Shown one piece after another: positions 1 through 64,000 of a stretch of DNA of 64,000 bases. The notes beneath the pieces were generated by a model. The model worked only from the letters and a program-made list of their open reading frames with translations. It was not told the DNA's origin and ran no database searches. The stretch is from Alphaproteobacteria bacterium. Lineage in GTDB: Bacteria > Pseudomonadota > Alphaproteobacteria > MPNO01. How positions within the stretch are numbered: position 1 is the stretch's first letter; every line of letters begins with the position of its first letter. The position numbers and the translations under genes were made by a program. The stretch lies in the NCBI GenBank assembly GCA_964291675.2, contig OZ219866.1, positions 1,888,001 to 1,952,000 of the forward strand. Reading direction: 5' to 3'.

Positions 1-1
1 C

Positions 2-131
2 GCCGCGGGGCACCACCCTCGGCGATGTCGCCAAGGCCGCGGCGCCCTATGTCGTCTGCGACCTGATCCTGTTCGCCCTGCTCGTCGCCTTCCCGTCGAT
101 CGCCCTGTTCCTGCCCGGCCTGATGGAGTGA
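2..131 (+). CDS. 3' end of TRAP transporter large permease (DctM-like), truncated by window edge
   Basis: Frame 2 reads AAGTTLGDVAKAAAPYVVCDLILFALLVAFPSIALFLPGLME*, a typical DctM C-terminus. Confidence 0.7.
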   Translation, partial: PRGTTLGDVAKAAAPYVVCDLILFALLVAFPSIALFLPGLME

Positions 132-159
132 TCCGCCAGGCGCCGTCGGGGCGCCGGCG

Positions 160-428
160 GTGCCAGAGTCCATCGAGCCATCCGAGCGCATGGCCTCGCG
201 GATGCGATGCGACAGGAACCACGCCGACCGGACCGTGACGCCCAGCGTCCGGGAGAGCTTGCCCTCGGGGTGCTTCTTGGACCGCTTGGTACGGACGCCC
301 TTCAGCACACAGGCGCCGTCGACGACGCCGCACGCGGGGCAGACTGGCCCATCGGGCCACAGCATCGCCTCGACATGGGCGAACGCCGCTGTCTCATCGT
401 GCATGTACGGGGCTGAAACGGCTGACAT
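160..428 (-). pseudogene. IS1595-family transposase N-terminal remnant, internally deleted
   Basis: MSAVSAPYMHDETAAFAHVEAMLWPDGPVCPACG (Zn-ribbon start) joined directly to LSRTLGVTVRSAWFLSHRIREAM (HTH part); no DDE domain. Confidence 0.75.
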
Positions 429-509
429 CGCGGGCTTGCCGCCGGCGGCTGGCGAGAAATGGGGGCCGTTTCCGGCGACCGGCACTTGTCGAGGAAGAGG
501 CTCGCCCGC

Positions 510-974
510 CTACTTCCAGCGCGGCTCGATGCCCTCCTCGCGCAAGAACTCTTCGGCAAGCTCCCCGGCGCGCCGGTCCCGGAAGGCGTTGAAGGCGTCG
601 ATCGTCTCCCGGTCGTCGACCCGCCTCTTCCACTGCCCGATCCGGCCGGAATAGGCGTCCGCCGCCCTTTGCCGGCGCGCTTCGTCGTCGGTCCAGTCCG
701 AGCGCAGGAAGTCCCGCAGCATCCGGCCGTAATCCCCGCCGTCGAGGCTCGGGATGTCGAGATAGCGCCCGGGGTCGGCCTCGACGCGCTCGCGCAGCGC
801 GCGGTTCTCCTCGGGCGGGATGCCGACCACGGACTCGGCGTCCTCGTCGTTCTCGTAGACCCAGAGCACTTCGCCGGTCCGCCGGTCGAGATGGAAGGTC
901 TGCGGCTCGGCGTAGTCGAAGGACGCGCCTTCCTCGAAGGCGAGCATGAAGGAGGTTCGGTCGATCTCCACCAT
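510..974 (-). CDS. UPF0158 family protein
   Basis: 154 aa acidic protein; FHLDRRTGEV, RYLDIP, YGRMLRDF and EFLREEGIEP motifs. Confidence 0.7.
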   Translation of the reverse strand: MVEIDRTSFMLAFEEGASFDYAEPQTFHLDRRTGEVLWVYENDEDAESVVGIPPEENRALRERVEADPGRYLDIPSLDGGDYGRMLRDFLRSDWTDDEARRQRAADAYSGRIGQWKRRVDDRETIDAFNAFRDRRAGELAEEFLREEGIEPRWK

Positions 975-1011
975 GCCCCGGTTCTGCCTCGCCCCGCCCC
1001 GCCGCGCAAGT

Positions 1012-1139
1012 CCCCCGGGGACGCGGGAGCGATTTCAGGCCGAATCGCGGTTTTCCATGCTGCCGTTACGGTTTCGGGCAATTCGTTGAAGCGATACATA
1101 GGTCAACAAGGTTGACCATTGTTTCACGTGAAACATTAG
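1012..1139. repeat. ~130-bp parS-containing repeat, copy 1 (inverted relative to 5261..5387)
   Basis: Reverse complement matches 5261..5387, identical over ~48 bp next to the MFS stop codon and then diverged. Confidence 0.9.
1120..1135. promoter_or_regulatory. parS centromere site
   Basis: Perfect palindrome TGTTTCACGTGAAACA, the bacterial parS consensus. Confidence 0.85.
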
Positions 1140-2329
1140 ACCCGCCCGTCTTCGCCCAGCACCGAGAGGATTCCGAACAGGAAGGAGGCGGCGGCCGCGG
1201 CTATGACCACCGCCGCCACGGGGAGCGCGGTGCCGTCGTAGAGCATGGCGACGGCCTGGGTGAGCAGGCCCGACAGCAGGAACTGGGCGAAGACGACGAT
1301 GCCCGACGCGGTGCCGGTGAGCGCCGGGTCGGCCGACATGGCGGCGGCCTGGGCCTGCGGCATCGAGAGCCCTTGGCCGACCGAGAGGATCAGGATGGGC
1401 ACGAACAGCGCCGCCGGGGCGAGCGGCAGGCCGAGGGCGGGGGCGATCGCCGTCAGCGCGCCGGCCAGCGTGAGCCCGGTGCCGGAGACGATCAGCAGGC
1501 GGGCCGAGAGCCGCCCGCTCGCCCGGCCCGACAGGTAGTTGCCCAGCATGAACCCCGCCGGGCCGAGGGTGAACCAGAGCCCGTACTCGGTCGCGGGGCG
1601 GCCCAGCACGTCGACCATCAGATAGGCGGCGCCGGCATTGGCCGCCATGAAGGTCGCGCTCCCGAAGGCCGGGTTGGCCATGTGGAGCACGAAGCGCCGG
1701 CGCGCCAGCAGGCGGGCGAACCCGGCGGCGAGCCCGGTCGCGGGCGCGGCGGCGCCCGCCCGGGTCTCGCCGATCACCGCCACGGCGAGCAGCATCACCG
1801 CCAGCCCGAATCCGGCCGGCAGGATCATGATCGACTGCCAGCCGAGCGTGTCGGCGAGCCCGCCGCCGATGACCGGGGCGACCATCGGGCCGAGCACGTA
1901 GGCGGTCGTCAGATAGGCGATCATCTGCGGCAGGCGCTCGGCGCCGTAGACGTCGCTCACCATGGTGCGCGCCAGCACCACGCCGCAGGCCGCGCCCAGC
2001 CCCTGCAGGATGCGGCCGGCGATCAGCAGCTCGATCCCGGGCGCCGCCGCGCCGAGCGCCGCCCCGCCGGAGAACAGCGCGAGCCCGCCGATCAGCGTCG
2101 GCAGCCGGCCGATGCGGTCGGCCAGCGTGCCGTAGACCAGCGTGCCGGCCGCCATCGCCAGCATGGCGAGCGAGAAGGCGAGCTGCGCGGTGCCGGCATC
2201 GACCGCGAACGCGCGGCCGACGAAGGGGACGGCGGGGAAGAACAAATGGACCGAGAGCGGCCCGATCAGGGTGACGCCGACCAGGGCGGCGAACAGGACG
2301 GCGCCGGGCTCCGGCGGCCTCCGGGCCAT
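1136..2329 (-). CDS. Bcr/CflA-type multidrug MFS transporter
   Basis: 397 aa, ~12 TM segments; GTLADRIGRLP motif A; GRILQGLG motif. Confidence 0.85.
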   Translation of the reverse strand: MARRPPEPGAVLFAALVGVTLIGPLSVHLFFPAVPFVGRAFAVDAGTAQLAFSLAMLAMAAGTLVYGTLADRIGRLPTLIGGLALFSGGAALGAAAPGIELLIAGRILQGLGAACGVVLARTMVSDVYGAERLPQMIAYLTTAYVLGPMVAPVIGGGLADTLGWQSIMILPAGFGLAVMLLAVAVIGETRAGAAAPATGLAAGFARLLARRRFVLHMANPAFGSATFMAANAGAAYLMVDVLGRPATEYGLWFTLGPAGFMLGNYLSGRASGRLSARLLIVSGTGLTLAGALTAIAPALGLPLAPAALFVPILILSVGQGLSMPQAQAAAMSADPALTGTASGIVVFAQFLLSGLLTQAVAMLYDGTALPVAAVVIAAAAASFLFGILSVLGEDGRV

Positions 2330-2342
2330 CGGCGCCCTGGGC

Positions 2343-3101
2343 TCAGTGCATCACCAGCCCGCCATCGACCAGGACGGTCTGGCCGGTGATGAAATCGCTC
2401 TCCGCCGAGGCGAGGAAGACCATGGTGCCGAGCAGGTCTTCCGGCATCTCGTCGCGCTTGAAGGCGCGCCCGGCGAGGTTCATGTCGATGTTGAACCGGA
2501 GCGCCTCGCGCTGGCTCTCGATCTGCTCGCTCATGGTGAAGCCCGGCGCGATGGAGTTCACCCTGATGCCGAAATCGCCGAGCTCGCGCGCCGCCGCCCG
2601 GGTCATCGCATCGACCGCGCCCTTGGACGAGACATAGTGCAGGAACCAGGGCACGCCGGCCTGCACGGTGGCCGACGAGATGTTGACGATCTTGCCGTAG
2701 CCCTGCTCTTTCATCTGCGGCACCACCGCCTTGATGCAGACGAAGGTGCCGCGCACGTTGACCGCCATCACCCGGTCCCACTCCTCGACCCCGATGTCGA
2801 GGAAGGAGCGGCGCTCGATGGCGGCGAAGATCGCCGCGTTGGGCACCATGACGTCGACCCGGCCGAAGCGCTCGACGGTCCGCGCCACGAGCTCGCCGAC
2901 CTGCGCCTCGTCGGACACGTCGACCTCCAGGCCGAGCGCCTCGCCGCCCGACTGGGCGATGGTGTTGACCACGTTGGTGCAGTCCTTCACGTCGCAGATC
3001 GCGACCTTCGCGCCCTCCTCGGCGAAGCGCCTGGCATAGGCCGCGCCGATCCCCTGCGCGGCGCCGGTGACGATGGCAACCCGGCCGTCGAGACGTCCCA
3101 T
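2343..3101 (-). CDS. SDR family oxidoreductase
   Basis: MGRLDGRVAIVTGAAQGIG; YVSSK catalytic motif; ITGQTVLVDGG. Confidence 0.9.
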   Translation of the reverse strand: MGRLDGRVAIVTGAAQGIGAAYARRFAEEGAKVAICDVKDCTNVVNTIAQSGGEALGLEVDVSDEAQVGELVARTVERFGRVDVMVPNAAIFAAIERRSFLDIGVEEWDRVMAVNVRGTFVCIKAVVPQMKEQGYGKIVNISSATVQAGVPWFLHYVSSKGAVDAMTRAAARELGDFGIRVNSIAPGFTMSEQIESQREALRFNIDMNLAGRAFKRDEMPEDLLGTMVFLASAESDFITGQTVLVDGGLVMH

Positions 3102-3186
3102 CCGTTCCCCCCTGGTCGCTGTGGATGCGCGCCGGAGGATACCGCAAGCCGCGCGCCGGTGCGATACTGGCCCGGGGAGGAGAGCC

Positions 3187-4065
3187 ATGGGCGAGGTCGA
3201 AGTCGCCGCAGGCGGCAACGCGGTGCTGGGCGAGAGCCCGCTCTGGTCGCCGGGCGAGGCGGCGCTCTACTGGGTCGACATCAACAACCCGACGGTGCAC
3301 CGGCTGGACCCGGCGAGCGGCGAGCGGAGGCGCTGGCGGATCGAGACCGAGACCGGCTCGATCGGCCTCGCCGGCGAGGGCCGGCTGGTGGCGGGGCTCA
3401 GGACCGGGGCGCATTATCTCGACCTCGAGAGCGGCAAGATCGAGAAGATCTGCGACCCCGAGGGCGAGGGCCGCTTCAACCGCAACCGGATGAACGACGG
3501 CAAGGTGGACCGCGCCGGGCGGTTCTGGGTGGGGACGATGAACGACCCCGGCCACGCGCCCGAGGGCACGCTGTGGCGGATCGGGGCGGACGGCGCGGCC
3601 GAGCCGATGCTGCGCGGGATCCGCATCCCCAACGCGCTCTGCTGGAGCCCGGACTCGTCCGTCATGTACTTCACCGACTCCTACTCGAACGAGATCTGGG
3701 CCTTCGACTTCGACCTCGCCACCGGGGCGATGGAGAACCGGCGGGTGTTCGCCCGCCTGCCCGAGGACGAAGGCGTGCCGGACGGCGCGACGGTGGACGC
3801 CGAGGGCTTCGTCTGGTGCGCCCGCATGTTCGGCGGCAAGGTGAGCCGCTTCGACCCCGACGGCGCCCTCGAACGCTCGATCGCGCTGCCGGTGCCGCAG
3901 GTCACGTCGTGCGCCTTCGGCGGGGCCGATCTCGACACGCTCTACATCACCACCGCCTCGCTCCGCATGGACCGCGCGGCGCTCGCCGGGCAGCCGCTGG
4001 CGGGCGCGCTGTTCGCCGCCGATCCCGGGGTGCGCGGCCTCGCCGAGCCGGAGTTCGGCGCCTGA
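3187..4065 (+). CDS. SMP-30/gluconolactonase/LRE family protein
   Basis: LGESPLW, RMNDGKVD, PNALCWSPD and PDGATVDAEG motifs. Confidence 0.9.
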   Translation: MGEVEVAAGGNAVLGESPLWSPGEAALYWVDINNPTVHRLDPASGERRRWRIETETGSIGLAGEGRLVAGLRTGAHYLDLESGKIEKICDPEGEGRFNRNRMNDGKVDRAGRFWVGTMNDPGHAPEGTLWRIGADGAAEPMLRGIRIPNALCWSPDSSVMYFTDSYSNEIWAFDFDLATGAMENRRVFARLPEDEGVPDGATVDAEGFVWCARMFGGKVSRFDPDGALERSIALPVPQVTSCAFGGADLDTLYITTASLRMDRAALAGQPLAGALFAADPGVRGLAEPEFGA

Positions 4066-5264
4066 CCGAGGGGCGCGCCACCTCCTGGCCGGCGGTGGCG
4101 ACGATCGCCGTCGCCGGCATCGTGGCGGCGTTCCAGATCGGCAAGCTGCCGGCGGCGCTGCCGGGCTTGCGCGCCGAGCTCGGCCTGACCCTGGTGGAGG
4201 CGGGCTGGATCGTGTCCGCGCTGGCCGCGGTGGGCGTGGCCACCGGCATGGTCTGGGGCTTCGTCGCCGACCGCTTCGGCCACCGCCGCATGCTGCTGTC
4301 GGGGCTCGGCGTGATCGTCCTCGGCACCGCGCTCGGCAGCCTGGCCGAGACCGGGGCGGCGCTGTTCGCCACCCGCGTGGTCGAGGGCTGCGGCTATGTC
4401 GCGGTGCTGACCGCGGGGCCGACGGCGATCGGCGCCTTCTGCCGCGAGCGCGACCGGCCGATGGCGCTCGGCCTGTGGGCGTTCTACATGCCGGTCGGGC
4501 TGGCCGGCATGGTGGTGGTCTCGCCGGCGGCGATCGAGGCGGCGTCCTGGCGCGGGCTGTGGCAGCTCAACGGCGCGCTCGCGCTGGCCGCCATCGCGGC
4601 GGCGGCCTGGGCGACGCGGGACGCGCGCGGGGCGCGGGCGGCGACCGCCGCCGGCGGCGCGACGCCGATCTGGACCGCCATCCGCAAGACCGTCACCAGC
4701 CCGGGCCCGCCGACGCTCGCGGTCTGCTTCGCCGCCTACTCGCTGGTCTACCTCTCGGTCTCGGTCTTCCTGCCGACCTTCCTGATCGAGCGCCAGGGCT
4801 ACGCGCACCACGCCGCCGCCTACTGGGCGGCGCTCGCCATGGTGGCGAACGCGCCGGGCTGCGTGCTCGGCGGCTGGCTGCTCAGGCGCGGCTGGCCGGC
4901 GGCGCGGGTGGTCGGGCTCGCCTATCTCGGCATGCTGGTCTCGACGCCGCTGATCTTCGCCGACGGCATCGACCCCGCGCTCCGCCTCGGGGCCGCGATC
5001 TTCATGCCGTTCATCGGCGGCATGATCCCGCCCGCCGTGCTCGCCCGCACCGGGGCGCTGGCCGCCGCGCCCGGGCTCGCGGCCACCTGCGTCGGGCTGG
5101 TCAGCCAGGCGCTGATGCTCAACCAGCTCATCGGCCCGCCGCTGCTCGCCGCCCTGGTCGCCGGCCTCGCCTCCTGGGAGCGCGCCAACTGGCTCACCTT
5201 GCCGATGATCCTGCTCGGCCTCGCCGCCGCCTGGGTGCTGTCGCGGCTGGACAGGCGCGCCTAA
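4062..5264 (+). CDS. MFS transporter (CynX/NimT-like); start uncertain, possibly CTG
   Basis: ~400 aa hydrophobic; GFVADRFGHRR motif A; TRVVEGCG. Confidence 0.8.
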   Translation: MTEGRATSWPAVATIAVAGIVAAFQIGKLPAALPGLRAELGLTLVEAGWIVSALAAVGVATGMVWGFVADRFGHRRMLLSGLGVIVLGTALGSLAETGAALFATRVVEGCGYVAVLTAGPTAIGAFCRERDRPMALGLWAFYMPVGLAGMVVVSPAAIEAASWRGLWQLNGALALAAIAAAAWATRDARGARAATAAGGATPIWTAIRKTVTSPGPPTLAVCFAAYSLVYLSVSVFLPTFLIERQGYAHHAAAYWAALAMVANAPGCVLGGWLLRRGWPAARVVGLAYLGMLVSTPLIFADGIDPALRLGAAIFMPFIGGMIPPAVLARTGALAAAPGLAATCVGLVSQALMLNQLIGPPLLAALVAGLASWERANWLTLPMILLGLAAAWVLSRLDRRA

Positions 5265-5387
5265 TGTTTCACGTGAAACAATGGTCAACCTTGTTGACCT
5301 ATGTATCGCGTCAGGAAACTGCCGGAAGCCGTAACAACAGCTCGCGAAACCGCGCTCCGGCGCGAAATCGGCCGCGCGTCCCCGGGG
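5261..5387. repeat. ~130-bp parS-containing repeat, copy 2
   Basis: Inverted match to 1012..1139. Confidence 0.9.
5265..5280. promoter_or_regulatory. parS centromere site
   Basis: TGTTTCACGTGAAACA immediately after the MFS TAA stop. Confidence 0.85.
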
Positions 5388-5490
5388 GCCCTTCGATACG
5401 CCGCGCATCGCGTCCGGGGCGTATCAGGGGACCGGATTGCCGCGCCCGCGCGCCCGTGCGACAGTCGGGGCGGACGCGCGGGAGGGGGTC

Positions 5491-6096
5491 ATGCTGTTCC
5501 TCGTCACCTCGAAGGAGCCGAGACCGCACGGGACATGGCACACGCCCGCCCGCCATGCCGGCTGCCTCGCCCACTGGGTCGGCACGCATGTGTCGGGCGT
5601 CGCGGTGATCCACCCGATCATGTTCGTCCGGGGCTATGCGATCTATGTCGAGGCGGATAGCGGGCGCGCCTTGCGCGAGATCCTCGAAGGCAACCCGATG
5701 TGGCCCGACGAGACCTACCGGATCTACGTGCTGGAGGAGAACGGCCCCGTGAAGAACCAGCCCGTGCCCGAGGGCAAGCAGCGCTTCCTGATCCTCGCCC
5801 GCCCGGCCAAGCCGCTGCCGCCCGACCTCGACTACGCCGGCACCGACGCGATGCTGGAGCGCATCGCCGCCGAGCACGGCGCGATGGTGCATCGCCTGGT
5901 CGAGGACATCGCGGGCTACGCCATCCTGGTCGACGTGGCGAGCAACGACCAGATCCGCACCCTGCTGGAGCCGCTGCCGATCACCACCTTCGTCAACTAC
6001 GAGATCCTGCCGCTCGGCTCGATGGGCGGCCACGAGAGGCATATCGAGGCGCTCGGGCTCGACGTGCCGTTCGAGGGGAAGGGGGAGGGCGGGTAG
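5491..6096 (+). CDS. Hypothetical protein with two tandem muconolactone-isomerase/DUF3303-like repeats
   Basis: GGAGG RBS; internal repeat GYAIYVEADS...ILEGNP...YRIYVL versus GYAILVDVAS...LLEPLP...YEILPL. Confidence 0.6.
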   Translation: MLFLVTSKEPRPHGTWHTPARHAGCLAHWVGTHVSGVAVIHPIMFVRGYAIYVEADSGRALREILEGNPMWPDETYRIYVLEENGPVKNQPVPEGKQRFLILARPAKPLPPDLDYAGTDAMLERIAAEHGAMVHRLVEDIAGYAILVDVASNDQIRTLLEPLPITTFVNYEILPLGSMGGHERHIEALGLDVPFEGKGEGG

Positions 6097-6139
6097 GGGG
6101 AGGCGGCCTTCGATACGCCCTTTCCTCCGTCTCATCCTG

Positions 6140-6399
6140 TTTGCGCGCCGCACCGAGCCGCGCTCGCGGGGAGGTTCGAGGTTCGCGCCGCGCGGCGGGT
6201 TGTCGACCGGCCATCGCCCGGGCGGCGGGCGGGCGCGCGCGCGGGCCTGCCGCCCGGCGGCGGGCGCCGCCACGAAGGCCCGCCGGCGGCCGATCCGCCG
6301 CGGCCCCTCTTCTTGCGCCGGGCGCAGGACCTCGGACAGCCGCGCCCTGGCCCCGGCGACGGTCCAGGCGCGGCGGGGGTCGGGAACCGGATCGGGCAT
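6140..6399 (-). pseudogene. Degenerate Phd/YefM-type antitoxin
   Basis: WTVAGARARLSEVLRPAQEEGPRRIGRRR resembles the WxVAEAKARLSExL Phd N-terminus; no normal stop; no toxin partner. Confidence 0.6.
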
Positions 6400-6510
6400 G
6401 CGTGCTCCGCTGAGATGCATGGTCCGACATGGTCCGGAATGTCACGGATATCGACCGCCGCGCGCTCCGGTCGGAACTACGAGGGGCGAAGCGCCGCGGG
6501 TCCTTCGATA

Positions 6511-7324
6511 GGGGCTTATCCAGATTACTTGACGAGCGGGGGGCCGCGACGTTTCGTCCGTCATACCCGGCCCCCGGATCAAGTCCGGGCGTGTTCCCCT
6601 GCTGTCCGGTCTCGCCTTTCGACGCGCGCCGCACCCGGCTCTCCCCGCTCCTCCACCGCCACCACCCCGTCATGGCCGGCCCCCGCTCCTTCTCCCCGTT
6701 GCTCCACCGACTCCCCCGCTACTCCCCACCCCGTCATGCCCGGACTTGATCCGGGCACCCATGGCCGGACTTGATCCGGCCACCCACCGGCGCCGCCACG
6801 CCTCCCCACGGCCCGCCGTGCGCGCCGATAGGCCGCATGGGTGCCCGGATCAAGTCCGGGCATGACGAGGGGGGAGCATGACAGGGGGAGCATGACGAGG
6901 TGGGGCAGCATGGAAGCATGGGGAGCGTTCGGGCGCTCGGGCACGACGCCGGGGATCGCCGGCGGGCACGCCGCAGATCGCGCCGCGCGGCCGCGCCGCC
7001 CCCCTTGGCGCCCGGCCCCCGCTCCTTCTCCCCGTTGCTCCACCGACACTCCCGCTACTCCCCCACCCCGTCATGCCCGGACTTGATCCGGCCACCCACT
7101 GGCGCCGCCCCCCCACGGGCCGCCTTGCGCGCCGAGAGGCCGCATGGGTGCCCGGATCAAGTCCGGGCATGACGAGGGGGGGGTGAACGGGCGGGGGGTG
7201 CATGACGAGGTGGGGAGGCATGGCGAGCGTTTCGACGTTCGGGCGCGACGCCGGGGATCGCCGGCGGGCGCGCCGCCCCCGTGGCGCCCGGCCCCCGCTC
7301 CGTCAAGCAATCTGGATAAGCCCC
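6511..7324. mobile_element. Non-autonomous IS1595-like MITE (MITE-1) filled with REP-B palindromes
   Basis: 24-bp TIRs GGGGCTTATCCAGATTACTTGACG / CGTCAAGCAATCTGGATAAGCCCC; 8-bp direct repeat CTTCGATA at 6503..6510 and 7325..7332. Confidence 0.8.
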
Positions 7325-7455
7325 CTTCGATACGCCCCTTCCGGGCTGCTCAGGATGAGGCTTCGATACGCCCCCGTCAGGCTTGACGGCGCCGCCCCGG
7401 GCGGCGACTCTGGGGGTTCGGGCGGCAATCCAACCACCTTCGGCGGGGGAGAGTC

Positions 7456-8469
7456 ATGCGCGCGGTATGCTTGCGCGAACACGGCGGAATCGATGCGCTC
7501 AGGCTGGAGACCGACTTTCCGGACCCGGCGGTCGGCGAAGGCCAGGCGGTGATCCGCGTCCGCGCGACCTCGCTCAACTACCACGACGTGTTCACCTGCG
7601 ACGGCATGCCGGGCATCAAGGTGCCGATGCCGATGATCATCGGGCTCGACATCGCCGGCGAGATCGCCGAGATCGGGCCGGGGGTCGAGGGCTGGCGGGT
7701 CGGCGACGACGTGCTGGTCAACCCGCTCGATCCGATCGCCCCGGAGAAGGGGCTGATGGGCGAGATGGTGCTGGGCGGCACCGCCGAGTACTGCCTGGTC
7801 GACGCGACCCGGCTGATCGCCATCCCGGACGGGGTGAGCCACGCCCAGGCCGCGGCGCTGCCGGTCGCCTACGGCACCGCGCACCGCATGCTGTTCACCC
7901 ATGGCGGGCTGAAAGCGGGCGAGCGCATCCTGATCCTCGGCGCGAGCGGCGGGGTGGGCTCGTGCTGCGTGCTGCTCGCCAAGCTGGTCGGCGCCGAGGT
8001 GGTGGCCTGCGGCTCGACGCCGGAGAAGCTGGATGCGCTCAGGGAATGGGGCGCCGACCACGTGATCGACTACACCGAGACCCGGTTCGAGCGCGAGATC
8101 TGGAGGCTCTACGAGAAGCCGCACCGGCGGCGGTTTACCGGCGGCGTCGACATGGCGGTCAACTTCACCGGCGGCGATACCTGGGTGCCGAGCCTGAAGG
8201 CGCTCAAGCGCGGCGGCAGGCTGATGACCTGCGGCGCGACGGCGGGCTACGACCCGAGCGAGGATCTGCGCTACATCTGGACCTTCGAGCTCAAGGTGCT
8301 GGGCTCGAACAGCTGGGCGCCGGAGGACCTCACCCGGCTGATGGCGCTGATCGCCGACGGCAGGCTCGACCCCGTGATCGACTGCACGCTCCCGCTGGAG
8401 GAGACCCGCGAAGGCGTGCGCCGGCTGCGCGACCGCGAAGTGATCGGAAAGATCGTCATCGAGCCATGA
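7456..8469 (+). CDS. Zn-binding alcohol dehydrogenase/quinone oxidoreductase (MDR) family
   Basis: SLNYHD, GLDIAG, GASGGVG and GKIVI motifs. Confidence 0.85.
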   Translation: MRAVCLREHGGIDALRLETDFPDPAVGEGQAVIRVRATSLNYHDVFTCDGMPGIKVPMPMIIGLDIAGEIAEIGPGVEGWRVGDDVLVNPLDPIAPEKGLMGEMVLGGTAEYCLVDATRLIAIPDGVSHAQAAALPVAYGTAHRMLFTHGGLKAGERILILGASGGVGSCCVLLAKLVGAEVVACGSTPEKLDALREWGADHVIDYTETRFEREIWRLYEKPHRRRFTGGVDMAVNFTGGDTWVPSLKALKRGGRLMTCGATAGYDPSEDLRYIWTFELKVLGSNSWAPEDLTRLMALIADGRLDPVIDCTLPLEETREGVRRLRDREVIGKIVIEP

Positions 8470-9977
8470 CGCGGCCGCGCAACCTCGGCAGCGTGTTCGC
8501 ATCCCATGCCGGGAGCGACCGCCCGGCGGTGGTCGACCTGTTCGACCCGGACCGGCCGCGGAGCCTGAGCCACCGCGAGCTCGACCGCGCCTGCGGCGCG
8601 ATGGCGGCGGGGCTCGCCGCGCGCGGGCTCGGGCGCGGCGACCGGGTGGCGATCTGCGCGCTCAACCGCCTCGAATACCTGGTGGCGCTGTTCGGCGCGA
8701 TGCGGGCCGGCTGCGTGCCGGTGATGGTCAACATCAAGCTGCCCGAAGACACGATCCGCTTCATCGTCGCCGATTCGGGGGCGCGAATCGTCTTCGCCGA
8801 CGGCGACTTCGCCTTCGATCCGCCGGACGGCGTGGCGCTGATCTCGTTCGACGGCGCCGGCTGGCGGGCCTTCGCCGGGCCGGAGCCGGTACCGGCCACC
8901 CTGCCCGAGCCCGGCGACATCGCCGAACAGCCCTATACCTCGGGCTCGACGGGACGGCCCAAGGGCGTGCTGCTCGACCATGCGGGGCAGTGCTGGATGA
9001 TCGACAAGCTGGTCGAGACCCGCGCGCTGCGCGCCGACGATGCGAGCGTGATCTCGGCCCCGCTGTACCACAAGAACGCCCTGCTCGCCGTCAAGTCGGC
9101 GCTCGCCGCGGGCGGCTCCATCGTGCTCTTCGCCCGCTTCGATGCGCGTCGCTATATCCGCGCGATCGGGCGGTACGGGCTCACCATGCTGACCGGCGTG
9201 CCGACCATGTACGCGCTGATCCTGCAGGAGGAAGAGCTGCTGCGGGAGACCGATCTGAGCTCGGTCCGCGCCTGCTCGATGGGCTCGGCGCCGGCCTCGG
9301 ACAATCTGCTGGACGCGCTTGCGCTGACCTTCCCGGGCGCCGCGCTCAACCTCAACTACGGCATCACCGAGGGCGGGCCGATCCTGTTCTCGTGGAAGCA
9401 CCCGGACGGGCTGGAACGGCCGCGCATGACGGTCGGCTACCCGATCGACGGGGTCGAGATCAGGCTGGTCGGCGGACCCGATGCCGATGAGGGCACGCTG
9501 CATGTCCGGAGCCCGGGGGTGATGGCGGGCTACCACAACCTGCCGGACGACACCGCCCGCGTGCTGCGCGACGGCTGGCTCGACACCGGCGACGTGCTGA
9601 GCCGCGACGCCGACGGCTGGTACTACTTCGTCGGGCGGGTCGACGACATGTTCGTGACCGCGGGCGAGAACATCTACCCGGGCGCCGTCGAGGCGATGCT
9701 GGAGCGCCACCCCGACATCATGCAGGCGGTCGTGGTGCCGGCGCCCGACGCGCTCAAGGCGCATGTCCCGGTCGCCTTCGTCGTCGCCCGGCCGGATTCC
9801 GGGATGGACAAGGAGGCGGTCAAGCGCCACGCGCTCGCCAACGGGCCGGCCTACGCTCATCCGCGCCGCGTGTTCTTCGTCGACGCGCTGCCGCTGTCGG
9901 GCACCAACAAGATCGACCGCCGCGCCCTCCAGGCCCGCGCCGCCGCGGCCGCGCGGGAGAGCGGCACGGCGGGGTAG
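8466..9977 (+). CDS. AMP-binding acyl-CoA synthetase (class I adenylate-forming)
   Basis: YTSGSTGRPKG, YGITE, GWLDTGD and NKIDRR; ATGA overlap with upstream gene. Confidence 0.9.
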   Translation: MTRPRNLGSVFASHAGSDRPAVVDLFDPDRPRSLSHRELDRACGAMAAGLAARGLGRGDRVAICALNRLEYLVALFGAMRAGCVPVMVNIKLPEDTIRFIVADSGARIVFADGDFAFDPPDGVALISFDGAGWRAFAGPEPVPATLPEPGDIAEQPYTSGSTGRPKGVLLDHAGQCWMIDKLVETRALRADDASVISAPLYHKNALLAVKSALAAGGSIVLFARFDARRYIRAIGRYGLTMLTGVPTMYALILQEEELLRETDLSSVRACSMGSAPASDNLLDALALTFPGAALNLNYGITEGGPILFSWKHPDGLERPRMTVGYPIDGVEIRLVGGPDADEGTLHVRSPGVMAGYHNLPDDTARVLRDGWLDTGDVLSRDADGWYYFVGRVDDMFVTAGENIYPGAVEAMLERHPDIMQAVVVPAPDALKAHVPVAFVVARPDSGMDKEAVKRHALANGPAYAHPRRVFFVDALPLSGTNKIDRRALQARAAAAARESGTAG

Positions 9978-9991
9978 GGCGTCCTTCGATA

Positions 9992-10868
9992 GGGGCTTAT
10001 CACCGCTACTCGACGGAACGTCAGCTGGCGCAGACCGGCGGCGGGAACGCCGCCCGCACGGCCGCCGGTTGGGAGGGGTGGCGCCAGTGGGTGCCCGGAT
10101 CAAGTCCGGGCATGACGGGGTGGGGGGCATGGCGACGGGGCGGGCCGCGCCCGGCTCTTCCTGCTTCTCCACCGCCACCACCACCACGTCATGGCCGGAC
10201 TTGATCCGGCCATCCATACCCCTCCGCACGCACGGCGACTCGTGTGGAGGCATGGCGATCGGGGCGGGCCGCACCCGGCTCTCCATGCACCGCTCATGGA
10301 TGCTCGGAACAAGTCCACTGCTGTGCGGTTTAGATTTTCGACGCGGGCTCCGCGCCCGTGAGCATCTGCATCTCCGCTCCCGCTGTTACCCCTACGTCAT
10401 GGCCGGCCCCCGGATCAAGTCCGGGGGTGATCCGGCCATCCACGCGGCCTCTCCGCCCGCACGACGGTCCGACGAGAGGGGCGGCGGCGCCCATGGATGC
10501 CCGGATCAAGTCCGGGCATGACGAGGGAGGGCCGAGGGCGACGGCGGCATGCGACGACGCGTCGCGCGTGTCGCGATCCGTGTCCCGATCCGGCGGATGG
10601 GCCGGAAATCCGCGCGTACCGAGGCTTTGCGCCCGGTCCAGCTCATCCAAACCGGACAGCAGTGGACTCGATCCGGGCATCCACTGGCGCCGCCGCTCCT
10701 CCCGACGGGGCGTTGTACCGGTGGCGCCAGTGGTTGCGCGGATCAAGTCCGCGCATGGGTGGCCGGATCAAGTCCGGCCATGACGGGGTGGTGGTGGCGG
10801 TGGAGGAGTACGGGAGCCGGGGGCGGCCCGCCCGCCCGTGGGTGCCCGGAACGAGTCCGGGGTGACAC
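9992..10868. repeat. Repeat cluster: MITE-1 left end, REP-B copies and one MITE-2 (10316..10664)
   Basis: CTTCGATA|GGGGCTTATC at 9984..10001; many CCGGATCAAGTCCGG; TIRs CACTGCTGTGCGGTTT / AAACCGGACAGCAGTG. Confidence 0.85.
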
Positions 10869-10884
10869 AGGGGCCGGCGGCCGC

Positions 10885-11733
10885 TCACCCCATCAGCGCG
10901 CGGATGTATCCCGGCAGGCCGAAGGCGGCGAGGTGGACCTCCGGCGTGTAGTAGCGGGTCTCGATGCCGGCGGCGCGGAAGCGGCGTTCGATCTCGGCGA
11001 GCGGGGTGGCGCGGGGCGCGGCGCTCCGGCTGCCCCAGCCCAGCGTCATGAAGCCCGCCCCGTAGGTCGGCACCTGGGTGAGGTAGAGCCAGGCGTCGGC
11101 GAACAGCGTCCGCATCCGCCGATAGGTGCCGCGCGCCTCGTCTTCCTGCATGAAGGTGACGCCCGACTGGGCGACCAGGATGCCCGACTCGCCGAGCCGG
11201 GCGCGGCAGTCGGCGTAGAATTCCTGCTCGAACAGCGCGACCGACGAGCCGACGGGATCGGTCGAATCGACGACGATCACGTCGAAGACCTCGTCGGTCT
11301 CCTTCATGAAGGCGGCGCCGTCGGCGAAAATCACCTCGGCGCGCGGGTCGTCGAAGGCATCGCCGCAGATCGACGGCAGGTAGCGGCGCGACAGCTCGAC
11401 GACGGCGGGGTCGAGCTCGATCAGCGCGACCCGCTCGACATCGTGCTTCAAGGCCTCTTCCAGCGCGCCGCCGTCGCCGCCGCCCACGATCGCCACCCGC
11501 CGCGCCGCCCCGTGGGCGAGGATCGGCACGTGGACCAGCATCTCGTGATAGGCGAACTCGTCGCCCTCGGTGGTCTGGACGATGCCGTCGAGCGCCAGCA
11601 CCCGTCCGAAATACGGGTTCTCGAAGATCAGCAGGTCCTGGTAGCCGGTGCGTTCGCGGTGCAGGATCTTCGAGACCCTGAGGCTCTGCCGGTAGTCCTT
11701 GTAGAGGACTTCGGTGAACCATTCCTCGCTCAC
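10885..11733 (-). CDS. speE: Spermidine synthase
   Basis: GTG start; LALDGIVQTTEGDEFAYHE, GGGDGG and DVIVVDSTDP. Confidence 0.92.
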   Translation of the reverse strand: MSEEWFTEVLYKDYRQSLRVSKILHRERTGYQDLLIFENPYFGRVLALDGIVQTTEGDEFAYHEMLVHVPILAHGAARRVAIVGGGDGGALEEALKHDVERVALIELDPAVVELSRRYLPSICGDAFDDPRAEVIFADGAAFMKETDEVFDVIVVDSTDPVGSSVALFEQEFYADCRARLGESGILVAQSGVTFMQEDEARGTYRRMRTLFADAWLYLTQVPTYGAGFMTLGWGSRSAAPRATPLAEIERRFRAAGIETRYYTPEVHLAAFGLPGYIRALMG

Positions 11734-12125
11734 CCGACGACGCCCCGCCTGCGCTCCTCGACCGCCTCGCGGCCGGGCCGGTAGCGGCGCCTGAGCACCG
11801 GGACCGCGTTGCCCGGCTCGCAGCTTCCGCACATGAAGACGTCGAAGGCGGCGTAGCCGATCTCCGGCCAGGTGTGGACGCTGATATGCGACTCGGCGAG
11901 CACCGCGACCCCGGAGACGCCGCCGTTCTCCTCGAACCTGTGCACGTGGATGTGGAGGATCGTCGCGCCGCAGGCCTCGGACGCCTCGCGCAGCGCGGCC
12001 TCGGCGACGGCGATGTCGTCGAGACGGGAGGCGTCCCAGAAGTCGATCAGCAGATGGGTGCCCGCATGGACCGCGCCTTCGCTGCGGACGAGGTAGTCGC
12101 CGGCGGGCGGGGCGATGTCGGCCAT
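11730..12125 (-). CDS. speD: S-adenosylmethionine decarboxylase proenzyme
   Basis: AESHISVHTWPE cleavage motif, DVFMCG; adjacent to speE. Confidence 0.92.
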   Translation of the reverse strand: MADIAPPAGDYLVRSEGAVHAGTHLLIDFWDASRLDDIAVAEAALREASEACGATILHIHVHRFEENGGVSGVAVLAESHISVHTWPEIGYAAFDVFMCGSCEPGNAVPVLRRRYRPGREAVEERRRGVVG

Positions 12126-12134
12126 CGGGTCCGG

Positions 12135-13913
<1,779 letters not shown>

Positions 13914-13934
13914 GGCAAGAGTCCTCGTGGCGGG

Positions 13935-15371
13935 TCAGGGGTCCGGCGGGGCCAGCACCTTGCCCGGGTTCATCAGGTTGTCGGGGTCGAGCGCCTGCTT
14001 GATCCGGCGCATCAGGTCGATGGCGATTCCGGGCTTGTAGCGGAGCAGCGCCTCGCGCTTGAGCTGGCCGATCCCGTGCTCGGCGCTGATGCTGCCGCCG
14101 TGGCGCGCGGCGGCGTCGTGGACGATGGCGTTGAGCTCGCTCTCGCGCTCCAGGAACGCCGCCCCGTCGCCGCCCGCCGGCTGGCTCATGTTGAAGTGCA
14201 GATTGCCGTCGCCGACATGGCCGAAGGCGCAGACCCGGACGCCGTCGACCGCCGCCCCGGCCGCCGCCGCCGCCTCTTCCATGAAGGCGGGGATGCGCGA
14301 GACCGGCACCGAGACGTCGTGCTTGATCGAGACCCCGTCGCGCGTCTGGGCCTCGGGGACGGTCTCGCGGATTTTCCAGAAATCGGCCGCCTGGGCGCCG
14401 CTCTCGGCGATCACCGCGTCGCGCACCAGCCCGTCCTCCATCGCCTCGGCGAGCAGCGACTCCATCCGGCCGCGCACGTCGTCGGCCTCCGAGCCGGCCG
14501 AGAGCTCGGCGAGCACGTAGCACGGGTGGCGGTCGGCAAAGGGATCGCGGGTGCCCTCGATCCGGGCGATGGTCATCTCGAAGGGGAGCCGCAGGATGAG
14601 CTCGAACGCCGTCACCCGGTCGCCCGTCGCCGCCCGCGCGCGGGCGAGCAGCTCGACCGCGGCCGCCGGGTCGTCGATCGCCACCAGCGCGGTCTCCACC
14701 GCCCGCGGGCGGGGAAACAGCTTCAGCACCGCCGCGGTGATGATGCCGAGCGTCCCCTCCGCGCCGATGAACAGATGCTTGAGGTCGTAGCCGGTATTGT
14801 CCTTCCTGAGCGCCGACAGCCCGTCCCAGACCCGCCCGTCGGGCAGCACGACCTCGAGCCCCAGCGCGAGGTCGCGCGCATTGCCGTAGCGCAGCACCCC
14901 GGTGCCGCCCGCGTTGGTCGACAGATTGCCGCCGATCCGCGCCGTCCCCTCGCCGCCGAGCGAGAGCGGGAACAGCCGGTCGGCCTCCGCCGCCGCCTTC
15001 TGCACGTCGGCCAGGATCACGCCGGCCTCGACGGTGATGGTGTAGTTGAGCGGATCGACCTCGCGCACCCGGTTGAGCCGCGCCAGGCTGAGAACCAGCG
15101 CGCGGCCGCTCGGATCCGGCGTCGCCGCGCCGCAGAGCCCGGTATTGCCGCCCTGCGGCACGATGGGGATTTTTTCGCCCGCGCACAGCGCGACCACCCG
15201 GGCGACCTCGCCGGTGGTCGACGGGCGGACCACCGCCTGCGCCGCCCCGCGGTAGCGCTTGCGCTCGTCGACCAGATAGGGCGCCATGTCGGCCGCCCCG
15301 GTCAGCAGCCCGCCGGCGCCGACGACGGCGGTCAGGCGCTCGCGCAGCGCGGGTTCGAGCGTGGCATCCAT
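13935..15371 (-). CDS. FAD-linked oxidase, D-2-hydroxyglutarate/D-lactate dehydrogenase family
   Basis: PQGGNTGL, LRKDNTGYDL, GHVGDGNLH and SAEHGIG. Confidence 0.88.
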   Translation of the reverse strand: MDATLEPALRERLTAVVGAGGLLTGAADMAPYLVDERKRYRGAAQAVVRPSTTGEVARVVALCAGEKIPIVPQGGNTGLCGAATPDPSGRALVLSLARLNRVREVDPLNYTITVEAGVILADVQKAAAEADRLFPLSLGGEGTARIGGNLSTNAGGTGVLRYGNARDLALGLEVVLPDGRVWDGLSALRKDNTGYDLKHLFIGAEGTLGIITAAVLKLFPRPRAVETALVAIDDPAAAVELLARARAATGDRVTAFELILRLPFEMTIARIEGTRDPFADRHPCYVLAELSAGSEADDVRGRMESLLAEAMEDGLVRDAVIAESGAQAADFWKIRETVPEAQTRDGVSIKHDVSVPVSRIPAFMEEAAAAAGAAVDGVRVCAFGHVGDGNLHFNMSQPAGGDGAAFLERESELNAIVHDAAARHGGSISAEHGIGQLKREALLRYKPGIAIDLMRRIKQALDPDNLMNPGKVLAPPDP

Positions 15372-15403
15372 GCGTGACTTTTAACCCGCATGTCTCGCCG
15401 CTG

Positions 15404-16359
15404 TCACGGGCGCGGCGCGGCGGCGCGGCGCAGCCGGTCCATGATCGCGCGGCCGAGCCCGTCCTCCGGCACCGGCATGGCGACGATCGCCGCGCAGCCG
15501 CTGCGGTCGAGCTCGTGCAGCGCGGCGAACAGATTGGCCGCCGCCTCGACCGGATTCCCGCGGGGCTCAGATTGCGCTCGACCGCGGCGCCCGGCGGCGC
15601 ATCGGGGCCGAAGGACAGCAGCGCCTCGCCGGGCCCGGCGCCCCGGGCGTCGATCCTGAGCGGCAGCTTGGGCGCGTAGTGGCTCGCGAGCTGGCCCGGC
15701 GAGCGCGGCGCGGCGCCTGGCCCGGGCGCCGCCAGCGGACCGATCAGCGCCTCGATCTCCTCCGCCGGCGTGCCGCCGGGGCGGAGCAGCCGGGCGGTCG
15801 CGCCGCTGAGATCGACCACGGTCGACTCGATGCCGACCGCGCAGGGCCCGTCGTCGAGCACCAGGTCGACCGCATCGCCGAGCGCATCCAGCACATGCCG
15901 GGCGCGGGTCGGGCTGACGGCGCCGGCCGCGTTGGCGCTCGGCGCGGCGACCGGCAGGCCGGTCTCCGCCAGCAGCGCCTCCGCCGCCTGCCCGCGCGGC
16001 GCCCGGACGGCGAGCGTCGGCAGCCCGGACCCGGCCAGCATCGAGACCGGGCAGCCCGGGCGCCGCGGCAGCACCAGCGAGAGCGGGCCCGGCCAGAACC
16101 GTTCCGCGAGGGTCTCCGCTTGCTCGGTCCACGCCACCAGCGAGCGGGCCGCCTCGACCCCCGTCACGTGGACGATCAGCGGGTTGAATGCCGGGCGGCG
16201 CTTGGCCTCGAACAGGCGGGCGACGGCGCGCCCGTCGGTCGCATCGGCGCCGAGCCCGTAGACCGTCTCCGTCGGGAAGGCGACCAGGCCGCCGGCGCGC
16301 AGCACCCGGGCGGCCTCGGCGATGGCCGCCGGGCCGGGCTCAAGCGCCGTCGCGCCCAC
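15404..16359 (-). CDS. sua5: L-threonylcarbamoyladenylate synthase (Sua5), apparent 1-nt frameshift near 15557
   Basis: FPTETVYGLGA, NPLIVH, AAPSAN and SPGQLASHYAP; C-terminal NPVEAAANLFAALHELD continues in another frame. Confidence 0.85.
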
Positions 16360-17116
16360 GGGCGATGAACTCCGGGTTCAGGAACCCCGGCTTGCCGTAG
16401 CGGAGCGGCGCGCCGCCGGTCGTCCGCACGCTGCCGCCGGCGGCGCGCAGGACGGCGTCGCCCGCGGCGGTGTCCCACTCGTTGGTCTCGCCGTAGCGCG
16501 GGTAGAGATCGCCCTCGCCGGCGGCGAGCAGGCAGAACTTGAGCGAGCTCCCGACAATGCGGTGGGTGGAGATCTTCATGCCCGCGAGCAGCTCGGCGAG
16601 CCTCTCGCGGTCGCCATGCCTGCGGCTCGACAGCACCGCCGGGCCCCCGGCGGGCACCTTCCGGGCCGAGATCGGCTCGCGCGCGCCGCCCCGCCGCGAC
16701 CGCCACGCAGGCCCCGGCGCGAGCCCGCCATAGGTCACCCCGAGCGCCGGCGCATGCACCGCGCCCAGCACCGGCGCCCGGTCCTCGATCAGCGCGATGT
16801 TGACGGTGAACTCGTCGGTCTCGCCCAAAAATTCCCGGGTTCCGTCCAGCGGATCGACCAGCCAGAACCGTTCGCCGCCCTGTTCCGGCGCGGCGCCGGC
16901 GGCGGCCTCCTCCTCGGCGATTGCCGGGATGCCGGGGTCGAGCGCGCGGAGCGCCCGGAGGATCAGCGCCTCCGCCTCGCGGTCGGCGATCGTGACCGGC
17001 GAGGCGTCCGCCTTGCGCTCGACGGCGACGCCGGTGCGGTAATGGCGGAGGATCGCCCGCCCGGCCTCCTCGGCGATCGCCGCGACGCGGTCGAGCAGGG
17101 CGGGGCCGGCCTTCAA
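16340..17116 (-). CDS. cysQ: 3'(2'),5'-bisphosphate nucleotidase
   Basis: SPVTIAD, WLVDPLDGTREF, GSSLKF and EWDTAAG. Confidence 0.9.
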   Translation of the reverse strand: MKAGPALLDRVAAIAEEAGRAILRHYRTGVAVERKADASPVTIADREAEALILRALRALDPGIPAIAEEEAAAGAAPEQGGERFWLVDPLDGTREFLGETDEFTVNIALIEDRAPVLGAVHAPALGVTYGGLAPGPAWRSRRGGAREPISARKVPAGGPAVLSSRRHGDRERLAELLAGMKISTHRIVGSSLKFCLLAAGEGDLYPRYGETNEWDTAAGDAVLRAAGGSVRTTGGAPLRYGKPGFLNPEFIARGRDGA

Positions 17117-17958
17117 CGCGCCCCGGGCCAGGCGGCGGCCGTCCCCGCGCCGGGCCAGGCGGCCGGCGCGCGGGCGGCCTCGGCGGCCTCCGCGGGGGGC
17201 AGCGCCGGGTCCCAGTCATTGCCGACGAAGCGGCAATCCGTCACCCCGTCCGAGGCGTCCGAGGCGAGCCAGAGCAGCGGCGCCACCATCACGCCGGGCT
17301 GGACCAGGGCGTCGCGGTCGAACGGCGCGTTGGCGGGGATGAAGCCGGTATTGGTGGGCCCGCCCGGGACCAGCACGTTGGCGGTCACCCCGGTGCCCTC
17401 CAGATCCTTGGCCCAGCTCGAGGTCGCCGCCTCCAGCGCCGCCTTCGACTGGCCGTAGGGGGTGTAGGCCTTGCGGTGCATGGTATCGAGGCTGGTGGTG
17501 ACGTTGACGATGCGGCCCCAGCCCTGGGCCACCAGATGCGGCGCGGCGAGCCTGGCGATCATGAAGGGCGCCTTGAAGTTCACGTCCATCATGCGCTGCC
17601 AGCGCTCGATATCGGCCTCCCAGAACGACACCGGCTCGTTCATGTAGGTCTCGCGGATGGTCTGCATGCCGACGCCGGCGTTGTTGACCACGATGTGGAG
17701 CCCGCCGAGGGCGCCGTTCGCGCGGGCGACCAGCGCGGCGCAGGCGGTGGAGTCGGTTATGTCGGCCGCCATGGTGTCGAGACGGCCGGGCCCGTTGCGC
17801 GCGCGCGCCGCCTCGGCCAGCGCCGCCAGCGGCTCGGCGCGCATGTCGACGGCGAGCACGTCGGCCCCGTCGCCGACCAGGCCGAGCGACATCGCGCTAC
17901 CCATGCCGCCGCCGCCGCCGGTGACGATCGCGACCTTGCCGGCCAGGGGTTCCGCCAC
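17113..17958 (-). CDS. SDR family oxidoreductase
   Basis: GGAGG RBS plus GTG; TGGGGGMG, NNAG and YGQSK. Confidence 0.85.
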   Translation of the reverse strand: MAEPLAGKVAIVTGGGGGMGSAMSLGLVGDGADVLAVDMRAEPLAALAEAARARNGPGRLDTMAADITDSTACAALVARANGALGGLHIVVNNAGVGMQTIRETYMNEPVSFWEADIERWQRMMDVNFKAPFMIARLAAPHLVAQGWGRIVNVTTSLDTMHRKAYTPYGQSKAALEAATSSWAKDLEGTGVTANVLVPGGPTNTGFIPANAPFDRDALVQPGVMVAPLLWLASDASDGVTDCRFVGNDWDPALPPAEAAEAARAPAAWPGAGTAAAWPGAR

Positions 17959-18066
17959 GAATACCTCCCATCGCGCGGTTTCAGAGTGCGCGCGGAACTT
18001 ACTTGCGGCAATCCCGGCGGACAACCGCGCGGACCGGCGCCGCCCGGCGGGCGATCCCGCGGCCGG

Positions 18067-18420
18067 TCACGCGGCGTGGGGCTCGATCTCGCGTTCGATC
18101 CTGTCGCGCAGCCCGCGTTCGGCAATTTCCAGGTCGTACCGGGTCTGTAGATTCATCCAGAACTCCGGCGTCGTGCCGAAATAGCGCCCCAGGCGCAGCG
18201 CGGTGTCGACGCTCACGCCCCTTCGGCCCTGCACGAGATCGTTCAGCCGCGGCCGCGAGACCCTGAGCGCTTTGGCGAGCCGGTACACGCTGAGCGCCAT
18301 CGGCGTCAGGAACTCGTCGCGCAACACCTCGCCGGGATGCACCGGCGCCAGCCGCCGTCCGGCAACGACATCCGAGAAATCGATCCGCCGCCGGTCGACA
18401 TCCTCTCGCTCGATGGTCAT
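18067..18420 (-). CDS. higA: HigA family addiction module antitoxin
   Basis: PVHPGEVLRDEFL...TALRLGRYFGTTPEFWMNLQ. Confidence 0.9.
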   Translation of the reverse strand: MTIEREDVDRRRIDFSDVVAGRRLAPVHPGEVLRDEFLTPMALSVYRLAKALRVSRPRLNDLVQGRRGVSVDTALRLGRYFGTTPEFWMNLQTRYDLEIAERGLRDRIEREIEPHAA

Positions 18421-18433
18421 GGCATGCCGCCCT

Positions 18434-18480
18434 TCAACGATAATCGACGATCTCGACCTCCCAGGCGGCGCCCTCGCGCC
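18434..18480 (-). pseudogene. C-terminal remnant of HigB toxin
   Basis: REGAAWEVEIVDYR* just upstream of higA matches the HigB VEIVDYH terminus; remainder missing. Confidence 0.65.
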
Positions 18481-18541
18481 TGCTCGGGATGAACATAGAG
18501 GACTCCCTCACCCTGGGTAGCGGCGGAGCCGCGTATCGAAG

Positions 18542-18999
18542 GAGGCTTATACCGAATACTTGACGGGCGGGACGCCAACGACACTTCTTCCGTCATGCCC
18601 GGCCCCCGCTCCTTCTCCCCGTTGCTTCACCGACACTCCCGCTACTCCCCACCCCGTCATGCCCGGACTTGATCCGGGCACCCATGGCCGGACTTGATCC
18701 GGCCACCCACCGGCGCCGCCCCCCACCGGCCGTTGTGCGCGCCGAGCCGATAGCCGCCGAGAGGCCGCATGGGTGCCCGGGCGGGAGGCGCCGTGGTGGC
18801 AGTGGGTGCCCGGATCACCCCCGGACTTGATCCAGGGGCCGGGGCATGACGAGGGGGGTGCATGACGGGGGGTGCATGACGAGGTGGGGAGGCATGGCGA
18901 GCGTTCCGACGTTCGGGCGCGACGCCGGGGATCGCCGGCGGGCGCGCCGCCCCCCGTGACGCCCGGCCCCCGCTCCGTCAAGTAATCTGGATAAGCCCC
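18542..18999. mobile_element. MITE-1 copy
   Basis: TIRs GAGGCTTATACCGAATACTTGACG / CGTCAAGTAATCTGGATAAGCCCC; TSD TATCGAAG at 18534..18541 and 19000..19007. Confidence 0.8.
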
Positions 19000-19913
19000 T
19001 ATCGAAGGGCGGCCAGGCGGCACCCACGGCGTGGATCACCAGCCACGCGCCCATGGCGAATTCGGGCGGGATCGCGATCGCGCTTCCGGCAAGCTCGGCG
19101 ACGGGCACGCCGGCGGATTCGACGAAGCGCCTTGTCGCCGCGATATCGGCGCTTTCGAGGATTGCGGCGGCGATGAAGGGGAGGCTCGGCGGGCGGGCGG
19201 CGGGGAGGATGCGGGCGAGCCCGGCGGGGTCGACGAAATCGAGCCGGCCGCGGTCGAGCGCGACGGTCGACGGTCGCCGCCGCCGCCTCGCGCCCGGTGA
19301 AGCGGGCATGACGGGCGGCGGCCTCGGCAGGGTCGTCGGTGCAGACCAGGACGCCCGCGAGCCCGGCGAGCGCGTTGTCGCGGGCGATCGCCGAGTCCTG
19401 CCAGACGAGGTCGGGCGTCTCGTGGCGCAGGATCTGCATGCGGCCCTCCGCCATGGTGCCGGGCGGGACGCGCAGCACCGAGAACGCGGCCTCTTCCTCG
19501 CCGCCGCCGTCGACCGGCATCGGCCGGCGCAGATGGGCCACGGGCCGCGGCGCAAACCCGGCTTCCTCCAGCCGCCGCGCCTCGGCGTCGGTGTCGTCGA
19601 CCGAATACGCGATCAGGTGCAGCCCCTCATGGCGGGCGACCGCCTCGCGGTGGGCGCGCGCGAACGGCGTGTCGAGCCCCGCCACGTCGGTCAGGATCTC
19701 CAGATAGCCGCGCCGCAGCATGGCGCAGCGATTGGCGGTGCCGGTCGGCACGCGCTCGCCCGCCGCGTCTTCGTTGCGGTGGATCGTGAACGGGGTCAGC
19801 GGGAAGCCGAGGCGGGCGAACGCCCCGGATGCCGCGTCCATGTCGGAGACGAACCAGCCGACATGGTCGAGGAAGATCTCCCCCGGGGCGGGGGTCTGTG
19901 CGGCGGCGCTCAG
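19000..19913 (-). pseudogene. VOC/glyoxalase-like protein, frameshifted
   Basis: FLDHVGWFV, GTANRCAML and GYLEI; 7-bp tandem duplication at 19262..19275 shifts frame; 3' end interrupted by MITE-1. Confidence 0.7.
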
Positions 19914-20872
19914 TCGTCCCAGACCTCTTCCCAGCTTCCCTGGGTCGCCGCCTTGGAATACTCCGTCGCCCGGTTCTCGAAGAAGTTGGTGTGCTCCATG
20001 CCGTTGAGCATCTCGTCCATCCAGGGCAGCGGGTTGCGCTCGGTGCGGTAGATCGGCTGCAGGCCGAGCTGAGACAGGCGGCGGTCGGCGATGTAGCGGA
20101 TGTACTGCTTGACCTCCGCCCCGGTCAGCCCCTCCACGCCGCCGAGCTCGAAGGCGAGGTCGATGAACGCGTCCTCGTGCTCCACCACGGTGTTGCAGAT
20201 CGTGTAGAGCTCGCGCTGGAACGCCTCGGTCCAGATCTCCCGGTTCTCGTCGATGAAGGTGCGGAACAGGTGGACGATCGAATCCGTGTGCAGCGACTCG
20301 TCGCGCACCGACCAGGAGACGATCTGGCCCATCCCCTTCATCTTGTTGACGCGCGGGAAGTTCATCAGGATCGCGAAGCTGGCGAACAGCTGGAGCCCTT
20401 CGGTGAAGGCGCCGAACACGGCCAGCGTCTTGGCGATGTCCTCCTTGGTGTCGGTGCCGAATTGCTGCATGAAGTCGTACTTGTCCTTCATCTCCTTGTA
20501 GCGGAGGAAGGCCTGGTACTCGGTCTCCGGCATGCCGATGGTGTCGAGCAGATGCGAGTAGGCGGCGATGTGGACGGTCTCCATGTTGGAGAACGCCGAC
20601 AGCATCATCTGCACCTCGGTCGGCTCGAACACGCGGGCGTAGTGCCGCATGTAGCAGTTGTTCACCTCGATGTCGGACTGGGTGAAGAAGCGGAAGATCT
20701 GGGTCAGCGTATGGCGCTCTTCCGCGCTCAGCTTGTTGTGCCAGTCCTTGACGTCGTCGGCGAGCGGCACCTCCTCGGGCAGCCAGTGGATGCGCTGCTG
20801 GGTGAGCCAGGCGTCATAGGCCCAGGGGTAGCGGAAGGGCTTGTAGACTCCGTTCGAATCGAGCAGCGACAT
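19910..20872 (-). CDS. nrdB: Class Ia ribonucleotide reductase beta subunit
   Basis: FFTQSDIEV, ETVHIAAY, RDESLH and NFFENRATEY. Confidence 0.95.
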   Translation of the reverse strand: MSLLDSNGVYKPFRYPWAYDAWLTQQRIHWLPEEVPLADDVKDWHNKLSAEERHTLTQIFRFFTQSDIEVNNCYMRHYARVFEPTEVQMMLSAFSNMETVHIAAYSHLLDTIGMPETEYQAFLRYKEMKDKYDFMQQFGTDTKEDIAKTLAVFGAFTEGLQLFASFAILMNFPRVNKMKGMGQIVSWSVRDESLHTDSIVHLFRTFIDENREIWTEAFQRELYTICNTVVEHEDAFIDLAFELGGVEGLTGAEVKQYIRYIADRRLSQLGLQPIYRTERNPLPWMDEMLNGMEHTNFFENRATEYSKAATQGSWEEVWDD

Positions 20873-20890
20873 CGGCGTTCCTACCCGGAC

Positions 20891-22786
20891 CTACTGACAG
20901 GCGAGGCACTCTTCGTAGTCGTTGGCCGACGCTTCCGCGGCGGCCTGGCCGTTGGCCGCGCCGACCGGCACCGGGGTCTCGGCGCGGGCCCGCGCAGCCC
21001 CGTTGCCGATGACCGCGACGTCGACCCTGTTGGCCACCTTGTCGGCGCGCTGGATCGAGCGCGAGCGGCAATAGTAGAGCGACTTCACGCCCTTCTTCCA
21101 GGCCTGGAAGTGGATGTCGTGCAGGGTCTTCTTGTGCACGTCGGCCGGCAGGAACACGTTGAGCGACTGCGACTGGCAGACGAACGGCGCGCGGTCCGCC
21201 GCGAAGTCGATCAGCCAGCGCTGGTCGACCTCGAACGCGGTCTTGAAGATCGCCTTCTCGTCGTCCGAGAGGAAGTCGAGATGGGCGACCGAGCCCTCGT
21301 TGACGGTGATCGAGGTCCAGACGTCGTCGGTGTCCCTGCCCTTCGCGGCGAGCAGCGCCTTGAGGTACTTGTTGCGCACGCTGAACGAGCCCGACAGGGT
21401 CTTGTGGGTGAAGGCGTTGGCCACGTTGGGCTCGATCCCCGGCGAGCAGCCGCCGCAGATGATCGAGATCGAGGCGGTCGGCGCGATCGCCAGCTTGTTG
21501 GAGAAGCGCTCCTCGAAGCCGTAATCGGCGGCGTCCGGGCACGGCCCGCGCTCGGCGGCGAGCGCCCGCGAGGCGGCGTCGGCATGGCCCCTGATGTGGC
21601 GGAAGATGTTGCGGTTCCACGCCTTGGCCGCGGCCGATTCGATCGGCACGTTCTGGCTCTGCAGGAAGGAGTGGAAGCCCATCACCCCGAGCCCGACCGA
21701 GCGCTCGCGGCTCGCCGCGTAGCGCGCCCGCGACATGCTGTCCGGCGCGCTCTCGATGAAGTCGTCGAGCACGTTGTCGAGGAAGCGCATCACGTCCTCG
21801 ATGAACAGCGGATCGTTGCGCCATTCGAGGAAGGTCTCGAGGTTGAGCGAGGACAGGCAGCACACCGCCGTGCGCTCCTCGCCGTGATGGTCGGGGCCGG
21901 TCGGCAGCGTGATCTCGCTGCACAGATTCGACATGCGGACCTGGAGCCCGGCGAGCTTGTGGTGCTCGGGCGCGGCGCGGTTCACGTGGTCGATGAAGAT
22001 GAAATAGGGCTCGCCGGTCTCGATCCGGCTGGTCAGCAGGCGGATCCACAGCGCGCGCGCCCCGATGCGGCGCACCACCGTCTTGTCCTTGGGGCTGATC
22101 AGCGCCCATTCCTCGTCGTTCTCGACCGCGCGCATGAAGGCGTCGGTGATCACCACCCCGTGATGCAGGTTGAGCGCCTTGCGGTTGGGGTCGCCGCCGG
22201 TGGGGCGGCGGATCTCGATGAACTCCTCGATCTCGGGGTGGTCGATGCCGATATAGACCGCCGCCGAGCCGCGCCTGAGCGAGCCCTGCGAGATCGCCAG
22301 CGTCAGCGAATCCATCACCCGGATGAACGGGATGATGCCCGAGGTCTTGCCGTTGGCGCTGACCTTCTCGCCGATCGAGCGCAGATTGCCCCAGTAGCTG
22401 CCGATGCCGCCGCCGCGCGCGGCGAGCCAGACATTCTCGTTCCACAGATCGACGATGCCGTCGAGGCTGTCGGACGCCTCGTTGAGGAAGCACGAGATCG
22501 GCAGGCCGCGCACCGTGCCGCCGTTCGACAGCACCGGCGTCGACGGCATGAACCAGAGCCGCGACATGTAGTCGTACAGCCGCTGCGCGTGCCCGGAATC
22601 GTCGCCGTAATGCGAGCTCACCCGGTAGAACAGGTCCTGGTAGCTCTCGCCCGGCAGCAGATAGCGGTCGTCCAGCACCGCCCTGCCGAACCCGGTCAGC
22701 AGGGCGTCCCGGTCGCGATCGATCTCGACCGCGACGTCGCGCCTGGACTGAAGCAGGTCAAGCTTCGAGGAAACCAGATCTAGCAC
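20891..22786 (-). CDS. nrdA: Class Ia ribonucleotide reductase alpha subunit (no ATP cone)
   Basis: PISCFL, SNLCSEI, AIAPTAS, KSLYYCR and C-terminal CLAC. Confidence 0.95.
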   Translation of the reverse strand: MLDLVSSKLDLLQSRRDVAVEIDRDRDALLTGFGRAVLDDRYLLPGESYQDLFYRVSSHYGDDSGHAQRLYDYMSRLWFMPSTPVLSNGGTVRGLPISCFLNEASDSLDGIVDLWNENVWLAARGGGIGSYWGNLRSIGEKVSANGKTSGIIPFIRVMDSLTLAISQGSLRRGSAAVYIGIDHPEIEEFIEIRRPTGGDPNRKALNLHHGVVITDAFMRAVENDEEWALISPKDKTVVRRIGARALWIRLLTSRIETGEPYFIFIDHVNRAAPEHHKLAGLQVRMSNLCSEITLPTGPDHHGEERTAVCCLSSLNLETFLEWRNDPLFIEDVMRFLDNVLDDFIESAPDSMSRARYAASRERSVGLGVMGFHSFLQSQNVPIESAAAKAWNRNIFRHIRGHADAASRALAAERGPCPDAADYGFEERFSNKLAIAPTASISIICGGCSPGIEPNVANAFTHKTLSGSFSVRNKYLKALLAAKGRDTDDVWTSITVNEGSVAHLDFLSDDEKAIFKTAFEVDQRWLIDFAADRAPFVCQSQSLNVFLPADVHKKTLHDIHFQAWKKGVKSLYYCRSRSIQRADKVANRVDVAVIGNGAARARAETPVPVGAANGQAAAEASANDYEECLACQ

Positions 22787-22879
22787 CCGTCACCCCCCGC
22801 CGTTATCCGGCCCGTTTGCGGATCTGCGAAACGGCGCCGAAAACGAATCGGTTGCCGAAGCACCGCGAACCCCCAGCTT

Positions 22880-22927
22880 GCACAAGAAATTGTGGTCTCG
22901 CAAGAACAAACCTACCAAACATTGTGT
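22880..22927. promoter_or_regulatory. Tandem NrdR boxes
   Basis: GCACAAGAAATTGTGG (22880) and CTACCAAACATTGTGT (22912), 32 bp apart upstream of nrdA. Confidence 0.7.
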
Positions 22928-23060
22928 TATGCACGGCGACGAATTCCCCTGTTCGAATCCAATATTCGTCATTTGTTCGTCAATTGTACCAGCTAGGTTC
23001 GACGGCACAAGCTGTCGTTCGCCCTCTGTTCCGATTCGAATTGCGTGAATCCCGGGGATA

Positions 23061-23080
23061 GACCACAAGATATTGTGGTC
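23061..23080. promoter_or_regulatory. NrdR box (strong palindrome)
   Basis: GACCACAAGATATTGTGGTC. Confidence 0.7.
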
Positions 23081-23093
23081 GGGCGAACGCCCC

Positions 23094-25427
23094 TCAAGTC
23101 GCCGGATCGGCGCGGCACATCCGGGCCAGCGCGTCCGGGCGGATCGGGATCTCCGTCACCTCGACCGCGAAGGGGGCGAGCGCGTCCTCGACCGCCGCGG
23201 CGACCGCCGCGGCCGCCGGCACGGTGCCGCTCTCGCCCACCCCCTTGACGCCGAGCGGGTTCAGGCCGGTCGGCGATTCGAGGTGCCGGATGGCGATCGG
23301 CGGCAGCTCGACGGCGCCGGCGATCGTGTAGTCGGCGAGCGTCGCGGTGAGCGGCTGCGCCTCGCCGTCGAAGACGATGCGCTCCAGGATCGCGGTGCCG
23401 ATTCCGTGCGCGACGCCGCCCCGTACCTGGCCGTCGACGATCAGCGGGTTGATCATGCGCCCGCAATCGTGCACCACGACGTAGCGCAGGATCGCCACGT
23501 GTCCGGTCTCCGGATCGGCCTCGACCTCGGCGACGTGGCATCCGTTGGCGTAGCTCAGCGCATCGAAGGGCAGCGCCGCGGTGGCCTCCAGCCCGGGGGA
23601 GGCGCCGGCGGGGAGCGCGTAGCCGGGCGTGCCGTAGACCGCGTTGGCGAGCTCGCCGAAGCCGACGGAGAGCTCCGCCACGCCGCGCACCCGGGCGCAC
23701 CCGTCGACGAGCTCGATGTCGTCGGGCGCCGCTTCGAGGCGTAGCGCGGCGAGGCTGCGCAGCTTGTCCGCCACCTCGCTTGCCGCCGTCAGCGCCGACG
23801 AGCCGGCATTGACCGCCTGGCGGCTGGCCGAGGCGCCGATGCCGATCGCCATCGCGGCGGTATCGCCCATCACGATGTCGATCGACGCGGGGTCGACGCC
23901 GAGCCTGTCGGCGCAGATCTGCGCCAGCATGGTCCGCGTCCCCTGGCCGATCGCCGTCGCGCCGGTGACCAGGCTCACCCGCCCCGACGGGGCGACGCGC
24001 ACCGTCACCGCCTCGAACGGGCCGCGCCCGGTCCCCTTGACGTAGTTGGCGAGCCCGATGCCGAGATGGCGCCCTTCGGCGCGCGCCGCCGCCTGCCGCG
24101 CCCGGAACCCGTCCATCCCGGCGGCGTCCAGCGCGGCGTCGAGGCAGGCCGGGTAGTCGCCGCTGTCGAGCACGATGCCCGAGCCGCTGCGCGTCGCAAG
24201 CGGCCGCGCATAGGGCATCTCCTCGGCGGCGATGAAGTTGCGCCGCCGCACCTCCTCGCGCGCCAGCCCGGTTGCGGCGGCGATGCGGTCGACGATGCGC
24301 TCCATCGCGAAGATCCCCTGCGGATGCCCGGCGCCGCGCACCGGTGTGGTGGGCACCTTGTTGGTCACCGCCACCCGCACCCGCATCCGGTAGGCCGGCA
24401 AACGGTAGGGGCCGGGCACCACGGTCGCGGCGTTGTAGGAGAGGTTCAGCCCGCGCGCGGTATAGGCGCCGTGGTCGTGGATCATCTCGCCGCGCAGGGC
24501 GAGCAGGCGGCCGTCCGCGTCGGTCGCCGCCTCCATCTCCCAGTACTGGTCGCGCTCCTGGGTGGTGGCGGTGAAGTGCTCGCGCCGGTCCTCGATCCAC
24601 TTGACCGGACGGCCGAGACGCCGCGCCGCGTGGGCGATCACGATGTCCTCGGGGTAGACCACGAGCTTGGGCCCGAAGCCGCCGCCGAGATCGGCGGCGC
24701 GGACCGCGATCCGGCTCTCGTCGAGCCCGAGCGTCGCCACCAGGGCGCGCAGCGCGCCATGCGGCGCCTGGCTCGACAGAAACAGCGTCAGCCGGTCGTC
24801 GAGCGGGTCGGGTACGGCGACGGCGCCGCGGCACTCGATGGCGAGGCCGAGCCCCTTGTGCTGCTTCAGCGAGACCCGCACGCGATGGGCGGCGGCGGCG
24901 AAACCCGCCTCGACGTCGCCATAGCCGATCTCGTACTCGGCGAGCAGGTTGTCGTCGAGATGGCGATGCGCGCGGGGCGCGCCCTCGGCCAGCGCCTCGC
25001 TGCAGTCGGAGGCGGCGGGCAGGGCGCGGTAGTCGATTTCGACCGCCGCGGCCGCGTCCTCGGCGGCGTAGCGGCTGTCGGCCAAGACCACGGCGACCGG
25101 CTCGCCGACATGGCAGACCTCGTCCCGGGCGAGGATCTGGCGGTCCAGTATGTGGCGGTAGGACGGGCTCGGGAGCGCCGTCACCAGCCGTTCGGCGGCG
25201 AGATGCGGCGCGATCTCGGCATGGCCCAGCACCGCCGCCACCCCGGGCCGCGCGGCGGCGGCCGCGCTGTCGATGCCGGCGATCCCGGCATGGGCGAAGG
25301 GGCTGCGGACGAACGCCGCGTGCAGCATCCCCGGCAGGCCGATGTCGTCGACGAAGCGCCCGGCGCCGCGCAAGAGCGCCGGGTCCTCCAGCCGCTTGAT
25401 CGGCTTGCCGATCAGCGTGGAGCTCAG
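23094..25427 (-). CDS. Xanthine dehydrogenase/CoxL-family molybdopterin-binding subunit; start possibly CTG
   Basis: IGKPIKRLEDPALLRG, LGGGFGPK, GQGTRT and KGVGESG; active-site loop VRGAGHPQ. Confidence 0.88.
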   Translation of the reverse strand: MSSTLIGKPIKRLEDPALLRGAGRFVDDIGLPGMLHAAFVRSPFAHAGIAGIDSAAAAARPGVAAVLGHAEIAPHLAAERLVTALPSPSYRHILDRQILARDEVCHVGEPVAVVLADSRYAAEDAAAAVEIDYRALPAASDCSEALAEGAPRAHRHLDDNLLAEYEIGYGDVEAGFAAAAHRVRVSLKQHKGLGLAIECRGAVAVPDPLDDRLTLFLSSQAPHGALRALVATLGLDESRIAVRAADLGGGFGPKLVVYPEDIVIAHAARRLGRPVKWIEDRREHFTATTQERDQYWEMEAATDADGRLLALRGEMIHDHGAYTARGLNLSYNAATVVPGPYRLPAYRMRVRVAVTNKVPTTPVRGAGHPQGIFAMERIVDRIAAATGLAREEVRRRNFIAAEEMPYARPLATRSGSGIVLDSGDYPACLDAALDAAGMDGFRARQAAARAEGRHLGIGLANYVKGTGRGPFEAVTVRVAPSGRVSLVTGATAIGQGTRTMLAQICADRLGVDPASIDIVMGDTAAMAIGIGASASRQAVNAGSSALTAASEVADKLRSLAALRLEAAPDDIELVDGCARVRGVAELSVGFGELANAVYGTPGYALPAGASPGLEATAALPFDALSYANGCHVAEVEADPETGHVAILRYVVVHDCGRMINPLIVDGQVRGGVAHGIGTAILERIVFDGEAQPLTATLADYTIAGAVELPPIAIRHLESPTGLNPLGVKGVGESGTVPAAAAVAAAVEDALAPFAVEVTEIPIRPDALARMCRADPAT

Positions 25428-25894
25428 CTCTCCCGCCCCCGCTCGGTGACCACGCGCTCGAACGCCGCCAGGGTCTCCTCGCTGACATGGTGCTCCAGGC
25501 CCTCGGCATCGGCGCGCGCCGCGTCCTCGCTGACGCCGATCGCCTGGAGGAAGGCGACCACGATCTGGTGCCGCCGCCGCGAGGCCTCGGCGATGCGCCG
25601 CCCCTCGTCGGTCAGGAAAATCGCGCGATAGGGCTGGGTGGTGACCAGCCCGCTCTGCTGCAGCCGCGCGACCGTCTTGGTGACGCTCGCATGGGTCACG
25701 CCGAGCCGGCGCGAGATGTCGGCGGAGCGCGCCTCGCCGGTCGAGTCGATGAGGTCGGCGATCAGCTCGACATAGTCCTCGGCGATCTCGGTCTGACGCG
25801 CCAGCCGGGTCTGGCGGTGATGCCCGGCCTGCTCGTCGGGCTCGACGAGCACCGGCGCCACCTTCGCCGGCCTCCTGCGCGTGTCCTTCGCCAC
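25424..25894 (-). CDS. mntR: Manganese-dependent transcriptional regulator (DtxR/MntR)
   Basis: EIAEDYVELIADLI, PYRAIFLT, RRRHQIV and ADAEGLEHHVS. Confidence 0.9.
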   Translation of the reverse strand: MAKDTRRRPAKVAPVLVEPDEQAGHHRQTRLARQTEIAEDYVELIADLIDSTGEARSADISRRLGVTHASVTKTVARLQQSGLVTTQPYRAIFLTDEGRRIAEASRRRHQIVVAFLQAIGVSEDAARADAEGLEHHVSEETLAAFERVVTERGRES

Positions 25895-25946
25895 CCGGGT
25901 CCCCCGCCTTGCCGCGCCGCGCCGACTATGCCGGAGCGCGAGCCGC

Positions 25947-25992
25947 TTGACAATTCTGGGCCGGGGCCAAATAAGTTAGCCATGGTTAAACA
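25947..25992 (+). promoter_or_regulatory. Sigma70-like promoter overlapped by MntR-like operator
   Basis: TTGACA at 25947; near-palindrome AAGTTAGC-CATG-GTTAAACA (25973..25992) resembles the TAGC-N4-GCTA MntR box. Confidence 0.65.
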
Positions 25993-26016
25993 GTTCAGCG
26001 CGGGGAAAGACTGACA

Positions 26017-27849
26017 TTGGCACGCAACCGGGTTCGGGGGACGGCCCGGCCGGCGGCCGCGCTGCTCTGCCTCGCCGTCCTGCTGGCGGGCACGGCCTCG
26101 GCCCATGTGGCGAGCCGCGCCGAGTGGCACCCGCTGGCCGCCGCCTATCTCGACGCGGTGTTCGCGAGCCGGATCGACCCGGTCGACTGGCGGGGGATCG
26201 CGCGGCGCTACGACGGCACCGATCCGGCGTTCCGCCATGTCGGTTCCGAGCCGGCCTTCGCCGCGCTCGCCCGGCTCGCCCGCTTCGCCGGGACCGATCC
26301 CGGCGCGGCGATCCGCCGGGCGATCGCCGCGCGCGACGCAGGCGCGCTGAGGCAGGCGGCGGCGCGGGCCAACGCGACCGCGCTCCGCGCCGGGCTGGAG
26401 AGGGTTCGCGGGCTGCTGAACAGGCCGCGCGAGGCGCGCGCCGAGCTTCGTTCCGCCCGCCTCCTCTATCGCGGCTTCGAGACCGGCCTGCGCGCCCGCG
26501 ATCCGGCGGCGCACCGGCGTCTCGGGCTCGCCTGGCTCTCCCTCGCCACCCTGCTCTCCGGCGGGCAAAACGGGGCGGAGGCGGAACGCCTGATCGGCTT
26601 GCTGGCGGGCGAGATCCGCGCCCGGTTCGAGGCGGCGGCGCCGCCCTTGCCGCCATCCGCCCGGCTGCCGCCGGGCGGCGCGCTGGTCGAGCAGCGGCCG
26701 CTGCCCCGCGCGGTGCTCAATTTCGAGCGGCGCGGGGTGGAAGAGAAGACGCTCTTCCTCGTCGCCTATGGCGACATGCTGTTCGATTCGCCGGAAATTT
26801 TCGGCGCGCCGGCCCGCAGCCTCGGCCTCGCCTGCTCGTCCTGCCACAACCGGGGCGACGTCAACCGGGCGCTGTTCGTCCCCGGGCTCAGCCGCCGCCC
26901 CGGCGGGATCGACGTCGACAACGGCTTCTTCAACCCGCGCGGCAATGACCGGCGGTTCGACCCGCTGGACACGCCGAGCCTGCGCGGCATCCGCTTCACC
27001 GCGCCCTACGGGCGGGACGGGCGCACGGCGAGCCTGCGCGAATTCGTCCGCAACGTGATCGTCGGCGAGTTCGGCGGCGCGGAGCCGACCCCGCTGATGC
27101 TCGATGCCCTGCTCGCCTACATGAACGAGTTCGACTTCCTGCCGGCGCCGCTGCTGGCGCGCGACGGGCGCCTCAACGAGCGCGCGGGCGCGGCGGCGCG
27201 GCGCGGCGAGGCGATCTTCAACCGCCCCTTCCCCGGCATGGCGGGCCGGTCGTGTGCGACCTGCCACGTGCCGGACGGCAATTTCATCGACGGGCGGCGC
27301 CACGACATCGGCTCGGTCGCGGCCTCGATGCCCGGCGCCCGCGACGGCGCGCTGGATACCCCGACGCTCCTGGGCATCCGCTACACCGCGCCCTATTTCC
27401 ACGACGGCTCGCTGGCGACGCTCCCCGCCGTGGTCGCCTGGTTCGACCGGCGCTACCGCCTCGGCCTCGATGCGGGCGAGCGGGCCGACCTCGCGGCCTA
27501 TCTGGAGGCGGTCGGCACCGGGGAGCATCCCTTCGAGGCGTTCGACGGCACCAACACGCGCTTCCGGCTGGGCTTCGAGGAGGCTTCGACCTTCCTGTCG
27601 ACGCTGGACACGCTGATCCCGGCGCGCGACCGGCGCCATGCCTTGCTGCTGCTCGCCACCGTCGGCCGCGATCTGCGCTCCGATGCGGCGGCGATGGACA
27701 ACATCGCGGCGCTCGGCCGGGTGTCCGAGCTGGCCGCGAAGATCGACGCCATCTCGGACGCGGTCTCGGCGGAGGACTGGGCGGCGGCCGAGCGGCTGTG
27801 GGCCGGCTACAAGCAGGCGGAGGCGCGTCATGCGGCCGAGCTCTACTAG
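26017..27849 (+). CDS. Secreted di-heme cytochrome c peroxidase/MauG-like protein with extra helical domains
   Basis: Signal peptide ending ASA-H; CSSCH (~26833) and CATCH (~27253); DTPSLRGIRFTAPY and DTPTLLGIRYTAPYFHDGS. Confidence 0.8.
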   Translation: MARNRVRGTARPAAALLCLAVLLAGTASAHVASRAEWHPLAAAYLDAVFASRIDPVDWRGIARRYDGTDPAFRHVGSEPAFAALARLARFAGTDPGAAIRRAIAARDAGALRQAAARANATALRAGLERVRGLLNRPREARAELRSARLLYRGFETGLRARDPAAHRRLGLAWLSLATLLSGGQNGAEAERLIGLLAGEIRARFEAAAPPLPPSARLPPGGALVEQRPLPRAVLNFERRGVEEKTLFLVAYGDMLFDSPEIFGAPARSLGLACSSCHNRGDVNRALFVPGLSRRPGGIDVDNGFFNPRGNDRRFDPLDTPSLRGIRFTAPYGRDGRTASLREFVRNVIVGEFGGAEPTPLMLDALLAYMNEFDFLPAPLLARDGRLNERAGAAARRGEAIFNRPFPGMAGRSCATCHVPDGNFIDGRRHDIGSVAASMPGARDGALDTPTLLGIRYTAPYFHDGSLATLPAVVAWFDRRYRLGLDAGERADLAAYLEAVGTGEHPFEAFDGTNTRFRLGFEEASTFLSTLDTLIPARDRRHALLLLATVGRDLRSDAAAMDNIAALGRVSELAAKIDAISDAVSAEDWAAAERLWAGYKQAEARHAAELY

Positions 27850-28696
27850 GCGCCTCGCGCTCGCGCTTGCGCTCGCCGCGCTGGCCGCCTGGCCGGCGGC
27901 GGCGGACCGGCCGCTCACCGTCGCCTTCGTGCCGCAGGAGAACCCGGAGAAGCTGCTCGGCGACGTGCGCGCCATCGGCGCCTATCTGGAGGGCGCGACG
28001 GGACGGCGGATCGAGCCGCGCCTCACCATCGACCACGCGGCGGCGATCGAGAGCCTCGCGGCCGGGCGCGCCGACATCGCCTTCATGGGCGCGCTGCCCT
28101 ATGTGATGGCGCGCTCGCGCATCGGCGCGCGGGCGCTGCTGTCGGAGGTCTATCGCGGCAAGCCGAGCTACCGGGGCGCGGTGTTCGTGCGCCGGGATGG
28201 CGGGATCGCGCGGCTGGCGGAGTTGAGGGGCAAGTCCATCGCCTTCGCCGACCCGATCTCGGAATCGGGCTTCCTCTACCCGCTCGACCTGTTCGTCGAG
28301 GCCGGGCTGCTGGCCGCGCGCGACGACCCCAGGGCGTTTTTCGGCGAGGTCTATTTCGCGGGCGGCTACCAGCAGGCCATCCAGGCGGTGGCCAACGGGC
28401 TGGTCGACGCCGCCGGGGTGAGCATCTACGCGACGCTGCTGCTCGATGCCGGCCAGCGCGGCGCGGTCGCGGCGATCGCCCGCACGCCGCCGATCCCGTC
28501 CCATGTCGTGGTCGCCCGGGACGGGCTGGAGCCCGGCCTCCGCACCGCCTTCGTCGAGGCGATGCTGGGGCTCAACGCGCCCGCGAGGCGGCATCTGCTG
28601 AAACACGTCTATGGGCCGGACGGCTATGTCAGGCCGGACCACGCGGCCTATGACCGGGTCGCCGCGATGGCGCGCAAATACGGGCTGATCCGGTGA
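27830..28696 (+). CDS. PhnD/PtxB-fold ABC substrate-binding protein with non-canonical ligand residues
   Basis: Signal peptide; LRGKSIAFADPISESGFLYP and AVANGLVDAAG. Confidence 0.85.
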   Translation: MRPSSTRRLALALALAALAAWPAAADRPLTVAFVPQENPEKLLGDVRAIGAYLEGATGRRIEPRLTIDHAAAIESLAAGRADIAFMGALPYVMARSRIGARALLSEVYRGKPSYRGAVFVRRDGGIARLAELRGKSIAFADPISESGFLYPLDLFVEAGLLAARDDPRAFFGEVYFAGGYQQAIQAVANGLVDAAGVSIYATLLLDAGQRGAVAAIARTPPIPSHVVVARDGLEPGLRTAFVEAMLGLNAPARRHLLKHVYGPDGYVRPDHAAYDRVAAMARKYGLIR

Positions 28697-29517
28697 GCGC
28701 CGACGCGCTTCGCCTGTCGGGTCTCAGGGTCCGCTACGCCGCCGATGTGGAGGTTGCGCTGGCGATCGACGCGCTCGCGATCGCCGCCGGCGAACGCGTC
28801 GCGGTGATCGGGCCGAGCGGCTCCGGCAAGACCACGCTGTTGCGCGCGGTTCACGGGCTGGTCGCGCCGGAAGCCGGCACGGTCATGCTGGACGGCGTGG
28901 ACACGGCGTCGGCGGCGGCGCGCAGCCGCGTCTTCCGGCGCCGTCATGCCGCGGTGTTCCAGGAGTTCCAGCTCGTCGAGCGCGCCTCCGTGCTCGGCAA
29001 CGTGCTGTGCGGCCGGCTGGGCCACGCGCCGGTGCTGCCGAGCCTGCTCGGCCTGTTCGGCGCCGCCGACCGGGAGGCGGCGCTGGCGGCGATCGGGGCG
29101 ACCGGGCTCGGCGACTACCCGCGGCGCCGCGTCGACACACTGTCGGGCGGGCAGCGCCAGCGCGTCGCGGTCGCCCGCGCGCTCGCCCAGGCGCCGTCGC
29201 TGATCACCGCCGACGAGCCGGTCAGCAATCTCGACCCCGTCATCGCCGACGACATATTGCGCGCGCTCATGGGCTCGGCGCGCGATCACGCGATCACCGT
29301 GCTCGCCGCCGTGCATCACCCGGCGCTCGCCACCGCGCATGCCGACCGGGTGATCGGGCTCGCCGGGGGCGAGATCGTCCATGACAGCGCGGACGGCGCG
29401 CCGCTCGACGCATCGGCGCTCAGGCGGATCTACGGCCGCAGCGTGGCGCCGCAGATCGTCCAGGACGTGACGCCCCGCGAAGCCGGCGATGCGCGCTCCC
29501 CTCGCAACGTGGCGTAG
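28693..29517 (+). CDS. PhnC-like ABC ATPase
   Basis: GPSGSGKTT, LSGGQRQRV, ADEPVSNLDP and NVLCGRLG. Confidence 0.88.
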   Translation: MSADALRLSGLRVRYAADVEVALAIDALAIAAGERVAVIGPSGSGKTTLLRAVHGLVAPEAGTVMLDGVDTASAAARSRVFRRRHAAVFQEFQLVERASVLGNVLCGRLGHAPVLPSLLGLFGAADREAALAAIGATGLGDYPRRRVDTLSGGQRQRVAVARALAQAPSLITADEPVSNLDPVIADDILRALMGSARDHAITVLAAVHHPALATAHADRVIGLAGGEIVHDSADGAPLDASALRRIYGRSVAPQIVQDVTPREAGDARSPRNVA

Positions 29518-30265
29518 CAGCCTCGGCCGCGCGGCGGTGGCTCTCGGCATCGTCGTCGCGATCGCCTGGGCCTGGGCCGGGACCGGGTTCGATCCGGCCG
29601 CGCTCGGCATCGGCCTGCCCCGGCTCGGCGACTTCCTCGCCCGCATGGCGCCGCCCGATCTCAGCATCGCCGGCGTGGTGTTCCGGGCGATGCTGGAGAC
29701 GGTGCAGATCGCGCTGCTCGGCACCTTCCTCGGCGCTGTGCTCGCAATCGGGCTCGGCCTGCTGGCGGCCGCCAATTTGACGCCCGCCTGGGTCCACCAG
29801 CCGGTCAAATGGCTGCTCGGCGCGATCCGCGGAATCCCGGTGATCCTGCTCGCGCTGATGTTCGTCAGCGCCTACGGGCTCGGCCCGCTGCCCGGCGTGG
29901 CGGCGATCGCGCTGCATTCCTCGGGCATGCTGGGCAAGTTCTACGCCGAGGCGTTCGAGGCCGCCCGGCCCGGCCCGGTCGAGGCGCTGAGGACCGCCGG
30001 CGCGGCCTGGCCGCAGATCGTCCGCTTCGCGATGCTGCCCCAGATCGCCCCCGAGCTCGCCCGCGACACGCTGTTCCGCTTCGAGCTGAATCTGCGCGAA
30101 TCCCTGGTCCTCGGCCTGGTCGGCGCAGGCGGGATCGGCTTCTACATCCAGCTCTACGCCCGCGCATTCCACTACGACAAGGTGGCGACGCTGACGCTGG
30201 TCGTGCTGGCGATGGTGGTGCTGGTCGAGCAGGCGAGCGTGCTCGCACGGCGGCGGCTGAGCTGA
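29489..30265 (+). CDS. PhnE-like ABC permease
   Basis: GLGPLPG, GKFYAEAFE and FELNLRESLVLGLVGAGGIG. Confidence 0.88.
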   Translation: MRAPLATWRSSLGRAAVALGIVVAIAWAWAGTGFDPAALGIGLPRLGDFLARMAPPDLSIAGVVFRAMLETVQIALLGTFLGAVLAIGLGLLAAANLTPAWVHQPVKWLLGAIRGIPVILLALMFVSAYGLGPLPGVAAIALHSSGMLGKFYAEAFEAARPGPVEALRTAGAAWPQIVRFAMLPQIAPELARDTLFRFELNLRESLVLGLVGAGGIGFYIQLYARAFHYDKVATLTLVVLAMVVLVEQASVLARRRLS

Positions 30266-30291
30266 GCGAGGAGAGTCCGCGCGGCAACGCG

Positions 30292-30396
30292 TCCTTCGAT
30301 ACGCGGCTTCGCCGCTACTCAGGATGAGGTTGGAGGGTGGCGGTCCAGACTTCCCCCTCATCCTGAGTAGCCGCCGAAGGCGGCGTATCGAAGGAC
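30292..30396. repeat. Inverted pair of REP-A elements between convergent genes
   Basis: CCTTCGATACGCGGCTTCGCCGCTACTCAGGATGAGG and its inverted counterpart CCTCATCCTGAGTAG...CGTATCGAAGGA. Confidence 0.85.
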
Positions 30397-30403
30397 GCCC
30401 CGG

Positions 30404-30946
30404 CTAGCTCGCGATCTGCGGGCCCATCTGCTTGACCGCGCCGGTCTCCAGGTTGAAGGCGATGCGCGGGATCACGTCCAGATTGGTTCCCGTCACCCGG
30501 ACGAAGCGCGCGTCGTCGGGATAGTCGATCGAGTGGATCTTGCCGTCCGCATAGATCCCGGCATGCCCCGGCGTCAGCCGGTAGGATTTTTCCGGCCGGA
30601 CCTCGCCGCGGCCGGGATCCGAGCCGTCGTCGAGCCGCTCCCACTCGGTCATGTCGGTGTATTTGGTCGCCTGGCCGTAGATCGCCCAGGAGGCGCCGTG
30701 GTCGTGCGGCGGCGAGACCCGCGCGCTCGCGTTGATGTGGGACAGCACCTGGAAGCCGAGATCGGGATCGTCGTAGAGCACGCGGACCCCGCGCTCGACG
30801 CCCGGCCCGCAATATTCCTCGACGAACTCGGGCACCCGGAGCAGCCGTTCGAGGTCGCGGCGGACCTTCTCGCGACCGCCGGGGCCGGGGTCTTCGCCGA
30901 GATGCCTGCGGCAGTCCTGACAGAACTCTTCCAGCGTATAGGCCAT
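30404..30946 (-). CDS. Cupin / cysteine dioxygenase-like protein
   Basis: PPHDHGASWAIYG and IHSI metal-binding motifs. Confidence 0.7.
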   Translation of the reverse strand: MAYTLEEFCQDCRRHLGEDPGPGGREKVRRDLERLLRVPEFVEEYCGPGVERGVRVLYDDPDLGFQVLSHINASARVSPPHDHGASWAIYGQATKYTDMTEWERLDDGSDPGRGEVRPEKSYRLTPGHAGIYADGKIHSIDYPDDARFVRVTGTNLDVIPRIAFNLETGAVKQMGPQIAS

Positions 30947-31025
30947 GGGTCGTGCTCCCTCGATCCTCGCGGTCTCGTGCGATCTATCCTGCCACAGGGT
31001 TGGGGAACGGTGCTAGTCTCGGCGC

Positions 31026-32309
31026 ATGGCCCGGCCCGTCTCATCCGACCCGCCGCCCGCCGGCAAGCGCGCGCAATTCGCCTGGTGTCTCTACGACTGG
31101 GCCAATTCGGGCTTCCCGACGGTCATCGTCACCTTCGTCTTCGCCGCCTATTTCTCGCGCGCGGTAGCCGAGAACACCATCCAGGGCACCGCCGCGTGGG
31201 GCCACGCGCTGGCGATCTCGGGGGTGGCGATCGCGATCGTCAGCCCGATCCTGGGCTCGATCGCCGACCGCACGGGACGGCGCAAGCCCTGGCTCGGCGT
31301 CTTCGCCGCGATCACCATCGTTGCCTCGGCGCTGCTCTGGTACACCCGTCCCGAGCCGTCCTACGTGCTGTGGGCGCTGGTCTTCTTCGCCATCGCCAAT
31401 ACCGCCTTCGAGATCGGCAACGTGTTCTACAACGCGATGCTGCCGGGGCTGGCGGCGAAGGAGCGGATCGGCCGGCTGTCGGGCTGGAGCTGGGGGCTCG
31501 GCTATATGGGCGGGCTCTCTTGTCTCGGCCTGCTGCTGGTGCTGTTCGTCCAGGCCGAGACCCCGCTGTTCGGGCTCGACAAGGAGGCGGCCGAGCACAT
31601 CCGCATCGTCGGGCCGATGGTGGCGCTCTGGTTCGCCGTGTTCGCCATCCCGATCTTCCTCTGGACCCCCGACGAGGCGGGCAGGCGGACGACGGCGAGC
31701 GCGGCGATCCGCGAGGGGCTCGCCCAGCTCGCCGGCACGCTGCGCGAGATCAGGCGCCACGCCAATATCGCGCGCTTCCTGCTCGCCCGGCTGTTCTATG
31801 TCGACGGGATGAACACCATGTTCGCCTTCGGCGGCATCTACGCCGCCGGCACGTTCGGCATGTCGTTCGCCGAGATCATCCAGTTCGGCATCGCGCTCAA
31901 CGTCACCGCCGGGCTGGGCGCCGCCGGCTTCGCCTGGCTCGACGACCGCATCGGCTCCAAGCGCACCGTGCAGATCGGCATCTTGGGGCTGATCGCCTTC
32001 GGCGTGCCGCTGCTGGTGGTCGAGGGCAAGACCGCGTTCTGGCTGCTGGCGCTGCCGCTCGGCATCTTCATGGGGCCGGTGCAGGCGGCGAGCCGGTCGC
32101 TGATGGCCCATCTCGCCCCGACCGAGCTGAGGACCGAGATGTTCGGGCTCTACGCGCTGTCCGGCAAGGTGACATCCTTCGCCGGACCCGCGGTGCTCGC
32201 CTGGGCCACGGTCGCCTTCGAGTCGCAGCGCGCCGGGATGGCCACCATCATCGCCTTCTTCGTCGTCGGCTTCGTGCTGATCGCCCTGGTCGCGCCGCCG
32301 AGGCGGTAG
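31026..32309 (+). CDS. MFS transporter, UMF1/Atg22 family
   Basis: WCLYDWANS, FYNAMLP, QAASRSLM and FGLYALSGK. Confidence 0.88.
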   Translation: MARPVSSDPPPAGKRAQFAWCLYDWANSGFPTVIVTFVFAAYFSRAVAENTIQGTAAWGHALAISGVAIAIVSPILGSIADRTGRRKPWLGVFAAITIVASALLWYTRPEPSYVLWALVFFAIANTAFEIGNVFYNAMLPGLAAKERIGRLSGWSWGLGYMGGLSCLGLLLVLFVQAETPLFGLDKEAAEHIRIVGPMVALWFAVFAIPIFLWTPDEAGRRTTASAAIREGLAQLAGTLREIRRHANIARFLLARLFYVDGMNTMFAFGGIYAAGTFGMSFAEIIQFGIALNVTAGLGAAGFAWLDDRIGSKRTVQIGILGLIAFGVPLLVVEGKTAFWLLALPLGIFMGPVQAASRSLMAHLAPTELRTEMFGLYALSGKVTSFAGPAVLAWATVAFESQRAGMATIIAFFVVGFVLIALVAPPRR

Positions 32310-32359
32310 CCCCGTCGTTTCGACCGGGCGCAGCGAGCGGAGATATCGCGCGCCCACCG

Positions 32360-32836
32360 CCCCACCCCGTCATGGCCGGACTCGTTCCGGCCATCCACGC
32401 CGCCCGCAAGGGGCGCGGCCCCCGCTCCTCCCCCACCCCGTCATGCCCCGGCCCCCGGATCAAGTCCGGGGGTGATCCGGGCACCCATGGCCGGACTTGA
32501 TCCGGCCACCCACCGGCGCCACCCCTCCCCACGGGCCGTTGTGCGCGCCGAGAGGCTGCATGGGTGCCCGGATCAAGTCCGGGCATGACGAGGGGGGGTG
32601 AACGGGCGGGGGGTGCATGACGGGGTGGGGCAGCATGGCGAGCGTTCCGACGTTCGGGCGCGACGCCGGGGATCGTCGGCGGGCGCGACGCAGGTTCCAC
32701 CGCGCCGCCCCCCGTGACGCCCGGCCCCCGCTCCTTCTCCCCGCTATTCCACCGACTCCCCCCCCCCGTCATGCCCCGGCCCCCGGATCGAGTCCGGGCA
32801 CGACATAAGGGGGCGAGGGACGGGCGTATCGAAGGA
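32360..32836. repeat. REP-B cluster (MITE-1-type interior, ends degenerate)
   Basis: Multiple GTCATGCCCGG/CCGGATCAAGTCCGG units, same modules as 18542..18999. Confidence 0.85.
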
Positions 32837-32846
32837 TGCGCCGGGG

Positions 32847-34427
32847 TCAGTGGCGGAAATGCCGCCGTCCAGTGAACACCATCGCGATGCCGCGCTCGTC
32901 GGCGGCGGCGATCACCTCGTCGTCGCGGATCGACCCGCCGGGCTGGATCACCGCCGTGGCGCCCGCCTCGGCGGCGGCGATCAGCCCGTCGGCGAAGGGG
33001 AAGAACGCGTCCGAGGCGGCGACCGAACCCCGCGTCGCGGGCTCGCCGGCGCCCGCCTTCCGCGCCGCGTCCTCCGCCTTGGCGGCGGCGATGCGGGTGG
33101 AATCGACCCGGCTCATCTGGCCCGCGCCGATGCCCGCCGTGGCCTCGCCGCGGGCGAACACGATGGCGTTCGACTTGACGTGCTTGGCGACGGTGAAAGC
33201 GAACAGGAGGTCGCGAAGCTCCGCCTCCGTCGGCGCCCGCCTGGTCGCCACGCGGAAATCGTCCCCGCCGCTGCGCGCCGCGTCGCGGTCCTGCACCAGC
33301 AGCCCGCCGGCGACCGTGCGCACGGCAAGCCCGGGCGCGCCGGGATCGGGCATCGCGCCCGTAGCCAGCACGCGGATATTGGGCTTTTCGGCGAATATCG
33401 CGCGCGCCGCCTCGTCGATCGCCGGCGCGATCACCACCTCGACGAAGATCGCGGCGATCGCCCTTGCCGCCGCCTCGTCGATCGTCCGGTTGGCGGCGAC
33501 CACCCCGCCGAAGGCGCTGACGGGATCGCAGGCGAGCGCCTTCGCCCAGGCCTCGGCGAGGCTTGCGCCGAGCGCCGCGCCGCAGGGGTTGGCGTGCTTG
33601 ACGATGGCGATGGCCGGGCGGTCGAGCTCGGCGGCGAGCTCGAAGGCGGCATCGGCGTCGCCGAGATTGTTGTAGCTGAGCGCCTTGCCCTGCAGCAGGC
33701 GGGCGCAAGCCGCGCCCGGGCGGGCGGGAAAGCCGCGATAGAGCGCGGCCTCCTGGTGCGGGTTCTCGCCATAGCGCAGGATCCCGGCGCGCGTGCCGCC
33801 GAAGGCGATGTGGCGGGGGAACGGGATGTCGACCTCGCGCGCGAACCACTGCGAGATCGCCGCGTCGTAGGCCGCGGTCCGCGCATAGGCCGCGGCGGCG
33901 AGGCATCGGCGGAAGTCGAGCCCGGTCCCGCCGTCGTTCTCCGCGAGCTCGCGCAGGATTTCCGGGTAATCCGCCGGGTCGGTGGCGACGGCGACGAACT
34001 CGTGGTTCTTCGCCGCGGCGCGGATCAGCGCCGGCCCGCCGATGTCGATCTGCTCCACCGCCTCGTCGCGATCCGCCCCGCCGGCGACGGTCTCCTCGAA
34101 CGGGTACAGGTTGACGACGACGAGGTCGATGGCGGCGATGTCGTTGGCCTCCATCGCCTCGCGGTGGGCGGCGATGTCGCGCCTCGCCAGGATGCCGCCA
34201 TGGATCGCCGGGTGCAGGGTCTTCACCCGCCCGTCCATCATCTCGGGATAGGAGGTGAGGGACGCCACGTCGGCCGCCTCCAGCCCGGCCTCGGCGAGCG
34301 CCCGCCCGGTGCCGCCGCTCGCCACCAGGGCCACGCCGCGTTCCGCCAGCGCGGCGGCGAACGCCACCAGCCCGGTCTTGTCGGAGACCGAGAACAGCGC
34401 GCGCGAGACCGGAACCCGGTCGTTCAT
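32847..34427 (-). CDS. purH: Bifunctional AICAR transformylase/IMP cyclohydrolase
   Basis: [33 protein letters not shown] and SDAFFPF. Confidence 0.96.
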
Positions 34428-34933
34428 GCCCCCTCCCCACCCGAATCGCAGCCGTCGAGCAGCCACTCGGCGAATTCGCGCACCGCGCCCGACCCGCCGG
34501 CGCGCTCCGTGGTGTAGCCGGCGACGGCGTGCACCGCCGGCACCGCGTTGGGCACCGTCGCCGGCAGCCCGACGGCTTCGAGCACCGGCAGGTCGTTGAG
34601 GTCGTCCCCCATATGGGCCACCGCGTCGAAGCCGATCCCGAGACGGGCGCAGAGATCGGCGAGCGCCTGCCTCTTGTCGCCGACGCCCACCAGGCAGTGC
34701 TTCACGCCCAGCACCTCGGCCCGGCGTTCGATGGCCGCGGTCCGGCTCGCGGTAACGAACGCAACCTCCAGCCCGGCCTCGATCAGCATGCGGATGCCCA
34801 CCCCGTCATGCACGTGGAAGGCGCGCCACTGCCGCCCGTCCTCGCCATAGAACAGCGTCCCGTCGGTCATCACCCCGTCGCAGTCGAGGCTGACCAGGCG
34901 GATGCGCGCGCGCATCGCCGCCGCGCCGGTCAT
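34424..34933 (-). CDS. kdsC: KDO 8-phosphate phosphatase (HAD)
   Basis: [23 protein letters not shown] and GGSGAVRE. Confidence 0.85.
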
Positions 34934-35679
34934 GCCGCGCCCGCCCGGGCGAGCGCCGCCTCGACCAGGGCCACGTCCTCCGGCCGGTCGACCCCGATGG
35001 AGCCCGGCGGCACCGGCGCGCAGGCGATGCGCTCGCCGTGCTCGATGACGCGCAGCAGCTCGACGCTCTCGGCGCGCTCGACCGGCCCGCGCTCCCACGC
35101 CCGGAAGCGCGCCAGCGCGGCGGCGGTGAAGGCGAACATGCCGACATGGATCTTGCGCGCCGCGTCCTCGGCGAAATCGAGCGGCACGGGGAGCCGGCTG
35201 AATGTCATCACGCAGCCGTCGAGCCCGGGCTCCAGGTGGACCACCGACTCGTCGGCGCATTGCTCCGGCGTCGCGCCGTCGAGATAGCCGGTCGAGACCT
35301 CGATCCCGCGCCCGCGCGCAGCGCGGAGCGCGGCGACCACGATGTCGATGGCGGCCGGGTCGATCAGCGGCTCGTCGCCCTGCACGTTGACGTAGATCTC
35401 CGCCGTCCTGCGGCTCGCGACCTCGGCGAGCCGGTCGGTCCCGGTGGCGTGCGCCGGCGATGTCATCTCGCAGTCGATGCCGTGCTCGCGGCACAGCGCG
35501 GCGATGCGCTCGTCGTCGGTCGCCACCACGGCGCGGTCGACGCTCCCGGCCGCGCTCGCGCGCCGCCACACCCGGACCACCATCGGCACGCCGGCGATCA
35601 TGGCCAGCGGCTTGCCGGGGAAGCGGGTCGAGGCGTAGCGCGCCGGGATGACGGCGAGGACGGAGAGGCTGCCGGCCAT
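34930..35679 (-). CDS. kdsB: CMP-KDO synthetase
   Basis: IPARYASTRFPGKPL, GTDRLAE and NVQGDEP. Confidence 0.9.
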   Translation of the reverse strand: MAGSLSVLAVIPARYASTRFPGKPLAMIAGVPMVVRVWRRASAAGSVDRAVVATDDERIAALCREHGIDCEMTSPAHATGTDRLAEVASRRTAEIYVNVQGDEPLIDPAAIDIVVAALRAARGRGIEVSTGYLDGATPEQCADESVVHLEPGLDGCVMTFSRLPVPLDFAEDAARKIHVGMFAFTAAALARFRAWERGPVERAESVELLRVIEHGERIACAPVPPGSIGVDRPEDVALVEAALARAGAA

Positions 35680-35752
35680 GGGGTCCTTGCGGGATCGGTC
35701 GCGGGCGAGAATAGTCGCGCCGAACCGGAAGCGCGAGGGTGGCGAACGGCCC

Positions 35753-36415
35753 ATGACCGAGACCGTTGTCTTCGACCTCGACGGCACGCTCGTCGACACC
35801 CTGCCCGACATTGCGGCGGCGGCCAACCGGGTGCTGGCGGCGGAAGGCCGCCGCGCGCTGAGCCGCGAGGAGGTGTGCCGGCTGATCGGCAGCGGCGGCC
35901 GCGTGTTGATGGCGAACGCCTTCCGGGCGACCGGCGAGCCGGTTTCGGAGGCGCGCATCGATGCCGCTTTCGCCGCCTATATCGCGGCCCACGAGGCCGA
36001 CCCGGTCGTGGGCAGCGCGCCCTTCCCCGGGGTGCACGCGGCGCTGGAGGCGCTCGTCGAACGCGGCACCCGGCTCGCGGTCTGCACCAACAAGCCGGGC
36101 CGCCTCGCCGGGATCGTGCTGGACACCTTCGAGCTGACAAAGTTCTTCGCCGGGGTGGTCGCGGGCGACACGCTGCCGACCCGCAAGCCGAGCCCGGAGC
36201 CGCTCGTCGAGGCGGTCGCGCGCGCCGGCGGGGCGGGGCGCAAGGCGGCGATGGTGGGCGACAGCCCGATCGACGCCGAGGCGGCGCGCGCCGCCGCCAT
36301 CCCCTTCGTCGCGGTGAGCTTCGGCTACAGCCCGGTGCCGGCCACGCAGCTCGGCGCCGACGCGGTGATCGACGGCTTCGACGCGCTGGCCGGGGCGATC
36401 GACGGGCTGCGGTAA
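35753..36415 (+). CDS. gph: Phosphoglycolate phosphatase (HAD)
   Basis: FDLDGTLVDT, CTNKP, RKPSP and MVGDS. Confidence 0.8.
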   Translation: MTETVVFDLDGTLVDTLPDIAAAANRVLAAEGRRALSREEVCRLIGSGGRVLMANAFRATGEPVSEARIDAAFAAYIAAHEADPVVGSAPFPGVHAALEALVERGTRLAVCTNKPGRLAGIVLDTFELTKFFAGVVAGDTLPTRKPSPEPLVEAVARAGGAGRKAAMVGDSPIDAEAARAAAIPFVAVSFGYSPVPATQLGADAVIDGFDALAGAIDGLR

Positions 36416-37036
36416 GGGGCGTCCTTCGATACGCGCCCTGCGGGCGCTACTCAGGATGAGGGTGGGCGATAGGCGGCTTTGCCGCCACTCGGGATGAGGC
36501 TGGGGCGAGGGGCGTCCTTCGATACGCGCCCTGCGGGCGCTACTCAGGATGAGGGTGGGCGATAGGCGGCTTTGCCGCCACTCGGGATGAGGCTGGGGCG
36601 AGGGGCGTCCTTCGATACGCGCCCTGCGGGCGCTACTCAGGATGAGGGTGGGCGATAGGCGGCTTTGCCGCTACTCGGGATGAGGGTGTGGTGAGGGGCG
36701 TCCTTCGATACGCGCCCTGCGGGCGCTACTCAGGATGAGGGTGGGCGATAGGCGGCTTTGCCGCCACTCGGGATGAGGCTGGGGCGAGGGGCGTCCTTCG
36801 ATACGCGCCCTGCGGACGCTACTCAGGATGAGGGTGGGCGATAGGCGGCTTTGCCGCCACTCGGGATGAGGCTGGGGCGAGGGGCGTCCTTCGATACGCG
36901 CCCTGCGGGCGCTACTCAGGATGAGGGTGGGCGATAGGCGGCTTTGCCGCCACTCGGGATGAGGCTGGGGCGAGGGGCGTCCCCGATAACTCTCCCTCAT
37001 CCTGAGTAGCCCGCCGCAGGCGGGCGTATCGAAGGA
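36415..37036. repeat. Tandem array of six 93-bp REP-A-based units plus one inverted REP-A
   Basis: Unit starts at 36415, 36508, 36601, 36694, 36787 and 36880 (partial at 36973); units near identical. Confidence 0.95.
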
Positions 37037-37100
37037 CGGCTTGGTCCGCGCCCGCCGCGACCCTATCTTCAGTGAGCCCGGTCCCGAGGGAGAGGACGAC

Positions 37101-38711
37101 ATGCCGGAGTTCGCCCACCACGCGCTGTTCCCGCTCGCCGACGACGCGACGCCCTGGCGCCCCCTGTCCGCGGACCATGTCGGCGTCGAGCGGTTCCGCG
37201 GCGCGGACATGCTGACCGTCGAGCCGCAGGCGCTCGGCCTGCTCGCGGAACAGGCTTTTTTCGACATCTCGCATTATCTGAGGCCGGGCCACCTCGCCCA
37301 GCTGCGCGCCATCCTCGACGACGCCGAGGCCTCGGACAACGACCGCTTCGTCGCCTACGACCTGCTCAAGAACGCCAATATCGCCGCCGGCGGGGTGCTG
37401 CCGATGTGCCAGGACACCGGCACCGCGATCGTCATGGGCAAGAAGGGCGAGCGCGTCTGGACCGGCGGCGGCGACGAGGCGGCGCTCGCCGGGGGCATCC
37501 ACAGGACCTATACCGAGCGCAACCTGCGCTATTCCAACCTCGCGCCGCTCTCGATGTACGAGGAGGTCAATACCGGCGACAACCTGCCGGCGCAGATCGA
37601 GATCTACGCGACCGAGGGCGACGAATACGGCTTCCTGTTCATCGCCAAGGGCGGCGGGTCGGCCAACAAGTCCTTCCTGTTCCAGGAGACGCCGGCCCGG
37701 CTCAACCCCGAGGCGATGCTGCGCTTCCTCGACGAGAAGATCCGCACCCTCGGCACCGCGGCCTGCCCGCCCTACCACCTCGCGATCTGCATCGGCGGCA
37801 TGTCGGCCGAGTTCAACCTGAAGACGGTCAAGCTCGCCAGCACGCGCTATCTCGACGGCCTGCCCACCGAGGGCTCGGAGCGCGCCCAGGCGTTCCGCGA
37901 TGTCGAGATGGAACGGCAGATCCTGGAGCTCACCCGCGGGATGGGAATCGGCGCCCAGTTCGGCGGCAAGTATTTCTGCCACGACGTGCGCGTCATCCGC
38001 CTGCCGCGCCACGGCGCCTCGCTGCCCATCGGGCTCGGGGTGTCGTGCTCGGCCGACCGCCAGGCGCTCGGCAAGATCACCCGCGAGGGCATCTTCCTGG
38101 AGCGGCTGGAGACCGACCCGGCGCGGTATCTGCCCGATGTCGAGGAGGCGAGCCTCGGCGGCGAGGCGGTGGCGGTCGACATCGACCGGCCGATGGCCGA
38201 GATCCGCGAAACGCTGGGCCGCTACCCGATCAAGACCCGGCTCTCGCTCACCGGCTCGATGGTGGTGGCGCGCGACGCGGCGCATGCGAAGATCAAGGCG
38301 CGGCTCGACGCGGGCGAGCCGATGCCGGCCTATATGCGCGACAACATGGTGTATTACGCCGGCCCCGCGAAGACGCCCGAGGGTTACGCGTCGGGCTCGT
38401 TCGGCCCGACCACGGCGGGGCGCATGGACTCCTACGTCGCCCGCTTCCAGGAGGCGGGCGGCAGCCACGTCATGCTCGCCAAGGGCAACCGCTCGCCCGA
38501 GGTAACCGCCGCCTGCAAGCAACATGGCGGCTTCTATCTCGGCTCGATCGGCGGCCCGGCGGCGCGGCTCGCGCAGGACTGCATCTCGAAGGTCGAGTGC
38601 ATCGAGTATCCCGAGCTCGGCATGGAGGCGGTGTGGCGCATCGAGGTGCGCGACTTCCCGGCCTTCATCGTGGTCGACGACAAGGGCAACGACTTCTTCC
38701 GTGCCCTCTGA
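37101..38711 (+). CDS. fumA: Class I (Fe-S) fumarate hydratase
   Basis: [30 protein letters not shown] and LGMEA. Confidence 0.93.
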
Positions 38712-39225
38712 GCTGCCGGTGCTGGCCGATGTCATCGAGCCCGGGGTGACGACGCTCCTGTGCGGCAGCGCGGCGGGCGCGGTCTCGGCGCGGCTGGGCC
38801 TGCCCTATGCCGGCCCCGGCAACAAGTTCTGGCCGATGCTCGCCGAAGCCGGGCTGACGCCGAGGCTTCTGGCGCCGGCCGAGTACCGCGAGTTGCCGCG
38901 CCACGGCCTCGGCCTGACCGACATCAACAAGACCGAGTCCGGCGCGGATTCCGACCTCACCGGGGCGGGCGACGACGCCGATGCGCTGCGCGCCAAGGTC
39001 GAGGCGTACCGCCCGGCGATCCTCGCCTTCACCGCCAAGCGCCCGGCGCTGGTGTTCCTCGGCGCCCTGTTCGGCGCCAGGCGGGTCGGTTACGGGGCGC
39101 AGGAGCAACGCCTGCGAGAGACCGAGATCCACGTCCTCCCCTCCCCCTCCGGCCTCGCCATCCGCTGGTGGGACCCGTCCCACTGGCACGCGCTGGGGGC
39201 GCGGCACCGCGCGCTGGTGGGATAA
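38701..39225 (+). CDS. mug: Mismatch-specific uracil-DNA glycosylase (MUG/TDG family)
   Basis: [15 protein letters not shown] and LPSPSG; motif A reads GSAAG rather than GINPG. Confidence 0.8.
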
Positions 39226-39248
39226 GCCCGGGAGCGCGCCCTTCGACA

Positions 39249-39965
39249 GGGGCTTACATGGATGGGTTGACGGGCGGTTGGCTGGCGCAGACTGCCGACG
39301 GGAACGCCGCCCCGCCTGCCCCCTCCCGTCATGCCGGGACTTGATCCACTGCTGTCCGGTTTAGATTTTCGACGCGGGCTCCGCGCCCGTGAGCATCTGC
39401 ATCTCCGCTCCCGCTGTTACCCCTACGTCATGGCCGGACTTGATCCGGCCATCCACGCGGCCTCTCCGCCCGCACGACGGTCCGACGAGAGGGGCGGCGG
39501 CGCCCATGGATGCCCGGATCAAGTCCACTGCTGTCCGGTTTAGCCTTCGACGCGCGTCGCGCCCGGCGTTTCCCGCCCCATCACCATGCCTCCCCCCATC
39601 GTCATGCCCGGCGCCCGGATCAAGTCCGGCCATGACGGGGTGGGGGTGGCGGTGGAGAAGCACGGGAGCCGGGTGCGGCCCGCCCCGCCCGTAGGTGCCC
39701 GGAACGAGGCCGGGGTGACAACGGAGGGGCAGGGACGGCAAGTGCGGGCGTGCGGCGATCCATGTCCCGATCCGGCGGATGCGTCGATATCCCGCCCGGA
39801 ACAAGGCTTTGCGCCCGGTCCAGCTCATATGAACCGGACAGCAGTGGACTTGATCCGGGCACCCACTGGCACCGCCGCCCCTCCCGGCCGAGCGCCGTGC
39901 GGGCGGAGGGGCTGCATGGGTGGCCGGATCACCCCCGGGCTTGATCCCGGGGCCCGCCATGACGG
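39249..39965. repeat. Repeat cluster: MITE-1 end, REP-B copies and MITE-2 (39347..39846)
   Basis: GGGGCTTACATGGATGGGTTGACG; TIRs at 39347, 39526 and 39832; GGACTTGATCC on both sides of MITE-2. Confidence 0.85.
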
Positions 39966-40044
39966 GGGGAGGGGCGCCCGTCAGGCGGATAGAAACGTCC
40001 CAATCGGGGCACTACTCTCCCCCCCCCAACCGCCGGAGGGACCC

Positions 40045-40854
40045 ATGCTCACGCTCTACCACCAGGGAAGCTCGGTCTGCGCGGCCAAGGTGCGGGTCGC
40101 GCTGCACGAGAAGGGGCTCGACTGGCGGGGGGTCGTGGTCGACGTGCTCAGGGGCGAGCAGTTCCAGGACTGGTACCTCGCGCTCAACCCCAACGCGGTG
40201 GTGCCGACGCTGGTCGACGGCGGGCGGGTGGTGATCGAATCGACGGTGATCTGCGAATATCTCGACGAGACCCGGCCCGACCCGCCGCTCAGACCCGCCG
40301 ACGCCTACGATACGGCCCGGATGCGGGTCTGGACCAAGCGGATCGACGAGCGGCTGCACCCGATGACCAGCGCGCTCACCTATTCCGCCTCGCACCGCCA
40401 CGCGATCCTCGACAACAACACGCCCGAACAGGTCGAGGCGATCATCGCCGAGACCCGCGACCCGGTGAAGCGCGCGCGCAAGTGGGAATGGATCGAGCAG
40501 GGCATCAAGGCGCCGAGCGCGCGCGCCGCCGTCGCCGAGTTCGACGCCACCCTGGCCGACATGGAGGCCGCGCTGGCCGAATCGCCCTGGCTCGCGGGCG
40601 ACAAATACTCGCTCGCCGATATCGGCATGACGCCCTATGTCAACCGGCTGTCGATGCTCGGCATGGCGGGGTTCTGGGACGCGCGGCCCCGCGTCGCCGC
40701 CTGGTTCGCCCGCATCCGCGCCCGCGCGAGCTTCGCCCCGGCGCTGATCGACGCCGTGCCCGACGAGCTCGCGCGTTCGCTCGCCACAAACGGAGCGCGG
40801 AGCTGGCCCCTTGTGGCCGGGATGCTGGAGGCGGGGCGCAAGGGGGGCGGGTGA
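40045..40854 (+). CDS. Glutathione S-transferase family protein
   Basis: SVCAAKVR, LNPNAVVPTL, ESTVICEYLD and YSLADI. Confidence 0.9.
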   Translation: MLTLYHQGSSVCAAKVRVALHEKGLDWRGVVVDVLRGEQFQDWYLALNPNAVVPTLVDGGRVVIESTVICEYLDETRPDPPLRPADAYDTARMRVWTKRIDERLHPMTSALTYSASHRHAILDNNTPEQVEAIIAETRDPVKRARKWEWIEQGIKAPSARAAVAEFDATLADMEAALAESPWLAGDKYSLADIGMTPYVNRLSMLGMAGFWDARPRVAAWFARIRARASFAPALIDAVPDELARSLATNGARSWPLVAGMLEAGRKGGG

Positions 40855-41180
40855 GCGGGGGGGTGGCATAGCAGACGCAAGGGGGCGGTCCCGGCGGGGC
40901 CGCCCCGTTTGCCTGGCACGGCGAGAACGGTCGTCCCGTTCTGCGTGGATCGCCCGGGCCGCCCCACCGTCTATGGTTGTTTTCAACACAAGTAATGCTA
41001 GTCTAAATGGCGAAGGGGGCCCTCATGCAGGTTCTTCGCCCCACGCTCGCGGCGCCCATCGCCGCCGCAACACCCACCGCCACCGGCGCGCATGACAGCG
41101 AGACGCCTGCCCGGGACAGCCCGCCCGACCCCGGCGGCGGCCGGACCGCGCGCCGGGGGTTTCGATAGGGAAGAACGGCC

Positions 41181-43478
41181 ATGCACCCGCGTTTCTCGAT
41201 CGCCCCGGCCGCAATCCTGCTGCTCGCCGCCTGCGGCGGCGGCGGCTCCACCGTCCAGGCGCCGCCCGCTCGCCCGCCGCCGGCGACTCCCGACCCGGCG
41301 TATCACCTCGGCACGGCGCGCTTCACCACGCACCAGCCCGGCGTGCTGGAGCAGATCGGGGCGCACCACGCCTACGCGCGGGGCCTCTCGGGGCGCGGGG
41401 TGCGGATCGGCATCGAGGACAGCATCGTCGACTACACGCAGCGCGGCGAGTTCGGGAGCCGGGTCAGGCTGCGCGACGCCGACGGCGCGAGTCTGGCGTA
41501 TTCGCGCCCGTTGGGGGATTTTCCCGGCCACGAGATCCAATCCTGCGAAGACCGCCGCACATGCGCGATCTGGGAGGGAAACAGCGAGGACGACGACGAA
41601 GCGCTCAATCGCTGGGTAAGGCGAATCGTGCGGGAGGACGGCTGGCCCACCCGGGACGACAGCGTGTTCGTGCTCGACGAGTATTACCCGCAACGCGGCC
41701 CAGGGCTATTGTTCCGATGGTCGGAATTGCCGACGCCCTACGGTCGGGGGGCGCACGGCACGGTGGTCGCCGCGCTTGCGGCCGGAACCAATCTCGGTGT
41801 CGCGGCGCAAGCCACGATCGTCCCCTTGGCGATCAACCTCACCGACGATCGGCGCGAGGACGCCGTCGCGGGTCGGGTCTTTGAAACCGTCGTCGAGTCG
41901 CTCCGGACCGCGGACCGGCGGGACCTCGATGAGTCGATCGCCCGGGGGGTGCGGGAGGATTATGGGAAATTCGACATCATCAACCGGTCCCATGGAGCGC
42001 GCACCTCTCAGCTTACGATTGCGCAGACCGCTCGACAGGTCGCATGGCTCCAGACGTATCTGCCAAACAGTCTGCGTGCCGAATGGCAGATGGACAGACC
42101 CGATTCCGAGAAGACCGTTGTGGTCTGGGCGGCAGGGAATGACAGCGATCCGGTGCCCGGTCGGGGCGCGGCCCTGCCATACGTCATCCCGGAGCTGCGC
42201 GGACATACGCTCGCGGTCATCGCGACGAACCCGCGGACCGGCGGCATCGCAGGCTATTCCAACCGCTGCGGTTCGCTTCCGCAGGACTGGAGCACCGCCC
42301 GGTACGGGCGGCACTATTGCCTGGCCGCGCCCGGGACCGTGCGGGGCCTCGTGCCCAACCCGAACCGTCCCGGAAGGGGCGACGCGAGAAGCGGGCTGAA
42401 CGGAACCAGCTTCGCCGCGCCCCTCGTCTCCGGCTCGCTCGCGCTGCTGATGGAGCATTTCCGGGGAACGCGCGGAAACACGCAAATCGTCAAGCGCATG
42501 ATCGACACCGCCGACCGGAGCGGGCGGTACGCCGATCTTGAGACTTATGGCGCGGGCCATCTCGATCTCGAGGCGGCGCTGTCGCCGGTCGGCTCGCTCA
42601 GCGCGGGACAATCGGCGCACGCGCTTGGCCGCACGTCGCTCCAGACACCGGCCGCTTTCGGCTCCCTCGCCGACCGCGCCGGCTCCATCGAGCTCGCGAC
42701 GTTCGATGCGCAGGAGTTTCCGTTCTGGGTTCCGCTGTCCGCGCTGGTCTCGCAGGGTGCGGCCGGGCGGTCCCCGATCCCCCGGTTCGGGGAGGCGGAG
42801 GCGTCGCACTCGCCCGCCCCCGGCCTCGACGACCTCGCCCTGCACTGGATGAATGTGGGCGACGATGCAGGCGCGCGAGACCCGGACGGCCGGCAGTGGG
42901 CGATGGGGTTCGGCCGGGCATCGGCAAGCCTCGCGCGCCGGCCGGGCGACGGCGGCTGGGGGTACGGGCTGAGCGTCGACGACGGCGGGCATCTGGGAAC
43001 CGAGGCATCCGGCGCGTTCGGCACCGACCTGCGGTCCGGCACGATGTGGGCCTCGCGTGACGTTTCGCATGAATTGGCGGCCGGGTGGACGCTGAAGGCC
43101 ACCGGGACGGTGGCGCTCAGCCTGCCGCAATACGGCAAGGACGCGATGTTCCGGGCGACCCCCTCCATGCTGACCGCCATGTCGGCGCGAATCGGCACCC
43201 GGACCACGGGGATCGTCGTCGAGCAGCCGCTGCGCGCCGAGACCGGCACCGGCCGGTTCCGGGTCGAGAACGGGCGGATGGAGAACGGGAAACGGCTTGT
43301 TGACGCGTTTCGCGTTCCGCTGCGCCCCGATGGGCGCGAGCTGCGGATGACGCTGCGCCACGACCTGGAGGCGCTGGGCGGGACCGTCGCGATGGAGGCA
43401 GGCGGCGCGGTGCATGCCGGCCATGTCCCGGGCGAGCGCGAAGCGACCGTCGGCGTCGCCTGGCGCGCGACCTGGTGA
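41181..43478 (+). CDS. S8 subtilisin-like serine peptidase lipoprotein with C-terminal beta-rich domain
   Basis: Lipobox LLAAC-GGGG; IEDS, HGT, AGN and GTSFAAP catalytic motifs; ends AWRATW. Confidence 0.85.
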   Translation: MHPRFSIAPAAILLLAACGGGGSTVQAPPARPPPATPDPAYHLGTARFTTHQPGVLEQIGAHHAYARGLSGRGVRIGIEDSIVDYTQRGEFGSRVRLRDADGASLAYSRPLGDFPGHEIQSCEDRRTCAIWEGNSEDDDEALNRWVRRIVREDGWPTRDDSVFVLDEYYPQRGPGLLFRWSELPTPYGRGAHGTVVAALAAGTNLGVAAQATIVPLAINLTDDRREDAVAGRVFETVVESLRTADRRDLDESIARGVREDYGKFDIINRSHGARTSQLTIAQTARQVAWLQTYLPNSLRAEWQMDRPDSEKTVVVWAAGNDSDPVPGRGAALPYVIPELRGHTLAVIATNPRTGGIAGYSNRCGSLPQDWSTARYGRHYCLAAPGTVRGLVPNPNRPGRGDARSGLNGTSFAAPLVSGSLALLMEHFRGTRGNTQIVKRMIDTADRSGRYADLETYGAGHLDLEAALSPVGSLSAGQSAHALGRTSLQTPAAFGSLADRAGSIELATFDAQEFPFWVPLSALVSQGAAGRSPIPRFGEAEASHSPAPGLDDLALHWMNVGDDAGARDPDGRQWAMGFGRASASLARRPGDGGWGYGLSVDDGGHLGTEASGAFGTDLRSGTMWASRDVSHELAAGWTLKATGTVALSLPQYGKDAMFRATPSMLTAMSARIGTRTTGIVVEQPLRAETGTGRFRVENGRMENGKRLVDAFRVPLRPDGRELRMTLRHDLEALGGTVAMEAGGAVHAGHVPGEREATVGVAWRATW

Positions 43479-43482
43479 TCCG

Positions 43483-43779
43483 GTGACCGGGCTTCCCGGG
43501 CCGGCGCTCGGTTGCGCGGCTCTGCTCGCCGCTTCCTGCGTCGCCGCACCGGTCCCGGAACCGCGCCCCGCCGCGCCGGCGCCGGGCCCTCCGGTGGTCC
43601 GCGAGGGCATGGTCCATACCCCGGCGGGCATTGGCCCGCGGGGGTGCGTTCTCTACCGTGTGAGCGTTCCGGGCGGCAAGGCGCCGGCCGCGCTGGTGTA
43701 CCGGAGCACGGACGGCGCGTTCACCTATGACCGTCCGGCCCGATGTGTGAGAAGCGGCGCGTCGGGGGCCTCGCGATGA
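43483..43779 (+). CDS. Small putative lipoprotein
   Basis: GTG 4 nt after the peptidase stop; LLAASC lipobox-like motif, Pro-rich linker, two more Cys. Confidence 0.5.
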   Translation: MTGLPGPALGCAALLAASCVAAPVPEPRPAAPAPGPPVVREGMVHTPAGIGPRGCVLYRVSVPGGKAPAALVYRSTDGAFTYDRPARCVRSGASGASR

Positions 43780-43884
43780 CGCCGCCGCGTGCAGCCGGCG
43801 CTCGGTTCTTCCGTGCCGGCCCGCTTTCCTGGAGACACTTGGAAAGGAGACCCACCGATGCCGCGTAACGCATCCTCAACTACA

Positions 43885-44462
43885 CAAGTCCACTGCTGTC
43901 CGGTTTAGATGCGCTGGATCGGGCGCAAAGCCTTGTTCCGGGCGGGATATCGGCGCATCCGCCGGATCGGGACACGGATCGCCGCACGCCTGCACTTGCC
44001 GTCCCTGCCCCTCCGTTGTCACCCCGGCCTCGTTCCGGGCACCCACGGCCGGGGCGGGCCGCACCCGGCTCCCGTACTCCTCCACCGCCACCCCCACCCC
44101 GTCATGGCCGGACTTGATCCGGCCACCCATGCGCGGACTTGATCCGCGCAACCACTGGCGCCGCCGCCCCTCTCGTCGGACCGTCGTGCGGGCGGAGGGG
44201 CTGCGTGGATGGCCGGATCACCCCCGGACTTGATCCGGGGGCCGGCCATGACGTAGGGGTAACAGCGGGAGCGGAGATGCAGATGCTCACGGGCGCGGAG
44301 CCCGCGTCGAAAATCTAACGGCCGCGGGCCGGGCACCGGACAGCAGTGGATCGAGTCCGGGCATGACGGAAGGGGGCCGGGCATGACGGGGTGGGGCGGG
44401 GCGGCGTTCCCGTCGGCGGTCTCCGCCAGTCGACCGCCCGTCAACCCATCCATATAAGCCCC
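43885..44462. repeat. Repeat cluster inverted relative to 39249..39860 (MITE-2 43891..44348 plus MITE-1 end)
   Basis: TIR CACTGCTGTCCGGTTT at 43891; ACCGGACAGCAGTG at 44335; CGTCAACCCATCCATATAAGCCCC at 44439..44462. Confidence 0.85.
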
Positions 44463-44491
44463 CAAATATATCCCGAATACGCATTTTTCGC

Positions 44492-44520
44492 TTGACATGG
44501 GACACGTTTTGGGGTAGATT
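44492..44520 (+). promoter_or_regulatory. Sigma70-like promoter
   Basis: TTGACA-17 bp-TAGATT. Confidence 0.6.
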
Positions 44521-44608
44521 TGCCACAGTCGCGAAATGGGGCGCCGGAGGTTTCGGCGCCCCTTTCTCGTGCCCGCACCCCTCGCATCGCAGAACGGAGT
44601 ATTGCCCG

Positions 44609-45400
44609 ATGGAAAATCGGCCGATCGGACATCTCGATCCCGTCGACCCCGCGACCGTCTGGAACACCGAGCCGGGCGATTTCGTCCCCTGGCTGATACA
44701 GCCGGCCAATCTGCGCCGTCTCGGCGACGCGCTCGGGCTCGACCTGGAGCCCCTGGCGCGGGAAGCCCCGGTGGGGCGGTTCCGCGCCGACATCGTCTGC
44801 CGCGACCGCCGCAGCGGCGGGCTGGTGGTGATCGAGGCGCAGCTCGGACAGTCCGACCACAGCCATCTCGGCCAGCTCCTGGCCTACGCGGACGGGCTCG
44901 ACGCCGGTGTCGTGGTCTGGCTCGGCAAGGGCTTCTACGACGAGCACCGCGCGGTGCTCGGCCGGCTCAACCGGTCCCGCGACCTCGGCATCCGCTGCTT
45001 CGCCGTGGCGATCGATCTGTGGGAGCTCGGCGGTCCCCTGGCCGCGGCGCAGTTCACCGTGCTCGCCGCGCCCGGCGACTGGCGCGGCCCGGCGGCCGGA
45101 ACGCCCGGCCACCGCCCGGCCCCGGCGAAGGCCGACGCCGCCCGGGCGGGAGCGGCGGATCGCCCGCCGCTGGGCAACCACCCGATACGGATGCGCCGGC
45201 TGGGCCGGGGCCTGACCCTGAAGCAGCTCGCCAGGGCCGCCGGGCTCAGCCCGGCCTGCGTGGCGCATATCGAGACCGGCCGGAACAAGGGTATGCCGAA
45301 GACCCTGGCCGCCATCGAGAGGGCGCTGAACCTGCCGCCCGGCGAGCTCGGCAGATGCGCGCAGCCCGCAACCGGCAGGCGGAAGAAGCCCGCGGCGTGA
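44609..45400 (+). CDS. PD-(D/E)xK-like (NucS/DUF4268-associated) domain fused to XRE HTH
   Basis: RADIVC..VVIEAQLGQSDHSHLGQLLAYA; C-terminal GLTLKQLARAAGLSPACVAHIETG. Confidence 0.7.
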   Translation: MENRPIGHLDPVDPATVWNTEPGDFVPWLIQPANLRRLGDALGLDLEPLAREAPVGRFRADIVCRDRRSGGLVVIEAQLGQSDHSHLGQLLAYADGLDAGVVVWLGKGFYDEHRAVLGRLNRSRDLGIRCFAVAIDLWELGGPLAAAQFTVLAAPGDWRGPAAGTPGHRPAPAKADAARAGAADRPPLGNHPIRMRRLGRGLTLKQLARAAGLSPACVAHIETGRNKGMPKTLAAIERALNLPPGELGRCAQPATGRRKKPAA

Positions 45401-45419
45401 GCGTCGCCGCCGCGCCCCG

Positions 45420-45649
45420 GCCGCCCGTCGTCCCGCAGCGCGCACAGGATGCGGCAGTCGCCGACGCGGCAGCGCCGGTAGCGGCCGGGTTCGGACCCGT
45501 GCAGCGGGGCGCCGGCCCGGCGCGGATCGTCGAGCCGGGCCAGGCGGTCTCGCAGACAGGCGCGGATGCGCGCCGCGCCCGGAGCGCGCGGCGAGCGCCC
45601 GCAACCGGTCGCAGGTGGCGTCGGGCAGACGCGCGGCGGTCTGTTTCAC
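45420..45649 (-). pseudogene. Collapsed RHH antitoxin + RelE/StbE toxin remnant
   Basis: GGAGG + VKQTAARLPDATCDRLRALAARSGR, then ARLDDPRRAGAPLHGSEPGRYRRCRVGDCRILCAL. Confidence 0.6.
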
Positions 45650-45917
45650 GGCGTCCTCCTGCGGTTGACCTGCATGCCACGCGTGCCCGCCCGAGCGGGC
45701 CGCGCTGCGCTGCACGAAGCGGAGAACGCCGCCGGTCCCGGACCGGAAGCCGACGCCATGAGCCGGGCAAGGCCGTGCGGCTTGAAACGGCTGCCGCGCC
45801 CGCCCATGTCGTTCATGCCTCATCTCCTGGCGAGGCGCTCATGGATGACGGCTGCGAGACGGGCGGCACGGGCCGGGGCGGGCGACAGCGTCGTCGGCCA
45901 GTGCGATATTCCGCCCC

Positions 45918-46808
45918 ATGACGCGGCGTTACAGCAAGGCGATCCGGGTGCTGCGCTATCTGACCGCCGCCGTCGTCGGCTACGCGTTGCTGACCGGCGG
46001 ACTGTTTCTCGGCCAGCGCCGGTTGCTCTATTTCCCCGACCGGGCGCCGCCGGATCTGGCGCTCGCGGGTCTCGACGGCATGGCGCCGGCGGCGCTGGCC
46101 ACGGATGACGGCCTGTCGCTCCTAGCGTGGTACGCGCCGGCGCGCGGCACGGGCAAGGCGACGCTGGTCTACTTCCACGGAAACGCGGGACATATCGGCC
46201 ACCGCGCCGGCAAGGTGCGGCCCTATCTCGACGCCGGCCACGGGGTGCTGTTGGTGAGCTGGCGCGGCTACGGCGGCAACGACGGCAGTCCGACCGAGGA
46301 TGGGCTGTATCGCGACGGCCGCGCCGCCTTCGCCTTTCTCGACCGGGCGGGCGTGGTGCCGGAGACGACGATCGTCTACGGCGAGTCGCTCGGCAGCGGC
46401 GTGGCGGTCCAGATGGCGCGGGAACGCCGCGTCGGCGGGGTGGTGCTGGAATCGCCCTATACGTCGATCCCCGCGGTCGCCGCGCACCATTACTGGTACA
46501 TTCCGGCCGCTTCCCTTGTCCGCGACAAGTTCGACTCCCTGTCCAAGATCGGCGGGATCGGCGCCCCGTTGCTGGTCCTTCACGGCGAGCGCGACCGCGT
46601 CGTCCCGGTCGAGTTCGGGCGCGAGCTCTTTGCCGCCGCCAGGGAACCCAAGACGTGGCGCGGCTTCGCGCAAGCCGGTCACGACCTCTACGGGGCCGGC
46701 GCGGCCGACGCGGTGCTCGCCTTCCTGTCCGAGGCCATGGGCAGGCCCGCCGAACCGGACAGCGCGGCCGACAGCGCCCCCGGGCCGGATCCGGCAGCGC
46801 CCCGGTGA
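45918..46808 (+). CDS. Alpha/beta hydrolase (Bem46/ABHD13-like) with N-terminal TM
   Basis: YFHGNAG, WRGYG, GESLG and HGERDRVVP. Confidence 0.88.
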   Translation: MTRRYSKAIRVLRYLTAAVVGYALLTGGLFLGQRRLLYFPDRAPPDLALAGLDGMAPAALATDDGLSLLAWYAPARGTGKATLVYFHGNAGHIGHRAGKVRPYLDAGHGVLLVSWRGYGGNDGSPTEDGLYRDGRAAFAFLDRAGVVPETTIVYGESLGSGVAVQMARERRVGGVVLESPYTSIPAVAAHHYWYIPAASLVRDKFDSLSKIGGIGAPLLVLHGERDRVVPVEFGRELFAAAREPKTWRGFAQAGHDLYGAGAADAVLAFLSEAMGRPAEPDSAADSAPGPDPAAPR

Positions 46809-46933
46809 CCCGCGGGGGCGAAGGGAATGGCCGCGGAGCGCCCCTCAAGCCGCTTTGACAGCGGGAACGATGGCCGGTAACAGCGTCGGGGGAAGGCTCG
46901 GACAAGCCCCGTTCCAAGCCGGAGGCGGAGAAG

Positions 46934-47449
46934 GTGGAAAGGGCGATCTGGCTGTCCTACGACCTCGGGACGAGCGTCGCCTTCCTGAAGAGCTATGAGT
47001 TCGAGCGGAACTTCCTGGAGTCCCTGAAGGCCGATGTCGGCGACGCGGTCACGATGAAGCGGCGCTCGCGCATCTATGTCACGTACAGGGACGACGGCCG
47101 CATGAGAGGCAGTTTCCTGTTCGGAAGGCGCAAGGCCCCGCCCTGGACCGGCTTCGGCGATCGGGCCGAACGGGAATTCGATGAAGACCGACGATCGGAC
47201 CGGAGCGGGTACCGGTCGATTCCGGTTTTGTCTTCGCGCCGTTCAACGAGCGCGACCGGCATCACGCGTCCGCGGGCCGGCTGGCAGGATGGTTGGACCT
47301 GGCGCGGGCCGTCTGGCCATGTCGACGCCGTGCCCTGCAATGTCATCGAAGACGTGAACGCACCGGTGTCCGCAATATTGACGTTCAACGAGCGGGATTT
47401 TCTGGACGTCTGCTTGCAGCACGACATCGAGCTGCTTACCGCCGACTGA
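46934..47449 (+). pseudogene. Fused remnants of a hypothetical gene and a PIN-like C-terminus
   Basis: AIWLSYDLG...FGRRKAPPWTG followed by VDAV..NVIED...ILTFNERDF; looks internally deleted. Confidence 0.4.
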
Positions 47450-47560
47450 GATCGCGCCGACCGCGTTCTCAGGGTTGCGGCGCGGATGTCCGTCTGCCTC
47501 CGGCTTGGCGTCGCGGGCGTCTTCTCCGGACGGGGTTGACCCCCTGGAGTTCTTACCATA

Positions 47561-47579
47561 TGTTACTAAAAAGGTAACA
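47561..47579. promoter_or_regulatory. Putative autoregulatory operator of the TA operon
   Basis: TGTTAC-N7-GTAACA downstream of TTGACC. Confidence 0.5.
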
Positions 47580-47616
47580 ACAAGCTCCTCCGGCAAGATT
47601 ACCCTTCAGGAAACTC

Positions 47617-47964
47617 ATGGAGATCTTCGCCAGGGACAGGAAGCTCGCCGCGGCCCTTGAGCATGAACACGTGTGCAAGCGGCGTTTCGGAGTAGCGATG
47701 TGCAACAAGCTCAGAGTTCGACTGGCAGCTCTCCGAGCGGCGGACTCCCTGGCGACGTTCTGGCCGCCGAACTCGAGACCCGAGCGTTGTCACGAGTTGA
47801 AGGGCGCTCGCGCGGGAACCTTTTCAATCGATCTACAGCAACCGTATCGGCTGTTGTTCAAGCCGATCGAAGAAGAACCGCCAAGAGACCGATCGAACGA
47901 GCAGGAACGCTGGTCGTCGATAACTGAACTGGAAATACTAGGGATTGAGGACACCCATGGCTAG
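47617..47964 (+). CDS. HigB/RelE-like toxin (killer protein)
   Basis: RCHELKGARAGTFSIDLQQPYRLLF...IEDTHG. Confidence 0.8.
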   Translation: MEIFARDRKLAAALEHEHVCKRRFGVAMCNKLRVRLAALRAADSLATFWPPNSRPERCHELKGARAGTFSIDLQQPYRLLFKPIEEEPPRDRSNEQERWSSITELEILGIEDTHG

Positions 47965-49081
47965 CAATGACCGTATTCCCATCGAACCGATGGCGACACC
48001 GCATCCTGGAGAGGTGATCGTCGAGTACCTTGCCTCCCATGGCTGGACCCAACGAGAGCTCGCCCGGCGTACCGGCCTTACACCCAAGACAATCAGCGTG
48101 ATCTGCCGCGCCAAGGCATCGGTCACTGCGACGACAGCCTTGTCGTTGGAGCGGGTCTTCCGGCGTCCGGCGCATTTGTGGCTAAACCTTCAAAGGCAAT
48201 TCGACGAGGCAGAGGCGCGGCAACGGGCGCTTGAAGACTCTGTTCGATGGAAGAATTGGGCGAGTACTTTTCCTCTCCGGGACATGAAAAGGCTCCGGTT
48301 CTCATTGCAGCCAGCCAGCTCCGATGTCGATACGCTGCTCAACTATCTGGGCGTCTCCTCCCCGGATAGTTGGGATGCGGTATGGCAAGACTGTGACATC
48401 GCCTACAGACAGACGCGGCACTTGACCGGGAGCATGGCGTCAATTTCTGCGTGGGTGCGCGAAACCGAGCTGTTGGCCGGGGAGATCCAGACGGAAAATT
48501 ACAACGAGACAGTTCTCCGCTCACTTGTCGAAGAGCTTCGACGGCTCACGACTGAGCGCGTGGACGAGGCTATGGGGGCGGTCCAGGAACTTTGTGCGAA
48601 AGCGGGCGTCGCCGTCGTCCGGGTGCCGCAATTGCCGAATTCGGGAATTAGCGGATGTGCCAGGTGGCTGAACGACACCAAGGCCCTTATCGGCCTTACG
48701 CATCGGTACGAAACCGACGACCAAATGTGGTTTTCCTTTTTCCACGAATTGGGGCACTTGCTGCTGCACAAGAGAATGCGTCCATTTGTTCTCGACAACG
48801 CCGTGGATGACCTGTTCGACAGAATTGTCGATCCAGAGATGGAGAAATTCGAAACGGAGGCCAACCAATTTGCCGCAGATACATTGATTCCTCCCGCAGC
48901 GCTGGACGAGTTCATAAGGCGGAAGACTTTTTCAAACGATGGCATTTGCGATTTTGCACGAACTATGGGTGTGTCTCCAGGAATTGTCGTAGGTCGACTT
49001 CAATATCTTGGACTGCTCGAAGCCTGCCAAGGCAATGCTCTCAAACAGAAACTTGCATGGCACATGGCTGAGGCCGAATGA
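47957..49081 (+). CDS. HigA-like HTH fused to ImmA/IrrE metallopeptidase
   Basis: PHPGEVI..TQRELARR; WFSFFHELGH; EANQFA; lower GC than flanks. Confidence 0.85.
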   Translation: MASNDRIPIEPMATPHPGEVIVEYLASHGWTQRELARRTGLTPKTISVICRAKASVTATTALSLERVFRRPAHLWLNLQRQFDEAEARQRALEDSVRWKNWASTFPLRDMKRLRFSLQPASSDVDTLLNYLGVSSPDSWDAVWQDCDIAYRQTRHLTGSMASISAWVRETELLAGEIQTENYNETVLRSLVEELRRLTTERVDEAMGAVQELCAKAGVAVVRVPQLPNSGISGCARWLNDTKALIGLTHRYETDDQMWFSFFHELGHLLLHKRMRPFVLDNAVDDLFDRIVDPEMEKFETEANQFAADTLIPPAALDEFIRRKTFSNDGICDFARTMGVSPGIVVGRLQYLGLLEACQGNALKQKLAWHMAEAE

Positions 49082-49323
49082 GCACGACTCTTGACGGTCG
49101 CGCGCCGGCGGCCCGAACTGTCAGGTGATTACCGTCCCACTACATGCGAAGGATCGGTATCCGGGTCCCAACCCCGGCTTGGGGTCGTGTCCCCGGACGA
49201 GGTGCAGGCGTTCCGGGTTCGGTTGGCAGCCGTGGGCAAATGACCCGCCGCGGCGACCGTCGTGAATGTGGCGGCGAGGCGTTCCTGGATACGCCCCGGG
49301 CTCGATCCGGCGCCGTATCGAAG

Positions 49324-50018
49324 GGGGCTTATGCCGAATACTTGACGGGCGGGTGGCCAACGACACTTCTTCCGTCATGCCCGGCCCCCGGATCGAGTCC
49401 GGGGGTGACGAGGGGGGTACATGACGAGGTGGGGCAGCATGGAAGCATGGGGAGCGTTCGGGCGCTCGGGCACGACGCCGGGGTTCGCCGGCGGGCACGC
49501 CGCAGATCGCGCCGCGCGGCCGCGCCGCTCCCCGTGACGCCCGGCCCCCGCTCCTTCTCCCCGTTACTCCACCGACTCCCCCGCTACTCCCCCCGTCATG
49601 CCCGGACTTGATCCACTGCTGTCCGGTTTAGCCTTCGACGCGCGTCGCGCCCGGCGTTTCCCGTCCCATCACCATGCCTCCCCCCATCGTCATGCCCGGA
49701 CTTGATCCGGGCATCCACTGGCGCCGCCGCTCCTCCCGACGGGGCGTTGTACCGGTGGCGCCAGTTGTTGCGCGGATCAAGTCCGCGCATGGGTGGCCGG
49801 ATCAAGTCCGGCCATGACGGGGTGGGGGTCGCGGTGCAGGAGTACGGGAGCCGGGTGCGGCCCGCCCCGGCCGTGGGTGCCCGGAACGAGGCCGGGGTGA
49901 CAACGGAGGGGCAGAGACGGCAAGTGCGGGCGTGCGGCGATCCGTGTCCCGATCCGGCGGATGCGCCGATATCCCGCCCGGAACAAGGCTTTGTGCCCAG
50001 TCCAGCTCACATAAACCG
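49324..50018. repeat. Repeat cluster: MITE-1 left end, REP-B copies and a MITE-2 (from 49614) interrupted by IS110
   Basis: TATCGAAG|GGGGCTTATGCCGAATACTTGACG; TIR at 49614; right TIR split at 50018/51922. Confidence 0.85.
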
Positions 50019-50366
50019 TCATGGTCTCGGCGGTGCTGAGCCACCCCGTGGCATGAAACTCGGGGCGTTCGGCTGAGGGTTTGCCGATCGTCGCGCGGGT
50101 CTGCCGTGGCAGGATGGGAATGGTGGAGGCGGCGACGCGTGAGCGTTCCGTTTATCGGTGATGTGGTTCCCGAGATATAAACTGCTTCCGGCGGTCGGCT
50201 CCGCACCCCGTACTGTGCCCGGCCCGCGGCCGTGGACGCGCGGCAAATCGAACCGCACCCGCTCGACGGGTGCGTGTCCTTCCGACCGCTGTCCCCGCCT
50301 CCACCGTGGCGATGCCACGGCGCGATCCTACGCCGCCGTGGCGAGAGCGCAACGAGGAGGACAGCG
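50019..50366 (+). ncRNA. Candidate IS110 bridge RNA region
   Basis: Long structured non-coding left end; hairpin GCACCCG-CTCGA-CGGGTGC flanked by target-like AATCGAACC and TGTCC. Confidence 0.5.
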
Positions 50367-51617
50367 ATGAAGACGGAAGGCTTGCACGTCGTGCGGCCGC
50401 GCGCGGCGGGTCTGGACGTGCACAAGATGGAGATCACCGCGACGGTTCGCCTGTGCGAGGGCGAGGGCGAGCCGGTGGTGGAGACGCGCTGCTTCAGCTC
50501 GCTTCCGAGCGGTCTGGCGGAGATGGTCGCCTGGCTGACCGGTCGCCGCGTCGAGGCCGCTGTCATGGAAGGGACCGGGATCTACTGGCAGGCGCCCTTC
50601 GCGGCGGTGGAGGCGGCGGGGATCGAAGCGATCCTGGTGCACGCGCGTCAGGTCAAGCAGTTGAAGGGGCGCAAGACCGATGTCGCCGACAGCGTGTGGC
50701 TGGCCTGCGTGTGCCAGTTCGGGCTCTGCACGCCTTCCCATGTTCCCCCCGAGCCGTTCCGGGAGCTGCGCTCGCTGAGCCGCCAGCGGCGTACCCTGGT
50801 CAGGCAGCGCTCGACCGTGCGCAACCGGGTGCAGAAGATCGTCGACCGCGCCGGCCTGCGCATCGGCGGCATCCTCTCCGACGTCTTCGGCGTCAACGGC
50901 CGCAAGATCCTCGACGGGCTGGCGCAAGCCACGCCGCGCGCGGTCATCCTCGCCTCGCTCACCGGCCACGTCGCCAACAAGCTGGAGGGGCTCGGCGAGG
51001 CGCTCTCCCTGAGCCTGGGCGACAACGACCGCTTCATGCTCGGCGATCTGCTGGACGAGCATGACGCGCTCGAGGCGCGCATCGCGTCCTACGGCGAGAA
51101 GATCGACCGGCAGATGACGCCGTGGCAGGAACAGCTCCGCCTGCTGACCACCATCCCCGGCATCGACCGCATCGCCGCCTCGACCATCCTGATCGAGATC
51201 GGCCCGGATATCGAGGCGTTCGCCTCCAAGCAGCACTTCGCCGCCTGGGCCGGGCTCTGCCCCGGCAACAACGAAAGCGGCGGAAAGCGCCGCAACGCGC
51301 GCACCCGAAGGGGCTCCAAGACGCTGCGCGCCAGCCTCGTCGAATGTGCCCACGGCGCGGCCCGAACCAAGGGGTGCCAGTTCGAGGCCCACCACCGCGC
51401 GCTCGCCGCCCGGCGCGGATACAAGCGCGCCATCGTGGCCAGCGCACACAAGATGCTGCGCATCGTTTATGTCGTGCTCAAGACCGGCAGGCCCTACTAC
51501 GACCGCACCGCCGACTACGACGCGCTGATGGTCAAGCGCAACGCCCCGCGCTGGATCCGAATGCTCCGCCGCTACGGCTACATCCAACCCCGGCGCGCCG
51601 AACCCAAGGCCACCTGA
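50367..51617 (+). CDS. IS110 family DEDD transposase/recombinase
   Basis: GLDVHK, VMEGTG, KTDVADS, TIPGI and GLCPGNNESGGK. Confidence 0.95.
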   Translation: MKTEGLHVVRPRAAGLDVHKMEITATVRLCEGEGEPVVETRCFSSLPSGLAEMVAWLTGRRVEAAVMEGTGIYWQAPFAAVEAAGIEAILVHARQVKQLKGRKTDVADSVWLACVCQFGLCTPSHVPPEPFRELRSLSRQRRTLVRQRSTVRNRVQKIVDRAGLRIGGILSDVFGVNGRKILDGLAQATPRAVILASLTGHVANKLEGLGEALSLSLGDNDRFMLGDLLDEHDALEARIASYGEKIDRQMTPWQEQLRLLTTIPGIDRIAASTILIEIGPDIEAFASKQHFAAWAGLCPGNNESGGKRRNARTRRGSKTLRASLVECAHGAARTKGCQFEAHHRALAARRGYKRAIVASAHKMLRIVYVVLKTGRPYYDRTADYDALMVKRNAPRWIRMLRRYGYIQPRRAEPKAT

Positions 51618-51628
51618 CCGGCCCGCAT

Positions 51629-51921
51629 AACGCCGGACCGCCGCGCGGGACCGCTTCGGGCCACATCGGGGAAGTCCACCGCTCGTCTCGCCGCCCCCTT
51701 CCGGCGATCTCAGCCAACTCCCTCCCGGCGTTGGATGGGGCCCTCGCGCGCCCCCACCGAAACTGTTTCACGGCAACGCCGGACCGCCGCGCGGGACCGC
51801 TTCGGGCCACATCGGGGAAGTCCACCGCTCGTCTCCGCCGCCCCCTTCCGGCGATCTCAGCCAACTCCCTCCCGGCGTTGGATGGGGCCCTCGCGCGCCC
51901 CCACCGAAACTGTTTCACGGC
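51629..51921 (+). repeat. Tandem duplication (146/147 bp) of the IS110 right end
   Basis: Copies at 51629..51774 and 51775..51921, both ending AACTGTTTCACGGC. Confidence 0.92.
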
Positions 51922-51998
51922 AACCGGACAGCAGTGGATCGAGTCCGGCCATGACGAGTGGGGGTGCCGGCGGTGAGTTCGCGGCGGCCCGCGCGCCC

Positions 51999-53174
51999 CT
52001 ACAGCAGCGCGTTGTTCGGCGCGAGCCCGGCGGCGATGCGGCCGAACTCGGCGCCGTTGATGTCCCAGGAGAGGTGGATCTGGTGCGCCGCGGCGTGGAT
52101 GTCGCGGTGCTGGCGCTGGAGGTCGCTGGCGAGATAGTTGGCCCTGGCCCCGCAGGCGCCGTGGATCAGGTCGACCGCCTGGACGCAGCAGCGCGCGGCC
52201 CAGGCGCCGTTGCGCCGCCAGCGCGCGCGGTCGATCAGCGGCAGCCGCTCGCGCCCGGCGATCAGCGCCTCGGCCTCCAGGCAGTCCTCGCGCACCAGCA
52301 GGCGCGCGATTTCGACGAGCTGCGCCGCCTCGGCGAGCTTGAGCTGGATCGTCACGTGCTCGGCGACGCGCGAGCGGTTGTAGGTCGAGACCTGCTCCCT
52401 GAGATGGGCGGCGTAGTCGTCATACGCGGCCCGGGCGGCGCCGATCATCGGGGCGGCGACCAGATGCGGGATCAGCGGCAGCAGCGGCAGGCGGTAGGCG
52501 TCGCTCATCCCCTCGGTCTCGGGCGGGTAGCCCTCCCGCGACGGCGCCATGTCGAGCACCATGTGGGCCGGCAGGAACAGATCCTCGCAGGCCACGTCCT
52601 TCGAGCCGGTGCCGACCAGGCCGGAGACCTGCCAGGTGTCGATGATCTCGATGTCGGCGGCGCGCACCAGCACGATGCGCGGGCCGGGCGCGTCGTCCTC
52701 CGGGCCCTGGCCGATCGCGCCCAGCATCATCCAGTCGCTCGAATCCACCCCGCTCGCATAGGGCCAGCGCCCGGTCAGCCGATACCCGCCCTCCGCCGGG
52801 GCGAGCCTGCCGGCGGGGAACACCAGGGTCGAGCCGATCAGCGCGTCGGGGTCCTCGCCCCAGATGTCCTCGGCCGCCCCGGCCGGCCAGTAGGGCAGCA
52901 TCCAGTTATGCGCGACCAGGTTGATATAGACCCAGGAGGTGGCGGCGCAGCCGCGCCCGAGCTCGATGGTCACGTCGATCATCAGCCGGTAATCGGTCTC
53001 CACCCCGCCATAGCGCGCGGGCTTCAAGATGTTCCACAGCCCGGCCGCGCGCAAATCCGCGATCGTCTCGTCGGGGATGCGGCGGATGCGCTCGGCCTCG
53101 GGCGCGCGCTCGCGCAGCACCGGGATCAGGCCGCGCGCGGCGTCGAGGATTTGCTCGCGGGTGGGGTGTGTCAT
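51999..53174 (-). CDS. Flavin-dependent monooxygenase, acyl-CoA dehydrogenase-like (HsaA/C2 type)
   Basis: PARYGG, GRWPYASG, DTWQVSGLVGTGS and QRQHRDIHAA. Confidence 0.85.
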   Translation of the reverse strand: MTHPTREQILDAARGLIPVLRERAPEAERIRRIPDETIADLRAAGLWNILKPARYGGVETDYRLMIDVTIELGRGCAATSWVYINLVAHNWMLPYWPAGAAEDIWGEDPDALIGSTLVFPAGRLAPAEGGYRLTGRWPYASGVDSSDWMMLGAIGQGPEDDAPGPRIVLVRAADIEIIDTWQVSGLVGTGSKDVACEDLFLPAHMVLDMAPSREGYPPETEGMSDAYRLPLLPLIPHLVAAPMIGAARAAYDDYAAHLREQVSTYNRSRVAEHVTIQLKLAEAAQLVEIARLLVREDCLEAEALIAGRERLPLIDRARWRRNGAWAARCCVQAVDLIHGACGARANYLASDLQRQHRDIHAAAHQIHLSWDINGAEFGRIAAGLAPNNALL

Positions 53175-53254
53175 CGGGCCGGAGTTTAGGAACTCGCCCC
53201 TATGGGGTCCATCGCGGCGATCTCTTATGATGGCGGGGAGACCGGGAGGGACCA

Positions 53255-54250
53255 TTGGCGAACGAGCTGAGGCTGACGCTGGCGTCCGGCGATTACGAGA
53301 GCGTCCGCGCCCTCAAGGAAGGCACGGTGGCGCCCGACGGGGTGGCGCTCAACGTGCTCACCGACATGGACTCCTCCACCCGGCACTGGCGCATGCTGCG
53401 CAACCGCGACTTCGACGTGTGCGAGCTCTCGCTCTCCTCCTATCTGGTGGCCCGGGACCAGGACTATCCGCTGGAGGCCATCCCGGTGTTCCTGCACCGG
53501 CGCTTCCGCCACGGCTTCATCTTCGTCAACACCGAAGCCGGGATCGCCGAGCCCAAGGACCTGATCGGCAGGCGGATCGGCGTAAAGACCTTCCAGACCA
53601 CGGCGATCCTCTGGCTGCGCGGCATGCTGGAGCACGAATACGGCGTGCCGCATACCGAGGTGCACTGGGTCTCCGAGCTGATCGAGGACGTCGAGTTCAC
53701 GCCGAGGCCCGGGCTCAGGCTGGAGCGCGCGCCGGCGGGCCGGCGGGTCGAGGACATGCTGGCCGAGGGCGAGATCGACGCCTGCCTGCACGCCGACGTG
53801 ATCGACCCCATCGTCGACGGCGACCCGCGCGTCGGGCGGCTGTTCGAGAACTATGCCGAGATCGAGCGCGCGTATTTCAGGCGCACCGGCATCTTCCCGA
53901 TCATGCACGTGACGGCGATCCGCCGGGAGCTGGTCGACGCCCATCCCTGGCTGGCGCAGAACCTGATCGACGCCTTCGAAGCATCGAAGGCCGCGTCCTA
54001 TGCCAGGCTCAGGAACCCGCGCATCGTCCCGCTCGCCTGGTACAACAGCTACCGCGACGAGGAGGCCGCGTTCTTCGGCGGCGCGGACCCCTGGCAGTAC
54101 GGGCTCGGCGAGGCCAACCGGCGCAACCTCGAGACCGCCATCGGCTACTCCCACGATTGCGGGCTGATCCGCCGCCGGCTCGCGGTCGACGACATCTTCG
54201 TCGAGCCGGCGAGCGATGCCGGACGGGCGCGGGCGAAGCGGGTACAATGA
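53255..54250 (+). CDS. 4,5-dihydroxyphthalate decarboxylase-like protein (SBP fold)
   Basis: FDVCELSLSSY, PVFLHRRFRH, GIFPIMH and DPWQYGL. Confidence 0.8.
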   Translation: MANELRLTLASGDYESVRALKEGTVAPDGVALNVLTDMDSSTRHWRMLRNRDFDVCELSLSSYLVARDQDYPLEAIPVFLHRRFRHGFIFVNTEAGIAEPKDLIGRRIGVKTFQTTAILWLRGMLEHEYGVPHTEVHWVSELIEDVEFTPRPGLRLERAPAGRRVEDMLAEGEIDACLHADVIDPIVDGDPRVGRLFENYAEIERAYFRRTGIFPIMHVTAIRRELVDAHPWLAQNLIDAFEASKAASYARLRNPRIVPLAWYNSYRDEEAAFFGGADPWQYGLGEANRRNLETAIGYSHDCGLIRRRLAVDDIFVEPASDAGRARAKRVQ

Positions 54251-54278
54251 GCCGCGCGCAACGCAGCGGAGGGCGCCG

Positions 54279-54440
54279 GTGACCGACACCTGGCGCATCA
54301 GGCAGGCGGTAAGGATGCATCTCGCGCGGCCCGACGGCCGGGTCGGGCGGCCGATCCCGCTGCGGACGGCGGCGATCTGGTGGTGCGCGCTGATGGCGAT
54401 CTGCCTGCCGGGCGCGCTCTACTTTCTGGGCTGGCTGTAG
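54279..54440 (+). CDS. Small membrane protein (53 aa)
   Basis: GGAGG RBS plus GTG; C-terminal hydrophobic helix. Confidence 0.4.
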   Translation: MTDTWRIRQAVRMHLARPDGRVGRPIPLRTAAIWWCALMAICLPGALYFLGWL

Positions 54441-54477
54441 GCGGCGCTGCGCGCCTCGGCCGCGGCGCCCCTTCACC

Positions 54478-54850
54478 CGTCATGCCCGGACTTGATCCGG
54501 GCACCCATGCGGCCTCTCGGCGCGCACAACGGCCCGTGAGGGGGGGTGGCGCCGGTGGGTGGCCGGATCAAGTCCGGCCATGGGTGCCCGGATCAAGTCC
54601 GGGCATGACGGGGTGGGGAGTAGCGGGGGAGTCGGTGGAGTAACGGGGAGAAGGAGCGGGGGGCGGACGTCACGGGGGGCGGCGCGGCGGCGCGGTGGAA
54701 CCTGCGTCGCGCCCGCCGGCGATCCCCGGCGTCGCGCCCGAACGTCGGAACGCTCGCCATGCTTCCCCACCTCGTCATGCACCCGCCGTCATGCCTCCCC
54801 CCTCGTCATGCCCGGCCCCCGGATCGAGTCCGGGGGTGATCCGGGCACCC
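54478..54850. repeat. REP-B cluster between convergent genes
   Basis: Four GTCATGCCCGG/CCGGATCAAGTCCGG-type units with shared spacer modules. Confidence 0.85.
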
Positions 54851-54864
54851 GCTGGCGCCGGGCG

Positions 54865-55704
54865 TCAGGCTGCGCTCCGCCCCTCGGCGGAAGCGAAGAA
54901 CGCCGCGAGCTCGCGGTTGAAGGCGTCGGGCTCCTCGAGATTGACCGCATGCCCGGTGTCGGGCGCGATCCAGAGGCCGCAATCCCGGATCGTGCGCTTG
55001 AGGAAGATGCCGGTCTCCAGGCAGTCGCCGTCGGTGTCGCCGGAGACCACGAGCACCGGCATCGGCAGCGCGGCGAGCCCGGCGGCGAAGTCCCAGAGCG
55101 AGGGGCGGGCGCCCTGCACGTGGCGCATGTGCATCGCCGCCCCGAGCGCCGAGTGGCCGGCGAACTGCGCGAGATACTCCTCGAACCCGCGCCGGTCCTT
55201 GCGCTTGAGCGTGAGCCTCGCCTCGGTGTCGCTGTACTCGGCGGCGAAGGCCGGCATGCCGATGCGCTCGATGCGCTCGGCATTGGCGCGCGCGGCGGCC
55301 GCGAACCCGGCGTGGCTGTCGGGCGGCGCGCCGTAGCCGCAGCCGGCGACCGTCAGCGTGCGGGCGCGGGCGGCGTGGCGCAGCCCGAAATGGAGCGCGG
55401 CGAAGCCGCCCATCGAGAGGCCGACGATATGGGCGCGCGCGATCGCGAAACGGTCGAGCACGGCGGCGATGTCGTCGGCTGCCCTCGCCTGGCCGTAGGC
55501 CGACGGATCGTCCGGCACGTCGGAGGGCGCATAGCCGCGCGCGTTGAAGGCGATGCAGCGATAGCGCCGGGCGAAATGGCGGAGCTGCGGCTCCCAGCTC
55601 GCCACGTCGCCGGCGAACTCGTGGACGAACACGACCGGGTAGCCGGTGCCGGCCTCCTCGCAGTAGAGCCGGACGCCGCCGGCCTCGGCGAAGCTGCCGC
55701 TCAC
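54865..55704 (-). CDS. Alpha/beta hydrolase
   Basis: FVHEFAG, GLSMGG and GHAVNLEEP. Confidence 0.88.
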   Translation of the reverse strand: MSGSFAEAGGVRLYCEEAGTGYPVVFVHEFAGDVASWEPQLRHFARRYRCIAFNARGYAPSDVPDDPSAYGQARAADDIAAVLDRFAIARAHIVGLSMGGFAALHFGLRHAARARTLTVAGCGYGAPPDSHAGFAAAARANAERIERIGMPAFAAEYSDTEARLTLKRKDRRGFEEYLAQFAGHSALGAAMHMRHVQGARPSLWDFAAGLAALPMPVLVVSGDTDGDCLETGIFLKRTIRDCGLWIAPDTGHAVNLEEPDAFNRELAAFFASAEGRSAA

Positions 55705-56444
55705 GAGCCCGCCGCCGGGCAGTGCGCCGCACCCAGGATCGGCCCCGCCGCGCCGGCCTGGACGATCACCGCGCAGCCCCGCTTCGCGTCATTCGCGACC
55801 GAGGCCACGTCGATAATCCGGTCCTTGCCGTTCCACTCGCCGATGCGGCGCATCTCGGTCACGATATTGTGGTTGACCAGCAGCTTGCCGTGGTTCTCGC
55901 CGCGCAGCACCCGGGTGGCCTCGCGGCGCAGGAACGACACCAGCCAGACGCCGCCGGCGCGGTCCGGCCCGCGCTTCAGCGAAACCTTGAGCCCGCCGCC
56001 CTCGGCCACCGCGGCGACCGCGACGCGCGAGCCTGCGCGGGCCCGCGCGTCCTCGATCGCCATCTCGACCGCCCCCTCGCGGCTGCCCACCGCCTCCAAC
56101 CTGCCGTCCACGACCATCTGCGGGGTATAGACCCCCGTTCGCCCGCGGATCTGCACGTTGTAATCCCGCTGACGCGCCGTGAAGGCGGGGCTTGAGTAGG
56201 GGTCCTTCCACTTGCCCGCCGACCCATAGGTCAGATTGTCCCAATAATCGACGTGGAATTCGAGGGCGAGGACTCCGTCGCGATCGGCGAGCTCGCCGAG
56301 GAAGCGCTCGGCCGGCGGGCAGGAATAGCAGCCCTGCGAGGTGAACAGCTCGACGACGGTGGGGCCGTCGGCGCGGGCGGTCCCGGCGCCCGCCGCGAGG
56401 GCGGCGAACAGCGGCGCGAGGGCGAGCAGGCGGCGCATGGACAT
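55701..56444 (-). CDS. DUF1223 thioredoxin-like secreted protein
   Basis: Signal peptide; VELFTSQGCYSCPPA, HVDYWD, YTPQMVV and RGENHG. Confidence 0.88.
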   Translation of the reverse strand: MSMRRLLALAPLFAALAAGAGTARADGPTVVELFTSQGCYSCPPAERFLGELADRDGVLALEFHVDYWDNLTYGSAGKWKDPYSSPAFTARQRDYNVQIRGRTGVYTPQMVVDGRLEAVGSREGAVEMAIEDARARAGSRVAVAAVAEGGGLKVSLKRGPDRAGGVWLVSFLRREATRVLRGENHGKLLVNHNIVTEMRRIGEWNGKDRIIDVASVANDAKRGCAVIVQAGAAGPILGAAHCPAAGS

Positions 56445-56568
56445 GGGGTCTCTCCTCCATCGGCGGCGATGCGACTCCATATCGGTCGGGCGCCGCGCGT
56501 TGGCAAGCCCCCGGGTGGCGGCAGTAGAATGGCGGGCGCGCGCAAGGCCGCATCGGAGGAGCATCGCG

Positions 56569-57531
56569 ATGAAGCTGCTGACCCTGGACACCGGCGGGAA
56601 GGGCCATCCCGGCGTCTTGCTCGACGAAGACACGGTGCTCGATCTCGCGCTCGCCGCCGACCGCCTGCCCGAGGCCCGCCTGGTGCCCGGCAGCGTGCGC
56701 CGGATCTTCGCCGCCGGCGAGGACGGGCTGGAGGCGGTGCGCCGCGCGGCGGGCGCCGTCGCCTCGCTGGCCGGCGCCGAGCGCGACCGGCTGCGCGAGA
56801 CCGGCGCGCTCCGGGGCTTCGCCGATGCGCCGCTGCTCGCCCCGGTCCCCGACCCCTCGCTGATCCTCTCCGAGGGGCTCAACTACCGCCGCCATCTGGA
56901 GGAGATGTCGGGCACGCCGACTCCGCCCAACCCGACCGCCTTCATCAAGGCGGCGTGCTCGCTGACCGGCTCCGGCAAGCCGATCCCGGTGCCGCCGCAA
57001 TGCCCCGACATGATCGACTACGAGGGCGAGTTCACCTTCGTGGTGGGGCGGCGCTGCCACCGTGTGTCCGTAGACGAGGCGCTGGAATGCATCGGCGGCT
57101 ACACGATCTGCAACGACGTGTCGGCGCGCGACTGGGTGGGCGAGGTGTTCGAGGCCGAGCAAAAGTTCGGCATCATCCAGGCCTGGGAACGCAACATCAT
57201 GGGCAAGCAGCTTCCCGGCTTCACCCCCTGCGGCCCGGTGGCGGTCACCGCCGACGAGATCGCCGACCCGCACGACCTCCAGCTCACCACCACGCTGAAC
57301 GGCGAGATCGTGCAGTCGACCGGGACCGACGATTTGATCTACGGCGTCGGCGAGATCCTCTCCTATTTCTCGCGCTGGTACCGGTTCGAGCCCGGCGACC
57401 TGGTGACCACCGGCTCGCCCGCCGGCGTCGGCTTCGGCCGCGAGCCCAAGCTGTTCATGCAGTCGGGCGACCGCATCGAGGTCGAGATCGAGGGCATCGG
57501 CCGGCTGAGCAACGTGCTCGCGTCCGGCTAA
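56569..57531 (+). CDS. Fumarylacetoacetate hydrolase family protein
   Basis: GLNY, DYEGE, NDVSARD and TGSPAGVG. Confidence 0.9.
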   Translation: MKLLTLDTGGKGHPGVLLDEDTVLDLALAADRLPEARLVPGSVRRIFAAGEDGLEAVRRAAGAVASLAGAERDRLRETGALRGFADAPLLAPVPDPSLILSEGLNYRRHLEEMSGTPTPPNPTAFIKAACSLTGSGKPIPVPPQCPDMIDYEGEFTFVVGRRCHRVSVDEALECIGGYTICNDVSARDWVGEVFEAEQKFGIIQAWERNIMGKQLPGFTPCGPVAVTADEIADPHDLQLTTTLNGEIVQSTGTDDLIYGVGEILSYFSRWYRFEPGDLVTTGSPAGVGFGREPKLFMQSGDRIEVEIEGIGRLSNVLASG

Positions 57532-57554
57532 CGCGGCCGGCCCTCCCCGGTCCC

Positions 57555-58424
57555 GTGGCGGGGCGCGCTCCCTCGGCGCTCGGCGGCGTCGCGTGGATGA
57601 CGCTGGCGGCGTTCTTCTTCGCGATGCTGATCGTCGCCGGGCGCCGGCTGAGCCACCTGCCGCCGGTCGAGATCGCCTTCTTCCAGACCGGCGGGGCGGT
57701 GGCCTGTCTGCTGCCCTGGCTGGTGGCCAGGGGACCGGGCGGGCTGAGGACCGCCAACCTCGCCATGCACCTGGTCCGGGGGCTCGCCGCCTTCGCCGGC
57801 ATGTCGGCCCTGTTCTACGCCGCCCGCTTCACACCGGCGGCCGACATCACGGCGCTGCTCTTCCTCTCGGTCCTGTGCACCGTCCTGCTCGCCGCGGCGT
57901 TCCTCGGGGAGCGGGTGGGGCTCGGGCGCTTCATCGCCATCCTGGTCGGCTTCGCCGGCGCGCTGATCGTCATCCGGCCCGGCTTCGAGGCCGCCTCCTG
58001 GCCGGCGCTGATCATGCTGTTCGTCGCGCTCGCCTTCGGCGCGGTCAACACCGCGACCCGCTTTCTCGCCGGCACCGAAGACCCCAACGCGATCGTCTTC
58101 TACATGTACGGGCTGATGTGCCTCTATGCGCTGGTGCCGACGATGCTGCTCTGGCAGACCCCGTACTGGGCGGACGTGCCGTGGCTCGCCGCGACCGGGG
58201 TGTTTTCGGCCATCGCCCAGCAGGGCATCACCCGCTCGCTGTCGATGGCGCCCACGGCGGTCGCCATGCCGGCCTACTACCTGCAGCTCCCCTTCGCCGC
58301 GATCGCCGGGTATGTCCTGTTCGGCGAGGCGCCCGATGCGTGGATCTGGCTCGGCGCGGCGGTAATCTGCGGGGCGACCTACTACGTCATCCGCACCGCC
58401 CCGCCGGAGCGGCGCCGGGGCTAG
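57555..58424 (+). CDS. DMT/EamA family transporter
   Basis: ~10 TM segments; FLGERVG, IVIRPG and LFGEAPD. Confidence 0.85.
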   Translation: MAGRAPSALGGVAWMTLAAFFFAMLIVAGRRLSHLPPVEIAFFQTGGAVACLLPWLVARGPGGLRTANLAMHLVRGLAAFAGMSALFYAARFTPAADITALLFLSVLCTVLLAAAFLGERVGLGRFIAILVGFAGALIVIRPGFEAASWPALIMLFVALAFGAVNTATRFLAGTEDPNAIVFYMYGLMCLYALVPTMLLWQTPYWADVPWLAATGVFSAIAQQGITRSLSMAPTAVAMPAYYLQLPFAAIAGYVLFGEAPDAWIWLGAAVICGATYYVIRTAPPERRRG

Positions 58425-58891
58425 TTGGCGGCGGGCTCCGATATCCTCATGAGCAGGATGTCGAGCTTGCCGTCGATCTGGTCAAGCCTGGCGTCCATCT
58501 GGTCCAGCCTGGCGTCCATCCGGTCCAGCCTCGCGTGCATCTGGTCCAGCCTGGCGTCCATCCGCTCCAGCTTCTCGTCCATCCGGTCGAGCCTGTCGTC
58601 CACCCGGTCGAGCCTGTCGTCCACCCGGTTGAACCTGGTATCGACCTGCCTGAACAGCTCAAGGGCGGTGTCCGCCCGGCTGTCGAGCCGGGCGACCTCG
58701 GACCCGGTCTGCTTCTCGACGCGATCTATGGCGGATTCGGCGACCGCGGACACCTTCTCCATCTCGGCTCTTTGCCGGGCGTCCTGCGCGTTGAGCGCCC
58801 AGACGCCCAGCCCGCCCACCGTGCCGAGCAGGGCGAGAATGAAGAGGCCGAAGCTCCAGTAGCCGCTCTGCTTCTTGAGCCATTCGCGCAT
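58421..58891 (-). CDS. Membrane-anchored coiled-coil protein with heptad repeats
   Basis: N-terminal TM; ~8 repeats of (L/F)DR(M/V)DAR from 21-bp DNA repeats. Confidence 0.7.
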   Translation of the reverse strand: MREWLKKQSGYWSFGLFILALLGTVGGLGVWALNAQDARQRAEMEKVSAVAESAIDRVEKQTGSEVARLDSRADTALELFRQVDTRFNRVDDRLDRVDDRLDRMDEKLERMDARLDQMHARLDRMDARLDQMDARLDQIDGKLDILLMRISEPAAN

Positions 58892-59023
58892 GGGTTGAGT
58901 ATGTGTCCGGCATGGCTGAGCGTCAAGGGAATCCCGCCCGGGCGGCCCGACTTCCTGCCGCCCCGATTGGTCCCCGCGCCGCCGCCGGGTACAGTCCCGC
59001 CGGCCACAGCGGTCGGAGGGACG

Positions 59024-59428
59024 ATGACGGACGAAGAGGTCGCCGCCGTGTTCGAGCGCCTGCCCGCGCTGGTCAACGGCGACATCGCGCTGGTCAGGCG
59101 GGGCAGGCATCTGACGACGCGCTTTCTCCTCGGCGCCGGGGCGCTGCCGGTGCTGGTCGCCCTGCGGGAAGGCGCGGTCGCCGATGTCGCGGTCTCGCCG
59201 CCGCCTATGCAGTCGTGGCGCTTCGCAATCCGCGCCGGCGCCGATGCCTGGCGCCGGTTCTGGCAGGCGGAGCCCGAGCCCGGCTATCACGACCTGCTGG
59301 CGATGACCCGCTTCGGCACCGCCCGCATCGAGGGCGATCTGCATCCGCTGATGGCCAACCTGCGCTACGTCAAGGAGGTGCTGGAGGCGCCGCGCCGCGC
59401 GGGGCTCGGAGGCGGCGATGGCGCTTGA
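59024..59428 (+). CDS. SCP2-like hypothetical protein
   Basis: GGAGG RBS; ARIEGDLHPLMANL; overlaps the hydrolase start. Confidence 0.65.
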   Translation: MTDEEVAAVFERLPALVNGDIALVRRGRHLTTRFLLGAGALPVLVALREGAVADVAVSPPPMQSWRFAIRAGADAWRRFWQAEPEPGYHDLLAMTRFGTARIEGDLHPLMANLRYVKEVLEAPRRAGLGGGDGA

Positions 59429-60266
59429 GTTCGAACCGATCGCCGGGCGCTACGCGACGCTCGAGCTCGACGGCCGCCCCTGCCGGCTCTACTTCGAGGA
59501 GGCGGGGCGGGGGATCCCGCTCTTGTGCCTGCACACCGCCGGCGCCGACACCCGGCAGTACCGCCACCTGATGACGGACGAGGCGGTCACCGAACACTAC
59601 CGCGTGATCGCCTTCGACATGCCGTGGCACGGCAAGTCGTTCCCGCCGCCGGGCTACCAGGACGAGGAGTACAGGCTCACGACCGACTCCTATACCGGCG
59701 CGATCCTCGCCGTCGCCGACGCGCTGGAGCTCGACCGCCCGGTGCTGCTGGGCTGCTCGATCGGCGGGCGGATCGTGCTCGACATCGCCGCCCGCCACGC
59801 CGGGCGGTTCCGCGCGCTGATCGGACTCCAGGCCGCCGACCACCAGACCCCGTGGTACGACGCCCAGTGGCTGCACCGCCCCGACGTGCATGGCGGGGAG
59901 GTCTCGGCGGCGCTGGTCTCCGGCCTCGTCGCGCCCCAGGCACCGGAAATCCACCGCTGGGAGACGCTCTGGGCCTATCTGCAAAGCGGGCCGGGCGTGT
60001 TCCGCGGCGACCTCCATTTCTACCGCGAGGACTCCGACTTCCGCGACCGCACCCATTCGATCGACACCGCGCGCTGCCCGCTCTATCTGCTGACCGGCGC
60101 CTACGACTACTCCTGCACGCCGGAGGACACGCTCCGCACCGCCGCGGCGATCCCCGGTGCGCGCGTCGAGATCATGCCGGCGCTCGGCCACTTCCCGATG
60201 AGCGAGAACCCCGAACGCTTCCGCCAGCACATCCTGCCGGTGCTCGACGAGATCCGGGGGGCCTGA
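59418..60266 (+). CDS. Alpha/beta hydrolase
   Basis: LHTAG, DMPWHG, GCSIGG and GHFPMSENP. Confidence 0.88.
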   Translation: MALEFEPIAGRYATLELDGRPCRLYFEEAGRGIPLLCLHTAGADTRQYRHLMTDEAVTEHYRVIAFDMPWHGKSFPPPGYQDEEYRLTTDSYTGAILAVADALELDRPVLLGCSIGGRIVLDIAARHAGRFRALIGLQAADHQTPWYDAQWLHRPDVHGGEVSAALVSGLVAPQAPEIHRWETLWAYLQSGPGVFRGDLHFYREDSDFRDRTHSIDTARCPLYLLTGAYDYSCTPEDTLRTAAAIPGARVEIMPALGHFPMSENPERFRQHILPVLDEIRGA

Positions 60267-60345
60267 CGCGCCTTCGTCGTATCGACGGGAGCCGGGACGT
60301 CGCGCCGTCCGATTGCCGGCGGGGATCCTGGTCAATCGGTCAGGG

Positions 60346-60531
60346 TCATTCTTCCGCGGTGGGGGGCAATCCGAACCGGCCACGAAACTCGCCGCGGAGC
60401 TCGGACAGCTCCCGCGCCAGGTCGTCGATTCGGCCATCCATTGCGCGCATGTCCCGATGCAGGCCCCAGAGGAAAGCGAGAACGGCGAGGACGCCGGCCA
60501 GATTCACATATCCCAAGGTCTCGGGACTCAT
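60346..60531 (-). CDS. Small TM + coiled-coil protein (61 aa)
   Basis: LAGVLAVLAFLWGL followed by MDGRIDDLARELSELRG. Confidence 0.5.
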   Translation of the reverse strand: MSPETLGYVNLAGVLAVLAFLWGLHRDMRAMDGRIDDLARELSELRGEFRGRFGLPPTAEE

Positions 60532-60714
60532 TGTCACGCTCCCGCTTTCGCTACCCCGAACATGCACTCCGAAGAGATGGAATTCAATCTATGGGGGCAA
60601 GGCGGCCCTGTCCATGCAACCAACTCTCGGGCGTCGTCGGTCTGCCCGACCGTGAGCGATCGAGTGAGAGCGTCGCGGACTTCCCGGGGTGAGACAACGA
60701 CTGTGACATCGGCT

Positions 60715-60993
60715 TCAGAGTGAAAGCGTCCGTGTGCGAGCATTGCCCATCGTGTAGCTGACACGGAGCGCGCCGGGCGAGCCGATTCGGATCAGATGCA
60801 GGTGTCCCTTCGGAGCGGCTTCAATTGCCGCTTGCATGGCGTCTTCCGGCCACCGGCCGCGATATGCCTCGCCTGTCTTCACGTCGATCACGACGTGATG
60901 ATTGTGGAATTTCCGCTCGAATTCCCTGCGGTATTTCTCGTCGTAAATCCTCTCCGCCGCCGTCGCGATCTCCGCCGGCGTCATTTGCGACAT
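60715..60993 (-). CDS. Small hypothetical protein (DUF5678-like)
   Basis: GGAGG RBS; VVIDVKTGEAY and LIRIG. Confidence 0.55.
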   Translation of the reverse strand: MSQMTPAEIATAAERIYDEKYRREFERKFHNHHVVIDVKTGEAYRGRWPEDAMQAAIEAAPKGHLHLIRIGSPGALRVSYTMGNARTRTLSL

Positions 60994-61162
60994 GGCTGGA
61001 TCCTCCCTTTCCTGGCGCCGAGAGCGGTGAGGTGAAGGCCACTGGACGAATATAGGACGAAAAATGGAAAACCGGCGCAAAACCCTGTGAACAGGGGGGC
61101 GTTCCCGAAGCGGCGCCAGGCCGAGTCGAGGGCCGGCCCCGAGCGCTTCGAAGGACGCCCCC

Positions 61163-61981
61163 CTACTCGGCGAAAAAATCCGCCACCAGGCGGCAGAAGC
61201 GCTCGTTCCGCTCGATCTGGGTCCAGTGGCCGCATTGCCCGAACACGTGGAGCTGCGAGCGCGGGATCAGGCGGTGGAGCGCGATCGAGGACTCCAGCGG
61301 GACGATCCGGTCGTCGCGGCCGTGCACGATCAGGGTCTCGTGCTGGAGGCCGCGCAGGGTCTCCTCGCTCTGCGCCATCGCCTCGACATGGCGCTGGCGC
61401 GGCGCCGGGAACATGGACGCATACGATTCCTGGTAGCCCGGCCGGATGCTCGCCTCGTAGCGCAGCCGGACCAGCTCGTCGGTCGCGATCGAGGAGTCCC
61501 AGGCGAACAGCCCGACCAGCTCGCGCATCCGCTCGGGCGAGGGCTCGTAGCCCCACACCGCATCCAGCCCGGGCGTGATCTCGAACGCGTAGCCGGCCGA
61601 GCCCATCAGCACCAGCCGGCCGACCCGCTCCGGGCGGGCCGCCGCCATCGCCAGCGCGAGCCCGCCGCCGAAGGAGTTGCCGACGATGGAGCAGGTCCCG
61701 ATCCCGAGCGCATCGAGCACCGCGAAGGCGTGGTCGCGCCAGTACGGCATCGCATAGACCGCGCCCGCCGGGCGCTCGGTATAGCCAAAGCCCACGATAT
61801 CCGGCGCGATTACGCGGAAGCGGTCCTCCAGCCGGGGCAGCACCGTGCGCCAGTTGGCCCAGGCGGTCACCCCCGGCCCGGAGCCGTGCAGCAGCAGCAC
61901 CGGCGCACCCGCGCCCCGGTCGTGCAGATTGGTCGCGATGCCCCCGGCATCGACGGTGCGGCCGATCTCGGGGTCGGTCAT
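61163..61981 (-). CDS. Meta-cleavage product hydrolase (DmpD/XylF/CumD-like)
   Basis: LHGSGPGVTAWANW, GNSFGG and CGHWTQIE. Confidence 0.9.
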   Translation of the reverse strand: MTDPEIGRTVDAGGIATNLHDRGAGAPVLLLHGSGPGVTAWANWRTVLPRLEDRFRVIAPDIVGFGYTERPAGAVYAMPYWRDHAFAVLDALGIGTCSIVGNSFGGGLALAMAAARPERVGRLVLMGSAGYAFEITPGLDAVWGYEPSPERMRELVGLFAWDSSIATDELVRLRYEASIRPGYQESYASMFPAPRQRHVEAMAQSEETLRGLQHETLIVHGRDDRIVPLESSIALHRLIPRSQLHVFGQCGHWTQIERNERFCRLVADFFAE

Positions 61982-61987
61982 GCGCTG

Positions 61988-62458
61988 CTACTTGCGCGAT
62001 TCGTAGAAGTTGACCAGCTTGACCACGTCGGCGGCGTCGACCCGCCCCAGCGGGCCGTCGCTGTAGGACGACATCGCCACCTTGTTGTCCGCGTCCAGCA
62101 GGAACTCGGACGGCTGGACGATCCCGCGCCGGTCCTCCCACCACGCGCCCAGCGCATCGGCGGTCGCGCGGCTCACCCCGAAGCCGACCGGGAAGCCCAC
62201 CTCGTCGGCCACCTCCTCGGCCTTCTCCAGCGGGTCCGTGCTGGCCGCGACCAGCTTCACGCCCATCCCCTCAAGCGTCTCCCGCTCCTTCTCGAAGCCG
62301 ACCAACTGCCGGCGGCAGAACGGTCACCAGTGGCCCCGGTAGAACAGGACGATCTTGTACTTCGCATCCAGCCCGTCGGGCAGGGAAAGACTCCCCCCGC
62401 CGACCAGATCGAGTCGAAGCCCGGGGAACGCATCCCCGATGCCAAGCTTTTCAGCCAT
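61988..62458 (-). CDS. Peroxiredoxin/AhpC-like selenoprotein (in-frame TGA at 62324..62326)
   Basis: AGGAGG RBS; MAEKLGIGDAFP...LFYRGHW-U-PFCRRQL; frame continuous across TGA; SECIS-like hairpin follows. Confidence 0.85.
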
Positions 62459-62619
62459 GCGACCGCGCTTCCTCCTGTGGCGACCCGGCGGGATGCCGGC
62501 GACCCGGTTTTGTCAGAACCGCGCGGGCGTGGCAATCCCGCGCCGCCACCCTACGTCATATCGACCGGGGTCGTGCGAAGCGCGTCCGAGCGGAGATGTC
62601 TGGACATCATACGGAAAAC

Positions 62620-62806
62620 TAGCCAAGTCCCGTTTACTCCACACGAGTCCGAAGCACCCGCCCCGCCCCGCTACGTTGCAGAATTCGCAGGGCGACACAA
62701 TATCGATGATATGAATGCCGCGGATCAGATGTTTCGTCTGGCACAGGACATGGCGGGGAAACGGCTGATTTGCCGGGAACTGGTTGCGCGAAGTACCGAG
62801 ACTTGA
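62620..62806 (+). pseudogene. IS1595-family transposase C-terminal remnant
   Basis: HTSPKHPP / RYVAEFAGRHNIDDMNAADQMFRLAQDMAGKRLICRELV, frameshifted. Confidence 0.7.
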
Positions 62807-62899
62807 CGGGAATCTCTAGGAATACCGGGGAGAATCGGCTAGCGCTGTCGCCGCGTCTGCAGGGGGCAGTCGAGCGGGACTCTGCTTGACTGAGACGAT

Positions 62900-63409
62900 A
62901 TGGGATATTCGGCAAAGGCTATCGCCAACTTCTTCATCGACCACTACAAGAAGCAAAAATTCACTCCCCTCAAGCTCCAGAAGCTCATCTATATCGCTCA
63001 CGGCTGGCACTTGGCCATGTACGACGAGGATCTGGTGAACGATGAGTACGCCGAGGCGTGGCAGTTCGGTCCAGTGTTCCCCTCGGTCTACCATGAATTC
63101 AAGGACCTGGGGTCGCAGCCCGTTCGTCGCCGCGCGACAGACTTGGATCTCGATGAGGATGGGAACGTCACATTCGCGGCCCCGCTGGTCAAACCCAATG
63201 ACGAGCGCACGACGGCACTGCTTCGTCGGGTTTGGGACGTGTACGGGAAATTCACTGCGGCCCAACTAATCGAACTTACCCATGCTCCGGGATCTCCTTG
63301 GGACAAGGCCCAGAGAAAGGATGGTGGCCTTAGGAGAAATCCTCACATAGAGCGCGAGGACATCGAGAGCCACTACAAGGCTCTATACGAGAAGAATGTC
63401 CGATCTTAG
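62900..63409 (+). CDS. Panacea (DUF4065/SocA) domain antitoxin
   Basis: PLKLQKLIYIAHG, EAWQFGPV and LTHAPGSPW. Confidence 0.9.
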   Translation: MGYSAKAIANFFIDHYKKQKFTPLKLQKLIYIAHGWHLAMYDEDLVNDEYAEAWQFGPVFPSVYHEFKDLGSQPVRRRATDLDLDEDGNVTFAAPLVKPNDERTTALLRRVWDVYGKFTAAQLIELTHAPGSPWDKAQRKDGGLRRNPHIEREDIESHYKALYEKNVRS

Positions 63410-63803
63410 CGCAATCGACGAACAGCCGACCGCCAATGGCGAGCCTTCTGGAGAAGGCGAGCTTCCCGAAGGAGATCGGCAGCGCCTGCTGAACCTATTG
63501 AGGCAATCGAGCGGCGGCCCCGATGCTCGGCAAAGGCGGTCCCTCCGCTGGTTCGCTATCGCGTTCTCGGTCGTTCTTGTTCTGGCGCTCTGCTGGTTGG
63601 AGTACTACATCCTCTGGTGCCTGATACACACGCCCCTCGGTTCCAACGATCTTTTCGTGGTGCTCTGCGTCGCGCCCATCGTCGCGGTGACGACTATCGT
63701 TGTGTTCATGCTTATCGGGGTATTCAGAGGGTTTCGTGAAAGCGATCTGGATTCCTCCCCGCTAAGAACAGCGCTGCAAGCTGCGATGGGAGGTCCCGAA
63801 TAG
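63396..63803 (+). CDS. Two-TM hypothetical protein, candidate toxin partner of Panacea
   Basis: Overlaps Panacea by 14 nt; two hydrophobic segments; lower GC. Confidence 0.6.
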   Translation: MSDLSAIDEQPTANGEPSGEGELPEGDRQRLLNLLRQSSGGPDARQRRSLRWFAIAFSVVLVLALCWLEYYILWCLIHTPLGSNDLFVVLCVAPIVAVTTIVVFMLIGVFRGFRESDLDSSPLRTALQAAMGGPE

Positions 63804-64000
63804 TCATGACCGAGAAGACCGCCAGGCCGACCGCCAAAGCCGACTCCCAAGGTCGCAGCTACGCCAGAGGAAGCCGCGCGCGCTATCTTCTCTGCTGTCC
63901 GGCCACCCGACCCTTTCCCGCAAGCGCCCAAGAGGCGGTCCGGTCGGGAGGCCGTGGCTAGTCAAGCACAAGGATCCCAGATATCTCCCTCCCACGGTGC

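Follow-up and report, generated by a model that had tools for sequence, protein, structure and literature searches.

Intergenic mosaics of an alphaproteobacterial genome as probable stacks of target-specific mobile elements

The window analysed here, a single stretch of 64,000 nucleotides, carries intergenic gaps filled with two palindromic repeats (REP-A and REP-B), two MITE families (MITE-1 and MITE-2) and an IS110-family element. At 49314-51955 these are found side by side. First comes a REP-A 5' motif on the minus strand (49314-49324), then a solo MITE-1 left end (49324-49346), the two together covering 49314..49346. A REP-B hairpin cut after TCC (49595..49615, plus strand) forms the left flank of a MITE-2 of 2319 bp (49616..51934, plus strand), whose right flank is an inverted REP-B half (51935-51955). 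This MITE-2 includes the IS110-family element (50017..51924, plus strand; 1908 bp counting one AC core copy). The first-pass annotation had seen all levels jointly at 49316..51940. All five layers are present there, far above chance in the window, but the MITE-1 at 49324 has a left end only.

REP-A is a unit of ~40 bp with a variable GC hairpin between conserved arms, and it offers the octamer CTTCGATA, relatively AT-rich in a genome of 69% G+C. REP-B is a hairpin with the stem CCGGA/TCCGG and a 5-nt loop. In the window, the REP-B 22-mer has 31 matches when up to 3 mismatches are allowed (0 expected), the REP-A 3' motif 17 (0.08 expected) and the REP-A 5' 11-mer 23 (1.15 expected). Genome-wide, we count 240 complete REP-A units and, with a tolerance of 2 mismatches, 538 REP-B cores. 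Hundreds of units of both kinds are unoccupied. An inverted REP-A doublet at 30293..30394 exemplifies such an empty site. Further arrangements in the window are a five-hairpin REP-B cluster ending at a REP-A 5' motif (32369..32835, motif at 32825-32835), a tandem array with 6.1 copies of a REP-A-containing 93-bp unit, closed by one inverted REP-A (36415..37035, plus strand), and a REP-B cluster outside any MITE (54479..54609).

Bacterial interspersed mosaic elements and REPIN-RAYT systems are intergenic mosaics of palindromic units, with hairpin repeats in inverted doublets. Our mosaics resemble them in both respects. They differ in that true terminal-repeat elements with target duplications are present here, and a Y1 transposase is not found. 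The REP-associated nuclease envisaged by the first-pass annotation is thus not found: PF01797 (Y1 transposase, RAYT) has no match in the genome (completeness 93.7%), while the control search was positive in 6 of 14 reference genomes.

Genome-wide extraction yielded 43 MITE-1 ends. All ten facing pairs show the REP-A octamer CTTCGATA as an 8-bp direct repeat on both sides, eight of them perfectly, one at 7/8 and one at 6/8, in good agreement with the earlier placement of MITE-1 ends at REP-A. Among the 23 unpaired ends, 12 adjoin the exact octamer, 2 a version with one mismatch, 2 the sequence TATCGAAG, and 7 neither. Eleven copies were fetched from four sister species, and eight of these lie within the same REP-A octamer. 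An 8-bp target duplication is present in 10 of the 11, matches of 7/8 being counted. Two copies (L019 and L021) are located elsewhere and have other perfect 8-bp duplications, so the octamer is a target rather than a part of the element. As the first layer of the mosaics, MITE-1 would insert at this octamer and duplicate its 8 bp.

Two insertions in the window illustrate this. In the first, on the plus strand, the left copy of CTTCGATA forms the REP-A 5' end (6503..6510), followed by a MITE-1 of 814 bp (6511..7324; TIRs 6511-6533 and 7302-7324) and the right copy (7325-7332) with the remainder of the targeted REP-A unit (7325..7360). Inside this MITE-1 there are six REP-B hairpins and one MITE-2-type end, and a stretch of ~337 bp is duplicated internally. 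A MITE-2-type terminal module (type c; 6599..6640, plus strand) adjoins a REP-B hairpin that carries a nested 21-nt hairpin (6553-6598). In the second insertion, a REP-A unit on the minus strand (18506..18541) was hit by a MITE-1 of 458 bp (18542..18999, plus strand), and the duplication copies read TATCGAAG at 18534-18541 and 19000-19007.

Full MITE-1 copies hold 0 to 10 REP-B hairpins, which bears out the REP-B arrays noticed earlier in their interiors. The ~287-bp MITE-1 of sister species already has a central REP-B-type doublet inside, and REP-B is thus ancestral MITE-1 cargo and not an insertion layer. As a second layer, REP-B hairpins would simply be carried along by MITE-1. The proposed chain from REP-A via MITE-1, REP-B and MITE-2 to IS110 is therefore not strictly linear.

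In the sister genome G004 (locus L137), the gene of a PF12762 (DDE_Tnp_IS1595) transposase has a terminal repeat 71 bp upstream that matches the G004 MITE-1 end at 21 of 24 positions. Other IS1595-family loci reach 20/24 (L140), 18/24 (L132), 17/24 (L112 and L134) and 15/24 (L133). The four PF12762 genes of the genome under study have no MITE-1-like end under the filter used. No autonomous IS1595 copy bounded on both sides by MITE-1 ends was found, the inspected G004 copies showing the transposase-proximal end only. Judged by its ends, MITE-1 is non-autonomous and probably derives from a transposon of the IS1595 family. This is consistent with the ISApl4 paper (PMC12561309), where an IS1595-family member has 8-bp direct repeats with an A/T-rich preference and short terminal repeats starting with GG. 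MITE-1 shares the 8-bp direct repeats and the short GG-starting terminal repeats, but, in a genome of high G+C, it strongly prefers a single octamer within a REP.

MITE-2 is non-coding, measures 223-454 bp without the IS, and has the terminal inverted repeats CTGCTGTCCGGTTT and its complement. In nearly all true copies the ends (CTGCTGTCCGGT) adjoin a REP-B hairpin cut after TCC, as the first-pass annotation had suggested when it let them abut the REP-B centre. Here, 12 of 26 pairs show a direct duplication GGA-N5-TCC with at least 10 of 11 matches, 7 have inverted flanks and 4 have neither. Rare hairpin variants, namely GGATCAAGCCC, GGAACGAGTCC and GGACTTGGTCC, are copied on both sides of the element. 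The relatives G001 and G010 show duplications of 11/11 in all six copies, rebuilding an intact REP-B, while the flanks of all four simple pairs within the window are inverted or of neither type. Because the target is palindromic, the duplication is also readable as 9 bp with 5'-CA ends instead of 11 bp. As a third layer, MITE-2 would enter through nicks that are offset by about one turn of the helix and symmetric on the REP-B stem, and GGA-N5-TCC would thereby be duplicated.

MITE-2 also occurs in REP-B hairpins outside MITE-1, and one copy sits in a REP-A whose stem-loop is of the REP-B type (C1 740040/740628). In mosaic 2 of the window (9983..10870), a REP-A octamer and a solo MITE-1 left end (9992-10014) occur together with REP-B hairpins and with a MITE-2 of 345 bp (10318..10662, plus strand; left-end type b, right-end type r) that has inverted REP-B flanks (9/11). 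Nested MITE-2s with outer ends at 39349 and 39844 (39349..39844, plus strand) show a direct 11/11 duplication, GGACTTGATCC, and a second left end at 39528 lies in an internal REP-B. A MITE-2 of 454 bp (43893..44346, plus strand) has a degraded REP-B as left flank and is followed by a solo MITE-1 end (44440-44462). Neither the multicopy repeats nor the DDE_Tnp_1 genes found here yielded an autonomous parent of MITE-2; G001, G010 and G003 showed none either, and there was no plasmid match. Regarding autonomous transposases with the same TIRs, there are thus IS1595-family ends resembling those of MITE-1 in sister genomes and none for MITE-2. The analysis assigns both of these MITE families, which are abundant in an uncultured genus of alphaproteobacteria, to likely transposase families.

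REP-B is occupied by insertion sequences as well. A second IS110-family element elsewhere in the genome is located inside REP-B in 4 of 4 copies, and an IS4-family element (C2 3561619-3562964; transposase NF033592, 144.4 bits against a cut-off of 115) in 2 of 2. The latter has CAT termini with the ends CATAAGCGC... and 11-bp duplications in both copies here and in 8 of 8 inspected copies of relatives, five of which lie in REP-B-type hairpins. It shares the duplication geometry of MITE-2 exactly, but its ends are unrelated to MITE-2 ends. IS231A favours a short GC dyad with a five-base separation, and cassette derivatives of it exist. For the IS231/ISH8-like subgroups of the IS4 family, De Palmenaer et al. 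(2008, PMC2266710) give 5'-CAT termini, duplications roughly as long as one turn of the helix and, for IS231, target specificity. The CAT ends and 11-bp duplications of our IS4 element fit that description. It differs in having a REP-type hairpin as target, and MITE-2 has this target geometry in common with it, but not the ends. Insertion specifically into repetitive extragenic palindromes is described for ISPpu9, ISPpu10, ISPa11, ISPsy8, ISRm19 and ISRm22 by Tobes and Pareja (2006, PMC1525189). The IS110-family and IS4-family elements inside the REP-B hairpin are alike in this respect. In the present case, however, the insertions are stacked, two non-autonomous elements target repeats, and one IS targets a MITE end.

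The IS110-family element at 50017..51924 encodes a recombinase of 416 aa (50367..51617, plus strand) with the domains PF01548 (DEDD, N-terminal RuvC-like; 2.3e-22) and PF02371 (Transposase_20, C-terminal; 3.6e-23). It matches NCBIfam NF033542, "IS110 family RNA-guided transposase", with 266.6 bits (cut-off 140). In the MITE-2 right end, the element separates ..CACATAAAC from CGGACAGCAG, and all 8 genomic copies occupy this same spot with the same junctions, so that its reported position in a MITE-2 terminal repeat holds genome-wide. The junctions read ..AAAC|CGTCATGG and ..CACGGCAAAC|CGGACAG with a shared AC, and there are neither terminal inverted repeats nor a long target duplication. The copy in the window alone has a tandemly duplicated right end (two copies of 147 bp; 51629..51924, plus strand).

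The upstream non-coding end, a presumed bridge RNA, contains an 8-nt left-target guide, ATATAAAC (50175..50182, plus strand). This guide covaries with the left target flank in 6 of 6 aligned elements, with a single mismatch in one; the six guides are ATATAAAC, ATCTAAAC, three times GACAAAAC, and CCAAAAC. When target 8-mers are sorted by their match to ATATAAAC, the exact 8-mer is filled at 5 sites and empty at none, ACATAAAC is filled at 2 and empty at 5, ATCTAAAC filled at 1 and empty at 4, and ATCCAAAC filled at none and empty at 11. Occupancy thus follows the guide match. The left-target guide is the only one demonstrated. CGGCAAA (50241..50247, plus strand) matches the element's own right end ..CACGGCAAAC and is a candidate left-donor guide, while right-target and right-donor guides were looked for in the non-coding end and not placed. 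Right flanks vary among 91%-identical relatives, and recognition on the right side of the target looks short. The predicted consensus fold leaves the left-target guide unpaired, with 1 of 71 pairs compensatory, and no Rfam match reached the gathering score. As a fourth layer, an RNA from this end, presumably expressed, would guide the element: ATATAAAC would pair just inside the MITE-2 right terminal repeat, and recombination would take place at the AC core with no long duplication.

In IS621, the guide has the same sequence as the left target's top strand and extends over the core (Durrant et al. 2024, PMC11208160). With IS621, as portrayed there, our element shares the DEDD recombinase, the long upstream non-coding end, a sense guide with a 2-nt core and guide-target covariation among natural relatives. 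It deviates in its core (AC instead of CT), its target just where the terminal repeat of a MITE ends on the inside, its short-looking right-side recognition, and the set of guides placed, which comprises the left-target guide and possibly the left-donor guide. Its choice of insertion site is like that of the IS110-family elements in terminal repeats of other transposons. That case concerns resistance transposons of large size and elements of the IS1111 type, which have subterminal repeats. In our genome a MITE of ~300-400 bp serves as host, and the IS, whose left end is long, belongs to the IS110 group.

The mosaic insertions are lineage-specific. The spacer orthologous to mosaic 2 measures ~22 bp in G001, the one of mosaic 3 (MITE-1 at 18542..18999) is repeat-free in G004, and in G010, which at 92% identity is the closest relative, different genes occupy the two places.

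The large intergenic gaps are thus piles of small mobile elements, each placed at an exact site within another repeat. We consider it probable (about 0.8) that the mosaics arose as stacked target-specific insertions by unrelated transposition systems and were scrambled afterwards by recombination. The observations behind this reading are positions, duplications, empty sites, guide-target covariation and protein families. One could instead take adjacency for mere juxtaposition, with homologous or hairpin-mediated recombination or template switching as the main source of the mosaics and the ends in repeats as joints. Chimeric MITE-1 copies with mixed end types, the solo MITE-1 ends (23/43), the inverted flanks of MITE-2 pairs (7/26), tandem arrays (the 93-bp unit; three MITE-2 ends spaced 330 bp at C1 545890-546550), three paralogous spacers differing at joints exactly on the hairpin (C2 3213400-3215030), and a 21-nt inner hairpin replacing 3 nt of the outer REP-B loop at 94 places all speak for such events. 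Yet they do not copy unique variants to both sides of an element as perfect direct duplications of 8 or 11 bp, nor do they give the same element differing duplications at non-repeat sites (L019, L021; L121-L123), and they leave guide-target covariation unexplained, which makes this account unlikely. Recombination, tandem duplication and truncation have strongly reshaped the mosaics; recombination accounts for this secondary scrambling and not for the primary pattern.

Considerably less likely still is that the flanking REP-A and REP-B halves are the elements' own extended terminal repeats, carried along and not targeted. The palindromic REP-B stem makes MITE-2 flanks resemble an inverted-repeat extension, and the seven inverted pairs are so fully, loop included; however, the asymmetric 5-nt loop keeps a direct orientation in 12 of the 26 pairs of this genome and in all six from relatives, either REP-B orientation stands beside either kind of MITE-2 end, and both MITE-1 with unrelated duplications and hundreds of unoccupied units exist. 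Assembly chimerism is the least credible explanation. The metagenome-assembled genome (two contigs) has an estimated contamination of 6.7%, and the public contigs compared are too short to span any mosaic, but the junctions recur at 8 (IS110), 10 (MITE-1) and 26 (MITE-2) unique loci with site-specific duplications not expected from assembler error. The same layout is seen in sister species that were assembled independently, and G008 among them also has the IS110 within a MITE-2 end (L030, L032).

Regarding stacked insertion, the nesting is real and mostly as described in the first-pass annotation, and it is a sum of known behaviours that involves no new mechanism. The three transposase systems that it proposed to act on the previous layer correspond to three mechanistically distinct insertion chemistries, each striking the layer below, apart from REP-B within MITE-1. 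Insertion into repeats is an essentially familiar theme of transposons settling where they are harmless; the "safe harbour" itself, as a fitness gain from landing in repeats, is an inference. The mosaics give a clean natural example of repeats recruiting further mobile DNA layer upon layer, whereby non-coding spacers grow and genes stay intact. The guide/target series with its graded occupancy is usable for studying mismatch tolerance in bridge-RNA recombinases.

More tentatively, the REP-B hairpin might be a convergent landing pad for at least three unrelated chemistries (IS4 DDE, MITE-2 transposase and IS110-family recombinase). In addition, the IS110 guide might have switched to the MITE end from a generic site, which is GACAAAAC in relatives of 91% identity, and the guide variants ATATAAAC and ATCTAAAC would then track variants of the MITE-2 end. 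This would represent natural co-evolution of an RNA guide and its mobile target, and the MITE-2 r-module could then be kept partly as a substrate of this interplay. The r-module shows 71-81% identity across the genus, and the A>C guide variant at 50177 is seen in public contigs too.

The genome under study (G000) comprises 4.8 Mb in two contigs, C1 and C2, with a G+C content of 69.4%, and the window corresponds to C2:1888001-1952000. In a protein-based scan, its close relatives are alphaproteobacterial metagenome-assembled genomes. The three motifs named in the first-pass annotation are real repeats, with window counts far above chance. The 22-mer of REP-B, a hairpin with stem CCGGA/TCCGG and a loop of five nucleotides, has 31 matches versus 0 expected. 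REP-A, a unit of about 40 bp with an octamer at its 5' end, is represented by 17 matches of its 3' motif (0.08 expected) and 23 of its 5' 11-mer (1.15 expected). Across the whole genome there are 240 complete REP-A units and 538 REP-B cores (at most two mismatches), and a 21-nt 'inner' hairpin occurs 94 times. A motif map groups the repeats of the window into about ten intergenic mosaics, and no Rfam family is found there at gathering score. Directly upstream of the largest mosaic (about 49314-51955), the G+C content falls to 0.57-0.61 at 47000-49100, compared to about 0.70-0.72 elsewhere, and this stretch may be acquired DNA. The first-pass annotation proposed to look for a REP-associated nuclease; the search of G000 for a Y1/RAYT gene found none, and an ISL3 search was also negative. 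The most abundant insertion sequence (IS) of G000 (1454 bp, nine copies) has unrelated insertion sites and stands outside the hierarchy.

MITE-1 ends, GGGGCTTATCCAGATTACTTGAC, occur 43 times in G000 (at most six mismatches), and ten facing pairs delimit full copies of 87-1201 bp. The proposed location of these ends at REP-A is borne out in all ten pairs, where CTTCGATA, or the complement of this octamer, stands on both sides as a direct repeat (perfect in eight, 7/8 in one and 6/8 in one). On one side of the copies the octamer runs on into the remaining REP-A; an octamer on both sides with the REP-A remainder on one is as expected if 8 bp at the REP-A 5' end had been duplicated. Among the 23 unpaired ends, the exact octamer adjoins 12, a one-mismatch form two and the complementary side two, while seven adjoin neither. 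In the sister species MITE-1 is homogeneous, with about 287 bp, and its end pattern (at most three mismatches) has 32+32 matches in G004, 45+31 in G006 and 9+6 in G008; the reversed pattern, used as a control, has 0 matches in every genome. Of 11 copies fetched from sister species, eight have the octamer on both sides, one has REP-A on one side only and two (L019 and L021) lie elsewhere, each between perfect 8-bp repeats of some other, unrelated sequence. Since MITE-1 occurs at other sites with other 8-bp duplications, the octamer is the target of MITE-1 and not a part of the element.

The octamer is relatively AT-rich compared with the G000 genome, and direct repeats of 8 bp, preferably A/T-rich, are described for a member of the IS1595 family in PMC12561309. 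Matches to the IS1595-type transposase PF12762 number ten in G004, 12 in G006, two in G008, one in G007 and four in G000. One of the G004 genes has, 71 bp upstream, a terminal repeat that agrees with the G004 MITE-1 end at 21/24 positions, and five further IS1595 loci match this end at 15-20/24. Of the autonomous transposases with matching TIRs that the first-pass annotation proposed to look for, an intact two-ended copy with MITE-1 ends was not found among the loci inspected. Seven unpaired MITE-1 ends of G004 were checked for an adjacent transposase; the only positive locus, L112, holds a different IS1595 element. There (G004 C6 1120920-1124200), the IS1595-family element, which carries passenger genes, has inserted into a MITE-1 copy; in this sister species the nesting thus takes yet another form. 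Plasmid BLAST with the MITE-1 end gave no match.

The REP-B arrays described for the MITE-1 interiors are present, but they are not an insertion layer. The short MITE-1 copies of G004, G008 and G002 already have at their centre two REP-B-type hairpins as an inverted doublet, and a copy in G007 has the same hairpin as in G000, where the interiors are enlarged to up to ten REP-B units, chimeric and partly tandemly duplicated. REP-B within MITE-1 is, by this comparison, cargo. At 94 sites in G000, e.g., at 10395-10445 and 6553-6598 of the window, the 21-nt hairpin replaces three loop-edge bases of an outer REP-B and is always inverted relative to it; template switching is a possible origin.

MITE-2 ends were said to abut REP-B, and indeed a hairpin stopping after TCC almost always precedes the true ends, with REP-B in either orientation for each of the four end types. 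We classified the flanks of 26 facing pairs in G000. A direct duplication GGA-N5-TCC is found in 12 pairs at 10/11 positions or better and in three at 8/11, seven pairs have inverted flanks (at least 9/11), and four are neither. In the direct cases, rare hairpin variants are copied on both sides. The copies in G001 and G010 show 11/11 duplications in 6/6 cases, with an intact REP-B rebuilt. As the stem is palindromic, the duplication may alternatively be read as one of 9 bp with 5'-CA ends. The four simple pairs of the window all fall into the inverted or the neither class. A perfect direct GGACTTGATCC is nevertheless present at both outer ends, 39349 and 39844; this fits a MITE-2 nested within a MITE-2 with subsequent loss of one right module. 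A parent of MITE-2 was found neither among the multicopy repeats and candidate transposase elements of G000, nor in the relatives inspected, nor on plasmids, where BLAST with the right-end module gave no match. A single-copy DDE_Tnp_1 element (C2, about 2801250-2802962) was rejected as parent, its end likeness being superficial and its polarity opposite.

Two further IS elements insert into REP-B. One is a 1346-bp member of the IS4 family (NF033592, 144.4 bits with a cut-off of 115; CAT termini), located within the 21-nt inner REP-B hairpin at C2 3561619-3562964 and at C1 341852-347611, the latter copy being interrupted by other DNA (about 4.4 kb). Duplications of 11 bp flank 2/2 copies in G000 and 8/8 inspected in relatives, where 5/8 occupy a REP-B-type hairpin, often the one within MITE-2; homologues give 17 matches in G005 and eight in G008. 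Its insertion geometry appears to be the same as that of MITE-2. For the IS4 family, PMC2266710 describes duplications of about one helical turn, and target specificity in the IS231 subgroup. As a parent of MITE-2 this element was rejected: its ends are unrelated, and in relatives it is found inside the internal hairpin of MITE-2. The other is a second IS110-family element of 1377 bp with subterminal inverted repeats, which occupies one fixed REP-B stem position in 4/4 copies, all outside the window (C2 328342-329718, 1391795-1393154, 1414147-1415523 and 2996734-2998093).

The claim that the IS110 element of the window sits in a MITE-2 terminal repeat extends to all eight G000 copies (at least 99.3% identity), which share the same right-end position. 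Its protein is an IS110-family recombinase. Elements of 91% identity in another genome occupy many unrelated sites; the comparison yields an AC core and the boundaries C/AGTCATGG to CACGGCAA, and it assigns the conserved left-flank word to the target, not to the element. The upstream non-coding end of the IS110 has the sequence ATATAAAC at 50175-50182. The homologous guide position reads ATCTAAAC in the G008 element, GACAAAAC in three others and CCAAAAC in one, in each case the element's own left flank, once with one mismatch. For IS621, the left-target guide is described as pairing in the same sense and to the same extent (PMC11208160). Occupancy of the MITE-2 right ends in G000 tracks the guide match: with the exact 8-mer ATATAAAC five ends are filled and none is empty, followed by two filled and five empty for ACATAAAC, one and four for ATCTAAAC, and none and 11 for ATCCAAAC. 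In a consensus fold the guide stays unpaired between helices, but compensatory change is seen at only 1/71 pairs. The left-donor guide may be CGGCAAA (50241-50247); right-target and right-donor guides could not be assigned by eye or from the fold. In public contigs of three sequencing runs (X22, X23 and X1), position 50177, the third guide base, is changed from A to C, which gives ATCTAAAC as in G008 and looks like a natural guide polymorphism. In the IS110 copy of the window only, the right end is duplicated (51629-51924; 147 bp, two copies). The duplication begins at ..CATAACGCCGGAC, resembling the element's own target ..ATAAACCGGAC, which is suggestive of recombination that was self-directed or half-matched. 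In a further copy (C1, about 1046170), 15 bp of this right end are duplicated.

Each single behaviour in the hierarchy is already known. REP-targeting insertion sequences (PMC1525189) and IS110 elements guided by a bridge RNA (PMC11208160) have been described, and use of the terminal repeats of other transposons by IS110-family elements is known from a paper's title. What is unusual is how deep the stack is within a single spacer, that two MITEs prefer REPs, and that an IS110 guide seems to have been retargeted naturally to the end of a MITE. A literature search on the repeat motifs returned only unrelated primers, and one on nested MITE, REP and IS elements in bacteria found no comparable hierarchy. 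Relatives of this IS110 may already be among the entries of Supplementary Data 2 of PMC11208160, which gives the target motifs of each guide pair.

It has to be considered whether the mosaics are assembly chimeras. Public runs provide short contigs, too short to span a mosaic; one X23 contig joins 50013 to 51922, i.e., a MITE-2 end without the IS110, and may derive from any paralogous empty end. Parts of the window are present in runs labelled sponge metagenome, from which we draw no inference on habitat. Against chimeras speak the recurrent junctions with site-specific duplications at many unique loci, and the same architecture in independent assemblies, e.g., in G008, where the IS110 likewise occupies a MITE-2 end (L030, L032). 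An origin as chimeras is very unlikely. The insertions in the mosaics are, by sequence comparison, lineage-specific: the spacer of mosaic 2 (about 9983-10870) measures about 900 bp in G000 versus about 22 bp in G001, and that of mosaic 3 (about 18506-19007) is repeat-free in G004. In G010, which at 92% identity is the closest relative, both spots are occupied by different genes, and MITE-1 ends were not found. When about 5300-7370 of the window is compared with G010, synteny ends at mosaic 1, the genes to the left corresponding to about 0.42-0.53 Mb and those to the right to about 2.02 Mb of G010.

As far as the sequences tell, the stacks show reshaping after insertion by recombination and template switching, which we derive from solo ends, inverted flanks, tandem arrays, chimeric MITE-1 copies, hairpin joints at a triplicated locus and the nested 21-nt hairpin.

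At 36415-36982, a 93-bp unit is tandemly repeated in 6.1 copies (97% matches) and includes one full REP-A and the 3' arm of a second. Three tandem copies of a small gene lie at C2 3212900-3215030; one spacer has an intact REP-A doublet, and in the other two, which are rearranged, the joints fall exactly at the internal hairpin of REP-A, a hairpin of the REP-B type.

Follow-up and report, generated by a model that had tools for sequence, protein, structure and literature searches.

An MntR-linked operon combining a di-heme protein with a PhnDCE-type transporter as a candidate manganese import module in several bacterial phyla

The stretch of alphaproteobacterial DNA analyzed here (the window; 64,000 nucleotides of contig OZ219866.1) carries a mntR gene and, diverging from it, four overlapping genes for a secreted di-heme protein, a periplasmic binding protein (SBP), an ABC ATPase and an ABC permease. 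This arrangement had been read as an operon in the initial annotation, and all of its elements were found in place. The mntR gene (25424..25894, minus strand) encodes a predicted E. coli-type Mn(II)-sensing repressor of the DtxR family with 156 aa, recognized by NF008273. The plus strand carries the gene of the 610-aa di-heme protein (26017..27849), with two CxxCH motifs and a match to PF03150, followed by that of the SBP (27830..28696), a PF12974 protein of the PhnD/PtxB fold with a changed pocket. The true start of the SBP is most likely the ATG at 27830 (MRPSSTRR...), so that the two genes share the last 20 nt of the di-heme gene. The ATPase (28693..29517, plus strand) is PhnC-like, with a score of 223.2 that falls short of the 266.1 set for the PhnC equivalog, and the permease (29489..30265, plus strand) belongs to the PhnE family, with 256.6 bits for TIGR01097, above the cut-off of 216.7. 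A MoCo dehydrogenase subunit, a 180-aa unknown protein and an MFS protein are encoded by the neighbors adjoining the module. In agreement with the reported absence of C-P lyase and ptxD nearby, no C-P lyase, ptxD or htxA genes were present among the window neighbors, and PhnJ was not found in the source genome (93.7% complete). In RefSeq, the module genes are named as phosphonate transport genes.

The regulator scored 199.2 bits for the NF008273 equivalog (cut-off 153) and gave an E value of 1.9e-38 to the E. coli MntR structure 2H09. In a gapless alignment, its residues D40, E43, H109, E131, E134 and H135 occupy all six Mn-ligand positions of B. subtilis MntR, which we take to be D8, E11, H77, E99, E102 and H103. 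A consensus scan placed a putative mntR promoter at 25925..25953 on the minus strand (TTGTCA, 17 nt, CATAGT), and a putative operon promoter was read from the sequence at 25947..25975 on the plus strand, with TTGACA as the -35 hexamer (25947-25952), a 17-nt spacer and the -10-like AATAAG (25970-25975). The -35 hexamers of the two promoters overlap on opposite strands, and the CATAGT region is kept in Defluviicoccus-like spacers. The predicted MntR box, the palindrome TTAGCCATGGTTAA (25976..25989; extended form AAGTTAGCCATGGTTAAACA, 25973-25992), directly follows AATAAG. The near-palindrome previously said to overlap the promoter is thus present, and its placement could be refined to the -10/+1 side.

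The box TTAGCCATGGTTAA occurred once in the window, against 0.04 expected from shuffles, and a search of the 4.8-Mb genome for the 14-base pattern with at most one mismatch gave a single other match, at C2:871842; genome scans with looser consensus forms yielded only sites of equal or lower score. Conservation of the palindrome across genomes, which had been suggested as a check, was evident: TTAGC-N4-GCTAA was matched at nine or more of ten positions in 58 of 60 divergent orthologous spacers, compared with three sites in flanking sequence totaling 840,719 bases, and 59 of the 60 divergent loci had a TTGACA at a distance of 15-35 nt on the upstream side of the box. The MntR operator type AACATAGC-N4-GCTATGTT is represented on the operon promoter by TTAGCCATGGTTAA. 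The box is similar to the enterobacterial consensus quoted in PMC1698941.

The neighborhood of the module was likewise conserved, as the same set of checks had called for, and spans several phyla. The SBP gene was found directly downstream of the di-heme gene in all 76 related loci, and the order SBP-ATPase-permease in 68 of 69, the remaining locus being rearranged. Of 77 loci, 65 have a DtxR/MntR gene of the Mn type upstream; the other 12, mainly from Acidobacteriota, have no DtxR-family gene adjoining the module. The DtxR-length regulators at the modules of Thermodesulfobacteriota and Dadabacteria keep five of the six Mn-ligand positions, show Asp and Glu in place of the Met and Cys of DtxR, and have MntR as their best family match. 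Among 251 genomes of the roseobacter family, eight carried the SBP and the di-heme gene together and none carried one alone. The module sits inside metal-resistance islands on roseobacter plasmids, and Tritonibacter mobilis possesses both mntH and a plasmid-borne module. Among the related records, several derive from isolates of seawater or from marine samples. Metagenome-assembled genomes labeled as Thermodesulfobacteriota also carry the family, and the supply of peroxide or oxygen there is uncertain.

Within the order of the source organism, 16 of 19 genomes of one family contained the module and none of the 19 contained Nramp. A missing Nramp does not by itself imply the module, because three further families of this order (f3-f5) have neither. 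In the sister genus g7, Nramp was detected in three of the four genomes, the same box precedes mntH (NF001923, 576 bits), and no SBP orthologue was found in the g7 genomes. A shortened di-heme gene still lies beside mntR in this genus, and the N-terminal domain of the protein is gone exactly where the SBP is gone. The retention of this gene without a box suggests that the di-heme core may act apart from the SBP; equally, since the box was lost from the adjacent spacer, the shortened gene may be a remnant.

The SBP matched PF12974 with 194.1 bits, and its closest structures were PtxB (5O2J; Foldseek E 1.5e-24), ArrX and AioX, with transferrins also among the fold matches. It failed the PhnD equivalog TIGR03431 (141.5 against a cut-off of 261.1) and passed only the broad subfamily TIGR01098. 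A sequence alignment to PtxB at 28% identity, rather than inspected coordinates, mapped the pocket to Q36, H69, Y114, S144, E145, S146, Y180 and H225, all of them invariant among 29 sequences. On this mapping, five of the eight pocket and latch positions of PtxB are replaced (D16Q, Y49H, T125E, H155Y and, at the cap, Y203H), and Y94, S124 and S126 are retained. The hallmarks of phosphonate and phosphite binding proteins are an STS-H motif, ligand Tyr residues and a capping Tyr (PMC5700983), and the SBP departs from this pattern, having S-E-S for S-T-S, Y180 for H155, H69 for Y49 and H225 for Y203. This amounts to a predicted exchange of the oxyanion ligands for metal-type residues of a His2-Tyr2-Glu set. 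The family alignment of the SBP contains no invariant Trp or Cys. The SBP has no match to PF01297; the source genome does encode two PF01297 proteins, both away from the module, one scoring best against ZnuA but below the cut-off and the other weak against all models.

The di-heme protein carries its CxxCH motifs at 273-277 (CSSCH) and 413-417 (CATCH) and scored 37.8 bits for PF03150 (cut-off 25.6). Three domains were distinguished: an N-terminal helical domain (~35-205), a bCCP-like di-heme core (~232-551) and a C-terminal four-helix bundle (~508-610). The core aligned with 3O5C_A over 218 residues (Z 11.6, rmsd 3.8), with Foldseek E values of 4e-3 to 6e-3 for the bCCP fold. The best-scoring NCBIfam models were those of MbnH and MauG, both far below their cut-offs (TIGR04039, 51.7 against 362.85; TIGR03791, 40 against 443.85), and the MbnH-like 6E1C was the second PDB match. 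The Met axial ligand of the bCCP high-potential heme, presumably M275 at 14 residues after the His of PYFHDG, is missing, as Phe476 aligns with the Met of BccP 'AVNTM'; 6E1C has Tyr at the same His+14 position, so that the MauG/MbnH Tyr ligand is missing as well. Conservation of F476 is 90% or higher among 38 sequences. The bridging Trp (FWDGR) appears to be replaced by the invariant R333 in the motif PYGRDGR, a placement of moderate alignment confidence that derives from a paralogous-domain alignment and the family invariants. The predicted first mature residue is His in 28 of the 38 sequences and Asp in the other 10, and all of them have His, Asp or Glu at residue 38. None of the four module proteins matched the DyP, multicopper oxidase/cupredoxin, M75 or Ftr1/EfeU families.

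Structure prediction of the complex between the di-heme protein and the SBP gave ipSAE values of 0.70, 0.72 and 0.70, against 0.00 for the best control, these scores being the model's own confidence in a prediction. Of 157 solved complexes, 116 reach the ipSAE mark, as do 2 of 215 mismatched pairs; these counts apply only roughly here because the runs used custom alignments with the hemes riding along. Contacts agreed by at least 72% between runs, with a partner pLDDT of at least 84. The predicted interface comprises residues 34-36, 138-182 (including the invariant G170, W173 and L174) and 554-570 of the di-heme protein, and residues 67-71, 138-142 and 174-182 of the SBP, which flank H69, E145 and Y180. 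The di-heme protein probably acts directly with the SBP.

From these data, the four genes can be interpreted as a manganese import module under the control of MntR, with a probability of roughly 85%. A full-text literature search found no description of such a system, and the module most likely represents a manganese uptake system, hitherto undescribed, that is shared by several bacterial phyla and present on marine plasmids. A transporter repurposed for the uptake of Mn or Fe had been proposed in the initial annotation. The part concerning metal uptake under MntR is strongly supported, because the neighborhood and the operator are conserved, the operator also precedes mntH of g7 and the predicted pocket is of the metal type; between the two metals, the type of the regulator favors Mn over Fe. 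The same annotation assigned the control of the metal's oxidation state to the di-heme protein. This role is plausible, and the data that bear on it are the co-inheritance with the SBP and the predicted docking.

In the mechanism proposed, ample Mn(II) would lead MntR to bind the palindrome at the -10/+1 side and repress the four genes, which would be expressed under Mn scarcity. The SBP would no longer bind an oxyanion, its His2-Tyr2-Glu pocket and the retained Ser-x-Ser loop being suited to a hard metal cation, and would pass its metal on to the ABC importer of PhnE/PhnC type. The di-heme protein would be an obligate periplasmic partner, docking at the opening of the SBP cleft through its family-specific helical domain at the N-terminus and its bundle at the C-terminus. 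In this docked state, we infer, the di-heme center may use H2O2 or a different oxidant to convert Mn(II) to Mn(III) at the SBP or close by, and the Mn(III) would be trapped in a tyrosinate-rich site similar to those of FbpA and transferrin. Trapping of this kind would give high affinity, and since the +3 state is out of reach for Zn, Cd, Cu and Ni, these metals would be shut out. Such oxidative trapping is the redox role tentatively favored here. It is conceivable that the module is the first redox-gated manganese importer, in which a docked di-heme enzyme makes Mn(III) that is locked in a transferrin-like His2-Tyr2-Glu site of the SBP and imported by the ABC transporter. If so, selectivity would come from redox chemistry and not from coordination geometry, and Mn uptake would be insensitive to Zn, Cd and Cu, which fits the metal-resistance islands of the roseobacter plasmids.

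Other roles of the di-heme protein within a manganese module were also considered. It might be a maturation enzyme that modifies a residue of the SBP, such as an invariant Tyr or His of the pocket, and thereby builds the metal site, with conventional import of Mn(II). MbnH makes a Cu ligand out of a Trp in MbnP, and in MauG an interface Trp relays the hole to the substrate protein, of which the invariant W173 at the predicted interface is reminiscent. The leading MbnH/MauG and 6E1C matches and a partner encoded next door and predicted to bind agree with maturation, but Phe476 stands at the position of the defining Tyr ligand and Arg333 apparently at that of the bridging Trp, the family scores lie far under the cut-offs and the SBP offers no invariant Trp or Cys. 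In addition, the conserved His/Asp at the mature N-terminus, near the interface, hints at metal handling by the di-heme protein itself, and maturation is considered unlikely. Somewhat more unlikely is reductive mobilization, by which the di-heme cytochrome, fed by periplasmic electrons, would reduce ligand-bound Mn(III) or colloidal Mn(IV) and pass Mn(II) to the docked SBP. Any c-type cytochrome should be able to reduce Mn(III), ligand-bound Mn(III) has been reported from oxic and suboxic waters, and several related records are of marine origin; the lack of the canonical peroxidase Met/Tyr ligand and bridging Trp would suit such a role, as would the core enzyme kept in g7 alongside MntH, a carrier of divalent Mn. 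However, PsaA-type Mn(II) sites are composed of His2-Glu-Asp, and the two invariant Tyr of the pocket are typical of ferric-type, trivalent sites, while the g7 gene, without its box, may be a remnant.

The same pocket and anion loop, as in FbpA-type ferric proteins, might indicate transferrin-like import of Fe(III), aided by an Fe(II) oxidase resembling EfeB and governed by an Fe-responsive regulator, and Fe sensors do exist among DtxR-family members. This is very improbable given that the regulators have the Mn-type ligand set and MntR as best family match, that the operator is the one found before mntH, and that alphaproteobacteria are known to regulate iron through Fur, Irr and RirA (PMC1698941). 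Genuine uptake of phosphite, phosphonate or another oxyanion, with an incidental MntR neighbor, would explain the PF12974 fold, the proximity to PtxB, ArrX and AioX, the permease score above the PhnE equivalog cut-off and the RefSeq names. Against it stand the lost STS-H motif and capping Tyr, the low PhnD and PhnC equivalog scores, the failure to find PhnJ in the 93.7% complete genome and the Mn-type regulators and box kept in several phyla, which leave it a very slim chance. Hardly more credible is a Mn-sparing peroxide defense, in which a periplasmic di-heme peroxidase loosely tied to the transporter would be induced when Mn-based antioxidant capacity drops: the bCCP-like core and the di-heme gene retained in g7 without the transporter are in its favor, but not the strict co-inheritance and adjacency with the SBP, the dedicated domain predicted to dock on it or the loss of canonical peroxidase residues.

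Compared with known systems, the candidate manganese module shares its regulator family and operator type with MntH and SitABCD/MntABC/PsaABC, an identical box preceding mntH in g7, and with the latter three also the SBP-dependent ABC architecture. By contrast, its SBP has the PhnD/PtxB fold (PF12974) and those of the MntABC/PsaABC type belong to the ZnuA/PsaA cluster A-I (PF01297), and the known Mn importers have no counterpart to the obligate di-heme partner. PtxABC, PhnCDE and HtxBCDE, along with AioX and ArrX, offer the fold, the SBP-ATPase-permease order and the PhnE-type permease, but the module differs from these transporters in the replaced pocket and latch positions, in having no P-utilization enzyme nearby and in its MntR regulator. 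FbpABC, the 'bacterial transferrin', also has a type II periplasmic-binding fold, and the pocket of the module, with its retained anion loop, resembles the His/Glu/Tyr/Tyr-type site of FbpA; the SBP family and the regulator are different, as is the presumed metal, and FbpA is not known to have a redox partner. The likeness to EfeUOB and Fet3-Ftr1 is one of proposed logic only, an extracytoplasmic oxidase taking M(II) to M(III) for a dedicated binding or transport partner, as homology is lacking (no DyP, cupredoxin/M75 or Ftr1 match), the metal is probably Mn and not Fe, and an ABC importer takes the place of the permease. MbnP/MbnH (Cu uptake) and MauG/preMADH likewise pair a di-heme enzyme of the MauG superfamily with an adjacent periplasmic partner, with a metal-uptake context and predicted binding, yet the module enzyme has neither the axial Tyr nor the bridging Trp, possesses extra N- and C-terminal helical domains and has as its partner the SBP of an ABC transporter instead of MbnP or an amine dehydrogenase. 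Additionally, a gene for an outer-membrane beta-barrel protein was observed upstream in the loci of Acidobacteriota and Thermodesulfobacteriota.

The module lies in a genome of about 72% G+C. There, mntR, on the minus strand at 25424-25894, is transcribed away from a run of four genes on the plus strand with overlapping ends. These encode a di-heme protein (26017-27849; 610 aa, with a signal peptide and heme motifs CSSCH at residues 273-277 and CATCH at 413-417), a periplasmic binding protein (SBP; 27830-28696, its start best put at the ATG at 27830, giving a 20-nt overlap with the di-heme stop), an ABC ATPase (28693-29517) and a permease (29489-30265). The initial annotation had read them as an MntR-controlled di-heme peroxidase joined to a PhnDCE-type ABC transporter for metal uptake, and its gene labels were upheld by the family scans: MntR scored 199.2 with the E. 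coli-type equivalog NF008273 (cut-off 153), the permease 256.6 with TIGR01097 (PhnE; 216.7), the SBP 146.5 with the broad subfamily TIGR01098 (112.05) and the di-heme protein 37.8 with PF03150 (25.6). The shortfalls were also informative. The SBP reached 141.5 with the PhnD equivalog TIGR03431 (cut-off 261.1), the ATPase 223.2 with TIGR02315 (PhnC; 266.1), and the di-heme protein 51.7 with TIGR04039 (MbnH; 362.85) and 40 with TIGR03791 (MauG; 443.85). In public annotation the genes appear as 'cytochrome c peroxidase', 'phosphate/phosphite/phosphonate ABC transporter substrate-binding protein' and 'phnE', and the Protein Atlas gives the di-heme protein only the generic name 'cytochrome c peroxidase'. 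No Rfam family reached its gathering score over window positions 19000-32500. A 180-aa ORF directly 3' of the permease (30404-30946, minus strand) had no Pfam or NCBIfam match and is kept only in the two closest relatives, loci L001 and L002.

The neighbourhood proposed at the outset proved to be conserved across genomes. More than 1,252 homologues of the di-heme protein, most of 590-650 aa, were detected among 8,000 candidates scored. Separately, 151 clusters at 50% identity were counted at E <=1e-30, with many shorter forms of 400-460 aa among them. Relatives were located at 295 places by a pattern scan of one genome per species (185,579 prokaryote species), and the phyla with relatives include Pseudomonadota, Acidobacteriota, Thermodesulfobacteriota and Dadabacteria. 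Loci were compared for the best 80 of the 295 places, a set biased to the long di-heme forms; coverage of the short forms came from genus g7 of the window's order. The 80 are rich in Rhodobacteraceae and also hold Defluviicoccus-like MAGs, 78-91% identical to the window; other Pseudomonadota are few (Hoeflea, Nisaea, Erythrobacter, Oricola, Porticoccus), and beyond that phylum there are Acidobacteriota, Thermodesulfobacteriota, Dadabacteria and a single Akkermansiaceae MAG. The SBP gene was directly 3' of the di-heme gene in 76 of the 76 loci with at least 1 kb of room, and the order SBP-ATPase-permease followed in 68 of 69 with at least 3 kb; in the exception, L038, the ATPase and permease genes are just upstream instead. 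A DtxR/MntR-family gene was detected directly upstream in 65 of the 77 loci with room, divergent in 59 (alpha-proteobacteria) and co-directional in five by tblastn and in L022 by Pfam, and was not found beside the module in the other 12, mainly Acidobacteriota. The co-directional regulators have another architecture, of DtxR length with a FeoA-like domain, and keep D40, H109, E131, E134 and H135; their best family is MntR (176 bits vs 99-100 for DtxR, both below cut-off).

No SBP orthologue at E 1e-40 turned up in 400 other genomes sampled evenly from the class, which shows rarity and holds no test of co-occurrence. For the latter, an even sample of 251 roseobacter-family genomes was used, in which the same 8 carried SBP and di-heme orthologues, adjoining, and no genome carried either alone. 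Related genomes are not independent cases, and many of the roseobacter copies sit on plasmids and are almost identical, so the locus counts overstate independent events; the spread over phyla and the two regulator architectures are not subject to that overstatement. These comparisons show by computation that the di-heme gene is obligately coupled to the SBP-ABC genes at the genetic level. Around the module, the three non-alpha loci checked (L014:5608-6438, L016:6121-6936 and L027:6073-6951) have a gene for an outer-membrane beta-barrel protein (PF13557/DUF5777) ahead of the di-heme gene or of the gene for its regulator. In three loci from Thermodesulfobacteriota or Dadabacteria (L021:11563-12180, L022:11594-12211 and L060:11563-12180), an ORF of 205 aa comes after the permease, always in the same place, with no family match in the two copies scanned (L021 and L022). 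The Roseovarius SBP gene (L025:8851-9723) has an in-frame stop at codon 117 and is likely a pseudogene or a sequencing error; the tblastn hits of L030 are identical to those of L025.

The window MntR matched E. coli MntR (2H09) at E 1.9e-38. Aligned without gaps to B. subtilis MntR, it has D40, E43, H109, E131, E134 and H135 at the places of the six Mn(II) ligands of that protein, D8, E11, H77, E99, E102 and H103. The 122-nt spacer between mntR and the di-heme gene contains TTGACA (25947-25952), a 17-nt spacer, AATAAG and then directly the palindrome TTAGCCATGGTTAA (25976-25989), whose chance expectation is 0.04 per window; a promoter-like site for mntR on the opposite strand has a -35 that overlaps the operon promoter -35. 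One other site within one mismatch of the 14-base box pattern was found in the 4.8-Mb genome (C2:871842), and looser consensus scans gave a few equal- or higher-scoring sites, for example C1:193960 at 12/14, none tied to a promoter. A TAGC-N4-GCTA core is common to the window box and the enterobacterial MntR consensus AACATAGCnnnnGCTATGTT quoted by Rodionov et al. (2006; PMC1698941). For Mesorhizobium sp. BNC1 these authors called mntR 'enigmatic', its sole candidate box being upstream of mntR itself (PMC1698941); a target operon that diverges from mntR and went unrecognised would give such a picture. The palindrome recurred across genomes, with TTAGC-N4-GCTAA at >=9/10 in 58 of 60 divergent spacers (11,178 spacer bases) against 3 sites in the 840,719 bases of the rest of the loci, and TTGACA 15-35 nt upstream of the box in 59 of the 60 divergent loci. 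Regulation of the module by a Mn-type MntR through a conserved operator is thus a firm computational prediction.

The window's order was then compared over 78 genomes in five families (f1-f5), 72 of which hold MntR above cut-off; the gene adjoining mntR, or behind the box, varies by lineage. In f1, the module was present in 16 of 19 genomes and in the window's genome, and Nramp (the MntH-type Mn transporter family) was found in none of the 19, nor in the window's genome. Family f2 showed the module in 5/5 and Nramp in 3/5, and f3-f5 showed the module in 0/53 and Nramp in 1/53. In g7 (four genomes of f2), the di-heme gene encodes a shorter protein of 412 aa that has a signal peptide of its own and lacks the N-terminal domain (L093:5817-7052, minus strand; also L094); no transporter adjoins it, the mntR spacer lacks the box, and an SBP orthologue was not found in the four genomes. 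Three of these genomes have Nramp, and the box ATGTTAGCCATGGCTAACCT is upstream of a bona fide mntH (NF001923, 576 bits). The strongest case for manganese import by the operon comes from this shared operator, which stands before mntH in g7 and before the operon itself in the sister lineages; we put the probability that manganese is the substrate of the module at roughly 85%. Nramp as the complement of the module across the whole order was uninformative beyond f1 vs g7, f3-f5 being without both. The window's genome has two ZnuA-fold proteins, one scoring best with ZnuA and the other weakly against all models, and neither scores as a Mn binder. A long ORF 3' of the short g7 di-heme gene reads as a high-GC antisense artefact and was discarded.

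Other genes accompany mntR elsewhere in the order. In f3, an MntR box, TTGTTAGCCAAGGCTAACTT (L086:7440), is located between mntR and an ArsP_2 (PF11449) permease gene (L086:7521-8732; also in L090 and L095), which NCBIfam names 'arsenic efflux protein' and which is a candidate for an undescribed MntR-controlled Mn transporter. In f4, mntR is followed directly by a 113-aa ORF and then class I ribonucleotide reductase (RNR) genes (L089:7079-10920). The window also has class I RNR alpha and beta genes on the mntR strand, two genes downstream of mntR (19910-22786, minus strand), and their position in both places hints at a Mn-linked RNR. The window alpha subunit has 631 aa and matches best a 604-position alpha-subunit model; the gap of about 300 nt 5' of its gene (22787-23093) has a G+C below its surroundings and no Rfam family at gathering score.

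The SBP was modelled confidently (pLDDT 89) with the fold of PtxB, ArrX, AioX and PhnD (Foldseek E 1.5e-24 to 5O2J). The phosphite ligands of P. stutzeri PtxB, as named by Bisson et al. (2017; PMC5700983), were carried over through HMMER alignments at about 28% identity: the latch D16 becomes Q36, Y49 becomes H69, T125 becomes E145, H155 becomes Y180 and the cap Y203 becomes H225, and Y94, S124 and S126 are kept as Y114, S144 and S146. All mapped positions are invariant in 29 orthologues from several phyla. The oxyanion pocket thus appears to have changed to His2-Tyr2-Glu, with the Ser-x-Ser loop retained. The two closest PF12974 paralogues of the window's genome were tried as an internal control; they belong to a different subfamily, apparently lack signal peptides, and gave an uninformative alignment.

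The model of the di-heme protein (pLDDT 79) divides into an N-terminal helical domain (about 35-205), a bCCP-like core (about 232-551) and a C-terminal four-helix bundle (about 508-610). The core aligned with the bCCP 3O5C_A at Z 11.6 (rmsd 3.8 over 218 residues) and weakly matched hydrazine synthase gamma, bCCPs, MauG and MbnH-like proteins (Foldseek E 4e-3 to 4e-2). Hits to the C-terminal bundle took up a wide structure search, with PsbQ at the top at Z 13.8, within the range that helical bundles commonly give. In profile alignments, Phe476 stands 14 residues beyond the His of PYFHDG, where BccP has the Met of the high-potential heme and the MbnH-like 6E1C a Tyr, and the Trp of the FWDGR motif is replaced by the invariant Arg333. 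The protein is therefore a superfamily member that falls in none of the characterised subfamilies. Its first mature residue, with the cleavage site placed by the A-x-A rule, is His in 28 and Asp in 10 of 38 sequences, and at position 38 (W-H-P) 35 sequences have His, two Asp and one Glu, so that both places are always of metal-ligand type. An invariant acidic stretch (D299, D301, D311, D315, D318) follows the first heme motif.

Docking of the di-heme protein on the SBP was predicted from residues 27-610 with two hemes riding along and SBP residues 25-288, with own alignments. The ipSAE values were 0.70, 0.72 and 0.70, and the best of three controls gave 0.00; at this mark a benchmark passed 116/157 solved complexes and 2/215 mismatched pairs, a rough guide only given the own alignments and riding ligands. 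The runs share at least 72% of contacts, with partner pLDDT of at least 84. As we know of no similar solved complex, model memory is an unlikely source of the pass. The predicted interface comprises, on the di-heme side, segment 34-36, helices 138-182 (with invariant G170, W173 and L174) and 554-570, and, on the SBP side, loops 67-71, 138-142 and 174-182, bordering H69, E145 and Y180 at the mouth of the cleft. Exactly one lineage, g7, has lost the SBP, and it is there that the N-domain is missing; this joint loss supports docking without showing it.

The docked di-heme protein probably acts on the metal or on the SBP. The mechanism favoured, tentatively, is oxidative trapping, in which Mn(II) would be oxidised to Mn(III) and held in the tyrosinate-rich SBP pocket. 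It is preferred because the pocket is of that kind, because the enzyme's family comprises oxidant-generating enzymes, and because the scheme would give Mn affinity and selectivity beyond Mn(II) coordination. A MauG/MbnH-like maturation of the SBP would also have the enzyme work on its docked partner; the scores with both subfamily models fall far below cut-off, and we consider it unlikely. The reverse redox step, reduction of Mn(III) to Mn(II) by the di-heme protein, would use the same complex and is judged somewhat less likely still.

Readings without manganese import fare worse than these. A His2-Tyr2-Glu pocket is nearer to ferric-binding proteins and transferrins than to PsaA-type Mn(II) sites; iron uptake is nonetheless improbable beside an operator shared with mntH. 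True oxyanion uptake would suit the fold, and is very improbable with five of the eight mapped pocket positions replaced. Peroxide defence is given equally little credence for a gene so tightly linked to a transporter.

The manganese importer proposed here would work like the MntR-controlled ABC Mn importers, although it stands outside the PsaA/SitA class, its SBP is not a member of PhnD/PtxB proper and its di-heme protein is neither a bCCP nor a MauG/MbnH. Known bacterial Mn importers comprise Nramp, ZnuA-fold ABC systems, ZIP and a few others; to our knowledge, none of these depends on a heme enzyme or has a binding protein of the PhnD fold. A redox-assisted Mn route would be new, in parallel to Fet3-Ftr1 and EfeUOB for iron. 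In full-text searches of the main text of papers outside subscription journals, no paper was found that ties MntR or manganese to a PhnD-type transporter or to this di-heme family, and the terms 'phosphonate' and 'transporter' were absent from the searched text of the bCCP_MauG superfamily SSN paper (PMC6405878). Where phnD or phnE homologues are counted to gauge phosphonate use, this subfamily would be miscounted.

The module is also present in cultured, non-pathogenic roseobacters from the sea, such as the genetically tractable Phaeobacter inhibens, which makes it testable. In the well-studied roseobacters the plasmids that carry it are conjugative or mobilisable; a relative is present in 85 PLSDB records, of which 56 are typed as conjugative or mobilisable. 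In P. inhibens pP54_b (L085, 65086-84213), the one plasmid record inspected, its neighbours are lspA, lnt and the genes for a DUF411 protein, a ZIP transporter, a cation P-type ATPase and L,D-transpeptidases. These surroundings look like a metal-tolerance island, and one may speculate that the plasmid position fits a Mn supply insensitive to Zn, Cd and Cu.

Follow-up and report, generated by a model that had tools for sequence, protein, structure and literature searches.

We report that a 64,000-nucleotide stretch of an alphaproteobacterial genome (contig OZ219866.1; hereafter the window) encodes a solute-binding protein of the PhnD/PtxB fold with an altered ligand pocket, and we suggest, with a probability of roughly 0.5, that this protein is the binding subunit of an MntR-repressed metal importer, probably for manganese, that operates with a redox partner. 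The genes for a di-haem protein, the binding protein, an ATPase and a permease would together constitute a four-gene ABC import system under MntR repression. What we computed are the residue changes with their degree of conservation, the fold, the linkage of the genes, the regulator with its operator and the predicted complex; from these we infer metal binding, manganese as the metal, a redox step and import as the direction of transport.

The binding protein (288 aa; 27830..28696, + strand; identified by ORF translation, Pfam and phmmer as a periplasmic member of PF12974) carries a signal peptide at approximately residues 1-25 and is predicted to be secreted. Residues 31-274 cover profile positions 1-242 of the 242 in PF12974 with 195 bits (cut-off 27); beyond this family SBP_bac_11 and NMT1 scored below threshold, and the Pfam search gave no match to the transferrin or FbpA families, nor to PF01297, the cluster A-I Mn/Zn binding proteins that include MntC, SitA and PsaA. 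Comparison with the solved Ps_PtxB (5o2j) using phmmer gave an E-value of 3e-25. The AlphaFold2 model (mean pLDDT 88.8, pTM 0.81) has the two-lobed class II binding-protein fold, and in Foldseek the leading matches are ArrX, PtxB, AioX, HtxB and PhnD (E 1e-24 to 1e-17), with ArrX 6x8w at E 1.1e-24 and TMq 0.77 and PtxB 5o2j at E 3.2e-24 and TMq 0.71. Transferrins rank after the PF12974 structures (3v83_D, E 2.8e-14, TMq 0.67), and a family profile search gave a marginal match to melanotransferrin (E 8.7e-4) over residues 112-165, i.e. from Tyr114 to the Ser-Glu-Ser loop. Public records label these genes as phosphonate transporters.

The first-pass annotation of the window had picked out the motifs IDHAA, PSYRG, ISESG and GGYQQ and, from an alignment made by eye, had proposed that they replace the oxyanion ligands of PhnD/PtxB. 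The motifs are present in the ORF, at residues 67, 112, 143 and 178 and within one codon of where they had been placed, and the alignment is upheld both by phmmer against Ps_PtxB and by the family profile against three PtxB structures, which agree in equating His69 with Tyr49, Tyr114 with Tyr94, Ser-Glu-Ser with Ser124-Thr125-Ser126 and Tyr180 with His155; the phosphite ligands and the 'STS-H motif' of PtxB are those named by Bisson et al. 2017 (PMC5700983). Specifically, alignments and model place His69 (28034..28036, + strand), the first residue of helix 69-77, at the phosphite ligand Tyr49 of Ps_PtxB (Tyr55 of Te_PtxB), Ser144-Glu145-Ser146 (28259..28267, + strand) at the N-terminus of helix 145-157 with Glu for the Thr of the S-T-S loop, and Tyr180 (28367..28369, + strand) at the N-terminus of helix 180-188 in place of PtxB His155/His160; according to the alignments Tyr114 on the hinge (28169..28171, + strand), the counterpart of PtxB Tyr94/Tyr100, is retained. 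The changes Y>H, T>E and H>Y thus fall at true PtxB ligand positions. Two further changes had escaped the first reading: the capping Tyr (Ps Tyr203, Te Tyr208) is replaced by His225 on the second hinge strand (28502..28504, + strand; alignments), and Asp16 of PtxB, the anchor of the capping Tyr (PMC5700983), by Gln36 in the latch loop Gln36-Glu37-Asn38 (27935..27943, + strand; alignments to PtxB).

Among the 120 closest homologues, which reach down to approximately 59% identity, Tyr114, Ser144, Glu145 and Ser146 are invariant (120/120 each), and His69, Tyr180, His225, Gln36 and Asn38 are each present in 119, with Glu37 in 113. By homology the substituted residues correspond to ligand-contacting positions of PtxB, and the pattern exceeds what chance would give. 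A survey of 150 PF12974 representatives at 50% identity gave Y-Y-T-H as the commonest pocket pattern (36/150), and Glu at position 145 in 14 representatives, all at least 48% identical to the query and belonging to one clade only. Sister clades have other odd pockets, Y-Y-M-D, Y-Y-S-D and Y-Y-[SAT]-Y with a His cap. The oxyanion ligand set consists of Tyr, Tyr, S-T-S and His with a capping Tyr, whereas the query has His, Tyr, S-E-S and Tyr with a His cap. Our data therefore suggest an anion pocket remodelled into a predicted His/Tyr/Glu pocket that resembles those of the iron-carrying transferrins, with two His, two Tyr and one Glu (His69, His225, Tyr114, Tyr180 and Glu145) as the candidate ligand set.

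It is very improbable that the databases name this protein correctly and that it is an ordinary binder of phosphonate, phosphite or phosphate. Replacements affect the cap and three of the six phosphite ligands, and an acidic Glu stands in the anion loop. A single substitution at a ligand position of this kind switches binding or abolishes it: in HtxB, Phe in place of His blocks the third oxygen site, and mutants of the cap Tyr bind 100- to 1000-fold more weakly (PMC5700983). The retention of Tyr114, Ser144 and Ser146 would suit an oxyanion, as would the score in the broad NCBIfam subfamily TIGR01098 (147.4 bits, cut-off 112.05) and a permease that passes the PhnE cut-off; however, the protein stays below the PhnD equivalog cut-off (TIGR03431, 142.5 vs 261.1 bits), the C-P lyase PhnJ (PF06007) was found neither in this 93.7%-complete genome nor among the neighbours, and the regulator is MntR.

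This regulator gene, mntR (25424..25894, - strand; NCBIfam and Pfam), encodes a manganese-responsive member of the DtxR family, is divergent from the operon and scores 199.2 bits against the NCBIfam MntR equivalog NF008273 (cut-off 153), with the Pfam domains Fe_dep_repress and Fe_dep_repr_C. Across 80 related loci an mntR homologue lies divergently upstream in 24, and an MntR/DtxR-type gene adjoins the cassette in 31 (30 detected by tblastn and one, L020, by Pfam). Between mntR and the operon a matrix search identified a candidate MntR operator, a 20-bp imperfect palindrome (25973..25992, unstranded), whose half-sites and spacing resemble the enterobacterial MntR consensus (PMC1698941). With 30.0 bits it is the top match in the 4.8-Mb genome (next 18.2), in a matrix that was built from related loci and has the window's own site in its training set. 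Sites of at least 23 bits were detected in 23 of the 25 divergent intergenic regions, and 12 of the 47 non-training loci have a site of at least 20 bits within 1300 nt upstream (60,437 positions) against 6 sites in 543,457 positions elsewhere, the scores being inflated in low-GC loci; the other 35 have no operator of at least 20 bits within those 1300 nt. A de novo palindrome search of the intergenic regions was swamped by GC-rich palindromes, and matrix refinement was used instead. The adjoining MntR and the MntR-type operator place the operon in a predicted MntR regulon.

The cassette could instead be a ferric-iron importer, a PhnD-fold analogue of FbpA for which the di-haem protein, in the manner of the peroxidase of EfeUOB-type systems, would convert Fe2+ to Fe3+ for the Tyr/His/Glu site; the DtxR-family regulators would then sense iron or both metals. 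The imelysin family (PF09375) has been implicated in iron uptake, and of 14 loci with shorter relatives of the di-haem core, two have an adjoining imelysin gene, namely those of the two best-scoring relatives (L103 and L104). Moreover, some of the regulators that adjoin the cassette are long DtxR-type proteins with an FeoA domain (L020), the model has transferrins as its next structural neighbours, and a Tyr-rich site with a synergistic anion is the known solution for Fe3+ (PMC10804667). Against iron, the MntR equivalog cut-off is passed by the regulator in the window, which has only 38.2 bits against actinobacterial DtxR, the candidate operator has MntR-type spacing, and a Bosea locus (L039) has an Nramp gene and a FUR-family gene as neighbours, the Fur-like regulators of Rhizobiales being the Mn regulator Mur, which controls mntH (PMC1698941); a second locus (L067) also has an Nramp neighbour. 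On balance we consider iron an improbable cargo.

Downstream of the binding-protein gene are the genes for a PhnC-like ABC ATPase (28693..29517, + strand; PF00005; TIGR02315 223.2 bits, below the cut-off of 266.1) and a PhnE-like ABC permease (29489..30265, + strand; TIGR01097 256.6 bits, above the cut-off of 216.7). The ATPase gene is found in 79 of the 80 loci. The permease gene is found in 76, and the loci that lack it are at contig ends. In 77 loci the gene immediately upstream of the binding-protein gene encodes the di-haem protein, the other three loci being cut by the contig end. The loci span Alphaproteobacteria, Acidobacteriota, Dadabacteria, Thermodesulfobacteriota, Anaerolineae, Spirochaetia, Methylomirabilales and Akkermansiaceae, and cultured carriers of the cassette include Bosea, Roseovarius lutimaris, Pseudosulfitobacter pseudonitzschiae and Hoeflea. 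In each of the five isolate genomes that carry the cassette, a SitA/MntC-like PF01297 protein accompanies ZnuA; the cassette is not needed as the sole Mn route. The genome analysed here has two PF01297 proteins elsewhere, one of them ZnuA-like and the other unassigned; Nramp was found neither in this genome nor in any of the five isolate genomes. Complementarity with known Mn importers was considered as a test but, with Nramp absent and PF01297 proteins present, it does not discriminate.

The ligand might also be no metal at all but a small molecule, neutral or positively charged, or an oxyacid without phosphorus, which the di-haem enzyme makes or consumes; the link to MntR would then be indirect. 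PF12974 ligands are varied, as judged by entry titles (arsenite for AioX, arsenate for ArrX, glycerol phosphate for GpxB, ATP for XAC2383), the odd pockets of the sister clades suggest that the family explores ligand space, and the side chains of His, Tyr and Glu lend themselves well to hydrogen bonding too. Such a ligand would leave the metal regulators, operators and Nramp neighbours in distant lineages unexplained, and no metabolic enzyme for a compound of this sort is conserved beside the cassette; we regard it as unlikely.

The proposed redox partner is a secreted di-haem protein of the bCCP/MauG family (610 aa; 26017..27849, + strand; PF03150 with 37.8 bits, cut-off 25.6, and PF21419), and the last 20 nt of its gene, stop codon included, also form the beginning of the binding-protein gene. 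It consists of an N-terminal helical domain, a di-haem core and a C-terminal four-helix bundle. The first CxxCH haem-binding motif (Cys273, Cys276, His277; 26833..26847, + strand) is present in 27 of 27 aligned homologues and in at least 97% in a set of 64, and the second (Cys413, Cys416, His417; 27253..27267, + strand) likewise in 27/27. By sequence the best solved relative is 6e1c (E 5e-8), an entry entitled 'MauG-like protein associated with microbial copper homeostasis'. VIA-align gave BccP 3o5c (Z 12.1, rmsd 4.6, 227 aligned) and 6e1c (Z 11.1, rmsd 4.3, 224 aligned), Foldseek returned weak bCCP/MauG matches alone (best E 2.6e-3), and residues 503-610 matched generic four-helix bundles such as PsbQ (Z 13.7, rmsd 2.4, 99 aligned), a value within the tool's noise range for helical bundles. 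The equivalog cut-offs for MauG and MbnH were not reached (TIGR03791, 40 vs 443.85 bits; TIGR04039, the MbnH family, 51.7 vs 362.85 bits), the MbnH family being the best NCBIfam match though well under its cut-off. Other genomes encode shorter relatives of the di-haem core, which are without the N-terminal domain and without a neighbouring binding protein. That the N-terminal domain is imelysin-like found no support, hhalign against two imelysin neighbours giving probabilities of 0.5% and 0.4%. The sole candidate for a fusion of the two proteins among longer proteins (P0270, 557 aa) reads as the 3' half of the di-haem gene, an out-of-frame stretch and then the binding protein, and is most likely an assembly frameshift.

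Complex prediction for the di-haem and binding proteins gave a score of 0.67, and the best of three controls gave 0.00. In the calibration the mark reached by our pair was attained by 116 of the 157 solved complexes and by 2 of the 215 mismatched pairs; the present job differs from that calibration by its custom alignments and two riding haems. The runs share at least 79% of contacts, with a partner pLDDT of at least 84. In the predicted complex the di-haem protein sits over the cleft mouth and makes contact through its N-terminal helical domain; the interface on the binding protein comprises residues 67-68, 70-71, 138, 141-142, 174-179, 181-182 and onwards, and flanks His69, Glu145 and Tyr180. 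The di-haem model is poor around the haems (pLDDT <50 for 278-339 and 416-465).

Such docking beside the invariant Tyr/His pocket would also suit a maturase, in which the di-haem protein would alter residues of the pocket with the help of H2O2 and so make the real ligand site, e.g. by turning Tyr into a DOPA- or quinone-type residue or by a Tyr-His cross-link, in the manner of MauG on pre-methylamine dehydrogenase and MbnH on MbnP. Both precedents act on partner proteins, MbnH turning a Trp of MbnP into kynurenine in a copper site and MauG building TTQ (PMC11951088); the closest solved relative and the best NCBIfam match of the di-haem protein point the same way, as does the gene linkage in the related loci. 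However, Trp, the residue modified in both precedents, is absent from the mature binding protein, and the predicted interface is formed by the N-terminal helical domain, with the haem regions poorly modelled. A maturase function is compatible with metal import, and we give it a small chance.

In the metal importer that we favour, the PhnD/PtxB scaffold would be kept and the oxyanion pocket rebuilt, lined by His69, Tyr114, Glu145, Tyr180 and His225, to take up a hard metal cation, with manganese as the most probable one; a synergistic anion of the kind known from transferrin and FbpA could sit at Ser144/Ser146 and the helix N-termini, all of which are retained. Docked over the cleft by its N-terminal helical domain, the di-haem protein would prepare or hand over the cargo in a redox step, and the loaded binding protein would then deliver it to the PhnE/PhnC-type translocator for import. 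Some points count against this: the permease lies above the PhnE equivalog cut-off and the translocator therefore looks ordinary, the retained serines and helix dipoles make an anion ligand possible, and MntR is able to control non-importer genes too. Moreover, the known Mn2+ binding proteins have His/His/Glu/Asp sites and Tyr ligands are unusual for Mn2+, and the metal importer thus requires Mn3+, another metal or a metal-anion complex. The first-pass annotation had in fact proposed a convergent trivalent-metal site. Residue types as in transferrin/FbpA, the MntR regulator and operator, Nramp and Fur in Bosea and the di-haem partner all lend weight to a putative metal site. Convergence is plausible because the protein is a PF12974 member without a Pfam match to transferrin or FbpA; since the class II fold is shared with both, it would be a parallel reuse of one scaffold.

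More speculatively, the cassette may be a third, redox-coupled Mn importer, in which the di-haem enzyme loads the PhnD-fold protein with Mn(III) at an independently evolved, transferrin-like His2-Tyr2-Glu site, a version that we hold to be possible yet doubtful. The Mn(III) could come from Mn(II) and H2O2, or from environmental Mn(III) or Mn oxides; in a variant the enzyme itself would forge the metal site by modifying the pocket tyrosines. If so, this would be the first trivalent-manganese transporter, a bacterial 'manganese transferrin', and it would raise the question of bacterial uptake of oxidised manganese, the common form in oxic waters and sediments.

According to a 2021 review the conserved bacterial Mn importers are of just two types, MntH and MntABC (PMC8632737); a PhnD-fold system that is under MntR control and depends on a haem protein as its obligate partner would be a third type. 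After transferrin and FbpA, this would be the second time that a scaffold for anions had independently become a metal site of Tyr and His, and it would pair an ABC binding protein with a redox enzyme in a new way. Our literature search found no prior description and no paper that connects a PhnD-type protein with Mn or MntR; PMC7266159 and PMC4334477 mention both subjects, in passages that do not connect them. Inferences of phosphonate use drawn from these genes in metagenomes are probably wrong, and the genes span at least eight lineages. The five residues, the predicted interface and the cultured carriers make the hypothesis directly testable.

Compared with known systems, the cassette shares with PtxB, PhnD and HtxB the PF12974 family and fold, the PhnC-like ATPase and PhnE-like permease, the hinge Tyr and the two loop Ser, but differs in Tyr to His69, Thr to Glu145, His to Tyr180, the cap Tyr to His225 and Asp16 to Gln36, and in having MntR control in place of a phosphorus link and an obligate di-haem partner. 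The ligand set of transferrin is Asp/Tyr/Tyr/His. The predicted site resembles those of transferrin and FbpA, which share the class II fold, in its putative ligand types (Tyr, Tyr, His and a carboxylate) and in an anion-holding helix N-terminus, FbpA binding Fe3+ by Tyr residues and (bi)carbonate (PMC10804667); unlike these, it belongs to another sequence family and its regulator suggests Mn over Fe, and FbpA is without a haem partner. With MntABC/SitABCD/PsaABC and MntH it has in common the type of regulator and presumably the metal, whereas the binding proteins of MntABC/SitABCD/PsaABC are of PF01297 (cluster A-I), to which the query has no match, and have no redox partner. PF01297 binding proteins have His/Asp/Glu sites. 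The imelysin/di-haem gene pairs are alike in that relatives of the same di-haem core adjoin imelysin genes (2/14 loci), but no imelysin similarity was found in the 610-aa protein (hhalign probability <1%). With the MbnH-MbnP and MauG-preMADH pairs the cassette shares an enzyme of the bCCP/MauG superfamily, and its two genes are tightly linked and their products predicted to form a complex; in contrast to these pairs, the enzyme has an ABC binding protein that lacks Trp as its partner, and it has extra N- and C-terminal helical domains and scores far below both equivalog cut-offs. Finally, in EfeUOB, where EfeB is a DyP-type peroxidase and EfeU the permease, a periplasmic haem peroxidase is likewise encoded with a metal uptake system.

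The PF12974 binding protein P0001 (288 aa from the ORF translation, window positions 27830-28696(+)) is encoded in a four-gene cassette whose first member is a gene for a 610-aa di-haem bCCP/MauG-like protein (26017-27849(+)), the 3' end of which runs 20 nt into the binding-protein gene. These two genes are followed by genes for a PhnC-like ATPase (28693-29517) and a PhnE-like permease (29489-30265; TIGR01097, 256.6 against 216.7), while an mntR gene (25424-25894(-); NF008273 equivalog, 199.2 bits against 153) is separated from the di-haem gene by a spacer of 122 bp. The ORFs downstream of the permease, a 180-aa ORF (30404-30946(-)) without Pfam or NCBIfam match and an Atg22/MFS gene, are shared just with L003 and L004, the two loci closest to the window, and we do not consider them part of the system.

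A one-genome-per-species scan gave 542 pattern matches, of which 257 code for a relative; the comparison below uses the top 80 of these 257 loci. They include Alphaproteobacteria (Defluviicoccus, Hyphomicrobiaceae, Hoeflea, Bosea, Roseovarius, Pseudosulfitobacter and others) as well as Acidobacteriota, Dadabacteria, Thermodesulfobacteriota, Anaerolineae/Caldilineaceae, Spirochaetia, Methylomirabilales and Akkermansiaceae. Carriers available in culture include Bosea, Roseovarius lutimaris DSM 28463 and Pseudosulfitobacter pseudonitzschiae DSM 26824. Using tblastn with the window's proteins, the di-haem gene was found directly upstream of the binding-protein gene in 77 of the 80 loci, and in the other three the binding-protein gene begins less than 190 nt from a contig end. 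The PhnC-like and PhnE-like genes were detected in 79/80 and 76/80 loci, respectively (the misses being contig ends), and in L045 both are positioned upstream of the di-haem/binding-protein pair.

With respect to regulators, tblastn placed an MntR-like gene upstream in divergent orientation in 24 of the 80 loci and on the same strand in six. For 39 loci lacking such a match, 92 upstream ORFs were subjected to Pfam searches, which identified a long DtxR-type regulator carrying a FeoA domain (L020) and, in two Bosea loci (L039 and L067), a divergent Nramp (MntH-type) gene beside the cassette, with a FUR-family regulator in between in L039. Fur-like regulators of Rhizobiales have been described as the Mn regulator Mur, controlling mntH and sitABCD (Rodionov et al. 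2006, PMC1698941). Moreover, in four acidobacterial loci (L037, L052, L059 and L069) the di-haem gene is immediately preceded, in the same orientation, by an outer-membrane-type gene of PF13557 ("Phenol_MetA_deg"), through whose product the same cargo may cross the outer membrane; the other neighbours among these ORFs were unrelated according to Pfam.

To describe the operator we used a matrix seeded with the enterobacterial MntR consensus as given in PMC1698941 and refined on 25 divergent intergenic regions, noting that its scores are inflated in low-GC loci. The refined motif is a 20-bp palindrome with the half-site spacing of the enterobacterial consensus, and a site of at least 23 bits is present in 23 of the 25 regions. 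In the window the candidate MntR operator is located at 25973-25992 (20 bp, 30.0 bits) and adjoins a promoter-like site for mntR; it is the best match in the 4.8-Mb genome (next best 18.2 bits), the site itself being in the training set. Outside the upstream region, the 24 training loci have no site of at least 20 bits in 301,085 positions. Among 47 non-training loci, such a site is present in the 1300 nt upstream (60,437 positions) in 12, compared to six sites in 543,457 other positions, and the 12 upstream sites precede the first gene of the operon: the di-haem gene (L019, L026, L038, L060 and L072), the PF13557 gene (L059 and L069) or a DtxR-like gene (L018, L020, L022, L024 and L050). The remaining 35 of the 47 show no site of at least 20 bits upstream, and that most loci without an adjacent regulator lack an operator weakens the interpretation given below. 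In L064, a DDE transposase ORF (3793-4671(-)) lies between a strong operator-like site (33.8 bits, 3711) and the di-haem gene (region ~3711-5021), which looks like an insertion parting the operon from its control region.

PF12974 ("Phosphonate-bd") covers the full length of P0001 (195 bits, cut-off 27), which has a Sec-type signal peptide (residues ~1-25) and no lipobox Cys. Among the NCBIfam models just the broad subfamily TIGR01098 was passed (147.4, cut-off 112.05), while the PhnD equivalog TIGR03431 was failed by a wide margin (142.5 vs 261.1). The top PDB match is a phosphite-binding protein, Pseudomonas stutzeri PtxB (5o2j, phmmer E 3e-25). PhnJ was not found in the window's genome (93.7% complete), and we regard the annotated ligand, a phosphorus oxyanion, as unlikely. 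The same genome encodes two more PF12974 paralogues (C2:1395707-1396399, 97.9 bits, and C2:2161595-2162290, 84.9 bits). The AlphaFold2 model of P0001 (27-row alignment) has a mean pLDDT of 88.8 and a pTM of 0.81, with low confidence in the signal peptide and loop 38-41 only. Foldseek with this model ranked ArrX, PtxB, AioX, XAC2383, HtxB, PhnD and GpxB first (E 1e-24 to 1e-16), and transferrins appear from rank 44 on (3v83_D, E 2.8e-14, TMq 0.67). There is also a marginal melanotransferrin match (E 8.7e-4) to family profile positions 115-168, i.e. P0001 residues 112-165, a stretch reaching from Tyr114 to the Ser-Glu-Ser loop, a likeness at the level of the segment.

Phosphite is bound by Y55, Y100, S130, T131, S132 and H160 in Te_PtxB (Bisson et al. 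2017, PMC5700983) and by Y94 together with the "STS-H motif" (S124, T125, S126 and H155) in the P. stutzeri protein (Ps_PtxB), and the same paper describes a capping Tyr (Y208 in Te_PtxB) held by an Asp anchor (D16 in Ps_PtxB). The pairing of P0001 with Ps_PtxB was read at a constant offset of 20 from the phmmer alignment, and a profile from 27 family members paired the residues identically when matched to three PtxB structures. Specifically, His69 aligns with Tyr49, Tyr114 with Tyr94, Ser144-Glu145-Ser146 with S124-T125-S126, and Tyr180 with His155. The three substitutions proposed in the first-pass annotation (Y>H, T>E and H>Y) are hence real, the two alignments being in agreement. Two further changes had escaped it: the capping Tyr203 is replaced by His225 and its anchor Asp16 by Gln36. 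As judged from the alignments, the candidate ligand set in P0001 comprises two His, two Tyr and one Glu, and the protein also keeps two Ser as well as three helix N-termini, the helices of the model starting at 69, 145 and 180. Since the PtxB homologues of the five residues all touch one small anion, we infer that these residues face one cavity.

A word-index search with P0001, in which 8000 candidates were scored, gave 1278 homologues at E <=1e-10, and in the best 120 of these (identity down to ~59%) Tyr114 and Glu145 are present in 120/120 and His69, Tyr180 and His225 in 119/120 each. An exhaustive search of 1.84 billion representatives returned 6458 relatives at E <=0.001. The commonest four-residue pattern among the best 150 of these is the canonical Y-Y-T-H (36), and 14 of the 150, some of them fragments and all at least 48% identical to P0001, have Glu at position 145. 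Three of the 14 lack His69, with Ile in one full-length protein and Asn or Leu in two fragments. Other departures from the canonical pocket are seen in neighbouring PF12974 clades, namely Y-Y-M-D (with a D-M-S loop), Y-Y-S-D and Y-Y-[S/A/T]-Y, the last with Tyr180 and the His cap already in place (proteins with such odd pockets: P0124, P0126, P0127, P0130, P0131, P0134 and P0138-P0140), and PF12974 seems to include several undescribed specificities.

Known Mn2+ sites use His, Asp and Glu, and therefore the Tyr-containing P0001 pocket is better suited to Mn3+ or Fe3+ than to Mn2+; with such a cargo a haem partner makes sense. Ferric iron is a rival to manganese here, and a Tyr-rich site with a synergistic anion is a known solution for trivalent iron (PMC10804667), while the window's regulator and operator are of the MntR type.

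The di-haem protein carries two CxxCH motifs (273-277 and 413-417), both invariant, with many invariant residues nearby. Among solved structures, the nearest to it in sequence is 6e1c (E 5e-8), entitled [quoted passage not shown], followed by hydrazine synthase gamma, YhjA and MauG. These relationships would also suit a role as maturase, as for MbnH or MauG (PMC11951088), against which speaks the absence of Trp from mature P0001. Its AlphaFold2 model is of no more than fair quality (pLDDT 67.6) and poor in the haem regions, the confident parts being an N-terminal helical domain (~80-205) and a C-terminal four-helix bundle (~515-609). Residues 503-610 (window ~27523-27846) align best to the extrinsic PsbQ/CyanoQ proteins of photosystem II (1nze, Z 13.7, rmsd 2.4, 99 aligned), although helical bundles often give Z values of this size and the match may mean nothing. 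After predicted signal-peptide cleavage most homologues (L003-L082) start with His, absent in the Bosea and roseobacter versions, followed by a short conserved motif ending in Trp-His-Pro. In P0270, a database protein of 557 aa, the 3' half of a di-haem gene is linked to the binding protein by an out-of-frame stretch, which probably reflects a frameshift in the assembly of a metagenome contig and no natural fusion.

In an even sample of 401 genomes of the class, 64 had a di-haem match at E <=1e-10 (including a weak match in the unpublished G245). The 29 loci returned beyond the window's genome have only shorter di-haem-core relatives, aligning from residue ~211 on (one from 96), and in none of the 29 do the 1.5-kb flanks encode the binding protein; the presence of the N-terminal domain is thus tied to that of the binding protein. 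The two best-scoring shorter relatives (L103 and L104), which lack the N-terminal domain and have no binding protein nearby, are directly beside imelysin (PF09375) genes, and at 12 other such loci examined the neighbours were unrelated, with no imelysin.

We predicted the complex of the di-haem protein (residues 30-610, with two haems riding along) and the binding protein (26-288). It scored 0.67 (runs 0.67, 0.68 and 0.64) vs 0.00 for the best of three controls; 116 of 157 solved complexes and two of 215 mismatched pairs reach this mark, and our run, which used our own alignments and carried the haems, is unlike that calibration. At least 79% of the contacts agreed between runs, and the pLDDT of the partner was at least 84. 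On the binding protein the confident contacts are 67-68, 70-71, 138, 141-142, 174-179, 181-182, 186, 189-192 and 200-211, which in the model encircle His69, Glu145 and Tyr180 at the cleft mouth. The contacts on the di-haem protein involve its mature N-terminus (31-36), helices 138-182 (including the invariant Gly170, Trp173 and Leu174) and 554-558. We know of no solved complex of a di-haem protein with such a binding protein, and the score therefore seems unlikely to reflect memorisation of one by the predictor. The prediction supports that the di-haem protein binds the binding protein.

The basis for our interpretation is computed: a His/Tyr/Glu pocket that is rebuilt and invariant, a cassette of four genes in fixed association, regulators and operators of the MntR type across several phyla, and a predicted complex over the cleft. 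These data suggest a hard metal cation, most likely manganese, as the cargo of P0001; the di-haem protein would act by redox chemistry on either the cargo or the pocket, and loaded P0001 would then feed the PhnE/PhnC translocator. A permease that passes TIGR01097, like an ordinary PhnE, weakens this interpretation, and a non-metal ligand is a further rival. Genomes with the cassette also encode SitA-like proteins, and thus the cassette would not be their sole route for manganese.

No description of a PhnD-type protein linked to Mn or MntR was found in a literature search with most subscription journals outside its reach, and a 2021 review (PMC8632737) names only MntH and MntABC as conserved bacterial Mn importers. 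We class the system as an ABC importer with a repurposed binding protein and a gained redox partner; it would be categorically new if its cargo is trivalent manganese, or if the enzyme forges the site.

Follow-up and report, generated by a model that had tools for sequence, protein, structure and literature searches.

The window (the whole stretch of DNA analysed here, 64,000 nt in length) carries two MITE-like repeat arrays, at 39247-39500 on the minus strand and at 44150-44460 on the plus strand. Between these near-identical inverted twins lies a 4.6-kb segment that contains a GST-like ORF (39586-40854) and a subtilase ORF (41181-43478). Further along lies one of the eight IS110 copies of the genome (Table 1). 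The plus-strand array contains an IS110 target that is canonical and unoccupied in every respect except that 16 nt have been inserted between TCTAA and ACCGG, and the site therefore reads AAAATCTAA + CGGCCGCGGGCCGGGC + ACCGGACAGCAGTGG. Together with one shared base on its left and two on its right, the insert forms a 19-mer that is identical to the reverse complement of a segment in the left end of the IS110. The original prediction had described an empty IS110 target with 16 extra bases at AA/ACCGG (here and below a slash marks a junction), an exact reverse-complement match of 44318-44336 to 50215-50233 and an uninterrupted counterpart in the reverse complement of 39347-39369. The empty site, the match and the counterpart, which is an exact copy of the uninterrupted 23-mer target, were all borne out by our analysis. 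The 16 bases do lie in the crossover zone, but the junction itself is AAA/CCGG, one base further to the right in the same A-run.

Alignment of the insert-bearing repeat arm with its sister, the inverted twin arm 4.7 kb away, which has no insert, produced a single, unambiguous gap of 16 columns between identical flanks. The 19-mer occurs twice in the window, compared to 0.04 matches expected from shuffled sequences. Both junctions of the insert show microhomology: a single base (A) is shared at the left one and two bases (AC) at the right one. The insert is placed within the A-run that is common to target and donor, no more than 1 nt from the junction deduced from the eight IS copies of the genome and 79 related loci, and no extended homology around the 19-mer was detected between the insert site and its source in the IS. 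Apart from the 16-nt insert, the two array arms differ by an 18-nt module and by one added 16-nt tandem unit (period of about 20 nt) near 44357-44396.

Table 1. Positions of the features discussed in the text (window coordinates, unless contig C1 or C2 of the assembly is named).
Feature	Position	Strand	Remarks
MITE-like repeat array holding the target	44150-44460	+	near-identical inverted twin at 39247-39500
Interrupted IS110 target	44310-44349	+	left arm AAAATCTAA 44310-44318; right arm ACCGGACAGCAGTGG 44335-44349
16-nt insert CGGCCGCGGGCCGGGC splitting the A-run core	44319-44334	+	single 16-column gap versus sister copy
19-mer (insert + left A + right AC)	44318-44336	+	identical to reverse complement of 50215-50233
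Uninterrupted sister target in inverted twin arm	39347-39369	-	exact AAAATCTAAACCGGACAGCAGTG
Nearest IS110 copy (1 of 8 in the genome)	50016-51923	+	target CATAAA/CCGGACAGCAGTGG
IS110 left end	50016-50366		
Transposase ORF	50367-51617		
IS110 right end	51618-51923		146-bp tandem duplication
Predicted bridge-RNA core	50122-50305	+	closed by P1 (50122-50132/50295-50305); inner P2 (50190-50198/50282-50290)
Predicted left-target guide GAUAUAAAC	50174-50182	+	sense of target left arm + core
Hairpin D (GU.CCCGGC-loop-GCCG.GGAC)	50215-50237	+	holds the patch source 50215-50233; most conserved left-end block
Donor guide-like segment GCGGCAAA	50240-50247	+	matches right-end terminus ..CACGGCAA(A)
Group II intron RT-maturase ORFs	C1:916937-917635; C2:1578955, 3469625, 2337221, 2121235, 3413459, 3481595		

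The IS110 element, its targets and its predicted bridge RNA

The transposase ORF encodes the two domains PF01548 (2.3e-22, residues 14-161) and PF02371 (3.6e-23, residues 258-342). All eight IS110 copies of the genome occupy one and the same motif, which reads ..CAT(A/C)TAAACCGGACAGCAGTGG where it is unoccupied; left junctions read ..TAAACCG-TCATGG.. and right junctions ..CACGGCAA(A)CCGGACAG, with AAACCG common to target and junctions and with no terminal inverted repeats. A search for related loci yielded 79, representing 17 IS types with 59-99% protein identity in metagenome-assembled genomes (MAGs) of several phyla. In all 17 types the left end begins (C)NN(T)CATGG after AAA and the right end finishes TTTCACGGCAA(A). 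Since a congener copy of a 99%-identical IS is inserted in ..GGCTAAA/GGAGAAC, the junction must follow the A-run, and the left end of the window copy begins CCGTCATGG at 50016; its right-end terminus lies at 51923. Further information on target choice came from a related IS with 91% protein identity, a very active element present in about 40 copies in one MAG (loci L033-L066, L068, L075, L093 and L105). The left flank of these copies is always (G)ACAAAA, their right flanks are unrelated, and we therefore conclude that the family targets via the left arm and the AA core. Several of the copies stand in right end-left end (head-to-tail) tandem arrays, the junctions of which yield the donor sequence. 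Slippage is frequent in the A-run core: three of the eight copies in our genome end GGCAA/CCGG and the other five GGCAAA/CCGG, and the tandem junctions of the relatives carry either 3 or 4 A.

Duplications were noted at the right end of two copies. In the window copy (51629-51924) the 146-bp tandem duplication joins the right-end terminus ..CACGGCAA to an internal GCATAA/CGCCGG via a shared AA. This internal sequence resembles the target with its AA core, which suggests a recombinase-mediated unequal exchange at a pseudo-target. In a second IS copy (C1:1048172-1046197) the right-end terminus is duplicated in tandem over 15 nt directly at the target junction (at about 1046180-1046230), with AAAC on both sides. 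The start of the IS left end (50016-50060, CCGTCATGGTC..) also resembles the CCGTCATGGCCGG.. ends of the palindromic modules of the target array (window 44100-44125), and an evolutionary link between the palindromic repeats and the IS ends is possible.

When the left ends of the IS types were aligned, the variable block before AAAC (50174-50182) was found to repeat the bases that lie to the left of the insertion site of each type, which corresponds to the left-target guide as described for IS621 (PMC11208160). The 3 nt before AAA equal the left flank in 16/16 IS types and the 4 nt before it in 11/16 (compared by eye), and the bases themselves differ among types. Because this guide covaries with the left flanks across 16 IS types, we regard the region as a bridge-RNA gene, and the source of the 19-mer is as the original prediction had placed it, in the non-coding left end and within the putative bridge-RNA region. 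The donor guide-like segment and the right-end terminus are both conserved across the family, leaving no covariation to count. Compensatory changes were detected in three of the 11 pairs of P1 and in one of the nine pairs of P2; over both helices 89.1% of 667 cells are paired, as opposed to 36-50% when the partners are slid, and none of 500 shuffles reached the covariation score. A search against Rfam returned no bridge-RNA family and only six matches, all under the gathering score and attributable to chance.

Hairpin D is placed between the left-target guide and the donor guide-like segment and folds with a predicted -14.8 kcal/mol. Seven of its eight stem pairs are invariant over the 17 types and 99.3% of cells are paired, an invariance that carries no information on pairing, while the loop varies. 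The segment found at the insert site comprises the 5' strand of this hairpin, its loop and most of its 3' strand. Its conservation marks hairpin D as the most constrained part of the RNA and probably as a site of protein contact. A role of hairpin D as a guide was considered and rejected, as it does not vary with the flanks. With respect to a right-target guide, k-mer complementarity over 14 types and inspection revealed no left-end segment that consistently covaries with the right flanks. The sequence GCUGUCC (50288-50294, on the 3' side of P2) is complementary to GGACAGC of the usual right target arm, although a guide role for it is doubtful because the same bases are conserved in relatives that have other right flanks. 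The element is an ordinary active member of the IS110 family with a somewhat unusual, nested layout of its predicted bridge RNA.

Rarity of the match and searches for recurrence

The genome (2 contigs, 4.81 Mb, 69% G+C) has a completeness of 93.7% and a bin contamination of 6.67%. Within it the 16-mer and the 19-mer each occur nine times, eight of these in the eight full-length IS110 copies and the ninth at the insert site, and the count of the 19-mer is still nine when up to 2 mismatches are allowed. The 19-mer is thus not a dispersed repeat, the origin that the original prediction had named as the one to exclude. To calibrate the match, the IS was taken as window 50026-51925 on both strands. 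Outside the IS, 16-mers matching it start at 124 of 4,793,656 positions (2.6e-5) and 19-mers at five positions, namely the insert site and four others that are apparently due to chance; taken alone, a match of 19 nt at some genomic position is not rare. Among the repeat ends examined, this 16-mer is the only indel in the target motif, and it matches the element that uses that motif. The 14-mer right arm of the target has 148 genomic matches at up to 2 mismatches, about 100 of them in repeat context and eight at IS right junctions (assigned by eye), and the insert is absent from all 11 other repeat ends that have the same left arm as the insert site, the flanks being identical there.

We also looked for the insert in sequencing runs and independent assemblies. 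A search of sequencing runs returned one run in which 0.69 of the words were found and five runs from sponge metagenomes in which 0.05-0.10 were. Logan contigs from four runs gave hundreds of short pieces, many of which stop at 44335 with the canonical ..CTAA before it (that is, they derive from other copies), and none of those listed spans 44300-44340. The exact 25-mer that spans both junctions had no match in metagenome contigs. The 16-mer followed by AC and a base other than A had at least 120 such matches, and all 80 that were inspected lay in unrelated contexts. Among 41 relatives searched, the repeats and the neighbouring gene were found and no orthologous copy of the insert-bearing repeat arm.

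Searches for a second event of the same kind were extended to related genomes. The 16-mer is present in four of 12 genomes of the genus; G008 has three occurrences, all in IS copies, and G011 and G003 have one each, in unrelated sequence. The 11 other genomes of the genus yielded no further instance of the hairpin segment outside IS copies. In five genomes with related and partly very active IS (G041-G045), degenerate patterns that required a non-IS right context matched at the frequency of the controls, and none of the matches had the genome's own loop sequence; patterns of this design would miss other copied segments or a right context that starts with TG. The same 16-mer was also seen in an unrelated, conserved context, ..GTT-16mer-GCACCGCG.., at L013 (in G011) and at L122 and L126 (in G042), from which it follows that this GC-rich word can arise independently. 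The patch is a single event, at one locus in one assembly.

Origin of the insert

Published work on related elements describes several features of the IS110 reaction that bear on how such an insert might form. In IS621 cleavage of the top strand immediately 3' of the core leaves a 3'-OH on one side and a 5'-phosphoserine on the other, and cleavage of the bottom strand follows later; cleaved DNA accumulates, exchange being less efficient than cleavage (PMC11208158). For CazIS110-1, a preprint describes integration that is overwhelmingly top-strand only, with the bottom strand intact and host factors required to finish, and reports that the RNA bound in the RNP is for the most part truncated, with its end between the two loops (10.1101/2025.10.25.684509). 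Single-stranded excised circles and half-match recombination are reported for IS621 in a further preprint (10.64898/2026.08.31.748434), and the account of IS621 sites in human cells gives background indels only (PMC13396178). The literature surveyed contained no account of insertions at IS110 targets that derive from an IS or from a bridge RNA.

Of the two origins offered by the original prediction, we favour copying with the element or its RNA as template, though this reading is unproven. We consider it about evenly balanced whether the insert is a one-off patch, templated from the IS, that the bridge recombinase machinery of the IS110 left at its own target. Our confidence is equally middling in the more specific proposal that the top strand was nicked at the AA core, its 3' end extended on a sense-strand IS template and the product re-ligated via microhomologies of 1-2 nt. 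In this scheme, the complex of recombinase and bridge RNA, once bound to the target, would cleave its top strand at the core, giving a free 3'-OH and a protein-linked 5' end, and strand exchange with the donor would then fail. The 3' end ..TCTAA would anneal through its terminal A to U/T 50233 of a sense-strand template from the IS, either the bridge RNA, whole or in part, or a single-stranded top-strand IS circle, and a polymerase would copy 16-18 nt. The new end, ..GGGCA or ..GGGCAC, would anneal to the intact bottom strand by 1-2 bases (the last core base and the first base of the right arm), the nick to ..CCGG would be sealed through reversal of the phosphoserine link or by a ligase, and replication would fix the insertion in one daughter. 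A cut at AAA/CCGG would require that one 3' A be trimmed or that the cut be made in a slipped register, and the length variants of the A-run show that a slipped register does occur. The initial pairing of primer and template would consist of one A:U(T) pair only.

Copying primed from a nick would explain the position of the insert, its orientation and the 1-nt and 2-nt identities at its junctions. The top strand of the patch bears the antisense of the bridge RNA, which is the orientation predicted for priming from the first-cut (top) strand. Seven intact ORFs for group II intron RT-maturases are present in the genome and fall into two families (of three and four copies), with group II intron RNA domains found by Rfam in both of the two loci examined; reverse transcription is therefore enzymatically possible. 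No match to Ku was found in the genome (93.7% complete), and the presence of the RT-maturase ORFs together with the lack of a Ku match favours nick-primed synthesis over end-joining. We put forward only tentatively, and regard as unlikely, the narrower version of nick-primed copying in which the bridge RNA itself, or a short processed fragment consisting of hairpin D, served as template, which would make the insert the product of a natural, accidental event resembling prime editing. With an RNA template the candidate copying enzymes would be one of the seven group II intron RTs and DNA polymerase I, and the 19-mer would amount to a complete cDNA of the hairpin, which stands between the portions of the RNA that bind target and donor.

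Three other origins were considered and set aside. The aberrant recombination, or excision, footprint that was the first origin offered by the original prediction is contradicted by the source of the patch, which lies about 200 nt (200-218) inside the left end and not at its terminus and is inverted; an excision footprint would consequently need two deletions plus an inversion. A local template was rejected since the nearby repeat offers only a 10-nt similarity (GGGCCGGGCA). Fragment capture during end-joining is unlikely in a genome with no match to Ku.

Microhomology-mediated template switching produces short exact copies of sequence from elsewhere, with 1-2-nt junction microhomology and with inverted copies among its products. 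The insert could have arisen during replication, independently of the recombinase, if a strand that stalled in the hairpin-rich repeat jumped to the IS, copied the hairpin and returned. The 1- and 2-nt microhomologies and the inverted copy are as expected of such a switch, the source is itself a stable hairpin, other small tandem duplications exist in the same repeat arm, and the nearest IS, 5.9 kb away, has the orientation that gives an inverted copy. A distance of at least 5.9 kb is, however, long for fork-local template switching, and no extended homology flanks the 19-mer. Moreover, a template switch leaves unexplained why the break lies exactly in the target core of the very element that supplied the template, when about 100 repeat ends offer many other positions, and we judge this origin unlikely. 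An origin by recombinase action alone, through two exchanges at pseudo-sites flanking the hairpin or through half-match recombination that left 16 bp behind, would be in keeping with the apparent use of pseudo-sites by this recombinase (the 146-bp right-end duplication and the 15-nt duplication at an internal AAAC) and with the half-match recombination that the preprint on IS621 reports. Yet inspection found neither boundary of the hairpin segment to have an AA core or a convincing guide match, registers like those of IS621 predict AAA or a heteroduplex-derived TCCA on the left in place of the observed TCTAA-CGG, and two rare events would be required, all of which renders an origin by the recombinase alone highly improbable.

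An error of the assembly or its consensus, by which the 16 nt would be absent from the DNA of the organism, has in its favour that the region is highly repetitive, that the bin is partly contaminated (to the extent given above) and that the listed Logan pieces fail to span the site. The flanks are nevertheless perfect and the 16-nt gap is clean, the flanks of the source share no similarity with the site, so that mis-mapped reads are no obvious cause, and an assembly in 2 contigs implies the use of long reads; we hold an artefact to be distinctly unlikely. That an unrelated, GC-rich 16-nt insertion resembles the IS by coincidence might be thought plausible given that GC-rich 16-mers recur (a reversed control pattern occurs 0-4 times per genome), that the IS has four other 19-mer matches and that the same 16-mer stands in an unrelated context in two other genomes. 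The frequency per 16-mer is nonetheless 2.6e-5, with neither the location in the core nor the three further bases of identity yet taken into account. Chance is thus very unlikely, indeed scarcely credible, because the matching sequence is also a 16-nt indel, placed where crossover occurs in the target of this same IS.

Relation to known systems and meaning of the scar

The closest characterised system, as described by Durrant 2024 (PMC11208160) and Hiraizumi 2024 (PMC11208158), is the IS621 bridge recombinase, which likewise has DEDD RuvC-like and Tnp domains. The two elements also have in common a left-end RNA gene with a same-sense left-target guide and a donor guide matching the right-end terminus (both predicted in our element), a short shared core, the lack of terminal inverted repeats and insertion into repeat elements. 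Compared with the published descriptions of IS621, the core of our element is AA in an A-run instead of CT, and the right flank is hardly specified, as seen from the random right flanks of the roughly 40 copies of one relative. The RNA predicted here is nested (P1 would enclose the target part and P2 the donor part), whereas that of IS621 has two tandem loops, and it would possess an extra, invariant hairpin just 5' of the donor guide. ISPpu9 (PMC12288879) and ISPpu10 (described in a preprint), both of the IS110 family, are similar to our element in that each inserts at a single conserved site within palindromic intergenic repeats present in many copies, and their abstracts mention no such scar.

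The ingredients of the proposed patching are supplied by the top-strand-only and copy-out models of IS110 transposition, as these are presented by Sun 2025 and Xie 2026: the top strand is nicked and the bottom one stays whole, the excised circles are single-stranded and have the sense of the top strand, host factors are needed to finish, and truncated bridge-RNA species are abundant. Those studies deal with the transfer of whole elements or junctions, whereas the segment found here is internal and 16 nt long, and the present IS family may behave in the same way. In its RNA-template version, the proposed event would resemble prime editing and target-primed reverse transcription (PMC13604230) in having an RNA-guided nick, 3' extension on the guide, flap resolution and fixation by replication. 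It would differ from prime editing in that IS110 has no dedicated reverse transcriptase, that primer pairing is limited to 1 nt and that the product is a by-product and not programmed. The insert shares with template-switch insertions an exact inverted copy and 1-2-nt microhomology, and is unlike them in that break and template both belong to the targeting system of one element.

It is the scar, rather than the element, that is the point of interest. We regard it as a templated insertion, and as such the outcome of a known process, with the new twist that it is tied here to an RNA-guided recombinase, and it looks like the rare trace left when an insertion failed and the element or its RNA served as template for the repair. 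IS110 bridge recombinases are under development as scarless, break-free genome editors, and a copy of part of the guide-RNA gene at the position of the cut would be the first hint that aborted reactions can be patched with IS- or RNA-derived sequence. Such patches would constitute a class of by-product for which amplicon sequencing of edited targets could search directly. If the reading in which the RNA served as template is true, the action of a bridge recombinase can leave sequence of its guide RNA written in the target. For the biology of the family, the scar bears on whether IS110 transposition uses top-strand nicks and single-stranded intermediates that are completed by host polymerases.
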